Shown: piece by piece, positions 1-64,000 of the stretch | Layout of the letters: every line of letters starts with the position of its first letter | Position numbering within the stretch: position 1 is the stretch's first letter | NCBI GenBank assembly: GCA_964016885.1 | Contig: OZ024743.1 | Location: forward strand, 283,526,001 to 283,590,000 | Reading direction: 5' to 3' | Length of the DNA stretch: 64,000 nt | From: Eledone cirrhosa | Lineage: Eukaryota | Made by a program: the position numbers and the translations under genes | Notes under the pieces: generated by a model | The model's input: the letters and a program-made list of their open reading frames with translations, nothing else | Told to the model about the DNA's origin: nothing | Databases searched by the model: none

Positions 1-2261
1 CACCCTGCTCGTCACCTCGTCCTAGTTTTTGTCTGTCTGTAGGTCCGGACCGAACCAGACCCCTAGCAATTTAACCGGTCCGTCCGTCCAGCGCCCAACG
101 ACGCTGTTGGACGGCATGGACCTGCCTCTCCAGGTGCCAAGCTGCAGGCCCACTGACCTTTCCTGGTTGATCATTGCTCCTCTCACTGCTTCGTATTCTC
201 TTACTGTAGTGCCGATCGCCTCGATGTGTTTGGCGTTCGACACCACTATGGTGACATTGTCAGCATATGCTGACACGGATCTTCCGCATCCTAGTTCGCG
301 CGGGACCCCCCTCAACGTCTCCAGTTTGTGCAGTAATGGCTCGAAGAGGGACGAGAGGGGACATCCTTGGCGGACTGAGAGCATGACGTTGAACGGTTCC
401 GAAAGGTGACCATTCACTCTCACCACAGAGCATATGTCGCTGTGCAAGGCAGCGATCCAGCCTCTGAAGACGGGCCCAAAGCCAGCCGCCCTCAGGACTG
501 CCGCTAGGTAACGATGGTCGACCCTATCGAAAGCTTTCGACTGATCTAAATTGATCAAGGACCCACCCGTGCCAGGTTCCCTAGCTACCCTCTCTACGAT
601 TTATCGCATGAGGTGGAGGTTGTCGTGGATGGATCTGTTGGGAATGGCGCACGTCTGCACCTCTCCCACCAGACCACCAACGACAAGTGCCAACCTCTTT
701 GCTAGCACCTTGGCCAAAATCTTGAACTCTGTGTGTAGCAGAGTTATGGGCCTGAAATTATCTGTTATCCCCCTTGTTCGGATCCTTTCTCATCAGCGCC
801 TCAGCTCCTCAGCTCACAGTGCTGGGAATTCTCCCGTTCTGTTGCCAGTTGCAGTAGACGTCCGCCAAGAGACATCCGACCAAGTCTGGCATCTGTACGT
901 AAAGTTCATAGGGCAGACCATCCAAACCAGGCAATTTACCCCTTGTGCAGCCAGTCATTGCCTCCCGTACTTCAGCGGCTGTTATCGGCTTTTCTTAACA
1001 CTCCGCCTCAGTGGCCGAGAGCCGCGGCAATCCGTCGAGGTAGACGCTAAAGTCCATCCCTCGATCCGGTCCGCCACTGCCCCCGAACAGCTGTGTGAAG
1101 TGTCGCTGAAAAGCTTCACACATTTGCCCGGGATCGAGTAGCATGCGCCTGTCGTGGTCCACCAAAGACCGGATCGTGGCTTTGTTGTCACGACGCGCCT
1201 CCGCCACTCGGGCCCATTGAACAGCTTTCGTCCCCTCATGTCTGACAACGCAGCCTTCGTGCTTTGCATTGAAGAATTGGTCAAGGGCCAATTTCGCCGC
1301 AAGTACGTCGGTCACGATGCCTTTGCTAAGCGCCTCATCTAATTTTCTAACTAATTCTCCCTCTGCTCTATTTTACTCTAGTGCTAAAGCCTTACTAAAC
1401 CTAATGGACTCTATTCTAATCGCTCTTTTCAGAGCAAACCACCACTTGTTGTTGACGATGGCCCCCATCAACGCCCGCTTAACTAGTTCGCTAATCCAGT
1501 CTCTGTAGGCCTTGTGCACTGGTAAGGACGCGTTTAGCTTCCAGTAGCCGGGTGCTCGTCTATGAAGCCTATCTAAGTCAAGCACACAGATCACGAATTT
1601 GTGGTCCGTGTAGCTGACTATCTTGAATTGTGGACAGCCTATGCTAGACCTATCTATTTCCCTACAAAATACTCTATCTAGATATGATCTGGATGACCCT
1701 ATGCGATTTGTCCAAGTCCTCATTCGGGAAATCCAATCGGTACCTGTCAGACAGGTCAAAACGCCTGAGCAGGTTGGTGAGGCTCTTGCACCCTCCTCCC
1801 CTATCCGCTGATCCCACACAGTCCCAGTGTGCATCTAAGATCCCGTTCCAGTCACCCACTAACACTAAAGAGCGGGACGTTCCAAGAAAGGTCTCCAGAC
1901 GCCGGAAGAAATCAGGCCGCCCTGCTCCTAGACGGCCACTAACCTGAAAGGTTGCCCGTCCGCTGGTCACGTCTAGCACCACCAACTTACCTTCTGGGTC
2001 CAGGAAGATGGCCCTTATGGCGAGATCCAAACCTCTCCGAAAAAGCACAGCAACTCCTCCCCCCGATCCCGGACGGCTGGGAGATGCGTACACATCGTAG
2101 CCGCCGAAGAACGGTGCGAAGGCCCGTGCTTTGGAGATTCTGGTCTCGCTGATGGCCACTACATCTATGTTTAGTGACCTGAGGTCGTTGAGCAGGTGGC
2201 CCTCCTTCCATGACGACCCTAAGCAACGCGCATTTATGCTGCCTATTCTGAGTGAGGTCAT
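1..2261 (-). pseudogene. ORF2 of copy A: APE endonuclease + reverse transcriptase, frameshifted with stops
   Basis: MTSLRIGSINARCL..VAISETR..VLVGDWN, SYLDRVF..YTDHK..GYWKLN (APE, Tx1-typical); INLDQSKAFDRVDH, RQGCPLS, AYADN (RT). Split over several short ORFs. Confidence 0.92.
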
Positions 2262-2295
2262 GTTGAAATGGAGTGGAAAAGATGGGAAAGACCAC

Positions 2296-4476
2296 TTACT
2301 TTACTTCTTGTAGAGGAAGGATGGTTTTTCCATCCTTTTCACTGCTTGTGGCCTCCTCCAGAAGGATGTCCTTATAAATCCTCCTGGAGAGTGTTTGTCG
2401 GAAGTCTCCGATGTCTTTGGGGAATTTTTGTTTTAGTGTCGTGTACGTTTTCTGTGTGATGCGAGTGATTTGTATGTGTGGAGGTGGTGTGAACTTTTGG
2501 GTTGTTGTGTAGTTATTTTCTGTGATGCTGGTGTTGTGTTGGATGTAGTGTAATAATTGGTTGTTGTTCAAATTTAATTGTTTCTACTTTAGGCACAAGG
2601 CCAGCAATTACCCAGTGCATTACTGGTACTTTATTTTATCGACCCATTAAGGATGAAAGGCAAAGTCAACCTCGGCGGGATTTGAACTCAGATCATAAAG
2701 GGACGTAACTATGCTGGAAAGCATGGCGTCCGACCCTCCAACGATACTGCCAATCCACCACCCTGGTCGTTGTTCAAATTTAATGCTGTGTAGTGTGTAT
2801 CGTTTTGGTTGTTTTGTTTTATTTGCGTTGTGGGTTTGTTTCTGTTTCGCTTTTTGGTGACTTTTGTGGTGTTGGTGATGGTGGTGTTGGGGTTAATGAT
2901 GGTGATGGTGTTGGTGTTTGTGGTGATGGGGTTGGTGATGCTGGTGTGGATGGTGGCATATCTGTCCTAACTTTTTTGTTTGATAGTTATTTGTTTCCCT
3001 CTGTATTTTGTTTTTGGAGGGGGAGGGAAGAGAATTTTTTCTCTTTTGGTTTCTTTTTTTCTTTTTTCCTGATACCGTTTCCCACTCCTCGTCGTCACAA
3101 TCTGTCTCCAGTTGTGATAGGCCGGGGAGTGGAAAATCCTCCACAGGTGTTGGTCTTGGTTGTGGCGTGGTGGATGATGTAGGCGCTGGTGCTAGTTCTG
3201 GCGCGTTGGGTGGTGGTGGTGTTGGTTTTGCTACTGTTGCTGGGGTTGTTGCTGTTACAGTTGCTTCTGTCGTTGCTGCTACAGTTGTTGCTGCCATCTC
3301 TGCTGCTGGTGGTGTTGATGGTTGAGTCACTGGGGTTGGTAGGAGAGGTGGCCTCAACCTTTTAGCCTGAGGGCAGAAAGCCCTTAGGTGGATTCCTTCA
3401 CCACAAACGACACACCTAGGCCTTCTGCCCTCGACAATTACGGTGAGGTGGCTGCCGTCAGTGAGGTCTATTACCTCTAGGATCTCCTCAATGCTTTTTT
3501 GGTCTGCTTGGATCAGGAGCTCCATCCCAGATCCGGACCAGTTCTCCTGCTTTTCTTTCGCTATTGCTATTATTTTTGTGTTGGCTTCGATGCCGGCGAG
3601 GACGGCCGCTATTAGCCAGGGAATTTCGATGGCCGGTGGAACGTGGGTCACCCTGATCTTTACGAGTCTCTGGCCACAATAGCTTGGGACGAGTGTGAAG
3701 TCGTCACTTCTTAATGGGGCCATGGAGTGTTCTCTAGCCTCCTGTGGTGTTTCAAAGAACACGTCCATGGTTCCATATTTCTGCCCACGTCTGATGTGGG
3801 GTTTTTCTTGCCCACACATGTCCCAAAGCTTTTTGGATTTGGGACTCGGATGCCCGTTCCACTCGGCGCGATTTTACATTTATTGTTCGATACGACACGG
3901 TGCATAGGCGCCGATGCTCCATTTTATTAGGTGGGGGGGGCTGACCCTGTACCCATCTTTCTTTACCATTTGTTTGGCATTTTCTAAATCCTCCTGAGTT
4001 ACCGTAAATGCTTCGAACTGTTTTGCTACTCTGGCGAAACTGAGGGTGGTTTTTATAATGTCATTGTTGTTGTTGTTGCTATCGTTATTTGTGTTAATAT
4101 TAATTTTAGTTTCAGTTGTGGTGGTGGTGACGTCAGTCGTTTTTGGTGGGGAAGAGTCCATTTTGCTTGATTTCATTTCGACATCAGGAGTTAATTTATT
4201 TTTTTCTTCTTTTGTTTCTGTTGTCGCGGTGGTGGTGGGGGTGGTGGTTGTCGCGGTGGTGGTGGTGGTGGAGGCTTTAACACCTGCAGTCATTGGTAAT
4301 GGCGGGAAATTAATGTCTGCCTGAGATAAATTTAAAATATTGCTACTGCTTATATTTTTTGTAGTGTTGGCAAACGTAGTAACATTTACAATGGTGGTGT
4401 CGGTGTGAGGTGTTAATTTGTGAGAAAGGCTTTCAGCTGCTTGGTGCAGTGGTGAATTAGCCATTTTTTTTTTCAA
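2296..4476 (-). pseudogene. ORF1 of copy A (gag-like, CCHC zinc knuckle), frameshifted and SINE-interrupted
   Basis: ORF pieces 3880-4476, 2893-3819, 2296-2571. CVVCGEGIHLRAFC = C-x2-C-x4-H-x4-C, basic WETVSGKKKKR motif, T/P low-complexity linkers. Confidence 0.82.
2579..2763 (-). mobile_element. tRNA-derived SINE inserted in ORF1 of copy A
   Basis: Minus strand has A-box-like TGGCAGTATCGTTGG and B-box GAGTTCAAATCC. 21-bp TSD TGGT[T/C]GTTGTTCAAATTTAAT at 2558-2578 and 2764-2784. Near-identical copy at 9365-9545. Confidence 0.9.
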
Positions 4477-4675
4477 AGAAATTTTTTGATAATCCTAAAA
4501 GTTTAAATTTTGGGTACAAGGCCCCAATATTTTTGGGTGTCCTTTTCGGAAAACAATGTATGTGCGCTTATATATGGTTAACAATAAAAATTTTCCATAA
4601 ATGGCAATTTTTAACAAACGGAAATAACAAACCTTTGCGGAGCTCACGATGATACGATTTACTACGTAGGTCGCC

Positions 4676-4720
4676 AATAATAATAGTAATAATAACAATA
4701 GTAATAATGATTTCTTTATT
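4676..4720 (-). terminator. 3' end of copy B: AATAAA polyadenylation-type signal followed by degenerate (ATT)n tail
   Basis: Minus strand reads GGCCAATAAAGAAATCATTATTACTATTGTTATTATTACTATTATTATT after a T-rich 3' UTR. Confidence 0.7.
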
Positions 4721-4949
4721 GGCCACAAGGGCTGACATCAAGAAAAACATTACAGACGGCACAGGAATGTACGATGTGGGTTTTGTGCATGTAAATATTT
4801 TTATTATTTATATAAGAAAAGAAAAAAAGACATAAGAACATATATATATAAACAATAAAAATGAAAATTGAAACAATGAAAAATTCCCCAATAGGAGGGA
4901 AACCTCCGAGGGTTACTCGTGGCGAAAACCACACGAAAGACCACGGCCA

Positions 4950-7659
4950 CCCTGACCACCAGGAAGATGACAAGACCATCTGCACAATGGACTCAGTCGA
5001 TAACGTGACAGCAACTGTTCGACATAGCTCCACAAGTCAGCAATGCTCGGGCACTGAACGAGTGCGTGCACGACGGTTTCGTCGCTCTGCGCGCATCTCG
5101 GACAGGCTCAGCTGACGGCACTTCCGTGCCTGGAGAGCTTATCTCGAACCGGCAGCGCTCCCCGGTGGCACTGCCAGGCCAAGGATTTTTGGAAGTTATC
5201 CATTGGCCCTGGGCTGAAAGTTCTCCGGAAGCTCTATTTTGGTGAGAGTTGGGCCGGGGCAAGGGACGACAGTGAGGCGGTAGCAGATGACGGATGCGAT
5301 GTACGCAATCGCCACCTCCACCCGGCATTTCAGGGACAGCTTCCTCTCGGCCCATTTCTGGGTGAGGAAGGTCACCTTGCTCATCACCTCGTTCCAGTTT
5401 TTCTCCATCTGGAGGTCCGGTCTGAACCAGACCCCGAGCAATTTAACCGGTCCGTCCGTCCAACGCCCCACGACACTGTCGGACGGCATGGACTTGCCTC
5501 TCCAGGTGCCGAGCTGCAAGCCCACCGACTTTTCCTGGTTTATCTTTGCTCCTGTCACCGCTTCGTATTCCTTGAGAGCGGTGTCGAGCATCTGGACGTG
5601 TCTGGTGCTCGACACCACCACGGTGACGTCGTCGGCATAAGTCAACTCGGATTTCCCACATCCTAGTTCGCATGGGATGCCCATCATCGCCCCCAGTTTG
5701 TGCAGTAACGGCTTGAAAGCCAATACATACAAGAGGGACGAGAGGGGACAACCCTGGCGGACGGAAAGCATGATGCTGAACGGCTGCGACAGGTGACCGT
5801 TCACCCTCACAACTGAGCAGATGTCGCTGTACATCGCAGTGATCCAACCCCTGAAAACGGGCTGCCTCGAGGACCGCCGCCAGGTATCGATGGTCGACCC
5901 TATCGAATGCTTTGGATTGATCTAAGTTGATCAGGGCCCCACCCGTGCCAGGTTCCTTAACCACCCTCTCTATGATGTATCGCATGAGGTGGAGGTTGTC
6001 GTGTATGTATCTGTCCGGAATGGCGTATGTCTGCGCCTCTCCCACCAGACCCTTGACGACAAGCGCCAACCTCGTTGCTAACACCTTGGCCAAAATCTTG
6101 AACTCTGCGTTTATCAGGGTTATGGGCCTGAAATTATCGATAACATCCCCCTTGTTCAGGTCTTTTCTCAGCAGCGCCACCGCTCCCCGGCTCACAAAAC
6201 TGGGAATGCTGGCATTCTGCTGCCAGTTGCAGTAGACGTTTGCCAAGAGGTCACTGAACAAGTCTGGCATAAATGCATAAAGCTCGTAGGGCAGACCATC
6301 CAAACCTGGCGATTTACACCTCGTGCAGTTAGCCATCGCTTCCCGTATTTCACCGGCTGTTATGGCTTTTCGCCACACTGTGCTGCGGTCGTCGAGAGTC
6401 GAGGCAGTCCGTAGAGGTATGCACTGAAGTCCATTCGCCGATCCGGCCCGCCGCTGCTCCTGAACAGTTCAGCAAAGTGCTGCTGAAAAGCTTCACGCAT
6501 CTGCTCGGGTTCGAGCGACACGCACCCGTTTTGGTCAGACAAAGACCGAATTGTGGCTTTGTTGCCACGTCGCGCCTCTGCCACCTGAGTCCATTGGGCG
6601 GCTTTTGTCCCCTCGTGTTTCAGAGCACGCGCTCTAGCTCTGACAACGCGGCCTTCGTATTTTGCGTTGAAGAATTGGTCGAGTGCCAATCTCGCCGCAA
6701 GCACGTCGGTTGCAATGCCTGTCCTAAACACCTCTTCTAGCTTTCTGACTAGCTCTCCCTCTACTCTATTTTCCTCTATCACTAGTCCTTTGCTAAACCT
6801 AATCGACTCTACTTTAATTGCCCTTTTCAGGGCGAACCACCACCTGTTGTTGACGACCGCTCCCGTTAACACCCGCTTAACTAATACGCTAATCCGCTTT
6901 GCGCGCCGGTAAAGACGCGTTCAGCTTCCAGTAACCGGGCCCTTGTCTATGAAGTCTGTCTATGTCGATCTCACAGATCACAAATTTGTGGTCTGTGTAG
7001 TCGACTATTTTAAATTGTGGACAACTTATACTAGCCTTATCTAGTTCTCTGCAGAATACCCTATCGACATACGATCTGGTTACCCGATGCGGTTTGTCCA
7101 TGTCCACATTGGCACATTCGGGTGATCCAGTCGATACCTGTCAGACAGTTCAAAACGTCTGAGAAGGTTGGTGAGGCTCTTGCACCCTCCTCCTCTATCC
7201 ACTAGCCCCACACAATCCCAGTGTGCATCCAAGATACCGTTCCAGTCGCCCACTAACACTAAAGAGCGTGACGTTCCAAGAAAGGTCTCTAGACGTCTGA
7301 AGAAATCTGACCGTCCTGTCCCTGTTGGGGCGTAGACGGCTACTAGCCTGAAAGCATTGCCTTCGCTGCCGGTCACGTCCAGCACCACCGACTTACCTTA
7401 TGGGTCTAGGAAGATGGCCTGTATGGCGAGATCCAAGCCTCTCCGAAAAAGGACGGCAACCCCCTCCTCCCGATCCTGGATGGCTGGGAGATGCGTATAC
7501 ATCGTAGCCGCCGAAGATCGGTGCGAAGGCTTGTGCTTCGGAGATTCTGGTCTCGCTGATGGCCACCACATCTATGTTTAGTGACCTGAGCAGGTGACCC
7601 TGCTTCCAAGATGACCCCAGGCCACGTGCATTTATACTGCCTATTCTGAGTATGGCCAT
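4950..7659 (-). pseudogene. ORF2 of copy B: APE + RT + C-terminal CCHC (zf-RVT-like)
   Basis: MAILRIGSINARGL, AVYAP, GDWN, TDHK..GYWKLN; KSPGLDGLPYE, NFRPITLIN, LDQSKAFDRVDH, RQGCPLS, YADD. My translation of ~5230-5040 gives AWQCHRGALPVRDKL..CPRCAQSDETVVHALVQC. Confidence 0.92.
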
Positions 7660-7691
7660 GTTGGATGAGAAACGGGGCAAGTGAGAAAGGG

Positions 7692-9240
7692 TCACTTACC
7701 TTGATCGTGTGGTGAAGGGACAGTAGAACCGTCCCTTTGGCTGGTCATGGGTGTTTCCAAGAGGATGTCAGTGTATATCCTCTTGGTAACTGACCCTCTG
7801 AAGTCTCCAACTGCGTTGGGGAACTTTTTGTTTTAAAGGTTTGTACTGTTCTATTGAGATTTCAATGATGCTTATGTTTGTCGGGAGTTTTCTTGGTGTT
7901 GGTGGGGTGTAGTAGTTTTCTTCTGTGATGTCTGTATGCTGCTTTATATATTGTATGAGTTCTTTTTTTGCCATGTTTATGGCTGTGTACTTTTTGGGGG
8001 GAGGGGTGATTTTGTTGCTGTTTGGTGTGTGTTTTGTTTTGTTTGCGTTGTTGGTGTTTTTGGTGATGCTGGTGGTGGTGTGGTTGTTGTTGGCGGTGGT
8101 GCTTGTGGTGGTGATAGTGATGGTGGTGGTGTTGCTGCAAGTTTCCTTGCTGCCTTTACCTCTCTTTGTGTGCCTTCACTTTTGGAGGTTGAATCTAAGG
8201 GTTTTTTTCTTTTTTCTTTTTTGTGGCAGACCGTTTGCCACTTCACTCCCGCCTCAAACTCCATGTCGGATTCTGTGGTGTCTGGTCAGTTTGTCTGGTT
8301 TGTCTGGTGTCTGGTCAGTTTGTATAAGCATTTGCATGCCTATACCTGACCAGTTCTCTCTCCCTATTTTCTCTACTTGCAGCATGGTCGTCCTGTCCTC
8401 GATTCCAGCAAGGACAGACGCGGCCAGCCAAGGTATGGGCACGTCGGGTGGGACCTGGGTCAGTTTGACCCTCACAATTTTCTGCTCGCAGTAGGAGGGC
8501 ACCAAGACTATCTCCTCACTCTTTAGGGTTTCCAAAGAGTGAGACTTCGGTTCTTGGGGGGTGGCGAAAAGTACGTCTACTGTGGTGTACTTTCTGCCTC
8601 GGGTGATGAGGGTTTTGCGTGCCCAGACGCACCCCAAGGCCTTTGGGATTTGAGCCTCCGTGGCTCTCACCACCCGATGTGACATTTTGCTTACGGTGCG
8701 GTAAGTCACCGTCCGTAGCTGCTGGTCCTTGAAAAAATCGGGTGGAGGTTTCAAGGAGACTCTATTGGCGCTTCTTGTCACCATGGCCCTTGCGACTGCC
8801 ATCAACTCCTCTGTGACTAACACTGTCTCGATATTTCGGGCGACACCTTCAAAAGAAGTGGTCCTTTTTTCAGCAGCACCACTATTGCTGCTGCTACTGG
8901 TCTTACTGGTGGTGCTGAGATCGCTGTTACAGGTATCGATGTCATTGTTGATGTTTTCGTTGGTACTGTTGTTGGTGTTGTTGTTGTTGTTGTTTTTGTT
9001 GATACTGTTGCTGTTGTTACTGTTATTGTGGCTGTTGTTATTATTGTTGTTTTTGTTGATACTGTTCCTACTATTATTGTTGTTGTGGCTGTTGTTATTG
9101 TCATTGTTATTGTCGTTCTCGACCTTACCGCTGTTATTTTTGTTATTGTCGTTCTCGACTTTACCTCTGTTATTTTTGTTGTTGATGGTGTTGTTGTTGG
9201 TGTTATTGCTGGTGTTGTTTGTGTTAGAAATATTTGGTAA
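7692..9240 (-). pseudogene. ORF1 of copy B (frameshifted; zinc-knuckle region missing; start approximate)
   Basis: RGRKYTTVDVLFATPQE..LVPSYCEQKIVRVKLTQVPP..IPWLAASVLAGIE aligns to ORF1 of copy A. WQTVCHKKEKRKK motif and AAC-rich N-terminal tract. Confidence 0.78.
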
Positions 9241-9364
9241 TTTTAAATCTGTAACAATCCTCTTTTCCTTTGTAATATTCTGTAAAATTTACCTCAATAG
9301 ATATCGACAAGCAGCATTGTATTCTGGAGCAACAATGTAGACCAGGGCAACTCCGTAAAATAAT

Positions 9365-9545
9365 TGTTTCTACGTTAGGCACAAGGCTAGCAATTATCCA
9401 GTGCATTACTGGTACTTTATTTTATCGACCCCGTAAGGATGAAAGGCAAAGTCAACCTCGGCGGGATTTGAACTCAGATCGTAAAGGGACGTAACTATGC
9501 TGGAAAGCATGGCGTCCGACCCTCTACCGATACTGCCAATCCATC
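9365..9545 (-). mobile_element. tRNA-derived SINE (same family as 2579-2763)
   Basis: Near-identical to 2579-2763. Perfect 18-bp TSD GCAACTCCGTAAAATAAT at 9347-9364 and 9546-9563. Confidence 0.9.
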
Positions 9546-10287
9546 GCAACTCCGTAAAATAATGTACACAATAAAGAAATGAAAAACAACACTTATACAA
9601 ATTATTTACTGTGTTTATAACTTTGACATTTTCTTTTGGATGTGACATATTAGGTATAAAGACATTAGTTCCAACTGAAAAAAATAAATAAATAAAATAA
9701 ACAAGAAACACTATATGTCAGCTACTAGAATAGTTAAAATCAAAATTAAGCTAAGGCAAAAAATCCATCCAAGCTATTCAGTAAGAATCTCTCAAGCATT
9801 AGTAGCTAAAATAGAGCTAGAATTTTTATCAAGAAAGAAAATTAATAGAAAATGAGCTGAAAGAAGAATTTTATGAAAAGAAAGCAACAGCAAGCATTTT
9901 AAAGCCAGTTTTCTCTGCTAAAATAGGGGTTATCCTTAGAGGCCCCATGAAAGGCATCATGGCTATAGTGGGTTTTTTTTTAAGTAGCATTTTATGGATG
10001 GCTTTTGTTCCTGATACAATGTACTATATTCTAAACTAGACACACACAGCATTGTTGTATCTAAGAAGGCTTTTATGTAAGATGTCCTAACTGCTGTTAA
10101 TATAAATGTTCTGTTAATGCATCCAATTACATATAAAGAAAAAGTGATTCAAGTTCTAGAAAAGGCCTAGCTCAAAACATAGCTCAAAAGTACACCAAAT
10201 GATGAAATTTGGATCAACATAATATGCATGTTTTAGCTCTTAACCTTCTGTAATGATATAGCAAGCCATATCTAAAAATGGGTTTGT

Positions 10288-10456
10288 TAATTCAAATGTT
10301 CATAGTATCTTTACTTGTGGATAGATCATTGTGAAAATTTGCAGTAAACTAAATTAAAGACTTGTATTGTTCAGTAATGTCTTACTAATGTGGTTTCCTA
10401 ATTCATATGTTTGTAGTATCTTTACTAGTGGATAGATTGTTGTGAAAATTTGCAGT
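10288..10456. repeat. Imperfect ~58-bp direct repeat, two copies 111 bp apart
   Basis: TAATTCA.ATGTT..TAGTATCTTTACT.GTGGATAGAT..TTGTGAAAATTTGCAGT at 10288-10345 and 10399-10456. Confidence 0.8.
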
Positions 10457-11285
10457 GTTGTTTTGTAGTTTTCAAGAATGCTTTGCTGGTGCAGTTTCAT
10501 TTAATATAGGATGTTCAAGATTAAAGAGTAAAATATAGTTCCCTGTAGAGCATTGAACCAGATTATGGAATTGTTTAGTTGGTCGAAAGTTTCAATTCTG
10601 AATTTACTTAAATTTTCATCTGCATTCTCACACTCCATCCTTCTTGGTTTCATTTACTTCTCCATCATCTTTAGCCATGTTTTTCTTGGTCTTCTCGCTC
10701 CTTTACTTCCTTCCACATTAATTTCCATCACTCCTCTCACCCAGTTACTTTCATCCTTCATCGACACATGATTCAACCATCTCATTCCATTTCTCTTCAC
10801 AGCATTTTTTACTGGCTCTATTTACTGTGTTTGGATAAATGACTGAATGAATAATTTAATAATATTTATAACATGCTACAATTGCTTACGTCGTAAAGTC
10901 TAGATAACAGTTCAATATATATATCAAAATGATTTGATTCACTCTTAATGCAATGACATAAAGAATACAGAATAAATATATTGTGGCTTGAAAGAAAATA
11001 AAAAGCTCTGTTCAAACTCTGCATTTCAAACATGGTGTTATTACCAACATAATTACTAGCAAACCTTTTATATAAAGGAAGTGGAAATAGCTACAGAACC
11101 AATGTCATATAAAACATTTATACATCATTAATAGATATAAGAATGTGTGTATTAAATAGCCCAGAGGCAGCATCTGCATAAAAAAGCAATAACTAAATTA
11201 TTGTTAACATATTTAAAGCAAGAAACTTTTAAATGCTAACCAAAAATAAATATATATTGAGGAGAAAAGAATTATATTAGTCATT

Positions 11286-11610
11286 GTGAGTTCAATTCTC
11301 AGACCGGGTGAGTGAGTTCAATTCTCAGACCGGGTGATGTGTTGTTTCCTTGAGCAAGACACTTTATTTCACATTGCTCCAGTTTACTCAGCTGTAGAAA
11401 TGAGATGATAGGGACTGGGGTCCATATAATTCCACTGCAAAGTGGTCGTGGAGGTGCCACAGCAAAAAAGCACCCAGTACTCACTGTAAATGAGGTTGGT
11501 GTTAGGAAGGGCATCCAGCTGTAGAAATCAAGCCAGCATCAGTTCCCGTCCCACCCTTGCAAGCAGGGAAAAAGCGGACGTAAAATGAAATGATGAATGA
11601 TGATGATGAT
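11286..11610 (+). mobile_element. SINE of a second family (5'-truncated) with CORE/V-like middle and (ATG)n tail
   Basis: B-box-like GAGTTCAATTC in a 26-bp tandem duplication (11286-11337); CCTTGAGCAAGACACTT central motif; 3' half shared with 13129-13410; ends GGACGTAAAATGAAATGATGAATGATGATGATGA. Confidence 0.7.
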
Positions 11611-12169
11611 TGGTTTTCATATTTGATGGCTTAAAAGGCACGCTTTTTTCAAAATAGATGTCCAAGAAAATTCATCTGTAGCTTATAAACACAGGGTCCG
11701 GGTTAGGGTTACTGCTAAAATTCAGATGTGTTTTACAAGCTCCTACACTTTATAAGCTTTCAAATAAAATAGTATTATTTAATATTTTCTGTCAAGGAAA
11801 AAAGGGGAGATAACTTTAAGCATGTTTCATTCCTTTTCTGACCTCTTTAGCATTGCTAAAATAAAGATGAATGAATTGCAAAGTAAATATACAAGATTGT
11901 ATATTTATTGATGTAGGAAAATTGAGGTGGCCAAAAAAAGACTGAAATAAATCTAGTTGTCTCCAATATTTTTGTGAAAATAAAAAAAAATATTATTAGT
12001 CATTGAATGTCATCATTTTTTCTCTTCTCACATTCATGTCCAATTAATCTTTCTACTACTTATACATTGAATATATACTAATGAATATATAGTAATGCAG
12101 CTTCCCTCCACTGGGATTTCTTGGCATTGCTTCACTTAGTCATCATCATCCATGTGCATCCCATGAGCA

Positions 12170-12916
12170 TACTACATCTGATTCCTTTTATACCCAGTGT
12201 CTCTCTCAGTACAACCATGCTTTGTTGTTCCCACACATTAACATTGCACATCCATCGAAGCTTGCTTGCTCCATTTTTCTCCAGTTTTCCTGTATCCTAT
12301 GCACTCTTACTATCAATTGATTCTGAACAGCTACTACATACAATGTCTTCTTTTCCTGTTAGTCTACCTGTTATCTGAATACACCTCTTGTGTACCCAAG
12401 ACTTCTATTGTGTACATTGTATAGAGTTTATGCCTATGCCTTTTCTACATATTGAGCAAGACCACTTCCCTAATGGGATCAGGACCCTACCTTCTTTCCT
12501 ACTTATCAACACTTTGGTTTTTGTTAAGTTTACTCTCAGCTCTTTTGATTCTAAGTTCTATTTCCACAGCCAAAATTTATTCTCTAGTTCTTCCACAGAT
12601 TCAGCTAAGAGGACCAAATCATCAACATTCAGAAGCTCCTACAAACAACAGTCTTAAATTTCTGTTATGGCCTGGATGACTAGGATAAACAATAGAGCAC
12701 TTAGAACATAACCTTGATGCACTCCTACCTGTACCATGAATTCCTCACTAAACCCATTTCCTACCCTCACTTTACTCACAGCTCCTCTGTATATGCCATG
12801 CACTGCTCTCACAAGCCACTCTTCTAGACCTAGTTTCCTTAAAGACCACCAGATTACAAATCTGGGCACTCTGTCAAAGGCTTTCTCTAGATCAACAAAA
12901 GCTAGATATAGAGGCT
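12170..12916 (-). pseudogene. RTE-clade LINE RT fragment with PHD-like finger
   Basis: PLYLAFVDLEKAFDRVPR..GVHQG..LLF, then CSIC..CTQ*..WVHKRC..CSSC, then LRWMCNV..LRETLGI. Stops, frameshifts and an internal deletion. Confidence 0.82.
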
Positions 12917-13078
12917 TGTGTGTGTGTCCAGTTTATAATAGGTACACTAATAGCCTTATATGTCATAAGAAATTACTAAAAGAGTTGGTATCAGGAACAG
13001 CATCTGACTGTAAAACATTGCCTCAAAAAATTCTGTTCAATTCAAGCTAGTATGAAAAGTCAGTGATGATGATGCTGA

Positions 13079-13083
<5 letters not shown>

Positions 13084-13130
<47 letters not shown>

Positions 13131-13154
13131 TCATCATCATCATCATCATCATCA
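13084..13154. repeat. (TA)n fused to (TCA)n microsatellite
   Basis: Directly visible. The (TCA)n part is the (ATG)n tail of the adjacent minus-strand element. Confidence 0.95.
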
Positions 13155-13650
13155 CTGTTTTACGTCCGTTCTTCCATGCTAGCATGGGTTAGACGGGTTG
13201 TCCTGTTGTGGGCAGTGTCTAGTCGGCTGACCATGCCTTGCTCATACAGGAACTGATTTTGGCTTCATTTCTACAGCTGGATGCCCTTCCTAACACCAAC
13301 CTCATTTGCAGTGAGTGCTGGGTGCTTTTTCCGTGGCGCCTACACGTCCACTTTACAGTGTGGGCTGGGTGCTTTTTTGCCGTGGCACCTCCACGACCAC
13401 CTTGCAGTGGGAGGGTGTGTAGGCATATTGTCTATATGCTTCAGCTTGTACCCATGGGAGGTTGGGTACTCTGTATTACTGCGTGACGCCAGAGGTCACG
13501 GTCGTGTGTCATCGCCTTTGAGAGGTGTAATTGGGTAAGGTCGGCTTTTATCACCTCATCCCAGGTCTTCTTGGGTCTCCCCACTCCGCGGTTTCCATTG
13601 ACTTCTAGTGCTCTGCACCTTTTTATGCAGCTGTCATCCTTCATACGCAT
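13129..13650 (-). mobile_element. RTE-clade LINE 3' end (C-terminal coding piece, 3' UTR, (ATG)n tail)
   Basis: MRMKDDSCIKRCRALEVNGNRGVGRPKKTWDEVIKADL..DRDLWR is a typical RTE C-terminus, followed by a UTR ending GGACGTAAAA and (TGA)n. Confidence 0.8.
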
Positions 13651-13661
13651 ATAAACAAAAT

Positions 13662-13756
13662 AATTGTTTCTACTTTTGGCACACGGCCAGCAATTACCCA
13701 GTGTATTACTGGTACTTTATTTTATCAACCCCATAAGGATGAAAGGCAAAGTTAAC
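13662..13756 (-). mobile_element. 3' fragment of the tRNA-SINE family at 2579/9365
   Basis: AATTGTTTCTACTTTTGGCACACGGCCAGCAATTACCCAGTG..GGATGAAAGGCAAAGT matches those copies; the head is absent. Confidence 0.85.
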
Positions 13757-13890
13757 GACGGATCTTACATTTGCAATTATGTAAACGTAACATCCATCTT
13801 AGCATTATTTCGTAAATGGAAATTTCGTCACACTTAATCACCATCATAATGCTGGAGATATATGACTGACATGGAGTGTTTTTTAATTGC

Positions 13891-14123
13891 TTAACCCTTT
13901 AGCATTTAATTCGGCCATATCCAGCCAGAATTCTCTCACCTTTTTCTGTTCAAACCAGCTGTAACCGACTGTTCATACTTATGTTAAGGTATTGTTCTCA
14001 AAATAAATAATATCAAAATCTCATAGATTCGATATTATGTGAGATAATTATGTAAGATAAAGTGTTTACCATGAAAATACAATAGTATATGTATATAGAG
14101 TAATATCGATGCTAAAGGCTTAC
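13891..14123. mobile_element. Putative piggyBac-like MITE
   Basis: TTAACCCTTTAGCAT (13891-13905) and ATGCTAAAGGCTTAC (14109-14123) form an inverted pair matching at 13/15 positions. TTAA+CCC is a piggyBac-type terminus. Confidence 0.6.
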
Positions 14124-14184
14124 ACCAGATTATCTTTGCAACATTACAACATAACCTTCACGGATAAACCCCTTAATTATCTGC

Positions 14185-14186
<2 letters not shown>

Positions 14187-14262
<76 letters not shown>
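14187..14262. repeat. (TA)n microsatellite
   Basis: Directly visible. Confidence 0.97.
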
Positions 14263-14265
<3 letters not shown>

Positions 14266-14390
14266 CAAGCCACACAGAGGCTTCATCTGGTGACCAGAAA
14301 AAACAACCAAGCTGAAACTTCAAGTCACAGTCACTTTTCTACACTCTATCCATCAGTACTGAGTGCTCAACATTTAATGTTGAACCTGGT

Positions 14391-14891
<501 letters not shown>

Positions 14892-15212
14892 TTGTTGTGG
14901 AATTATAATACTAATAATGACATCAATCTCAAATTTCAATGATCACATCAATAAGATTTACAACATATTATTTCTATCATCTCAGGAAAACATCAAGAAT
15001 TTGGAGATTCTTGTCTCTGTCTCATTTTGATATTCCTCTAGACATTATCTTATCTGTATAATTGTATATCTGTCATCATTCATACATCAAGTATTGATAA
15101 ATTACAATGTACTAGATCACAGCAATCTGTTTATATGCTGTGGTGAAAGTGGGAAAGATTACTATGCAAATCATCATTGGTTCAAAATTGGTGATAACAT
15201 CAACCATTTCAC

Positions 15213-16157
15213 AACCATATTTTTAATGAAATACACTGTATTTTAATTAGATTAATGACAAACTTGGAAGGATTTACTAAAATCAAACCAGTCAACTCCC
15301 CCCATCTGACGGGGAGATCTCCCATCTACTTTGAGGTGGGTGAGAGATGTCTTCTCTTGTATAGCTTTCATTATGTACAATCTCCCCATTTTGCCTCATT
15401 TCTCCCCATTTTGGGGCACTTTTTTTCATGGTACTCTCTGTTTAGGTTTTAAGAGGTTGGCAGGTCTGTAAGATTATTCTTTATTTCATTATTAAGATTC
15501 ATCATCATCATCATCATTTTACATCTGCTTTTTTTTTGTTTTTTGTTTTTTTTTATATTGGCATGGGTTGGATAAGTTGTCACAGAGATGTGTTTGAGAA
15601 CTGCATCTTGCTCATGAGTTCCATTTCTGACATAGTTCCCATAGCTGTCTGCCCTTCCTAGTGCCTACCACTTTACAGAGTATACTTGGTGCATTTTATT
15701 GTGACATCAATATAACAAATTATATTGGAAGATTTTTATTTAAATTGGAACCTTTTAAAATGGATGGCTTTATTTCATAAAAAAAACAGAGGCTGTTTGG
15801 GGTGGGGTAGCATCAAAAGAGTTAAAGATTCTATAAATGATTAGGCATAAAATAAGGTAAGAAAAGCCTCTTAACAATACTGAGTTTAGCAGAAGTTTAT
15901 TCAATATTTTGGACTTTGACAATATTAGAAAATATTGAAAATGAAATGTTAACAACAAACAACACCAATACCCTCATGACGTGCATGAAATCAGATAGAG
16001 TATTGCAAGGAGATGAATTAAGTATGACATTCAAATCAGATAGACATTCATCAGATAAGGGACTTCAACAACAACTATAACCATTTTAACCATCTTTCTA
16101 ATGAAATACATTCTATTTCAATTAATTAATGAAAAATTTTGATGGATTTATTAAAAT
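15213..16157 (+). repeat. Two diverged ~70-bp copies of a dispersed repeat fragment (~15213-15282 and ~16088-16157)
   Basis: AACCAT.TTT.TAATGAAATACA...TATTT.AATTA..TTAATGA.AAA.TT.GA.GGATTTA.TAAAAT in both. Confidence 0.6.
15499..15710 (-). mobile_element. Degraded copy of the RTE/SINE shared 3' tail
   Basis: (TCA)n TTTTACATC..GCATGGGTTGGA..AGCTGTCTGCCCTTCCTA..CCACTTTACAGAGT resembles 13129-13370. Confidence 0.6.
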
Positions 16158-17219
16158 GTTAATTATTTCATGACTAAGATAGTAACTTAATATATGTTCT
16201 TATATATGTTGGAAAATTTAAATTTAAATAGGTACTCTTTGAAATTGGTGGTTTTGTTTCAAAGAACCAGAGCTAGTTTTAGCCAGGCTTGTATCAAACA
16301 GGTCAACCTTGGGTCAACCTTGCTTTACCCTATACTCTACATCATCTACAAAGGAATTCTACCAATTGTTAATGTGTGGCTCTGAGTGCCTAATCAATAT
16401 AAATTCTTTAATATTTTCTAATGGTTATGATAGAAACTATAACTTCTGTATGTCTTTTAAGAGGTATTTCCTTCATTTTCACCTGCTCTTGTTTAATTCA
16501 TATTCACTTATATATAGTAACACCTGTATCAAACTTGTAATGTTTCCTGCTCTTTGATGGAATATTCTATTCCCAACTGGTGTTCTTTAATGTTAATGTT
16601 ACCTTTTAATATTTCAGTTCCTAATTAGGTCTTGTTAAAGCCGAAATATTGAATAAAGTCATTTCCCTATTTAACCTGTATTGTTAAATTGCTTTCATTA
16701 ATTTCCTATAGTCAAACTTTTATGGCAATGTATCAAATAAACTACAAATTCTTTTTAATTTAGTGTTAGCATTATAGAAAATATAGATTCAACCAATACA
16801 GAAGATAAAGTACTGAATAAATTGGTATACATTGTTTTATTCTATAGAAATAAATTGTATAGTATGGTAATATATTTACCACTATTAATTGACTGTGAAA
16901 AGGTGCAGTGTCATAATGTGGGTGGTAAAGGGTCTTCTATTTTGCCATTCAAATCACACTGGTCGAGCTACAGTAGAATATTCTTGAAAACAGAGAATGT
17001 GACATTCTACTACTAGGACTATTACTCAATTTTTTCTTCCTTCCCTTTTCCTGGTCAAAATAATTTATTTATTTAATTGGGCACATCAACAGTCGTCAAA
17101 TGGGAACATCTGACCATGAATAAATGCCTTCTATTTGCTAGCAAGTGACTGCAAAGACAATCTTCTCTTAAGGTGCAGCAGGTGTATAAACCCAAATGAT
17201 GCCATATCAGGTCCAAGCT

Positions 17220-18510
17220 GCAATAATCAGCGTTGGCATTATAAAAGGTAAGCCTGGAGAAATTGTAGAGATGCTTTAGAGGCAATGTGTGCAAGTGGTA
17301 AGATGGAGAGGAGCCTCAGCTAGACTTTTGAAAGGCAGTAAGCATGTGTATAAGCACTTTTGGGGGGTAACAATAATAAGGTGGATGGGGTAGGCATATT
17401 CCTTGTAGAGAAATGGGTAAATAAGGTAATTGAGGTAGTTAGAATATACAACAGGATAATTAAGTTTGGACTAGTTTTAACCATCATCTCTGTACATGAA
17501 CCACAAGCAGGTTTTTCAGATGAACAAATGGATCACTTTTATGAGGTCCTATTGCAAACAACCTTGACAAACGACTGTGATCTCACTATTGTGACTGGTG
17601 ACTTCAATAGACATGCAGGACAGTACCAGTATGGATACTATGAGGTACATGGAAGCTATAAACTTGGTGACTGAAATGAAGGAGGATCAAAGCTTCTGGA
17701 GTTCTGTGATGCAAATTATCTGACAATTTGCAACACCAGCTTCAGGAAACCATTCGATCACCTATCAATCAGGAGGACATATAAGTCAAAGTTACATTAT
17801 TCTCACTAGGATATGAGATAAACTGTTGGTTGTAAAAGCCAAGCACTTCGCGGGTGAAGAATACATCACCTAATATAAACTGGTGATTAGCAACTTCAGA
17901 GTAAGAATGAGACACATGGACAAACCAAAGACAATATGGAAAAGAATAATATGGAAACTAAAAGAACCATACAACACCCATAGGTTTAGAGACATTAGCT
18001 GAAGTCCTTGACAAGGAAGATGGGAATTAGAGTCCTATAACATGGAGGGGAACTGGAAATTTCTTCAAGACAACCTGCTGAATGCCACAGATGAGGTCTG
18101 TGATTGGTGCAAGGTAACAGCTAGATGAAAGGGACATGGTGGCAGAACAGAACTGTAGATAGGGCCATAAAAGCTAAGAGACAAGCTTGGGAAGTCTGAA
18201 ATGGTAAGGGTAACAAGGAATGATACCATAGAGCTAGGAAAGAAGCTAATTGTCAGGTCTATGCAGCAAAAAGAGAGGCTGAAAGAATGAGGTTAACCAA
18301 TGTTCTGTGACATGAAAATCAGTGGGGGCAGGCATTCAGGATTGCAAGACAGTGTACCAGAGAGACCTGGCATGCCAGAGAAAAATTTGTGTGGTATGAC
18401 TTATCCTTCCTAATGGATTGAAAGTGTTATTATGACAGGTTATTGAAGAGAATGTATGGATGAGTGATGATCTGCTCCAAGTACACCCCACAGAGGGACT
18501 AGCCACCAAA
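17220..18510 (+). pseudogene. RTE-clade LINE endonuclease (APE) and linker region, heavily decayed
   Basis: GEIVEML..VRWRGASAR, GVGIFLVEKWVNKVIEV..RII..TIISV.EPQAG..FY..GDFN.HAG; further RTE-like sequence with many stops. Confidence 0.8.
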
Positions 18511-19298
18511 GTTGATGGCAAACTTTATAGCCTATCCACCTCAATTTGATATGTTGCAAGGGAGTTTCTATACCTATATTATTCACAAACGCCAATCACA
18601 CACACAGTCTATAAAATTTATGCAAAACTTATCGAAGTCACTTGTTGAAAACACTCTAACTGTTTAGCATGCTTATAATATATTGTTTGACATCCATACA
18701 GCAAAACAGACACAATACATGCTCTGAAAATCGATATTTTACTATCATATTTTATGCATTGTTGAAATGACCATAATAAAGACTGTGAATTTCCAAAAGA
18801 TAACCATAAGGTTTTAATTCTATTTCATTAACATTTGCATTCCTGTTTTAAAAGCTGCCAAATATATGAAGAAAGGTATGTTTTTCACAAGACATTACAG
18901 GACAGGAATAAAACAGTTTTATCAAGATTTATTGTCAGACCAAACATGTTACATGTTACAATGCAATTTTATCCATAAGGATTTCAAGATCTTATTGATT
19001 GTGTATGACAATATCACTGACATCAGCAGACAAGAGGCCACTTATCAGATACAAAAGTGTGTGATTTAGGACTAAAGCTTTTGAGATTGAATAACTTACT
19101 AGTCATACTGCAGCGTATATAAATATATTTGTATTTGTATAATGTATACATACACACATTAGTACAGGATCACATACAAACACTTGTGAATAAAACACAT
19201 TATAATACTCATCACATACCTATACCATTTGATATCTAGACACAAAAATATTAAATTACACTTAAGTACATCTCCCTTTCTATCTCTCTTGTATTAAG

Positions 19299-19329
19299 TC
19301 TCTCCCCCTCTCTCTCTCTCCCTCTCTCC

Positions 19330-19405
<76 letters not shown>
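19299..19405. repeat. (CT)n microsatellite
   Basis: Directly visible, followed by a degenerate (CA) tract. Confidence 0.95.
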
Positions 19406-19408
<3 letters not shown>

Positions 19409-19574
19409 AAACACACATACACACTTCTTTACTCAAACACAGACATACACATACACATTCAGACACAGAGTAAATATTGCCTGTACAAATCAGATTGGTA
19501 AATTTTAGGTTAAACATCCATGGTCTCTGAATCAATCTATAGGCTAGAATCACACATAAAACATGCCTTACAGT

Positions 19575-19890
19575 GACCCAACGTGGTCAATTGAACATCT
19601 AAAAAGAGCAGCTAAATTTCCCTCGAATCACACCCTTCTCTATTAAAAAGAATTGGCCACATTGTATAATGTAATTCAGGGTATACAAAAAAGATAGGAT
19701 GTTCATGGTTGAAATGTTGACCTGGGACTAAATAATAATGACAAGACAACAGATACAACAATAACAATTGTCACAAAATCAATACCTTCAATAATAACAA
19801 CTACAACAACAATAGCTATAATAGCCATAACTATAACAACACCAACAGTACCACAAGAACAACACCAACAGCAGCAACAATATTAAGAAC
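19575..19890 (+). repeat. Probable retroposon 3' remnant ending in an (AAT/AAC)n low-complexity tail that grades into the satellite
   Basis: ..GACCTGGGACTAAATAATAATGACAAGACAACAG.. followed by NNA-triplet sequence. Family resemblance is from recall only. Confidence 0.4.
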
Positions 19891-22800
19891 AATACTACCA
19901 ACAACATCAACAGTACCACCAACACCAACAACATCAACAGCACCGACAGCACCAACAACATCAACAGCACCACCATCATTGACAACATCAACAGCACCAC
20001 CAACACCAACAACGTCAACAGTACCACCAACACCAACAACCTCAACAGTACCACCAACACCAGCAACATCAACAGCACCACAAACACCAACAACGTCAAC
20101 AGTACCACCAACACCAACAACATCAACAGTACCACCAACACCAACAACGTCAACAGTACCACCAACACCAACAACCTCAACAGTACCACCAACACCAGCA
20201 ACATCAACAGTACCATCAACACCAACAACATCACAAGCACCACTAACACCAACAACATCAACAGCACCACCAACACCAACAACATCAACAGCACCACTAA
20301 CACCAACAACATCAACAGCACCACCAACACCAACAACATCAACAGTACCACCAACACCAACAACATCAACAGTACCACTAACACCAACAACATCAACAGC
20401 ACCACTAACACCAGCAACATCAACAGCACCACCAACACCAAAAACATCAACAGCACCACTAACACCAACAACATCAACAGTACCACCAACACCAACAACA
20501 TCAACAGTACCACTAACACCAACAACATCAACAGTACCACTAACACCAACAACATCAACAGTACCACCAACACAAACAACATCAACAGCACCACCAACAC
20601 CAACAACATCAACAGTACCACTAACACCAACAACATCAACAGTACCACTAACACCAACAACATCAACAGTACCACCAACACAAACAACATCAACAGTACC
20701 ACCAACACAAACAACATCAACAGCACCACAAACACCAACAACATCAACAGCACCACTAACACCAACAACATCAACAGTACCACCAACACCAACAACATCA
20801 ACAGTACCACTAACACCAACAACATCAACAGTACCACTAACACCAACAACATCAACAGTACCACCAACACAAACAACATCAACAGCACCACCAACACCAA
20901 CAACATCAACAGTACCACTAACACCAACAACATCAACAGTACCACTAACACCAACAACATCAACAGTACCACCAACACAAACAACATCAACAGTACCACC
21001 AACACAAACAACATCAACAGCACCACCAACACCAACAACATCAACAGTACCACTAACACCAACAACATCAACAGTACCACCAACACAAACAACATCAACA
21101 GCACCACCAACACCAACAACATCAACAGCACCACCAACACCAACAACATCAACAGCACCACCAACACCAACAACATCAACAGTACCACCAACACCAACAA
21201 CATCAACAGCACCACTAACACCAACAACATCAACAGCACCACCAACACCAACAACATCAACAGTACCACCAACACCAACAACATCAACAGTACCACCAAC
21301 ACCAACAACATCAACAGTACCACCAACACCAACAACATCAACAGCACCACTAACACCAACAACATCAACAGTACCACCAACACCAACAACATCAACAGTA
21401 CCACCAACACCAACAACATCAACAGTACCACCAACACCAACAACATCAACAGCACCACCAACACCAAGAACATCAACAGCACCACTAACACCAACAACAT
21501 CAACAGTACAACCAACACCAACAACATCATCAGCACCACCAACACCAACAACATCAACAGCACCACCAACACCAACAACGTCAACAGTACCACCAACACC
21601 GACAACATCAACAGCACCACTAACACCAACAACATCAACAGTACCACCAACACCAACAACATCAACAGCACCACCAACACCAACAACATCAACAGCACCA
21701 CCAACACCAACAACATCAACAGTACCATCAACACCAACAACATCAACAGCACCACCAACACCAACAACATCAACAGTACCACCAACACCAACAACATCAA
21801 CAGCACCACCAACACCAACAACATCAACAGCACCACCAACACCAACAACATCAACAGTACCATCAACACCAACAACATCAACAGCACCACCAACACCAAC
21901 AACATCAACAGTACCACCAACACCAACAACATCAACAGTACCACCAACACCAACAACATCAACAGTACCATCAACACCAACAACATCAACAGCACCACCA
22001 ACACCAACAACATCAACAGTACCACCAACACCAACAACATCAACAGTACCAACAACACCAACAACATCAACAGTACCATCAACACCAACAACATCAACAG
22101 TGCCACCAACACCAACAACATCAACAGTACCACCAACACCAACAACATCAACAGTACCACCAACATCAACAACATCAACAGTACCACCAACACCAACAAC
22201 ATCAACAGTACCACCAACACCAACAATATCAGCAGCAGTACCAACACCAACAACATCAACAGTACCACCAACACCAACAACATCAACAGTACCACCAACA
22301 CCAAAAACATCAACAGTACCACCAACACCAACAACATCAACAGTACCACCAACACCAACAACATCATCAGCACCACCAACACCAACAACATCAACAGCAC
22401 CACCAACACCAACAACATCAACAGCACCACTAACACCAACAACATCAACAGTACCAACAACACCAACAACATCAACAGCACCAACAACACCAACAACATC
22501 AACAGCACCACCAACACCAACAACATCAACAGTACCACCAACATCAACAACATCAACAGTACCACCAACACCAACAACATCAACAGTACCACCAACACCA
22601 ACAATATCAGCAGCAGTACCAACACCAACAACATCAACAGTACCACCAACACTAACAACATCAACAGTACCATCAACACCAACAACATCAACAGTACCAC
22701 CAACACCAACAACATCAACAGCACCACCAACACCAACAACATCAACAGTACCACCAACACCAACAACATCAACAGCACCACTAACACCAACAACATCAAC

Positions 22801-25800
22801 AGTACCACCAACACCAACAACATCAACAGCACCACCAACACCAACAACATCAACAGTACCACCAACACCAACAACATCAACAGCACCACTAACACCAACA
22901 ACATCAACAGCACCACCAACACCAACAACATCAACAGTACCACCAACACCAACAACATCAACAGTACCACCAACACCAACAACATCAACAGTACCACCAA
23001 CACTAACAACATCAACAGTACCATCAACACCAACAACATCAACAGTACCACCAACACCAACAACATCAACAGTACCACTAACACCAACAACATCAACAGT
23101 ACCACCAACACCAACAACATCAACAGCACCACCAACACCAACAACATCAACAGTACCACCAACACCAACAACATCAACAGCACCACTAACACCAACAACA
23201 TCAACAGTACCATCAACACCAACAACATCAACAGTACCACCAACACCAACAACATCAACAGTACCACTAACACCAACAACATCAACAGTACCACCAACAC
23301 CAACAACATCAACAGCACCACCAACACCAACAACATCAACAGCACCACTAACACCAACAACATCAACAGTACCACCAACACCAACAACATCAACAGTACC
23401 AACAACACCAACAACATCAACAGTACCACCAACACCAACAACATCAACAGTACCAACAACACCAACAACATCAACAGTACCGCCAACACCAACAACATCA
23501 ACAGTACCAACAACACCAACAACATCAACAGTACCAACAACACCAACAACATCAACAGCACCACCAACACCAACAACATCAACAGTAGCACCAACACCAA
23601 CAACATCAACAGTACCAACAACACCAACAACATCAACAGTACCACCAACACCAACAACATCAACAGCACCACCAACACCAACAACATCAACAGTAGCACC
23701 AACACCAACAACATCAACAGCACCACCAACACCAACAACATCAACAGTAGCACCAACACCAACAACATCAACAGTACCAACAACACCAACAACATCAACA
23801 GTACCATCAACACCAACAACATCAACAGTACCACCAACACCAACAACATCAACAGCACCACCAACACCAACAACATCAACAGTAGCACCAACACCAACAA
23901 CATCAACAGTACCGCCAACACCAACAACATCAACAGTACCAACAACATCAACAGCACAACCAACACCAACAACATCAACAGTACCAACAACACCAACAAC
24001 ATCAACAGCACCAGTACCACCAACACCAACAACATCAACATCAAGAGTACCACCATCAACACCAACATCAACAGCACCACCAACACCAACAACATCAACA
24101 GTACCACCAACACCAACAACACCAACAGCACCACCAACACCAACAACATCAACAGCACCACCAACACCAACAACATCAACAGCACCACCAACACCAACAA
24201 CATCAACAGTACCACCAACACCAACAACATCAACAGCACCACTAACACCAACAACATCAACAGCACCACCAACACCAACAACATCAACAGTACCACCAAC
24301 ACCAACAACATCAACAGTACCACCAACACCAACAACATCAACAGTACCACCAACACCAACAACATCAACAGCACCACTAACACCAACAACATCAACAGTA
24401 CCACCAACACCAACAACATCAACAGTACCACCAACACCAACAACATCAACAGTACCACCAACACCAACAACATCAACAGCACCACCAACACCAAGAACAT
24501 CAACAGCACCACTAACACCAACAACATCAACAGTACAACCAACACCAACAACATCATCAGCACCACCAACACCAACAACATCAACAGCACCACCAACACC
24601 AACAACGTCAACAGTACCACCAACACCAACAACATCAACAGCACCACTAACACCAACAACATCAACAGTACCACCAACACCAACAACATCAACAGCACCA
24701 CCAACACCAACAACATCAACAGCACCACCAACACCAACAACATCAACAGTACCATCAACACCAACAACATCAACAGCACCACCAACACCAACAACATCAA
24801 CAGTACCACCAACACCAACAACATCAACAGCACCACCAACACCAACAACATCAACAGCACCACCAACACCAACAACATCAACAGTACCATCAACACCAAC
24901 AACATCAACAGCACCACCAACACCAACAACATCAACAGTACCACCAACACCAACAACATCAACAGTACCACCAACACCAACAACATCAACAGTACCATCA
25001 ACACCAACAACATCAACAGCACCACCAACACCAACAACATCAACAGTACCACCAACACCAACAACATCAACAGTACCAACAACACCAACAACATCAACAG
25101 TACCATCAACACCAACAACATCAACAGTGCCACCAACACCAACAACATCAACAGTACCACCAACACCAACACCAACAACAGCACCACTAACACCAACAAC
25201 ATCAACAGTACCACCAACACCAACAACATCAACAGTACCACCAACACCAAAAACATCAACAGTACCACCAACACCAACAACATCAACAGTACCACCAACA
25301 CCAACAACATCATCAGCACCACCAACACCAACAACATCAACAGCACCACCAACACCAACAACATCAACAGCACCACTAACACCAACAACATCAACAGTAC
25401 CAACAACACCAACAACATCAACAGCACCAACAACACCAACAACATCAACAGCACCACCAACACCAACAACATCAACAGTACCACCAACATCAACAACATC
25501 AACAGTACCACCAACACCAACAACATCAACAGTACCACCAACACCAACAATATCAGCAGCAGTACCAACACCAACAACATCAACAGTACCACCAACACTA
25601 ACAACATCAACAGTACCATCAACACCAACAACATCAACAGTACCACCAACACCAACAACATCAACAGCACCACCAACACCAACAACATCAACAGTACCAC
25701 CAACACCAACAACATCAACAGCACCACTAACACCAACAACATCAACAGTACCACCAACACCAACAACATCAACAGCACCACCAACACCAACAACATCAAC

Positions 25801-28800
25801 AGTACCACCAACACCAACAACATCAACAGCACCACTAACACCAACAACATCAACAGCACCACCAACACCAACAACATCAACAGTACCACCAACACCAACA
25901 ACATCAACAGTACCACCAACACCAACAACATCAACAGTACCACCAACACTAACAACATCAACAGTACCATCAACACCAACAACATCAACAGTACCACCAA
26001 CACCAACAACATCAACAGTACCACTAACACCAACAACATCAACAGTACCACCAACACCAACAACATCAACAGCACCACCAACACCAACAACATCAACAGT
26101 ACCACCAACACCAACAACATCAACAGCACCACTAACACCAACAACATCAACAGTACCATCAACACCAACAACATCAACAGTACCACCAACACCAACAACA
26201 TCAACAGTACCACTAACACCAACAACATCAACAGTACCACCAACACCAACAACATCAACAGCACCACCAACACCAACAACATCAACAGCACCACTAACAC
26301 CAACAACATCAACAGTACCACCAACACCAACAACATCAACAGTACCAACAACACCAACAACATCAACAGTACCACCAACACCAACAACATCAACAGTACC
26401 AACAACACCAACAACATCAACAGTACCGCCAACACCAACAACATCAACAGTACCAACAACACCAACAACATCAACAGTACCAACAACACCAACAACATCA
26501 ACAGCACCACCAACACCAACAACATCAACAGTAGCACCAACACCAACAACATCAACAGTACCAACAACACCAACAACATCAACAGTACCACCAACACCAA
26601 CAACATCAACAGCACCACCAACACCAACAACATCAACAGTAGCACCAACACCAACAACATCAACAGCACCACCAACACCAACAACATCAACAGTAGCACC
26701 AACACCAACAACATCAACAGTACCAACAACACCAACAACATCAACAGTACCATCAACACCAACAACATCAACAGTACCACCAACACCAACAACATCAACA
26801 GCACCACCAACACCAACAACATCAACAGTAGCACCAACACCAACAACATCAACAGTACCGCCAACACCAACAACATCAACAGTACCAACAACATCAACAG
26901 CACAACCAACACCAACAACATCAACAGTACCAACAACACCAACAACATCAACAGCACCAGTACCACCAACACCAACAACATCAACATCAAGAGTACCACC
27001 ATCAACACCAACATCAACAGCACCACCAACACCAACAACATCAACAGTACCACCAACGACATCAGCATCAACAGTACCACCAACACCGACAACATCAACA
27101 GTACCATCAACACCAACAACATCAACAGTACCACCAACACCAACAACATCAACAGTACCACCAACACCAACAACATCAACAGTACCATCAACACCAACAA
27201 CATCAACAGTACCAACAACACCAACAACATCAACAGCACCAGTACCACCAACACCAACAACATCAACATCAACAGTACCACCAACACCAACAACATCAAC
27301 AGTACCATCAACACCAACAACATCAACAGTACCACCAACACCAACAACATCAACAGTACCATCAACACCAACAACATCAACAGTACCAACAACACCAACA
27401 ACATCAACAGGACCATCAACACCAACAACATCAACAGCACCAACAACATCAACAGTACCACCAACACCAACAACATCAACAGTACCATCAACACCAACAA
27501 CATCAACAGTACCATCAACACCAACAACATCAACAGTACCACCAACACCAACAACATCAACAGTACCATCAACACCAACAACATCAACAGTACCAACAAC
27601 ACCAACAACATCAACAGTACCATCAACACCAACAACATCAACAGCACCACCAACACCAACAACATCAACAGAACCAACAACACCAACAACATCAACAGGA
27701 CCATCAACACCAACAACATCAACAGTACCAACAACACCAACAACATCAACAGCACCACCAACACCAACAACATCAACAGGACCAACAACACCAACAACAT
27801 CAACAGCACCACCAACACCAACAACATCAACAGTACCATCAACACCAACAACATCAACAGTACCACCAACACCAACAACATCAACAGTACCACCAACACC
27901 AACAACATCAACAGTACCACCAACACCAACAACATCAACAGTACCATCAACACCAACAACATCAACAGTACCACCAACACCAACAACATCAACAGTACCA
28001 CCAACACCAACAACATCAACAGCACCACCAACACCAACAACATCAACAGAACCAACAACACCAACAACATCAACAGGACCATCAACACCAACAACATCAA
28101 CAGTACCACCAACACCAACAACATCAACAGTACCACCAACACTAACAACATCAACAGAACCAACAACACTAACAACATCAACAACACCACCAACACCAAC
28201 AACATCAACAGCACCAACAACACCAACAACATCAACAGCACCACCAACACCAACAACATCAACAGTACCACCAATATCAACAACATCAACAGTACCACGA
28301 ACACCAACAACATCAACAGTACCACCAACACCAACAACATCAACAGTACCACCAACACCAACAACATCAGCAGCAGTACCAACACCAACAACATCAACAG
28401 TACCACCAACACCAACAACATCAACAGTACCATCAACACCAACAACATCAACAGTACCACCAACACCAACAACATCAACAGCACCACCAACACCAACAAC
28501 ATCAACAGTACCACCAACACCAACAACATCAACAGCACCACCAACACCAACAACATCAACAGTACCACCAACACCAACAACATCAACAGCACCACTAACA
28601 CCAACAACAGCAACAGTACCACCAACACCAACAACATCAACAGTACCACCAACACCAACAACATCAACAGCACCACCAACACCAACAACATCAACAGTAC
28701 CACCAACACCAACAACATCAACAGCACCACTAACACCAACAACATCAACAGTACCACCAACACCAACAACATCAACAGCACCACCAACACCAACAACATC

Positions 28801-31800
28801 AACAGCACCACCAACACCAACAACATCAACAGTACCACCAACACCAACAACATCAACAACACCACCAACACCAACAACATCAACAGTACCACCAACACCA
28901 ACAACATCAACAGTACCAACAACACCAACAACATCAACAGTACCGCCAACACCAACAACATCAACAGTACCAACAACACCAACAACATCAACAGTACCAA
29001 CAACACCAACAACATCAACAGCACCACCAACACCAACAACATCAACAGTAGCACCAACACCAACAACATCAACAGTACCAACAACACCAACAACATCAAC
29101 AGTACCACCAACACCAACAACATCAACAGCACCACCAACACCAACAACATCAACAGTAGCACCAACACCAACAACATCAACAGCACCACCAACACCAACA
29201 ACATCAACAGTAGCACCAACACCAACAACATCAACAGCACCACCAACACCAACAACATCAACAGCACCACCAACACCAACAACATCAACAGCACCACCAA
29301 CACCAACAACATCAACAGTACCATCAACACCAACAACATCAACAGTACCACCAACACCAACAACATCAACAGTACCACCAACACCAACAACATCAACAGT
29401 ACCACCAACACCAACAACATCAACAGTACCATCAACACCAACAACATCAACAGTACCACCAACACCAACAACATCAACAGTACCACCAACACCAACAACA
29501 TCAACAGCACCACCAACACCAACAACATCAACAGAACCAACAACACCAACAACATCAACAGGACCATCAACACCAACAACATCAACAGTACCACCAACAC
29601 CAACAACATCAACAGTACCACCAACACTAACAACATCAACAGAACCAACAACACCAACAACATCAACAGCACCACCAACACCAACAACATCAACAGCACC
29701 AACAACACCAACAACATCAACAGCACCACCAACACCAACAACATCAACAGTACCACCAACATCAACAACATCAACAGTACCACGAACACCAACAACATCA
29801 ACAGTACCACCAACACCAACAACATCAACAGTACCACCAACACCAACAACATCAGCAGCAGTACCAACACCAACAACATCAACAGTACCACCAACACCAA
29901 CAACATCAACAGTACCATCAACACCAACAACATCAACAGTACCACCAACACCAACAACATCAACAGCACCACCAACACCAACAACATCAACAGTACCACC
30001 AACACCAACAACATCAACAGCACCACCAACACCAACAACATCAACAGTACCACCAACACCAACAACAGCAACAGTACCACCAACACCAACAACATCAACA
30101 GCACCACCAACACCAACAACATCAACAACACCACCAACACCAACAACATCAACAGTACCACCAACACCAACAACATCAACAGTACCAACAACACCAACAA
30201 CATCAACAGTACCGCCAACACCAACAACATCAACAGTACCAACAACACCAACAACATCAACAGTACCATCAACACCAACAACATCAACAGTACCACCAAC
30301 ACCAACAACATCAACAGCACCACCAACACCAACAACATCAACAGTACCACCAACACCAACAACATCAACAGCACCACTAACACCAACAACATCAACAGTA
30401 CCACCAACACCAACAACATCAACAGCACCACCAACACCAACAACATCAACAGCACCACCAACACCAACAACATCAACAGTACCACCAACACCAACAACAT
30501 CAACAACACCACCAACACCAACAACATCAACAGTACCACCAACACCAACAACATCAACAGTACCAACAACACCAACAACATCAACAGTACCGCCAACACC
30601 AACAACATCAACAGTACCAACAACACCAACAACATCAACAGTACCAACAACACCAACAACATCAACAGCACCACCAACACCAACAACATCAACAGTAGCA
30701 CCAACACCAACAACATCAACAGTACCAACAACACCAACAACATCAACAGTACCACCAACACCAACAACATCAACAGCACCACCAACACCAACAACATCAA
30801 CAGTAGCACCAACACCAACAACATCAACAGCACCACCAACACCAACAACATCAACAGTACCACCAACACCAACAACATCATCAGCACCACCAACACCAAC
30901 AACATCAACAGCACCACCAACACCAACAACATCAACAGCACCACTAACACCAACAACATCAACAGTACCAACAACACCAACAACATCAACAGCACCAACA
31001 ACACCAACAACATCAACAGCACCACCAACACCAACAACATCAACAGTACCACCAACATCAACAACATCAACAGTACCATCAACACCAACAACATCAACAG
31101 TACCATCAACACCAACAACATCAACAGTGCCACCAACACCAACAACATCAACAGTACCACCAACACCAACACCAACAACAGCACCACTAACACCAACAAC
31201 ATCAACAGTACCACCAACACCAACAACATCAACAGTACCACCAACACCAAAAACATCAACAGTACCACCAACACCAACAACATCAACAGTACCACCAACA
31301 CCAACAACATCATCAGCACCACCAACACCAACAACATCAACAGCACCACCAACACCAACAACATCAACAGCACCACTAACACCAACAACATCAACAGTAC
31401 CAACAACACCAACAACATCAACAGCACCAACAACACCAACAACATCAACAGCACCACCAACACCAACAACATCAACAGTACCACCAACATCAACAACATC
31501 AACAGTACCACCAACACCAACAACATCAACAGTACCACCAACACCAACAATATCAGCAGCAGTACCAACACCAACAACATCAACAGTACCACCAACACTA
31601 ACAACATCAACAGTACCATCAACACCAACAACATCAACAGTACCACCAACACCAACAACATCAACAGCACCACCAACACCAACAACATCAACAGTACCAC
31701 CAACACCAACAACATCAACAGCACCACTAACACCAACAACATCAACAGTACCACCAACACCAACAACATCAACAGCACCACCAACACCAACAACATCAAC

Positions 31801-34800
31801 AGTACCACCAACACCAACAACATCAACAGCACCACTAACACCAACAACATCAACAGCACCACCAACACCAACAACATCAACAGTACCACCAACACCAACA
31901 ACATCAACAGTACCACCAACACCAACAACATCAACAGTACCACCAACACTAACAACATCAACAGTACCATCAACACCAACAACATCAACAGTACCACCAA
32001 CACCAACAACATCAACAGTACCACTAACACCAACAACATCAACAGTACCACCAACACCAACAACATCAACAGCACCACCAACACCAACAACATCAACAGT
32101 ACCACCAACACCAACAACATCAACAGCACCACTAACACCAACAACATCAACAGTACCATCAACACCAACAACATCAACAGTACCACCAACACCAACAACA
32201 TCAACAGTACCACTAACACCAACAACATCAACAGTACCACCAACACCAACAACATCAACAGCACCACCAACACCAACAACATCAACAGCACCACTAACAC
32301 CAACAACATCAACAGTACCACCAACACCAACAACATCAACAGTACCAACAACACCAACAACATCAACAGTACCACCAACACCAACAACATCAACAGTACC
32401 AACAACACCAACAACATCAACAGTACCGCCAACACCAACAACATCAACAGTACCAACAACACCAACAACATCAACAGTACCAACAACACCAACAACATCA
32501 ACAGCACCACCAACACCAACAACATCAACAGTAGCACCAACACCAACAACATCAACAGTACCAACAACACCAACAACATCAACAGTACCACCAACACCAA
32601 CAACATCAACAGCACCACCAACACCAACAACATCAACAGTAGCACCAACACCAACAACATCAACAGCACCACCAACACCAACAACATCAACAGTAGCACC
32701 AACACCAACAACATCAACAGTACCAACAACACCAACAACATCAACAGTACCATCAACACCAACAACATCAACAGTACCACCAACACCAACAACATCAACA
32801 GCACCACCAACACCAACAACATCAACAGTAGCACCAACACCAACAACATCAACAGTACCGCCAACACCAACAACATCAACAGTACCAACAACATCAACAG
32901 CACAACCAACACCAACAACATCAACAGTACCAACAACACCAACAACATCAACAGCACCAGTACCACCAACACCAACAACATCAACATCAAGAGTACCACC
33001 ATCAACACCAACATCAACAGCACCACCAACACCAACAACATCAACAGTACCACCAACGACATCAGCATCAACAGTACCACCAACACCGACAACATCAACA
33101 GTACCATCAACACCAACAACATCAACAGTACCACCAACACCAACAACATCAACAGTACCACCAACACCAACAACATCAACAGTACCATCAACACCAACAA
33201 CATCAACAGTACCAACAACACCAACAACATCAACAGCACCAGTACCACCAACACCAACAACATCAACATCAACAGTACCACCAACACCAACAACATCAAC
33301 AGTACCATCAACACCAACAACATCAACAGTACCACCAACACCAACAACATCAACAGTACCATCAACACCAACAACATCAACAGTACCAACAACACCAACA
33401 ACATCAACAGGACCATCAACACCAACAACATCAACAGCACCAACAACATCAACAGTACCACCAACACCAACAACATCAACAGTACCATCAACACCAACAA
33501 CATCAACAGTACCATCAACACCAACAACATCAACAGTACCACCAACACCAACAACATCAACAGTACCATCAACACCAACAACATCAACAGTACCAACAAC
33601 ACCAACAACATCAACAGTACCATCAACACCAACAACATCAACAGCACCACCAACACCAACAACATCAACAGAACCAACAACACCAACAACATCAACAGGA
33701 CCATCAACACCAACAACATCAACAGTACCAACAACACCAACAACATCAACAGCACCACCAACACCAACAACATCAACAGGACCAACAACACCAACAACAT
33801 CAACAGCACCACCAACACCAACAACATCAACAGTACCATCAACACCAACAACATCAACAGTACCACCAACACCAACAACATCAACAGTACCACCAACACC
33901 AACAACATCAACAGTACCACCAACACCAACAACATCAACAGTACCATCAACACCAACAACATCAACAGTACCACCAACACCAACAACATCAACAGTACCA
34001 CCAACACCAACAACATCAACAGCACCACCAACACCAACAACATCAACAGAACCAACAACACCAACAACATCAACAGGACCATCAACACCAACAACATCAA
34101 CAGTACCACCAACACCAACAACATCAACAGTACCACCAACACTAACAACATCAACAGAACCAACAACACTAACAACATCAACAACACCACCAACACCAAC
34201 AACATCAACAGCACCAACAACACCAACAACATCAACAGCACCACCAACACCAACAACATCAACAGTACCACCAATATCAACAACATCAACAGTACCACGA
34301 ACACCAACAACATCAACAGTACCACCAACACCAACAACATCAACAGTACCACCAACACCAACAACATCAGCAGCAGTACCAACACCAACAACATCAACAG
34401 TACCACCAACACCAACAACATCAACAGTACCATCAACACCAACAACATCAACAGTACCACCAACACCAACAACATCAACAGCACCACCAACACCAACAAC
34501 ATCAACAGTACCACCAACACCAACAACATCAACAGCACCACCAACACCAACAACATCAACAGTACCACCAACACCAACAACATCAACAGCACCACTAACA
34601 CCAACAACAGCAACAGTACCACCAACACCAACAACATCAACAGTACCACCAACACCAACAACATCAACAGCACCACCAACACCAACAACATCAACAGTAC
34701 CACCAACACCAACAACATCAACAGCACCACTAACACCAACAACATCAACAGTACCACCAACACCAACAACATCAACAGCACCACCAACACCAACAACATC

Positions 34801-37800
34801 AACAGCACCACCAACACCAACAACATCAACAGTACCACCAACACCAACAACATCAACAACACCACCAACACCAACAACATCAACAGTACCACCAACACCA
34901 ACAACATCAACAGTACCAACAACACCAACAACATCAACAGTACCGCCAACACCAACAACATCAACAGTACCAACAACACCAACAACATCAACAGTACCAA
35001 CAACACCAACAACATCAACAGCACCACCAACACCAACAACATCAACAGTAGCACCAACACCAACAACATCAACAGTACCAACAACACCAACAACATCAAC
35101 AGTACCACCAACACCAACAACATCAACAGCACCACCAACACCAACAACATCAACAGTAGCACCAACACCAACAACATCAACAGCACCACCAACACCAACA
35201 ACATCAACAGTAGCACCAACACCAACAACATCAACAGCACCACCAACACCAACAACATCAACAGCACCACCAACACCAACAACATCAACAGCACCACCAA
35301 CACCAACAACATCAACAGTACCATCAACACCAACAACATCAACAGTACCACCAACACCAACAACATCAACAGTACCACCAACACCAACAACATCAACAGT
35401 ACCACCAACACCAACAACATCAACAGTACCATCAACACCAACAACATCAACAGTACCACCAACACCAACAACATCAACAGTACCACCAACACCAACAACA
35501 TCAACAGCACCACCAACACCAACAACATCAACAGAACCAACAACACCAACAACATCAACAGGACCATCAACACCAACAACATCAACAGTACCACCAACAC
35601 CAACAACATCAACAGTACCACCAACACTAACAACATCAACAGAACCAACAACACCAACAACATCAACAGCACCACCAACACCAACAACATCAACAGCACC
35701 AACAACACCAACAACATCAACAGCACCACCAACACCAACAACATCAACAGTACCACCAACATCAACAACATCAACAGTACCACGAACACCAACAACATCA
35801 ACAGTACCACCAACACCAACAACATCAACAGTACCACCAACACCAACAACATCAGCAGCAGTACCAACACCAACAACATCAACAGTACCACCAACACCAA
35901 CAACATCAACAGTACCATCAACACCAACAACATCAACAGTACCACCAACACCAACAACATCAACAGCACCACCAACACCAACAACATCAACAGTACCACC
36001 AACACCAACAACATCAACAGCACCACCAACACCAACAACATCAACAGTACCACCAACACCAACAACAGCAACAGTACCACCAACACCAACAACATCAACA
36101 GCACCACCAACACCAACAACATCAACAACACCACCAACACCAACAACATCAACAGTACCACCAACACCAACAACATCAACAGTACCAACAACACCAACAA
36201 CATCAACAGTACCGCCAACACCAACAACATCAACAGTACCAACAACACCAACAACATCAACAGTACCATCAACACCAACAACATCAACAGTACCACCAAC
36301 ACCAACAACATCAACAGCACCACCAACACCAACAACATCAACAGTACCACCAACACCAACAACATCAACAGCACCACTAACACCAACAACATCAACAGTA
36401 CCACCAACACCAACAACATCAACAGCACCACCAACACCAACAACATCAACAGCACCACCAACACCAACAACATCAACAGTACCACCAACACCAACAACAT
36501 CAACAACACCACCAACACCAACAACATCAACAGTACCACCAACACCAACAACATCAACAGTACCAACAACACCAACAACATCAACAGTACCGCCAACACC
36601 AACAACATCAACAGTACCAACAACACCAACAACATCAACAGTACCAACAACACCAACAACATCAACAGCACCACCAACACCAACAACATCAACAGTAGCA
36701 CCAACACCAACAACATCAACAGTACCAACAACACCAACAACATCAACAGTACCACCAACACCAACAACATCAACAGCACCACCAACACCAACAACATCAA
36801 CAGTAGCACCAACACCAACAACATCAACAGCACCACCAACACCAACAACATCAACAGTAGCACCAACACCAACAACATCAACAGCACCACCAACACCAAC
36901 AACATCAACAGCACCACCAACACCAACAACATCAACAGCACCACCAACACCAACAACATCAACAGTACCATCAACACCAACAACATCAACAGTACCACCA
37001 ACACCAACAACATCAACAGTACCACCAACACCAACAACATCAACAGTACCACCAACACCAACAACATCAACAGTACCATCAACACCAACAACATCAACAG
37101 TACCACCAACACCAACAACATCAACAGTACCACCAACACCAACAACATCAACAGCACCACCAACACCAACAACATCAACAGAACCAACAACACCAACAAC
37201 ATCAACAGGACCATCAACACCAACAACATCAACAGTACCACCAACACCAACAACATCAACAGTACCACCAACACTAACAACATCAACAGAACCAACAACA
37301 CCAACAACATCAACAGCACCACCAACACCAACAACATCAACAGCACCAACAACACCAACAACATCAACAGCACCACCAACACCAACAACATCAACAGTAC
37401 CACCAACATCAACAACATCAACAGTACCACGAACACCAACAACATCAACAGTACCACCAACACCAACAACATCAACAGTACCACCAACACCAACAACATC
37501 AGCAGCAGTACCAACACCAACAACATCAACAGTACCACCAACACCAACAACATCAACAGTACCATCAACACCAACAACATCAACAGTACCACCAACACCA
37601 ACAACATCAACAGCACCACCAACACCAACAACATCAACAGTACCACCAACACCAACAACATCAACAGCACCACCAACACCAACAACATCAACAGTACCAC
37701 CAACACCAACAACAGCAACAGTACCACCAACACCAACAACATCAGCAGCACCACCAACACCAACAACATCAACAACACCACCAACACCAACAACATCAAC

Positions 37801-40800
37801 AGTACCACCAACACCAACAACATCAACAGTACCAACAACACCAACAACATCAACAGTACCGCCAACACCAACAACATCAACAGTACCAACAACACCAACA
37901 ACATCAACAGTACCATCAACACCAACAACATCAACAGTACCACCAACACCAACAACATCAACAGCACCACCAACACCAACAACATCAACAGTACCACCAA
38001 CACCAACAACAGCAACAGTACCACCAACACCAACAACATCAACAGCACCACCAACACCAACAACATCAACAACACCACCAACACCAACAACATCAACAGT
38101 ACCACCAACACCAACAACATCAACAGTACCAACAACACCAACAACATCAACAGTACCGCCAACACCAACAACATCAACAGTACCAACAACACCAACAACA
38201 TCAACAGTACCATCAACACCAACAACATCAACAGTACCACCAACACCAACAACATCAACAGCACCAACAACACCAACAACATCAACAGCACCAACAACAC
38301 CAACAACATCAACAGCACCACCAACACCAACAACATCAACAGTAGCACCAACACCAACAACATCAACAGTACCAACAACACCAACAACATCAACAGTACC
38401 ACCAACACCAACAACATCAACAGCACCACCAACACCAACAACATCAACAGTAGCACCAACACCAACAACATCAACAGCACCACCAACACCAACAACATCA
38501 ACAGTAGCACCAACACCAACAACATCAACAGTACCGCCAACACCAACAACATCAACAGTACCAACAACACCAACAACATCAACAGTACCATCAACACCAA
38601 CAACATCAACAGTACCACCAACACCAACAACATCAACAGCACCACCAACACCAACAACATCAACAGTAGCACCAACACCAACAACATCAACAGTACCACC
38701 AACACCAACAACATCAACAGTACCACCAACACCAACAACATCAACAGTACCGCCAACACCAACAACATCAACAGTACCAACAACATCAACAGCACAACCA
38801 ACACCAACAACATCAACAGTACCATCAACACCAACAACATCAACAGTACCAACAACACCAACAACATCAACAGCACCAGTACCACCAACACCAACAACAT
38901 CAACATCAACAGTACCACCAACACCAACAACATCAACAGTACCATCAACACCAACAACATCAACAGTACCACCAACACCAACAACATCAACAGTACCACC
39001 AACACCAACAACATCAACAGTACCATCAACACCAACAACATCAACAGTACCAACAACACCAACAACATCAACAGCACAACCAACACCAACAACATCAACA
39101 GTACCATCAACACCAACAACATCAACAGTACCACCAACACCAACAACATCAACAGTACCATCAACACCAACAACATCAACAGTACCAACAACACCAACAA
39201 CATCAACAGTACCATCAACACCAACAACATCAACAGTACCAACAACACCAACAACATCAACAGTACCATCAACACCAACAACATCAACAGCACCACCAAC
39301 ACCAACAACATCAACAGAACCAACAACACCAACAACATCAACAACACCACCAACACCAACAACATCAACAGTACCATCAACACCAACAACATCAACAGTA
39401 CCACCAACACCAACAACATCAACAGTACCACCAACACCAACAACATCAACAGTACCACCAACACCAACAACATCAACAGTACCATCAACACCAACAACAT
39501 CAACAGTACCACCAACACCAACAACATCAACAGTACCACCAACACCAACAACATCAACAGCACCACCAACACCAACAACATCAACAGAACCAACAACACC
39601 AACAACATCAACAGGACCATCAACACCAACAACATCAACAGCACCACCAACACCAACAACATCAACAGTACCACCAACACCAACAACATCAACAGCACCA
39701 CCAACACCAACAACATCAACAGCACCACCAACACCAACAACATCAACAGTACCACCAACACCAACAACATCAACAGCACCACCAACACCAACAACATCAA
39801 CAGCACCACCAACACCAACAACATCAACAGCACCACCAACACCAACAACATCAACAGTACCATCAACACCAACAACATCACCACTAACACCAACAACATC
39901 AACAGTACCACCAACACCAACAACATCAACAGTACCACCAACACCAACAACATCAACAGTACCACCAACACCAACAACATCAACAGTACCACCAACACCA
40001 ACAACATCAACAGCACCACCAACACCAACAACATCAACAGCACCACCAACACCAACAACATCAACAGCACCACCAACACCAACAACATCAACAGTACCAC
40101 CAACACCAACAACATCAACAGCACCACCAACACCAACAACATCAACAGCACCACCAACACCAACAACATCAACAGCACCACCAACACCAACAACATCAAC
40201 AGTACCATCAACACCAACAACATCAACAGGACCATCAACACCAACAACATCAACAGTACCACCAACACCAACAACATCAACAGCACCACCAACACCAACA
40301 ACATCAACAGAACCAACAACACCAACAACATCAACAGGACCATCAACACCAACAACATCAACAGTACCACCAACACCAACAACAGCACCACTAACACCAA
40401 CAACATCAACAGTACCACCAACACCAACAACATCAACAGTACCACCAACACCAACAACATCAACAGAACCAACAACACCAACAACATCAACAGCACCACC
40501 AACACCAACAACATCAACAGTACCACCAACACCAACAACATCAACAGGACCATCAACACCAACAACATCAACAGTACCACCAACACCAACAACATCAACA
40601 GTACCACCAACACCAACAACATCAACAGCACCACCAACACCAACAACATCAACAGCACCACCAACACCAACAACATCAACAGTACCACTAACACCAACAA
40701 CATCAACAGTACCATCAACACCAACAACATCAACAGCACCACCAAAACCAACAACATCAACAGTACTAACAACACCAACAACATCAACAGCACCACCAAC

Positions 40801-43800
40801 ACCAACAACATCAACAGTACCATCAACACCAACAACATCAACAGTACCATCAACACCAACAACATCAACAGTACCACCAACACCAACAACATCAACAGTA
40901 CCACCAACACCAACAACATCAACAGCACCACCAACACCAACAACATCAACAACACCACCAACACCAACAACATCAACAGTACCACCAACACCAACAACAT
41001 CAACAGTACCAACAACACCAACAACATCAACAGTACCGCCAACACCAACAACATCAACAGTACCAACAACACCAACAACATCAACAGTACCATCAACACC
41101 AACAACATCAACAGTACCACCAACACCAACAACATCAACAGCACCAACAACACCAACAACATCAACAGCACCAACAACACCAACAACATCAACAGCACCA
41201 CCAACACCAACAACATCAACAGTAGCACCAACACCAACAACATCAACAGTACCAACAACACCAACAACATCAACAGTACCACCAACACCAACAACATCAA
41301 CAGCACCACCAACACCAACAACATCAACAGTAGCACCAACACCAACAACATCAACAGCACCACCAACACCAACAACATCAACAGTAGCACCAACACCAAC
41401 AACATCAACAGTACCGCCAACACCAACAACATCAACAGTACCAACAACACCAACAACATCAACAGTACCATCAACACCAACAACATCAACAGTACCACCA
41501 ACACCAACAACATCAACAGCACCACCAACACCAACAACATCAACAGTAGCACCAACACCAACAACATCAACAGTACCACCAACACCAACAACATCAACAG
41601 TACCACCAACACCAACAACATCAACAGTACCAACAACATCAACAGCACAACCAACACCAACAACATCAACAGTACCATCAACACCAACAACATCAACAGT
41701 ACCAACAACACCAACAACATCAACAGCACCAGTACCACCAACACCAACAACATCAACATCAACAGTACCACCAACACCAACAACATCAACAGTACCATCA
41801 ACACCAACAACATCAACAGTACCACCAACACCAACAACATCAACAGTACCACCAACACCAACAACATCAACAGTACCATCAACACCAACAACATCAACAG
41901 TACCAACAACACCAACAACATCAACAGCACAACCAACACCAACAACATCAACAGTACCATCAACACCAACAACATCAACAGTACCAACAACACCAACAAC
42001 ATCAACAGCACCAGTACCACCAACACCAACAACATCAACATCAACAGTACCACCAACACCAACAACATCAACAGTACCATCAACACCAACAACATCAACA
42101 GTACCACCAACACCAACAACATCAACAGTACCATCAACACCAACAACATCAACAGTACCAACAACACCAACAACATCAACAGTACCATCAACACCAACAA
42201 CATCAACAGTACCAACAACACCAACAACATCAACAGTACCATCAACACCAACAACATCAACAGCACCACCAACACCAACAACATCAACAGAACCAACAAC
42301 ACCAACAACATCAACAGCACCACCAACACCAACAACATCAACAGTACCATCAACACCAACAACATCAACAGTACCACCAACACCAACAACATCAACAGTA
42401 CCACCAACACCAACAACATCAACAGTACCACCAACACCAACAACATCAACAGTACCATCAACACCAACAACATCAACAGTACCACCAACACCAACAACAT
42501 CAACAGTACCACCAACACCAACAACATCAACAGCACCACCAACACCAACAACATCAACAGAACCAACAACACCAACAACATCAACAGGACCATCAACACC
42601 AACAACATCAACAGCACCACCAACACCAACAACATCAACAGTACCACCAACACCAACAACATCAACAGCACCACCAACACCAACAACATCAACAGCACCA
42701 CCAACACCAACAACATCAACAGTACCACCAACACCAACAACATCAACAGCACCACCAACACCAACAACATCAACAGCACCACCAACACCAACAACATCAA
42801 CAGCACCACCAACACCAACAACATCAACAGTACCATCAACACCAACAACAGCACCACTAACACCAACAACATCAACAGTACCACCAACACCAACAACATC
42901 AACAGTACCACCAACACCAACAACATCAACAGTACCACCAACACCAACAACATCAACAGTACCACCAACACCAACAACATCAACAGCACCACCAACACCA
43001 ACAACATCAACAGCACCACCAACACCAACAACATCAACAGCACCACCAACACCAACAACATCAACAGTACCACCAACACCAACAACATCAACAGCACCAC
43101 CAACACCAACAACATCAACAGCACCACCAACACCAACAACATCAACAGCACCACCAACACCAACAACATCAACAGTACCATCAACACCAACAACATCAAC
43201 AGGACCATCAACACCAACAACATCAACAGTACCACCAACACCAACAACATCAACAGCACCACCAACACCAACAACATCAACAGAACCAACAACACCAACA
43301 ACATCAACAGGACCATCAACACCAACAACATCAACAGTACCACCAACACCAACAACAGCACCACTAACACCAACAACATCAACAGTACCACCAACACCAA
43401 CAACATCAACAGTACCACCAACACCAACAACATCAACAGAACCAACAACACCAACAACATCAACAGCACCACCAACACCAACAACATCAACAGTACCACC
43501 AACACCAACAACATCAACAGGACCATCAACACCAACAACATCAACAGTACCACCAACACCAACAACATCAACAGTACCACCAACACCAACAACATCAACA
43601 GCACCACCAACACCAACAACATCAACAGCACCACCAACACCAACAACATCAACAGTACCACTAACACCAACAACATCAACAGTACCATCAACACCAACAA
43701 CATCAACAGCACCACCAAAACCAACAACATCAACAGTACTAACAACACCAAAAACATCAACAGCACCACCAACACCAACAACATCAACAGTACCATCAAC

Positions 43801-45143
43801 ACCAACAACATCAACAGTACCATCAACACCAACAACATCAACAGTACCACCAACACCAACAACATCAACAGTACCACCAACACCAACAACATCAACAGCA
43901 CCACCAACACCAACAACATCAACAGCACCACCAACACCAACAACATCAACAGTACCATCAACACCAACAACATCTACAGTACTACCAACACCAACAACAT
44001 CAACAGCACCACCAACACCAACAACATCAACAGCACCACCAACACCAACAACATCAATAGCACCAACAACACCAACAACATCAACAGCACCACCAACACC
44101 AACAACATCAACAGCACCACCAACACCAACAACATCAACAGCACCACCAACACCAACAACATCAACAGTACCACCAACACCAACAACATCAACAGCACCA
44201 CCAACACCAACAACATCAACAGCACCACCAACACCAACAACATCAACAGTACCATCAACACCAACAACATCAACAGTACTACCAACACCAACAACATCAA
44301 CAGCACCACCAACACCAACAACATCAACAGCACCACCAACACCAACAACATCAATAGCACCAACAACACCAACAACATCAACAGCACCACCAACACCAAC
44401 AACATCAACAGTACCACCAACACCAACAACATCAACAGCACCACCAACACCAACAACATCAACAGCACCACCAACACCAACAACATCAACAGTACCACCA
44501 ACACCAACAACATCAACAGTACCACCAACAAAAACAACATCAACAGTACCACCAACACCAACAACATCAACAGCACCACCAACACCAACAACATCAACAG
44601 TACCACCAACACCAACAACATCAACAGTACCACCAACAAAAACAACATCAACAGTACCATCAACACCAACAACATCAACAGCACCACCAACACCAACAAC
44701 ATCAACAGCACCACCAACACCAACAACATCAACAGTACCACCAACACCAACAACATCAACAGTACCACCAACACCAACAACATCAACAGCACCACCAACA
44801 CCAACAACATCAACAGTACCATCAACACCAACAACATCAACCGTACCACCAACACCAACAACATCAACAGTACTATCAACACCAACAACATCAACAGCAC
44901 CAGCAACAACATCAACAGCAACAGCACCACCAACACCAACAACATCAACAGCACCACCAACACCAACAACGTCAACAGTACCACCAACACCAACAACATC
45001 AACAGCACCACCAACACCAACAACATCAACAGTACCACCAACACCAACAACATCAACAGTACCACCAACACCAACAACATCAACAGCACCACCAACACCA
45101 ACAGCATCAATAGCACCAACAACACCAACAACATCAACAGTAC
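19890..45143 (+). repeat. 27-bp satellite, left arm (C/A-rich on +), ~930 units with higher-order duplications
   Basis: Unit ACATCAACAG[T/C]ACCACCAACACCAACA (24/27 A+C, nine NNA triplets). All length variants are multiples of 3. Confidence 0.97.
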
Positions 45144-45364
45144 TGTTGGTGGTGCTGTTGATGTTGTTGGTGTTGGTGGTACTGTTGATGTTGTTGGTGT
45201 TGGTGGTACTGTTGATGTTGTTGGTGTTAGTAGTACTGTTGATGTTGTTGGTGTTGGTGGTACTGTTGATGTTGTTGGTGTTGGTGGTACTGTTGATGTT
45301 GTTGGTGTTGGTGGTACTGTTGATGTTGTTGGTGTTGGTGGTGCTGTTGATGTTGTTGGTGTAG
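19979..45364 (+). CDS. Hypothetical mucin-like PTS repeat frame (TSTVPPTPT)n; coding status unsupported
   Basis: Frame open from 19742 with no stop or frameshift. No ATG, signal peptide, clear splice acceptor or non-repeat domain is visible, and it ends in the inverted arm. Confidence 0.15.
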   Translation: MTTSTAPPTPTTSTVPPTPTTSTVPPTPATSTAPQTPTTSTVPPTPTTSTVPPTPTTSTVPPTPTTSTVPPTPATSTVPSTPTTSQAPLTPTTSTAPPTPTTSTAPLTPTTSTAPPTPTTSTVPPTPTTSTVPLTPTTSTAPLTPATSTAPPTPKTSTAPLTPTTSTVPPTPTTSTVPLTPTTSTVPLTPTTSTVPPTQTTSTAPPTPTTSTVPLTPTTSTVPLTPTTSTVPPTQTTSTVPPTQTTSTAPQTPTTSTAPLTPTTSTVPPTPTTSTVPLTPTTSTVPLTPTTSTVPPTQTTSTAPPTPTTSTVPLTPTTSTVPLTPTTSTVPPTQTTSTVPPTQTTSTAPPTPTTSTVPLTPTTSTVPPTQTTSTAPPTPTTSTAPPTPTTSTAPPTPTTSTVPPTPTTSTAPLTPTTSTAPPTPTTSTVPPTPTTSTVPPTPTTSTVPPTPTTSTAPLTPTTSTVPPTPTTSTVPPTPTTSTVPPTPTTSTAPPTPRTSTAPLTPTTSTVQPTPTTSSAPPTPTTSTAPPTPTTSTVPPTPTTSTAPLTPTTSTVPPTPTTSTAPPTPTTSTAPPTPTTSTVPSTPTTSTAPPTPTTSTVPPTPTTSTAPPTPTTSTAPPTPTTSTVPSTPTTSTAPPTPTTSTVPPTPTTSTVPPTPTTSTVPSTPTTSTAPPTPTTSTVPPTPTTSTVPTTPTTSTVPSTPTTSTVPPTPTTSTVPPTPTTSTVPPTSTTSTVPPTPTTSTVPPTPTISAAVPTPTTSTVPPTPTTSTVPPTPKTSTVPPTPTTSTVPPTPTTSSAPPTPTTSTAPPTPTTSTAPLTPTTSTVPTTPTTSTAPTTPTTSTAPPTPTTSTVPPTSTTSTVPPTPTTSTVPPTPTISAAVPTPTTSTVPPTLTTSTVPSTPTTSTVPPTPTTSTAPPTPTTSTVPPTPTTSTAPLTPTTSTVPPTPTTSTAPPTPTTSTVPPTPTTSTAPLTPTTSTAPPTPTTSTVPPTPTTSTVPPTPTTSTVPPTLTTSTVPSTPTTSTVPPTPTTSTVPLTPTTSTVPPTPTTSTAPPTPTTSTVPPTPTTSTAPLTPTTSTVPSTPTTSTVPPTPTTSTVPLTPTTSTVPPTPTTSTAPPTPTTSTAPLTPTTSTVPPTPTTSTVPTTPTTSTVPPTPTTSTVPTTPTTSTVPPTPTTSTVPTTPTTSTVPTTPTTSTAPPTPTTSTVAPTPTTSTVPTTPTTSTVPPTPTTSTAPPTPTTSTVAPTPTTSTAPPTPTTSTVAPTPTTSTVPTTPTTSTVPSTPTTSTVPPTPTTSTAPPTPTTSTVAPTPTTSTVPPTPTTSTVPTTSTAQPTPTTSTVPTTPTTSTAPVPPTPTTSTSRVPPSTPTSTAPPTPTTSTVPPTPTTPTAPPTPTTSTAPPTPTTSTAPPTPTTSTVPPTPTTSTAPLTPTTSTAPPTPTTSTVPPTPTTSTVPPTPTTSTVPPTPTTSTAPLTPTTSTVPPTPTTSTVPPTPTTSTVPPTPTTSTAPPTPRTSTAPLTPTTSTVQPTPTTSSAPPTPTTSTAPPTPTTSTVPPTPTTSTAPLTPTTSTVPPTPTTSTAPPTPTTSTAPPTPTTSTVPSTPTTSTAPPTPTTSTVPPTPTTSTAPPTPTTSTAPPTPTTSTVPSTPTTSTAPPTPTTSTVPPTPTTSTVPPTPTTSTVPSTPTTSTAPPTPTTSTVPPTPTTSTVPTTPTTSTVPSTPTTSTVPPTPTTSTVPPTPTPTTAPLTPTTSTVPPTPTTSTVPPTPKTSTVPPTPTTSTVPPTPTTSSAPPTPTTSTAPPTPTTSTAPLTPTTSTVPTTPTTSTAPTTPTTSTAPPTPTTSTVPPTSTTSTVPPTPTTSTVPPTPTISAAVPTPTTSTVPPTLTTSTVPSTPTTSTVPPTPTTSTAPPTPTTSTVPPTPTTSTAPLTPTTSTVPPTPTTSTAPPTPTTSTVPPTPTTSTAPLTPTTSTAPPTPTTSTVPPTPTTSTVPPTPTTSTVPPTLTTSTVPSTPTTSTVPPTPTTSTVPLTPTTSTVPPTPTTSTAPPTPTTSTVPPTPTTSTAPLTPTTSTVPSTPTTSTVPPTPTTSTVPLTPTTSTVPPTPTTSTAPPTPTTSTAPLTPTTSTVPPTPTTSTVPTTPTTSTVPPTPTTSTVPTTPTTSTVPPTPTTSTVPTTPTTSTVPTTPTTSTAPPTPTTSTVAPTPTTSTVPTTPTTSTVPPTPTTSTAPPTPTTSTVAPTPTTSTAPPTPTTSTVAPTPTTSTVPTTPTTSTVPSTPTTSTVPPTPTTSTAPPTPTTSTVAPTPTTSTVPPTPTTSTVPTTSTAQPTPTTSTVPTTPTTSTAPVPPTPTTSTSRVPPSTPTSTAPPTPTTSTVPPTTSASTVPPTPTTSTVPSTPTTSTVPPTPTTSTVPPTPTTSTVPSTPTTSTVPTTPTTSTAPVPPTPTTSTSTVPPTPTTSTVPSTPTTSTVPPTPTTSTVPSTPTTSTVPTTPTTSTGPSTPTTSTAPTTSTVPPTPTTSTVPSTPTTSTVPSTPTTSTVPPTPTTSTVPSTPTTSTVPTTPTTSTVPSTPTTSTAPPTPTTSTEPTTPTTSTGPSTPTTSTVPTTPTTSTAPPTPTTSTGPTTPTTSTAPPTPTTSTVPSTPTTSTVPPTPTTSTVPPTPTTSTVPPTPTTSTVPSTPTTSTVPPTPTTSTVPPTPTTSTAPPTPTTSTEPTTPTTSTGPSTPTTSTVPPTPTTSTVPPTLTTSTEPTTLTTSTTPPTPTTSTAPTTPTTSTAPPTPTTSTVPPISTTSTVPRTPTTSTVPPTPTTSTVPPTPTTSAAVPTPTTSTVPPTPTTSTVPSTPTTSTVPPTPTTSTAPPTPTTSTVPPTPTTSTAPPTPTTSTVPPTPTTSTAPLTPTTATVPPTPTTSTVPPTPTTSTAPPTPTTSTVPPTPTTSTAPLTPTTSTVPPTPTTSTAPPTPTTSTAPPTPTTSTVPPTPTTSTTPPTPTTSTVPPTPTTSTVPTTPTTSTVPPTPTTSTVPTTPTTSTVPTTPTTSTAPPTPTTSTVAPTPTTSTVPTTPTTSTVPPTPTTSTAPPTPTTSTVAPTPTTSTAPPTPTTSTVAPTPTTSTAPPTPTTSTAPPTPTTSTAPPTPTTSTVPSTPTTSTVPPTPTTSTVPPTPTTSTVPPTPTTSTVPSTPTTSTVPPTPTTSTVPPTPTTSTAPPTPTTSTEPTTPTTSTGPSTPTTSTVPPTPTTSTVPPTLTTSTEPTTPTTSTAPPTPTTSTAPTTPTTSTAPPTPTTSTVPPTSTTSTVPRTPTTSTVPPTPTTSTVPPTPTTSAAVPTPTTSTVPPTPTTSTVPSTPTTSTVPPTPTTSTAPPTPTTSTVPPTPTTSTAPPTPTTSTVPPTPTTATVPPTPTTSTAPPTPTTSTTPPTPTTSTVPPTPTTSTVPTTPTTSTVPPTPTTSTVPTTPTTSTVPSTPTTSTVPPTPTTSTAPPTPTTSTVPPTPTTSTAPLTPTTSTVPPTPTTSTAPPTPTTSTAPPTPTTSTVPPTPTTSTTPPTPTTSTVPPTPTTSTVPTTPTTSTVPPTPTTSTVPTTPTTSTVPTTPTTSTAPPTPTTSTVAPTPTTSTVPTTPTTSTVPPTPTTSTAPPTPTTSTVAPTPTTSTAPPTPTTSTVPPTPTTSSAPPTPTTSTAPPTPTTSTAPLTPTTSTVPTTPTTSTAPTTPTTSTAPPTPTTSTVPPTSTTSTVPSTPTTSTVPSTPTTSTVPPTPTTSTVPPTPTPTTAPLTPTTSTVPPTPTTSTVPPTPKTSTVPPTPTTSTVPPTPTTSSAPPTPTTSTAPPTPTTSTAPLTPTTSTVPTTPTTSTAPTTPTTSTAPPTPTTSTVPPTSTTSTVPPTPTTSTVPPTPTISAAVPTPTTSTVPPTLTTSTVPSTPTTSTVPPTPTTSTAPPTPTTSTVPPTPTTSTAPLTPTTSTVPPTPTTSTAPPTPTTSTVPPTPTTSTAPLTPTTSTAPPTPTTSTVPPTPTTSTVPPTPTTSTVPPTLTTSTVPSTPTTSTVPPTPTTSTVPLTPTTSTVPPTPTTSTAPPTPTTSTVPPTPTTSTAPLTPTTSTVPSTPTTSTVPPTPTTSTVPLTPTTSTVPPTPTTSTAPPTPTTSTAPLTPTTSTVPPTPTTSTVPTTPTTSTVPPTPTTSTVPTTPTTSTVPPTPTTSTVPTTPTTSTVPTTPTTSTAPPTPTTSTVAPTPTTSTVPTTPTTSTVPPTPTTSTAPPTPTTSTVAPTPTTSTAPPTPTTSTVAPTPTTSTVPTTPTTSTVPSTPTTSTVPPTPTTSTAPPTPTTSTVAPTPTTSTVPPTPTTSTVPTTSTAQPTPTTSTVPTTPTTSTAPVPPTPTTSTSRVPPSTPTSTAPPTPTTSTVPPTTSASTVPPTPTTSTVPSTPTTSTVPPTPTTSTVPPTPTTSTVPSTPTTSTVPTTPTTSTAPVPPTPTTSTSTVPPTPTTSTVPSTPTTSTVPPTPTTSTVPSTPTTSTVPTTPTTSTGPSTPTTSTAPTTSTVPPTPTTSTVPSTPTTSTVPSTPTTSTVPPTPTTSTVPSTPTTSTVPTTPTTSTVPSTPTTSTAPPTPTTSTEPTTPTTSTGPSTPTTSTVPTTPTTSTAPPTPTTSTGPTTPTTSTAPPTPTTSTVPSTPTTSTVPPTPTTSTVPPTPTTSTVPPTPTTSTVPSTPTTSTVPPTPTTSTVPPTPTTSTAPPTPTTSTEPTTPTTSTGPSTPTTSTVPPTPTTSTVPPTLTTSTEPTTLTTSTTPPTPTTSTAPTTPTTSTAPPTPTTSTVPPISTTSTVPRTPTTSTVPPTPTTSTVPPTPTTSAAVPTPTTSTVPPTPTTSTVPSTPTTSTVPPTPTTSTAPPTPTTSTVPPTPTTSTAPPTPTTSTVPPTPTTSTAPLTPTTATVPPTPTTSTVPPTPTTSTAPPTPTTSTVPPTPTTSTAPLTPTTSTVPPTPTTSTAPPTPTTSTAPPTPTTSTVPPTPTTSTTPPTPTTSTVPPTPTTSTVPTTPTTSTVPPTPTTSTVPTTPTTSTVPTTPTTSTAPPTPTTSTVAPTPTTSTVPTTPTTSTVPPTPTTSTAPPTPTTSTVAPTPTTSTAPPTPTTSTVAPTPTTSTAPPTPTTSTAPPTPTTSTAPPTPTTSTVPSTPTTSTVPPTPTTSTVPPTPTTSTVPPTPTTSTVPSTPTTSTVPPTPTTSTVPPTPTTSTAPPTPTTSTEPTTPTTSTGPSTPTTSTVPPTPTTSTVPPTLTTSTEPTTPTTSTAPPTPTTSTAPTTPTTSTAPPTPTTSTVPPTSTTSTVPRTPTTSTVPPTPTTSTVPPTPTTSAAVPTPTTSTVPPTPTTSTVPSTPTTSTVPPTPTTSTAPPTPTTSTVPPTPTTSTAPPTPTTSTVPPTPTTATVPPTPTTSTAPPTPTTSTTPPTPTTSTVPPTPTTSTVPTTPTTSTVPPTPTTSTVPTTPTTSTVPSTPTTSTVPPTPTTSTAPPTPTTSTVPPTPTTSTAPLTPTTSTVPPTPTTSTAPPTPTTSTAPPTPTTSTVPPTPTTSTTPPTPTTSTVPPTPTTSTVPTTPTTSTVPPTPTTSTVPTTPTTSTVPTTPTTSTAPPTPTTSTVAPTPTTSTVPTTPTTSTVPPTPTTSTAPPTPTTSTVAPTPTTSTAPPTPTTSTVAPTPTTSTAPPTPTTSTAPPTPTTSTAPPTPTTSTVPSTPTTSTVPPTPTTSTVPPTPTTSTVPPTPTTSTVPSTPTTSTVPPTPTTSTVPPTPTTSTAPPTPTTSTEPTTPTTSTGPSTPTTSTVPPTPTTSTVPPTLTTSTEPTTPTTSTAPPTPTTSTAPTTPTTSTAPPTPTTSTVPPTSTTSTVPRTPTTSTVPPTPTTSTVPPTPTTSAAVPTPTTSTVPPTPTTSTVPSTPTTSTVPPTPTTSTAPPTPTTSTVPPTPTTSTAPPTPTTSTVPPTPTTATVPPTPTTSAAPPTPTTSTTPPTPTTSTVPPTPTTSTVPTTPTTSTVPPTPTTSTVPTTPTTSTVPSTPTTSTVPPTPTTSTAPPTPTTSTVPPTPTTATVPPTPTTSTAPPTPTTSTTPPTPTTSTVPPTPTTSTVPTTPTTSTVPPTPTTSTVPTTPTTSTVPSTPTTSTVPPTPTTSTAPTTPTTSTAPTTPTTSTAPPTPTTSTVAPTPTTSTVPTTPTTSTVPPTPTTSTAPPTPTTSTVAPTPTTSTAPPTPTTSTVAPTPTTSTVPPTPTTSTVPTTPTTSTVPSTPTTSTVPPTPTTSTAPPTPTTSTVAPTPTTSTVPPTPTTSTVPPTPTTSTVPPTPTTSTVPTTSTAQPTPTTSTVPSTPTTSTVPTTPTTSTAPVPPTPTTSTSTVPPTPTTSTVPSTPTTSTVPPTPTTSTVPPTPTTSTVPSTPTTSTVPTTPTTSTAQPTPTTSTVPSTPTTSTVPPTPTTSTVPSTPTTSTVPTTPTTSTVPSTPTTSTVPTTPTTSTVPSTPTTSTAPPTPTTSTEPTTPTTSTTPPTPTTSTVPSTPTTSTVPPTPTTSTVPPTPTTSTVPPTPTTSTVPSTPTTSTVPPTPTTSTVPPTPTTSTAPPTPTTSTEPTTPTTSTGPSTPTTSTAPPTPTTSTVPPTPTTSTAPPTPTTSTAPPTPTTSTVPPTPTTSTAPPTPTTSTAPPTPTTSTAPPTPTTSTVPSTPTTSPLTPTTSTVPPTPTTSTVPPTPTTSTVPPTPTTSTVPPTPTTSTAPPTPTTSTAPPTPTTSTAPPTPTTSTVPPTPTTSTAPPTPTTSTAPPTPTTSTAPPTPTTSTVPSTPTTSTGPSTPTTSTVPPTPTTSTAPPTPTTSTEPTTPTTSTGPSTPTTSTVPPTPTTAPLTPTTSTVPPTPTTSTVPPTPTTSTEPTTPTTSTAPPTPTTSTVPPTPTTSTGPSTPTTSTVPPTPTTSTVPPTPTTSTAPPTPTTSTAPPTPTTSTVPLTPTTSTVPSTPTTSTAPPKPTTSTVLTTPTTSTAPPTPTTSTVPSTPTTSTVPSTPTTSTVPPTPTTSTVPPTPTTSTAPPTPTTSTTPPTPTTSTVPPTPTTSTVPTTPTTSTVPPTPTTSTVPTTPTTSTVPSTPTTSTVPPTPTTSTAPTTPTTSTAPTTPTTSTAPPTPTTSTVAPTPTTSTVPTTPTTSTVPPTPTTSTAPPTPTTSTVAPTPTTSTAPPTPTTSTVAPTPTTSTVPPTPTTSTVPTTPTTSTVPSTPTTSTVPPTPTTSTAPPTPTTSTVAPTPTTSTVPPTPTTSTVPPTPTTSTVPTTSTAQPTPTTSTVPSTPTTSTVPTTPTTSTAPVPPTPTTSTSTVPPTPTTSTVPSTPTTSTVPPTPTTSTVPPTPTTSTVPSTPTTSTVPTTPTTSTAQPTPTTSTVPSTPTTSTVPTTPTTSTAPVPPTPTTSTSTVPPTPTTSTVPSTPTTSTVPPTPTTSTVPSTPTTSTVPTTPTTSTVPSTPTTSTVPTTPTTSTVPSTPTTSTAPPTPTTSTEPTTPTTSTAPPTPTTSTVPSTPTTSTVPPTPTTSTVPPTPTTSTVPPTPTTSTVPSTPTTSTVPPTPTTSTVPPTPTTSTAPPTPTTSTEPTTPTTSTGPSTPTTSTAPPTPTTSTVPPTPTTSTAPPTPTTSTAPPTPTTSTVPPTPTTSTAPPTPTTSTAPPTPTTSTAPPTPTTSTVPSTPTTAPLTPTTSTVPPTPTTSTVPPTPTTSTVPPTPTTSTVPPTPTTSTAPPTPTTSTAPPTPTTSTAPPTPTTSTVPPTPTTSTAPPTPTTSTAPPTPTTSTAPPTPTTSTVPSTPTTSTGPSTPTTSTVPPTPTTSTAPPTPTTSTEPTTPTTSTGPSTPTTSTVPPTPTTAPLTPTTSTVPPTPTTSTVPPTPTTSTEPTTPTTSTAPPTPTTSTVPPTPTTSTGPSTPTTSTVPPTPTTSTVPPTPTTSTAPPTPTTSTAPPTPTTSTVPLTPTTSTVPSTPTTSTAPPKPTTSTVLTTPKTSTAPPTPTTSTVPSTPTTSTVPSTPTTSTVPPTPTTSTVPPTPTTSTAPPTPTTSTAPPTPTTSTVPSTPTTSTVLPTPTTSTAPPTPTTSTAPPTPTTSIAPTTPTTSTAPPTPTTSTAPPTPTTSTAPPTPTTSTVPPTPTTSTAPPTPTTSTAPPTPTTSTVPSTPTTSTVLPTPTTSTAPPTPTTSTAPPTPTTSIAPTTPTTSTAPPTPTTSTVPPTPTTSTAPPTPTTSTAPPTPTTSTVPPTPTTSTVPPTKTTSTVPPTPTTSTAPPTPTTSTVPPTPTTSTVPPTKTTSTVPSTPTTSTAPPTPTTSTAPPTPTTSTVPPTPTTSTVPPTPTTSTAPPTPTTSTVPSTPTTSTVPPTPTTSTVLSTPTTSTAPATTSTATAPPTPTTSTAPPTPTTSTVPPTPTTSTAPPTPTTSTVPPTPTTSTVPPTPTTSTAPPTPTASIAPTTPTTSTVLLVVLLMLLVLVVLLMLLVLVVLLMLLVLVVLLMLLVLVVLLMLLVLVVLLMLLVLVVLLMLLVLVVLLMLLV

Positions 45365-48300
45365 GTGGTACTGTTGATGTTGTTGGTGTTGATGGTACTG
45401 TTGATGTTGTTGGTGTTGTTGGTACTGTTGATGTTGTTGGTGTTGGTGGTACTGTTGATGTTGTTGGTGTTGGTGGTACTGTTGATGTTGTTGGTGTTGG
45501 TGGTGCTGTTGATGTTGTTGGTGTTGGTGGTGCTGTTGATGTTGTTGGTGTTGGTGGTACTGTTGATGTTGTTGGTGTAGGTGGTACTGTTGATGTTGTT
45601 GGTGTTGATGGTACTGTTGATGTTGTTGGTGTTGGTGGTACTGTTGATGTTGTTGGTGTTGGTGGTGCTGTTGATGTTGTTGGTGTTGGTGGTACTGTTG
45701 ATGTTGTTGGTGTTGGTGGTGCTGTTGATGTTGTTGGTGTTGGTGGTACTGTTGATGTTGTTGGTGTTGGTGGTACTGTTGATGTTGTTGGTGTTGGTGG
45801 TGCTGTTGATGTTGTTGGTGTTGGTGGTGCTGTTGATGTTGTTGGTGTAGGTGGTACTGTTGATATTGTTGGTGTTGATGGTACTGTTGATGTTGTTGGT
45901 GTTGATGGTACTGTTGATGTTGTTGGTGTTGGTGGTACTGTTGATGTTGTTGGTGTTAGTGGTACTGTTGATGTTGTTGGTGTTGGTGGTACTGTTGATG
46001 TTGTTGGTGTTGGTGGTGCTGTTGATGTTGTTGGTGTAGGTGGTACTGTTGATATTGTTGGTGTTGATGGTACTGTTGATGTTGTTGGTGTTGATGGTAC
46101 TGTTGATGTTGTTGGTGTTGGTGGTACTGTTGATGTTGTTGGTGTTGGTGGTGCTGTTGATGTTGTTGGTGTAGGTGGTACTGTTGATGTTGTTGGTGTT
46201 GATGGTACTGTTGATGTTGTTGGTGTTGATGGTACTGTTGATGTTGTTGGTGTTGATGGTACTGTTGATGTTGTTGGTGTTGGTGGTACTGTTGATGTTG
46301 TTGGTGTTGATGGTACTGTTGATGTTGTTGGTGTTGGTGGTACTGTTGATGTTGTTGGTGTTGATGGTACTGTTGATGTTGTTGGTGTTGGTGGTACTGT
46401 TGATGTTGTTGGTGTTGGTGGTACTGTTGATGTTGTTGGTGTTGGTGGTGCTGTTGATGTTGTTGGTGTTGGTGGTACTGTTGATGTTGTTGGTGTTAGT
46501 GGTACTGTTGATGTTGTTGGTGTTGGTGGTGCTGTTGATGTTGTTGGTGTTGGTGGTACTGTTGATGTTGTTGGTGTTGGTGGTACTGTTGATGTTGTTG
46601 GTGTTGGTGGTGCTGTTGATGTTGTTGGTGTAGGTGGTACTGTTGATGTTGTTGGTGTTGATGGTACTGTTGATGTTGTTGGTGTTGGTGGTACTGTTGA
46701 TGATGTTGGTGTTGGTGGTGCTGTTGATGTTGTTGGTGTTGTTGGTACTGTTGATGTTGTTGGTGTTGGTGGTGCTGTTGATTTTGTTGGTGTTGTTGGT
46801 ACTGTTGATGTTGTTGGTGTTGATGGTACTGTTGATTTTGTTGGTGTTGATGGTACTGTTGGTGTTGTTGGTGTTGGTGGTACTGTTGATGTTGTTGGTG
46901 TTGATGGTACTGTTGGTGTTGTTGGTGTTGGTGGTACTGTTGATTTTGTTGGTGTTGTTGGTACTGTTGATGTTGTTGGTGTTGATGGTACTGTTGATGT
47001 TGTTGGTGTTGATGGTACTGTTGGTGTTGTTGGTGTTGGTGGTGCTGTTGATGTTGTTGGTGTTGTTGGTACTGTTGATGTTGTTGGTGTTGGTGGTGCT
47101 GTTGATTTTGTTGGTGTTGTTGGTACTGTTGATGTTGTTGGTGTTGATGGTACTGTTGATGTTGTTGGTGTTGATGGTACTGTTGGTGTTGTTGGTGTTG
47201 GTGGTACTGTTGATGTTGTTGGTGTTGTTGGTACTGTTGATGTTGTTGGTGTTGATGGTACTGTTGATGTTGTTGGTGTTGATGGTACTGTTGGTGTTGT
47301 TGGTGTTGGTGGTACTGTTGATTTTGTTGGTGTTGTTGGTACTGTTGATGTTGTTGGTTTTGATGGTACTGTTGATGTTGTTGGTGTTGATGGTACTGTT
47401 GGTGTTGTTGGTGTTGGTGGTGCTGTTGATGTTGTTGGTGTTGTTGGTACTGTTAATGTTGTTGGTGTTGGTGGTGCTGTTGATTTTGTTGGTGTTGTTG
47501 GTACTGTTGATGTTGTTGGTGTTGATGGTACTGTTGATGTTCTTGGTGTTGGTGGTGCTGTTGATGTTGTTGGTGTTGGTGGTACTGTTGATGTTGTTGG
47601 TGTTGATGGTGCTGTTGATGTTGTTGGTGTTGGTGGTACTGTTGATGTTGTTGGTTTGTTGGTACTGTTGATGTTGTTGGTGTTGATGGTACTGTTGATG
47701 TTGTTGGTGTTGATGGTACTGTTGGTGTTGTTGGTGTTGGTGGTACTGTTGATTTTGTTGGTGTTGTTGGTACTGTTGATGTTGTTGGTGTTGATGGTAC
47801 TGTTGATGTTGTTGGTGTTGATGGTACTGTTGGTGTTGTTGGTGTTGGTGGTACTGTTGATTTTGTTGGTGTTGGTGGTGCTGTTGGTGTTGTTGGTGTT
47901 GGTGGTACTGTTGATGTTGTTGGTGTTGGTGGTGCTGTTGGTGTTGTTGGTGTTGGTGGTACTGTTGATGTTGTTGGTGTTGTTGGTACTGTTGATGTTG
48001 TTGGTGTAGGTGGTACTGTTGATGTTGTTGGTGTTGGTGGTGCTGTTGATGTTGTTGGTGTTGGTGGTGCTGTTGGTGTTGTTGGTGTTGGTGGTACTGT
48101 TGATGTTGTTGGTGTTGTTGGTACTGTTGATGTTGTTGGTGTAGGTGGTACTGTTGATGTTGTTGGTGTTGGTGGTGCTGTTGATGTTGTTGGTGTTGGT
48201 GGTACTGTTGATGTTGTTGGTGTTGATGGTACTGTTGATGTTCTTGGTGTTGGTGGTACTGTTGATGTTGTTGGTGTTGGTGGTGCTGTTGATGTTGTTG

Positions 48301-51300
48301 GTGTTGGTGGTGCTGTTGATGTTGTTGGTGTTGGTGGTACTGTTGATGTTGTTGGTGTTGGTGGTGCTGTTGGTGTTGTTGGTGTTGGTGGTACTGTTGA
48401 TGTTGTTGGTGTTGTTGGTACTGTTGATGTTGTTGGTGTAGGTGGTACTGTTGATGTTGTTGGTGTTGGTGGTGCTGTTGATGTTGTTGGTGTTGGTGGT
48501 ACTGTTGATGTTGTTGGTGTTGGTGGTGCTGTTGGTGTTGTTGGTGTTGGTGGTACTGTTGATGTTGTTGGTGTTGTTGGTACTGTTGATGTTGTTGGTG
48601 TAGGTGGTACTGTTGATGTTGTTGGTGTTGGTGGTGCTGTTGATGTTGTTGGTGTTGGTGGTACTGTTGATGTTGTTGGTGTTGATGGTACTGTTGATGT
48701 TCTTGGTGTTGGTGGTACTGTTGATGTTGTTGGTGTTGGTGGTGCTGTTGATGTTGTTGGTGTTGGTGGTGCTGTTGATGTTGTTGGTGTTGGTGGTACT
48801 GTTGATGTTGTTGGTGTTGTTGGTACTGTTGATGTTGTTGGTGTTGGTGGTACTGTTGATGTTGTTGGTGTTGGTGGTGCTGTTGATGTTGTTGGTGTTG
48901 GTGGTACTGTTGATGTTGTTGGTGTTGGTGGTGCTGTTGATGTTGTTCGTGTTGGTGGTACTGTTGATGTTGTTGGTGTTGTTGGTACTGTTGATGTTGT
49001 TGGTGTTGGTGGTACTGTTGATGTTGTTGGTGTTGGTGGTGCTGTTGATGTTGTTGGTGTTGGTGGTACTGTTGATGTTGTTGGTGTTGGTGGTGCTGTT
49101 GATGTTGTTGGTGTTGGTGGTACTGTTGATGTTGTTGGTGTTGGTGGTACTGTTGATGTTGTTGGTGTTGTTGGTACTGTGTATGTTGTTGGTGTTGGTG
49201 GTGCTGTTGATGTTGTTGGTGTTGTTGGTACTGTTGATGTTGTTGGTGTTGGTGGTGCTGTTGATGTTGTTGGTGTTGTTGGTACTGTTGGTGTTGTTGG
49301 TGTTGATGGTACTGTTGGTGTTGTTGGTGTTGGTGGTGCTGTTGATGTTGTTGGTGTTGTTGGTACTGTTGATGTTGTTGGTGTTGGTGGTACTGTTGAT
49401 GTTGTTGGTGTTGATGGTACTGTTGATGTTGTTGGTGTTGTTGGTACTGTTGATGTTGTTGGTGTTGATGGTACTGTTGATGTTCTTGGTGTTGGTGGTG
49501 CTGTTGATGTTGTTGGTGTTGGTGGTACTGTTGATGTTGTTGGTGTTGGTGGTGCTGTTGATGTTGTTGGTGTTGGTGGTACTGTTGATGTTGTTGGTGT
49601 TGATGGTACTGTTGATGTTGTTGGTGTTGGTGGTACTGTTGATGTTGTTGTGTTGGTGGTGCTGTTGATGTTGTTGGTGTTGATGGTACTGTTGATGCTG
49701 TTGGTGTTGGTGGTGCTGTTGATGTTGTTGGTGTTGTTGTTACTGTTGATGTTGTTGGTGTTGGTGGTGCTGTTGATGTTGTTGGTGTTGGTGGTACTGT
49801 TGATGTTGTTGTGTTGGTGGTGCTGTTGATGTTGTTGGTGTTGATGGTACTGTTGATGTTGTTGGTGTTGGTGGTACTGTTGATGTTGTTGGTGTTGTTG
49901 GTACTGTTGATGTTGTTGGTGTTGGTGGTGCTGTTGATGTTGTTGGTGTTGTTGGTACTGTTGATGTTGTTGGTGTTGATGGTACTGTTGATGTTGTTTG
50001 TGTTGGTGGTACTGTTGATGTTGTTGGTGTTGTTGGTACTGTTGATGTTGTTGGTGTTGGTGGTGCTGTTGATGTTGTTGGTGTTGGTGGTACTGTTGAT
50101 GTTGTTGGTGTTGTTGGTACTGTTGATGTTGTTGGTGTTGATGGTACTGTTGATGTTGTTGGTGTTGGTGGTACTGTTGATGTTGTTGGTGTTGGTGGTG
50201 CTGTTGATGTTGTTGGTGTTGGTGGTACTGTTGATGTTGTTGGTGTTGGTGGTGCTGTTGATGTTGTTGGTGTTGGTGGTGCTGTTGATGTTGTTGGTGT
50301 TGGTGGTACTGTTGATGTTGTTGGTGTTGGTGGTGCTGTTGATGTTGTTGGTGTTGGTGGTACTGTTGATGTTGTTGGTGTTGGTGGTGCTGTTGATGTT
50401 GTTGGTGTTGGTGGTACTGTTGATGTTGTTGGTGTTGGTGGTGCTGTTGATGTTGTTGGTGTTGGTGGTACTGTTGATGTTGTTGGTGTTGGTGGTACTG
50501 TTGATGTTGTTGGTGTTGGTGGTGCTGTTGATGTTGTTGGTGTTGGTGGTGCTGTTGATGTTGTTGGTGTTGGTGGTGCTGTTGATGTTGTTGGTGTTGG
50601 TGGTACTGTTGATGTTGTTGGTGTTGGTGGTGCTGTTGATGTTGTTGGTGTTGTTGGTACTGTTGATGTTGTTGGTGTTGGTGGTACTGTTGATGTTGTT
50701 GGTGTTGGTGGTGCTGTTGATGTTGTTGGTGTTAGTGGTACTGTTGAAGTTGTTGGTGTTGGTGGTGCTGTTGATGTTGTTGGTGTTGTTGGTACTGTTG
50801 ATGTTGTTGGTGTTGTTGGTACTGTTGATGTTGTTGGTGTTGGTGGTACTGTTGATGTTGTTGGTGTTGGTGGTACTGTTGATGTTGTTGTGTTGGTGGT
50901 GCTGTTGATGTTGTTGGTGTTGATGGTACTGTTGATGTTGTTGGTGTTGGTGGTACTGTTGATGTTGTTGGTGTTGTTGGTACTGTTGATGTTGTTGGTG
51001 TTGGTGGTGCTGTTGATGTTGTTGGTGTTGTTGGTACTGTTGATGTTGCTGGTGTTGGTGGTACTGTTGATGTTATTGGTGTTGGTGGTGCTGTTGATGT
51101 TGTTGGTGTTGGTGGTACTGTTGATGTTGTTGGTGTTGGTGGTACTGTTGATGTTGTTGGTGTTGGTGGTACTGTTGATGTTGTTGGTGTTGGTGGTGCT
51201 GTTGATGTTGTTGGTGTTGTTGGTACTGTTGATGTTGTTGGTGTTGGTGGTACTGTTGATGTTGTTGGTGTTGGTGGTGCTGTTGATGTTGTTGGTGTTG

Positions 51301-54300
51301 GTGGTGCTGTTGATGTTGTTGGTGTTGGTGGTACTGTTGATGTTGTTGGTGTTGGTGGTGCTGTTGATGTTGTTGGTGTTGATGGTACTGTTGATGTTGT
51401 TGGTGTTGGTGGTACTGTTGATGTTGTTGGTGTTGTTGGTACTGTTGATGTTGTTGGTGTTGGTGGTGCTGTTGATGTTGTTGGTGTTGGTGGTACTGTT
51501 GATGTTGTTGGTGTTGTTGGTACTGTTGATGTTGTTGGTGTTGGTGGTACTGTTGATGTTGTTGGTGTTGGTGGTGCTGTTGATGTTGTTGGTGTTGTTG
51601 GTACTGTTGATGTTGTTGGTGTTGTTGGTACTGTTGATGTTGTTGGTGTTGGTGGTACTGTTGATGTTGTTGGTGTTGGTGGTGCTGTTGATGTTGTTGG
51701 TGTTAGTGGTACTGTTGATGTTGTTGGTGTTGGTGGTGCTGTTGATGTTGTTGGTGTTGATGGTACTGTTGATGTTGTTGGTGTTGGTGGTACTGTTGAT
51801 GTTGTTGGTGTTGTTGGTACTGTTGATGTTGCTGGTGTTGGTGGTGCTGTTGATGTTGTTGGTGTTGGTGGTACTGTTGATGTTGTTGGTGTTGGTGGTT
51901 CTGTTGATGTTGTTGGTGTTGGTGGTGCTGTTGATGTTGTTGGTTTTGGTGGTGCTGTTGATGTTGTTGGTGTTGGTGGTACTGTTGATGTTGTTGGTGT
52001 TAGTGGTGCTGTTGTTGGTGTTGGTGGTACTGTTGATGTTGTTGGTGTTGGTGGTGCTGTTGATGTTGTTGGTGTTTGTGGTGCTGTTGATGTTGTTGGT
52101 GTTGGTGGTACTGTTGATGTTGTTGGTGTTGGTGGTACTGTTGATGTTGTTGGCGTTAGTGGTACTGTTGATGTTGTTGGTGTTGGTGGTACTGTTGATG
52201 TTGTTGGTGTTGGTGGTGCTGTTGTTGGTGTTGGTGTTGGTGGTACTGCTGATGTTGTTGGTGTTGGTGGTACTGTTGATGTTGTTGGTGTTGGTGGTGC
52301 TGTTGATGTTGTTGGTGTTGATGGTACTGTTGATGTTGTTGGTTTTGGTGGTGCTGTTGTTGGTGTTGGTGTTGGTGGTACTGTTGATGTTGTTGGTGTT
52401 GGTGGTGCTGTTGATGTTGTTGGTGTTGGTGGTGCTGTTGATGTTGTTGGTGTTGGTGGTACTGTTGATGTTGTTTGTGTTGGTGGTGCTGTTGATGTTG
52501 TTGGTGTTGGTGGTGCTGTTGATGTTGTTGGTGTTGGTGGTGCTGTTGATGTTGTTGGTGTTGGTGGTACTGTTGATGTTGTTTGTGTTGGTGGTGCTGT
52601 TGATGTTGTTGGTTTTGGTGGTGCTGTTGTTGGTGTTGGTGTTGGTGGTGCTGTTGATGTTGTTGGTGTTGGTGGTACTGTTGATGTTGTTGGTGTTAGT
52701 GGTGCTGTTGTTGGTGTTGGTGTTGGTGGTGCTGTTGATGTTGTTGGTGTTGGTGGTACTGTTGATGTTGTTGGTGTTAGTGGTGCTGTTGTTGGTGTTG
52801 GTGTTGGTTGTGCTGTTGATGTTGTTGGTGTTGGTGGTGATGTTGATGTTGTTGGTGTTGGTGGTACTGTTGATGTTGTTGGTGTTGGTGGTGCTGTTGA
52901 TGTTGTTGGTGTTGGTGGTACTGTTGATGTTGTTGGTGTTGGTGGTACTGTTGATGTTGTTGGTGTTGGTGGTACTGTTGATGTTGTTGGTGTTGGTGGT
53001 GCTGTTGATGTTGTTGGTGTTGGTGGTGCTGTTGATGTTGTTGGTGTTGGTGGTACTGTTGATGTTGTTGGTGTTGGTGGTGCTGTTGTTGGTGTTGGTG
53101 TTGGTGGTACTGTTGATGTTGTTGGTGTTGGTGGTACTGTTGATGTTGTTGGTGTTGGTGGTACTGTTGATGTTGTTGGTGTTGGTGGTGCTGTTGATGT
53201 TGTTGGTGTTGGTGGTACTGTTGATGTTGTTGGTGTTGGTGTTGCTGTTGTTGGTGTTGGTGTTGGTGTTGGTGGTACTGTTGATGTTGTTGGTGTTTTT
53301 GGTACTGTTGATGTTGTTGGTGTTGGTGGTACTGTTGATGTTGTTGGTGTTGGTGGTACTGTTGATGTTGTTGGTGTTGGTGGTGCTGTTGATGTTGTTG
53401 GTGTTGGTGGTACTGTATATGTTGTTGGTGTTGGTGGTACTGTTGATGTTGTTGGTGTTGGTGGTGCTGTTGATGTTGTTCGTGTTGGTGGTACTGTTGA
53501 TGTTGTTGGTGTTGTTGGTACTGTTGATGTTGTTGGTGTTGGTGGTACTGTTGATGTTGTTGGTGTTGGTGGTGCTGTTGATGTTGTTGGTGTTGGTGGT
53601 ACTGTTGATGTTGTTGGTGTTGGTGGTGCTGTTGATGTTGTTGGTGTTGGTGGTACTGTTGATGTTGTTGGTGTTGGTGGTACTGTTGATGTTGTTGGTG
53701 TTGTTGGTACTGTGTATGTTGTTGCTGTTGGTGGTGCTGTTGATGTTGTTGGTGTTGTTGGTACTGTTGATGTTGTTGGTGTTGGTGGTGCTGTTGATGT
53801 TGTTGGTGTTGTTGGTACTGTTGGTGTTGTTGGTGTTGATGGTACTGTTGGTGTTGTTGGTGTTGGTGGTGCTGTTGATGTTGTTGGTGTTGTTGGTACT
53901 GTTGATGTTGTTGGTGTTGGTGGTACTGTTGATGTTGTTGGTGTTGATGGTACTGTTGATGTTGTTGGTGTTGTTGGTACTGTTGATGTTGTTGGTGTTG
54001 ATGGTACTGTTGATGTTCTTGGTGTTGGTGGTGCTGTTGATGTTGTTGGTGTTGGTGGTACTGTTGATGTTGTTGGTGTTGGTGGTGCTGTTGATGTTGT
54101 TGGTGTTGGTGGTACTGTTGATGTTGTTGGTGTTGATGGTACTGTTGATGTTGTTGGTGTTGGTGGTACTGTTGATGTTGTTGTGTTGGTGGTGCTGTTG
54201 ATGTTGTTGGTGTTGATGGTACTGTTGATGCTGTTGGTGTTGGTGGTGCTGTTGATGTTGTTGGTGTTGTTGTTACTGTTGATGTTGTTGGTGTTGGTGG

Positions 54301-57300
54301 TGCTGTTGATGTTGTTGGTGTTGGTGGTACTGTTGATGTTGTTGTGTTGGTGGTGCTGTTGATGTTGTTGGTGTTGATGGTACTGTTGATGTTGTTGGTG
54401 TTGGTGGTACTGTTGATGTTGTTGGTGTTGTTGGTACTGTTGATGTTGTTGGTGTTGGTGGTGCTGTTGATGTTGTTGGTGTTGTTGGTACTGTTGATGT
54501 TGTTGGTGTTGGTGGTGCTGTTGATGTTGTTGGTGTTGGTGGTACTGTTGATGTTGTTGGTGTTGATGGTACTGTTGATGTTGTTGGTGTTGGTGGTGCT
54601 GTTGATGTTGTTGGTGTTGGTGGTACTGTTGATGTTGTTGGTGTTGATGGTACCGTTGATGTTGTTGGTGTTGGTGGTACTGTTGATGTTGTTGGTGTTG
54701 GTGGTACTGTTGATGTTGTTGGTATTGTTGGTACTGTTGATGTTGTTGGTGTTGGTGGTACTGTTGATGTTGTTGGTGTTGTTGGTACTGTTGATGTTGT
54801 TGGTGTTGGTGGTGCTGTTGATGTTGTTGATGTTGGTGGTACTGTTGATGTTGTTGGTGTTGTTGGTACTGTTGATGTTGTTGGTGTTGATGGTACTGTT
54901 GATGTTGTTTGTGTTGGTGGTACTGTTGATGTTGTTGGTGTTGTTGGTACTGTTGATGTTGGTGGTGTTGGTGGTGCTGTTGATGTTGTTGGTGTTGGTG
55001 GTACTGTTGATGTTGTTGGTGTTGTTGGTACTGTTGATGTTGTTGGTGTTGATGGTACTGTTGATGTTGTTGGTGTTGGTGGTACTGTTGATGTTGTTGG
55101 TGTTGGTGGTGCTGTTGATGTTGTTGGTGTTGGTGGTACTGTTGATGTTGTTGGTGTTGGTGGTGCTGTTGATGTTGTTGGTGTTGGTGGTGCCGTTGAT
55201 GTTGTTGGTGTTGGTGGTGCTGTTGATGTTGTTGGTGTTGGTGGTACTGTTGATGTTGTTGGTGTTGGTGGTGCTGTTGATGTTGTTGGTGTTGTTGGTA
55301 CTGTTGATGTTGTTGGTGTTGGTGGTACTGTTGGTGTTGTTGGTGTTGGTGGTGCTGTTGATGTTGTTGGTGTTAGTGGTACTTTTGAAGTTGTTGGTGT
55401 TGGTGGTGCTGTTGATGTTGTTGGTGTTGTTGGTACTGTTGATGTTGTTGGTGTTGGTGGTGCTGTTGATGTTGTTGGTGTTGGTGGTACTGTTGATGTT
55501 GTTGGTGTTGGTGGTGCTGTTGATGTTGTTGGTGTTGATGGTACTGTTGATGTTGTTGGTGTTGATGGTACTGTTGATGTTGTTGGTGTTGGTGGTACTG
55601 TTGATGTTGTTGGTGTTGTTGGTACTGTTGATGTTGTTGGTGTTGGTGGTGCTGTTGATGTTGTTGGTGTTGGTGGTACTGTTGATGTTGTTGTGTTGGT
55701 GGTGCTGTTGATGTTGTTGGTGTTGATGGTACTGTTGATGTTGTTGGTGTTGGTGGTACTGTTGATGTTGTTGGTGTTGTTGGTACTGTTGATGTTGTTG
55801 GTGTTGGTGGTGCTGTTGATGTTGTTGGTGTTGTTGGTACTGTTGATGTTGCTGGTGTTGGTGGTACTGTTGATGTTATTGGTGTTGGTGGTGCTGTTGA
55901 TGTTGTTGGTGTTGGTGGTACTGTTGATGTTGTTGGTGTTGGTGGTACTGTTGATGTTGTTGGTGTTGGTGGTACTGTTGATGTTGTTGGTGTTGGTGGT
56001 GCTGTTGATGTTGTTGGTGTTGTTGGTACTGTTGATGTTGTTGGTGTTGGTGGTACTGTTGATGTTGTTGGTGTTGGTGGTACTGTTGATGTTGTTGGTG
56101 TTGGTGGTACTGTTGATGTTGTTGTGTTGGTGGTGCTGTTGATGTTGTTGGTGTTGATGGTACTGTTGATGTTGTTGGTGTTGGTGGTACTGTTGATGTT
56201 GTTGGTGTTGTTGGTACTGTTGATGTTGTTGGTGTTGGTGGTGCTGTTGATGTTGTTGGTGTTGTTGGTACTGTTGATGTTGCTGGTGTTGGTGGTACTG
56301 TTGATGTTATTGGTGTTGGTGGTGCTGTTGATGTTGTTGGTGTTGGTGGTACTGTTGATGTTGTTGGTGTTGGTGGTACTGTTGATGTTGTTGGTGTTGG
56401 TGGTACTGTTGATGTTGTTGGTGTTGGTGGTGCTGTTGATGTTGTTGGTGTTGTTGGTACTGTTGATGTTGTTGGTGTTGGTGGTACTGTTGATGTTGTT
56501 GGTGTTGGTGGTGCTGTTGATGTTGTTGGTGTTGGTGGTGCTGTTGATGTTGTTGGTGTTGGTGGTACTGTTGATGTTGTTGGTGTTGGTGGTGCTGTTG
56601 ATGTTGTTGGTGTTGATGGTACTGTTGATGTTGTTGGTGTTGGTGGTACTGTTGATGTTGTTGGTGTTGTTGGTACTGTTGATGTTGTTGGTGTTGGTGG
56701 TGCTGTTGATGTTGTTGGTTTTGGTGGTACTGTTGATGTTGTTGGTGTTGTTGGTACTGTTGATGTTGTTGGTGTTGGTGGTACTGTTGATGTTGTTGGT
56801 GTTGGTGGTGCTGTTGATGTTGTTGGTGTTGTTGGTACTGTTGATGTTGTTGGTGTTGTTGGTACTGTTGATGTTGTTGGTGTTGGTGGTACTGTTGATG
56901 TTGTTGGTGTTGGTGGTGCTGTTGATGTTGTTGGTGTTAGTGGTACTGTTGATGTTGTTGGTGTTGGTGGTGCTGTTGATGTTGTTGGTGTTGATGGTAC
57001 TGTTGATGTTGTTGGTGTTGGTGGTACTGTTGATGTTGTTGGTGTTGTTGGTACTGTTGATGTTGTTGGTGTTGGTGGTGCTGTTGATGTTGTTGGTGTT
57101 GGTGGTACTGTTGATGTTGTTGGTGTTGGTGGTGCTGTTGATGTTGTTGGTGTTGGTGGTGCTGTTGATGTTGTTGGTTTTGGTGGTGCTGTTGATGTTG
57201 TTGGTGTTGGTGGTACTGTTGATGTTGTTGGTGTTAGTGGTGCTGTTGTTGGTGTTGGTGGTACTGTTGATGTTGTTGGTGTTGGTGGTGCTGTTGATGT

Positions 57301-60300
57301 TGTTGGTGTTTGTGGTGCTGTTGATGTTGTTGGTGTTGGTGGTACTGTTGATGTTGTTGGTGTTGGTGGTACTGTTGATGTTGTTGGCGTTAGTGGTACT
57401 GTTGATGTTGTTGGTGTTGGTGGTACTGTTGATGTTGTTGGTGTTGGTGGTGCTGTTGTTGGTGTTGGTGTTGGTGGTACTGCTGATGTTGTTGGTGTTG
57501 GTGGTACTGTTGATGTTGTTGGTGTTGGTGGTGCTGTTGATTTTGTTGGTGTTGATGGTACTGTTGATGTTGTTGGTTTTGGTGGTGCTGTTGTTGGTGT
57601 TGGTGTTGGTGGTACTGTTGATGTTGTTGGTGTTGGTGGTGCTGTTGATGTTGTTGGTGTTGGTGGTGCTGTTGATGTTGTTGGTTTTGGTGGTACTGTT
57701 GATGTTGTTTGTGTTGGTGGTGCTGTTGATGTTGTTGGTGTTGGTGGTGCTGTTGATGTTGTTGGTGTTGGTGGTGCTGTTGATGTTGTTGGTGTTGGTG
57801 GTACTGTTGATGTTGTTTGTGTTGGTGGTGCTGTTGATGTTGTTGGTTTTGGTGGTGCTGTTGTTGGTGTTGGTGTTGGTGGTGCTGTTGATGTTGTTGG
57901 TGTTGGTGGTACTGTTGATGTTGTTGGTGTTAGTGGTGCTGTTGTTGGTGTTGGTGTTGGTGGTGCTGTTGATGTTGTTGGTGTTGGTGGTACTGTTGAT
58001 GTTGTTGGTGTTAGTGGTGCTGTTGTTGGTGTTGGTGTTGGTTGTGCTGTTGATGTTGTTGGTGTTGGTGGTGATGTTGATGTTGTTGGTGTTGGTGGTA
58101 CTGTTGATGTTGTTGGTGTTGGTGGTGCTGTTGATGTTGTTGGTGTTGGTGGTACTGTTGATGTTGTTGGTGTTGGTGGTACTGTTGATGTTGTTGGTGT
58201 TGGTGGTACTGTTGATGTTGTTGGTGTTGGTGGTGCTGTTGATGTTGTTGGTGTTGGTGGTGCTGTTGATGTTGTTGGTGTTGGTGGTACTGTTGATGTT
58301 GTTGGTGTTGGTGGTGCTGTTGTTGGTGTTGGTGTTGGTGGTACTGTTGATGTTGTTGGTGTTGGTGGTACTGTTGATGTTGTTGGTGTTGGTGGTACTG
58401 TTGATGTTGTTGGTGTTGGTGGTGCTGTTGATGTTGTTGGTGTTGGTGGTACTGTTGATGTTGTTGGTGTTGGTGTTGCTGTTGTTGGTGTTGGTGTTGG
58501 TGTTGGTGGTACTGTTGATGTTGTTGGTGTTTTTGGTACTGTTGATGTTGTTGGTGTTGGTGGTACTGTTGATGTTGTTGGTGTTGGTGGTACTGTTGAT
58601 GTTGTTGGTGTTGGTGGTGCTGTTGATGTTGTTGGTGTTGGTGGTACTGTATATGTTGTTGGTGTTGGTGGTACTGTTGATGTTGTTGGTGTTGGTGGTG
58701 CTGTTGATGTTGTTGGTGTTGGTGGTGCTGTTGTTGGTGTTGGTGTTGGTGGTACTGTTGATGTTGTTGGTGTTGGTGGTACTGTTGATGTTGATGGTGT
58801 TGGTGGTACTGTTGATGTTGTTGGTGTTGGTGGTGCTGTTGTTGGTGTTGGTGTTGGTGGTACTGTTGATGTTGTTGGTGTTGGTGGTACTGTTGATGTT
58901 GTTGGTGTTGGTCGTACTGTTGATGTTGTAGGTGTTGGTGGTGCTGTTGATGTTGTTGGTGCTGTTGATGTTTTTGGTGTTGGTGGTACTGTTGATGTTG
59001 TTGGTGTTGGTGGTATTGTTCATGTTGTTGGTGTTGGTGGTACTGTTGATGTTGTTGGTGTTGGTGGTACTGTTCATGTTGTTGGTGTTGGTGGTACTGT
59101 TCATGTTGTTGGTGTTGGTGGTACTGTTGATGTTGTTGGTGTTGGTGGTGCTGTTGCTGTTGTTGGTGTTAGTGGTGCTGTTGATGTTGTTGGTGTTGGT
59201 GGTACTGTTGATGTTGTTGGTGTTTGTGGTACTGTTGATGTTGTTGGTGTTGGTGGTACTGTTGATGTTGTTGTTGGTGGTGCTGTTGATGTTGTTGGTG
59301 TTGGTGGTACTGTTGATGTTGTTGGTGTTGGTGGTACTGTTGTTGGTGTTGGTGTTGGTGGTACTGTTGATGTTGTTGGTGTTGGTGGTGCTGTGTATGT
59401 TGTTGGTGTTGGTGGTGCTGTTGATGTTGTTGCTGTTGGTGCTGCTGTTGGTGTTGTTGGTGTTCGTGGTACTGTTGATGTTGTTGTTGGTGTTGGTGGT
59501 GCTGTTGAAGTTGTTGGTGTTGGTGGTGCTGTTGATGTTGTTGGTGTTGGTGGTGCTGTTGTTGGTGTTGGTGTTGATGGTACTGTTGATGTTGTTGGTG
59601 TTGGTGGTGCTGTTGTTGGTGTTGGTGTTGGTGGTACTGTTGATGTTGTTGGTGTTGGTGGTACTGTTGATGTTGTTGGTGTTGGTGGTGCTGTTGTTGT
59701 TGTTGGTGTTGGTGGTACTGTTGTTGGTGTTGGTGTTGGTGGTACTGTTGATGTTGTTGGTGTTGGTGGTGCTGTTGATGTTGTTGGTGTTGATGGTACT
59801 GTTGATGTTGTTGGTGTTGGTGGTGCTGTTGTTGGTGTTGGTGTTGGTGGTACTGTTGATGTTGTTGGTGTTGGTGGTACTGTTGATGTTGTTGGTGTTG
59901 GTGGTGCTGTTGTTGTTGTTGGTGTTGGTGGTACTGTTGATGTTGTTGGTGTTGGTGGTACTGTTGTTAGTGTTGGTTTTGGTGGTACTGTTGATGCTGT
60001 TGGTGTTGGTGGTGCTGTTGGTGTTGTTGGTGTTCGTGGTACTGTTGATGTTGTTGGTGTTGTTGGTACTGTTGTTAGTGTTGGTTTTGGTGGTACTGTT
60101 GATGTTGTTGGTGTTGGTGGTGCTGTTGGTGTTGTTGGTGTTCGTGGTACTGTTGATGTTGTTGGTGTTAGTGGTGCTGTTGATGTTGTTGGTGTTGGTG
60201 GTGCTGTTGATGTTGTTGGTGCTGTTGATGTTGTTGGTGTTGGTGGTGCTGTTGATGTTGTTGGTGTTGGTGGTACTGTTGATGTTGTTGGTGTTGGTGG

Positions 60301-63300
60301 TACTGTTGATGTTGTTGGTGTTGGTGGTACTGTTGATGTTGTTGGTGTTGGTGGTACTGTTGATGTTGTTGGTGTTGGTGGTACTGTTGATGTTGATGTT
60401 GTTGGTGTTGGTGTACTGTTGATGTTGTTGGTGCTGTTGATGTTGTTGGTGTTGGTGGTACTGTTGATGTTGTTGGTGTTGGTGATGCTGTTGATGTTGT
60501 TGGTGTTGGTGGGACTGTTGATGTTGTTGGTGTTGGTGGTGCTGTTGATGTTGTTGGTGTTGGTGGTGCTGTTGATGTTGTTGGTGTTGGTGGTACTGTT
60601 GATGTAGTTGGTGTTGGTGGTGCTGTTGATGTTGTTGGTGTTGGTGGTACTGTTGATGTTGTTGGTGTTGGTGGTGCTGTTGATGTTGTTGGTGTTGGTG
60701 GTGCTGTTTATGTTGCTGGTGTTGGTGGTGCTGTTGATGTTGTTGGTGTTGGTGGTGCTGTTGATGTTGTTGGTGTTGGTGGTACTGTTGATGTTGTTGG
60801 TGTTGGTGGTGCTGTTGATGTTGTTGGTGTTGGTGGTACTGTTGATGTTGTTGGTGTTGGTGGTACTGTTGATGTAGTTGGTGTTGGTGGTGCTGTTGAT
60901 GTTGTTGGTGTTGGTGGTACTGTTGATGTTGTTGGTGTTGGTGGTGCTGTTGATGTTGTTGGTGTTGGTGGTGCTGTTTATGTTGCTGGTGTTGGTGGTG
61001 CTGTTGATGTTGTTGGTGTTGGTGGTGCTGTTGATGTTGTTGGTGTTGGTGGTACTGTTGATGTTGTTGGTGTTGGTGGTGCTGTTGATGTTGTTGGTGT
61101 TGGTGGTACTGTTGATGTTGTTGGTGGTACTGTTGATGTTGTTGGTGGTACTGTTGATGTTGTTGGTGTTGGTGGTACTGTTGATGTTGTTGGTGTTGGT
61201 GGTACTGTTGATGTTGTTGGTGTTGGTGGTACTGTTGATGTTGTTGGTGTTAGTGGTGCTGTGTATGTTGTTGGTGTTGGTGGTACTGTTGATGTTGTTG
61301 GTGTTGGTGGTGCTGTTGATGTTGTTGGTGTTGGTGGTACTGTTGGTGTTGTTGGTGTTAGTGGTGCTGTTGTTGGTGTTGGTGTTGGTTGTGCTGTTGA
61401 TGTTGTTGGTGTTGGTGGTGATGTTGATGTTGTTGGTGTTGGTGGTACTGTTGATGTTGTTGGTGTTGGTGGTGCTGTTGATGTTGTTGGTGTTGGTTGT
61501 GCTGTTGATGTTGTTGGTGTTGGTGGTGATGTTGATGTTGTTGGTGTTGGTGGTACTGTTGATGTTGTTGGTGTTGGTGGTACTGTTGATGTTGTTGGTG
61601 TTGGTGGTGCTGTTGATGTTGTTGGTGTTAGTGGTACTGTTGATGTTGTTGGTGTTGGTGGTACTGTTGATGTTGTTGGTGTTGGTGGTACTGTTGATGT
61701 TGTTGGTGTTGGTGTACTGTTGATGTTGTTGGTGCTGTTGATGTTTTGGTGTTGGTGGTACTGTTGATGTTGTTGGTGTTGGTGGTGCTGTTGATGTTGT
61801 TGGTGTTGGTGGTGCTGTTGATGTTGTTGGTGTTGGTGGTACTGTTGATGTTGTTGGTGTTGGTGGTGCTGTTGTTGGTGTTGGTGTTGGTGGTACTGTT
61901 GATGTTGTTGGTGTTGGTGGTACTGTTGATGTTGTTGGTGTTGGTGGTACTGTTGTTGGTGTTGGTGTTGGTGGTACTGTTGATGTTGTTGGTGTTGGTG
62001 GTACTGTTGATGTTGTTGGTGTTGGTGGTGCTGTTGATGTTGTTGGTGTTGATGGTACTGTTGATGTTGTTGGTGTTGGTGGTACTGTTGATGTTGTTGG
62101 TGTTGGTGGTGCTGTTGATGTTGTTGGTGTTAGTGGTGCTGTTGATATTGTTGGTGTTGGTGGTACTGTTGATGTTGTTGGTGTTGGTGGTGCTGTTGAT
62201 GTTGTTGGTGTTGGTGGTACTGTTGATGTTGTTGGTGTTGGTGGTACTGCTACTGTTGTTGGTGTTAGTGGTACTGTTGCTGTTGTTGGTGTTAGTGGTG
62301 CTGTTGATGTTGTTGGTGTTAGTGGTACTGTTGATGTTGTTGGTGTTGGTGGTGCTGTTGATGTTGTTGGTGTTGGTGGTACTGTTGATGTTGTTGGTGT
62401 TGGTGGTACTGTTGATATTGTTGGTGTTAGTGGTACTGTTGATGTTGTTGGTGTTGGTGGTGCTGTTGATGTTGTTGGTGTTAGTGGTACTGTTGATGTT
62501 GTTGGTGTTAGTGGTGCTGTTGATGTTGTTGGTGTTGTTGGTGCTGTTGATGTTGTTGGTGTTAGTGGTGCTGTTGATATTGTTGGTGTTGGTGGTACTG
62601 TTGATGTTGTTGGTGTTGGTGGTGCTGTTGATGTTGTTGGTGTTGGTGGTGCTGTTGATGTTGTTGGTGTTGGTGGTGCTGTTGATGTTGTTGGTGTTGT
62701 TGGTGCTGTTGATGTTGTTGGTGTTAGTGGTGCTGTTGATATTGTTGGTGTTAGTGGTACTGTTGGTGTTGTTGGTGTTGGTGGTGCTATTGATGTTGTT
62801 GGTGTTGTTGGTGCTGTTGATGTTGTTGGTGTTGGTGGTGCTGTTGATGTTGTTGGTGTTGGTGGTGCTGTTGATGTTGTTGGTGTTGGTGGTGCTGTTG
62901 ATGTTGTTGGTGTTGGTGGTACTGTTGATATTGTTGGTGTTGTTGGTGCTGTTGATGTTGTTGGTGTTAGTGGTGCTGTTGATATTGTTGGTGTTGGTGG
63001 TACTGTTGATGTTGTTGGTGTTTGTGGTACTGTTGATGTTGTTGGTGTTGGTGGTACTGTTGATGTTGTTGGTGTTGGTGGTGCTGTTGATGTTGTTGGT
63101 GTTAGTGGTGCTGTTGATGTTGTTGGTGTTGGTGGTACTGTTGATGTTGTTGGTGTTGGTGGTGCTGTTGATGTTGTTGGTGTTGGTGGTGCAGTTGATG
63201 TTGTTGGTGTTGGCGGTACTGTTGATGTTGTTGGTGTTGGTGGTACTGTTGATGTTGTTGGTGTTGTTGGTGCTGTTGATGTTGCTGGTGTTGGTGGTGC

Positions 63301-64000
63301 TGTTGATGTTGTTGGTGTTGGTGGTATTGTTGATGTTGTTGGTTTTGGTGGTGCTGTTGATGTTGTTGGTGTTAGTGGTGCTGTTGGTGTTGTTGGTGTT
63401 GGTGGTGCTGTTGATGTTGTTGGTGTTGGTGGTACTGTTGATGTTGTTGGTGTTGGTGGTGATGTTGATGTTGTTGGTGTTGGTGGTGCTGTTGATGTTG
63501 TTGGTGTTGGTGGTACTGTTGTTGTTGTTGGTGTTGGTGTTGGTGATACTGTTGATGTTGTTGGTGTTGGTGGTGCTGTTGATGTTGTTGGTGTTAGTGG
63601 TGCTGTTGATGTTGTTGGTGTTGGTGGTGCTGTTGATGTTGTTGGTGTTAGTGGTGCTGTTGATGTTGTTGGTGTTGGTGGTACTGTTGATGTTGTTGGT
63701 GTTGGTGGTACTGTTGTTGTTGTTGGTGTTGGTGTTGGTGATACTGTTGATGTTGTTGGTGTTGGTGGTGCTGTTGATGTTGTTGGTGTTGGTGGTACTG
63801 TTGATGTTGTTGGTGTTGGTGGTACTGTTGATGTTGTTGGTGTTGGTGGTGCTGTTGATGTTGTTGGTGTTGGTGGTACTGTTGATGTTGTTGGTGTTGC
63901 TGGTACTGTTGATGTTGTTGGTGTTAGTGGTACTGTTGATGTTGTTGGTGTTGGTGATGCTGTTGATGTTGTTGGTGTTGGTGGTGCTGTTGATGTTGTT
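45144..64000 (-). repeat. 27-bp satellite, right arm in inverted orientation (G/T-rich on +), ~700 units, continues beyond the window
   Basis: Unit TGTTGGTGTTGGTGGT[A/G]CTGTTGATGT is the reverse complement of the left-arm unit. It has its own variants and one-base deletions. Confidence 0.97.

What the first reader, a model, noticed from the sequence alone, without database searches (positions are those of the whole stretch)
19890..64000. Giant spacer-less inverted satellite: ~25 kb C/A arm facing at least 19 kb G/T arm
Seen: the 27-bp array flips strand at ~45143 with no intervening unique sequence or gap. The arms are not mirror images: right-arm variants next to the junction (TGTAGGTGG, GATTTTG) are absent from the left arm, and left-arm near-junction variants (ACAAAAACA, TCAACCGTA) are not mirrored. 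A simple fold-back read artefact is therefore unlikely. Inference: any unit can pair with any opposite unit, so the locus could form hairpins in any register, and a read-through transcript would give very long dsRNA (ADAR or small-RNA substrate). Strand switches are also known inside centromeric satellite arrays.
Basis: partly seen in the sequence, partly recalled or inferred. Interest (0 to 1): 0.8.

Follow-up and report, generated by a model that had tools for sequence, protein, structure and literature searches.

The report
Minisatellite inverted at its only palindrome
A 65-kb run of one 27-base repeat, found at one place in this genome, has 40 kb facing backwards with both ends of the reversed piece on the same four-base palindrome, likely the mark of a single inversion, a known kind of event in repeat arrays.

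Summary
The G/T arm runs on to 39.8 kb and ends at a second junction, so the array is 65 kb. Both junctions sit on GTAC, the only word of 4 or more bases shared by the main units and their reverse complement. Flipping the piece between them gives one head-to-tail array with a decayed C/A-type exit. Two rare variants from the left arm's end recur 63 and 228 bp from the far junction. Best reading (0.7): one balanced inversion at a 4-base microhomology, followed by separate turnover of each arm. Against it: common-variant frequencies fit the present order better, and reads did not cover the junction I tested. The centre is a quasi-palindrome: 14 perfect bases, or a 14-nt loop with 94-95% matching arms. 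The unit occurs at one locus only (1083 of 1084 matches), so it is not a shared centromeric satellite. Transcription, editing and CENP-A binding are untested. Spacer-less strand switches are already described in Tribolium and human satellites.

The parts
19735..19896 (+). Decayed AAT/AAC-rich entry tract from which the array likely grew
   Evidence: Sequence; it aligns with the 22 bases after the far junction
19897..45139 (+). Left arm, 25.2 kb, 27-bp unit on the C/A strand; 920 parsed units, no frameshifting indel
45140..45143 (.). Junction J1: GTAC, centre of a 14-bp perfect palindrome (45135-45148); unique in the genome
45144..64000 (-). Right (inverted) arm, part inside the window; 1436 parsed units in all. 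It runs on past the window to junction J2, a second GTAC at G000:C4:283610921-283610924 (L013:921-924; 84921-84924 in window-extended numbering), which is followed by a decayed C/A-type exit tract
25080..36859 (+). Exact 5,780-bp duplication inside the left arm (offset 6,000)
58809..64000 (-). First copy of an exact 6,105-bp duplication inside the right arm (offset 7,284; runs past the window)

Best explanation
This is a single-locus 27-bp minisatellite in which a 39.8-kb piece faces backwards between two GTAC sites, likely the result of one balanced inversion. Shown: both junctions lie on GTAC, GTAC is the only word of 4 or more bases common to both strands of the main units, and flipping the piece restores unit phase and flank polarity. 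Inferred: two breaks (or two template switches), one inside the array and one at its last unit, were joined at this 4-base microhomology because the strand-skewed unit offers no other; a 4-base staggered cut at the inner break reads the same. Inferred: each arm then kept turning over by its own tandem duplications. The long quasi-palindrome is a by-product with no shown function and is predicted to be fragile at J1.
For: Both ends of the reversed piece are GTAC. GTAC is the only shared 4-mer of the main units; no 5-mer is shared. The left arm ends on the last base of GTAC and the right arm, read on its C/A strand, begins on the first; independent ends would match this phase about 1 time in 27 (my estimate, after the fact). 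The 22 bases after J2 score 18 against the C/A unit and 6 against the G/T unit; 2.5% of 19,979 random flank 22-mers score as high. A two-change variant lies 3 times in the last 1.1 kb of the left arm and 3 times in the right arm, 228, 4,818 and 7,005 bp from J2; the AGG variant has 19 left copies and 1 right copy, 63 bp from J2. The last 5 kb of the left arm shares 8.9% of 135-mers with the J2 end and 0.7% with its present neighbour (7.1% and 3.9% at 8 kb). Sharing across the restored join is low: only 3 of 30 within-arm boundaries are as low at 5 kb and 0 of 22 at 8 kb, which fits separate turnover after a real event. No N gap lies in 200 kb upstream, and the next gap is 44.5 kb beyond J2.
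Against: Common-variant frequencies favour the present order: the ATC variant is 14-22% at the left arm's end, 27% and 16% just across J1, and 0-1% at the J2 end. In a profile correlation with the left arm's end, the J2-end window ranks 12 of 29 and 6 of 14, the J1-end window 4 in both. A shared-run test showed no trend along the right arm (Spearman -0.11 to 0.15). Only 2 or 3 of 33 shared alleles carry the continuity signal, picked after looking, and 135-mer sharing partly reflects AGC/AGT content. The unit next to J2 is 36 bp and the right-arm unit next to J1 is 12 bp, so the joins are not textbook-clean. No read evidence for either junction was obtained.
Confidence: 0.7

Rival explanations
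1. Assembly artefact: the true array is head-to-tail and the assembler reversed a piece or joined chimeric reads.
For: A 65-kb array of 93% matching units is hard to assemble (established knowledge). The exact 5.8 and 6.1 kb duplications could be assembler expansions. No read confirmed a junction.
Against: It needs two independent errors at reciprocal positions, both on GTAC. A missed-adapter chimera would be a mirror image, and this is not. Neither junction is at a scaffold gap. Sharing across the restored join is lower than within arms.
Confidence: 0.13
2. Early fold-back or very early small inversion: the strand switch at J1 arose while the array was short, and both arms grew outward from it, with shared variants spreading near the centre.
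For: ATC is high on both sides of J1 and fades towards J2; ACT is low near J1 and higher at both outer ends. The profile correlation ranks the J1 end above the J2 end.
Against: A pure fold-back does not explain GTAC at J2, the C/A-type exit tract, or the AGG relic 63 bp from J2. Rare alleles do not cross J1 in either direction. The early-inversion form differs from the best reading only in timing.
Confidence: 0.11
3. The array is a giant mucin-type exon (unit PTPTTST[V/A]P) cut by the inversion; the left arm still codes and the reversed arm decays.
For: The Pro/Thr frame is open from 19742 to 45361, 8,540 codons. All 5 frameshifting unit types (14 copies) and both stop-making changes lie in the right arm and none in the left; chance 0.03-0.08 for 6-7 events (after the fact).
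Against: No pyrimidine-rich splice acceptor among the 12 AG sites at the entry, and no in-frame start. Synonymous changes in that frame are scarce, 7 of 41 against 27 of 81 possible (p 0.03). Only 2 of 81 single changes can make a stop there, so an open frame is expected. Pfam hits nearby are all transposon-type.
Confidence: 0.06

Closest known systems
Tribolium satellite macro-dyad symmetries (PMC13081366, PMC12581902; passages read)
   Same: Two opposite subarrays of one satellite, up to 75 kb; in T. freemani truncated monomers meet with no foreign sequence and give 9-27 bp loops, as here (14 nt).
   Different: There, thousands of conserved inversion sites lie in major (peri)centromeric satellites on many chromosomes. 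Here there is one junction in a single-locus repeat, and its reciprocal junction can be named.
Inversions inside human satellite arrays: 1.7-Mb inversion in the chr1 alpha-satellite HOR array; strand switches in HSat3 and beta satellite (10.1101/2021.07.12.452052, 10.64898/2026.07.22.740206; passages read)
   Same: A piece of a tandem array is reversed, giving strand switches within one repeat family.
   Different: Those are centromeric, larger, and the chr1 case is shown to be polymorphic. Here the array is 65 kb, one breakpoint is at the array's last unit, and polymorphism is unknown.
Long quasi-palindromes as fragile sites (PMC7999016; passages read)
   Same: Long, similar arms with a short loop; inverted Alu pairs with a 12-bp spacer stall forks in that review.
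   Different: Arms here are tandem repeats about 94% alike that can pair in many registers; breakage is not shown.
Microhomology-mediated inversion (MMEJ, FoSTeS/MMBIR) and staggered-break inversion (recalled, not read here)
   Same: A few shared bases at both junctions of a balanced inversion.
   Different: The microhomology is forced by the repeat unit itself; the three routes cannot be told apart from one sequence.

Membership tests
Balanced inversion within a tandem array | Two reciprocal strand-switch junctions | tested here: met
   J1 and J2, both on GTAC
Balanced inversion within a tandem array | Flipping restores unit phase and flank polarity | tested here: met
   one 36-bp and one 12-bp unit at the joins
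Balanced inversion within a tandem array | Variant pattern continuous across the restored join | tested here: inconclusive
   Rare variants and 135-mers for; common-allele profile against
Balanced inversion within a tandem array | Junctions present in reads; uninverted allele known | tested here: inconclusive
Fold-back read artefact or perfect palindrome | Arms are mirror images | tested here: not met
   Mirror identity 0.65-0.66; 14-bp perfect palindrome; longest shared match 274 bp
Tribolium-type macro-dyad | Opposite multi-kb subarrays with no foreign spacer | tested here: met
Tribolium-type macro-dyad | Conserved inversion site repeated at many loci | tested here: not met
   The J1 24-mer occurs once in the genome
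Centromeric satellite | Unit shared by many chromosomes in large arrays | tested here: not met
   491 of 491 35-mer and 1083 of 1084 21-mer matches lie in this locus
Centromeric satellite | CENP-A binding | not testable with these tools
   No chromatin data
Mucin PTS exon | Long open Pro/Thr/Ser-rich frame | tested here: met
   8,540 codons, but expected from the unit's make-up
Mucin PTS exon | Splice acceptor or start, and flanking exons | tested here: not met
   No acceptor-like site at the entry; no host domains in 300 of 788 frames; short exons not scanned
Long dsRNA or ADAR substrate | Transcript reading through J1 with A-to-G changes | not testable with these tools
   No RNA data could be laid on the junction

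The most novel reading that the evidence does not exclude
The inversion cut a giant mucin-type exon. The left arm still holds an 8,500-codon Pro/Thr/Ser frame while the reversed arm decays, and any transcript folds back on itself into a stem of up to 25 kb, so the gene makes its own silencing or hyper-editing substrate.
Probability: 0.05. Interest if true: 0.75.

Novelty: new member of a known kind. Interest (0 to 1): 0.3.

Why it matters
If real, it is an unusually clean case of how strand switches arise in satellite arrays. Both junctions can be named to the base, and both fall on the only palindromic word in the unit. That gives a testable rule: switches in strand-skewed repeats should fall on the unit's self-complementary words. 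It also splits one array into two arms that cannot exchange by ordinary unequal crossing-over, a natural test of how arrays homogenise. It does not point to a new kind of element or a function.

Tried and rejected
Reads at J2: contigs of X1-X3 (one sample, possibly the assembled one) and raw RAD reads of X16 were laid at 90% likeness, and related repeats swamped the result. At 97%, X1 covered only the array side and none of the unique flank, and X16-X18 laid 0 reads. The tool warns that a hole proves nothing, so the test is void. The run search listed no RNA holder. No second copy of the J2 flank, such as another haplotype, is in the assembly: 1 match. The left and right flanks share only dispersed repeats, so the locus is not a tail-to-tail gene duplication or a joined pair of haplotypes. 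Arm-to-arm conversion near J1 was considered for the ATC pattern, but rare alleles do not cross J1. A test for GTAC-centred switches in pure AAC tracts genome-wide found 0 matches, and 0 for a non-palindromic control, so it says nothing on generality. Earlier-finding look-ups returned nothing. Seven paper searches listed no description of this locus or of both breakpoints on a unit's palindrome; the library is incomplete and no supplements were opened.

Full report
Observation. The window holds a 27-bp tandem array on the C/A strand at 19897-45143 and the same unit on the G/T strand from 45144 to the end, with no gap or foreign sequence between. The arms are not mirror images: mirror identity is 0.65-0.66 near the centre, and the longest exact match between arms is 274 bp against 5,780 and 6,105 bp within arms. 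The perfect palindrome at the switch is 14 bp. With Watson-Crick pairs only, 300 nt around it fold with a 14-nt loop, and the arms align at 94.8% over 1 kb and 94.2% over 3 kb.

What lies beyond the window. The window is G000:C4:283526001-283590000 in a 3.0-Gb genome. I fetched 200 kb on each side. The G/T arm continues to position 84924 in window-extended numbering, so it is 39.8 kb and the array is 65 kb. There is no N gap in the 200 kb upstream, and the next one is 44.5 kb past the array. The two flanks share only dispersed repeats. The unit is confined to this place: 491 of 491 matches of a 35-mer and 1083 of 1084 matches of a 21-mer lie here.

The inversion. Both ends of the G/T arm are GTAC: J1 at 45140-45143 and J2 at 84921-84924. 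The left arm stops on the last base of GTAC, and the right arm read on its C/A strand starts on the first. Flipping the piece in a script gives one head-to-tail array, with a 36-bp unit at one join and a 12-bp unit at the other. The 22 bases after J2 look like a decayed C/A-strand unit (score 18 against 6 for the other strand; 2.5% of 19,979 random flank 22-mers score as high) and align with the decayed entry tract. GTAC is the only 4-mer shared by the four main unit types and their reverse complements, and no 5-mer is shared. I infer that any microhomology join that switches strand in this array is steered to GTAC.

Variant tests, for and against. For: a two-change variant has 3 copies in the last 1.1 kb of the left arm and 3 in the right arm, 228, 4,818 and 7,005 bp from J2. 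The AGG variant has 19 left copies and 1 right copy, 63 bp from J2. The last 5 kb of the left arm shares 8.9% of 135-mers with the J2 end and 0.7% with its present neighbour; at 8 kb the figures are 7.1% and 3.9%. Against: the common ATC variant is high on both sides of J1 and near zero at J2. The allele-profile correlation ranks the J2 end 12 of 29 and 6 of 14, the J1 end 4 in both. A shared-run test showed no trend. The rare variants are 2 or 3 of 33 shared alleles and were picked after looking. Sharing across the restored join is at the low end of within-arm boundaries, 3 of 30 as low at 5 kb and 0 of 22 at 8 kb. I read this as separate turnover of the arms after a real and not very recent event, with relics kept in the end units. 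That reading is inferred.

Mechanism. Most likely (0.7) is one balanced inversion, from two breaks or two template switches joined at the 4-base microhomology. A staggered cut at the inner break gives the same letters and cannot be told apart. The names of these routes are recalled. Rivals are misassembly (0.13), a switch that arose when the array was short (0.11), and a cut mucin-type exon (0.06).

Reads. Contigs of X1-X3 and RAD reads of X16-X18 were laid on J2 in two calls. Neither gave a usable cover of the unique flank, so they neither confirm nor refute the junction.

Coding and context. The left arm has an open Pro/Thr frame of 8,540 codons and an open Asn/Thr frame. All 5 frameshifting unit types and both stop-making changes are in the right arm (chance 0.03-0.08). 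But only 2 of 81 single changes can stop that frame, synonymous changes are scarce (7 of 41 against 27 of 81 possible, p 0.03), and no acceptor-like site is at the entry. Of 788 flanking open frames of 75 aa or more, I scanned the 300 longest; the Pfam hits were reverse transcriptase, endonuclease, PHD, zf-RVT, Pif1/AAA and DDE domains only. Short host exons, and so an intronic position, are not excluded.

Comparison with what is known. I read passages, not whole texts, of six papers and opened no supplements. Tribolium satellites form macro-dyad symmetries up to 75 kb, with spacer-less switches and 9-27 bp loops, checked on raw reads (PMC13081366; PMC12581902). Human arrays carry a polymorphic 1.7-Mb inversion and hundreds of strand switches (10.1101/2021.07.12.452052; 10.64898/2026.07.22.740206). 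Long arms with short spacers raise breakage risk (PMC7999016). An octopus repeat paper added only background (PMC13282606). This locus looks like a macro-dyad but fails the test of a repeated, conserved switch site and is not a shared centromeric satellite. Seven searches listed no account of this locus.

Verdict. A real-looking, well-resolved example of a known kind of event. Its added value is the pair of reciprocal junctions on the unit's only palindrome. No function is shown. Interest 0.3.

Noticed in passing
window 1-9300, minus strand: Two tandem broken LINE copies with endonuclease and reverse-transcriptase pieces.
   Followed up: partly
L048:4370-7870 (+), L018:6331-8997 (+), L015:4163-6271 (-): Long LINE frames (1167, 889, 703 aa) with a PHD finger just after the reverse-transcriptase domain; this layout recurs in many copies in the flanks.
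   Followed up: no
L025:2977-4190 (-): Pif1 helicase pieces in three adjacent frames, probably a Helitron remnant (label inferred).
   Followed up: no
window 25080-36859 and 58809 to extended 72197: Exact duplications of 5,780 and 6,105 bp inside the arms; recent expansions or assembler copies.
   Followed up: partly
right arm, window 47647-61763 and beyond: All one-base deletions and Pro/Thr-frame stops fall in the inverted arm, which also has more distinct units (109 against 58); unexplained.
   Followed up: partly
G000:C2:10231729-10253000, C3:11598143-11622074, C21:833179-836154, C14:12029228-12030072: Other AAC-rich arrays matched the entry tract, each on one strand among the hits listed.
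   Followed up: no
G000:C4:251277386-251277406: The only match of the unit's 21-mer outside this locus.
   Followed up: no
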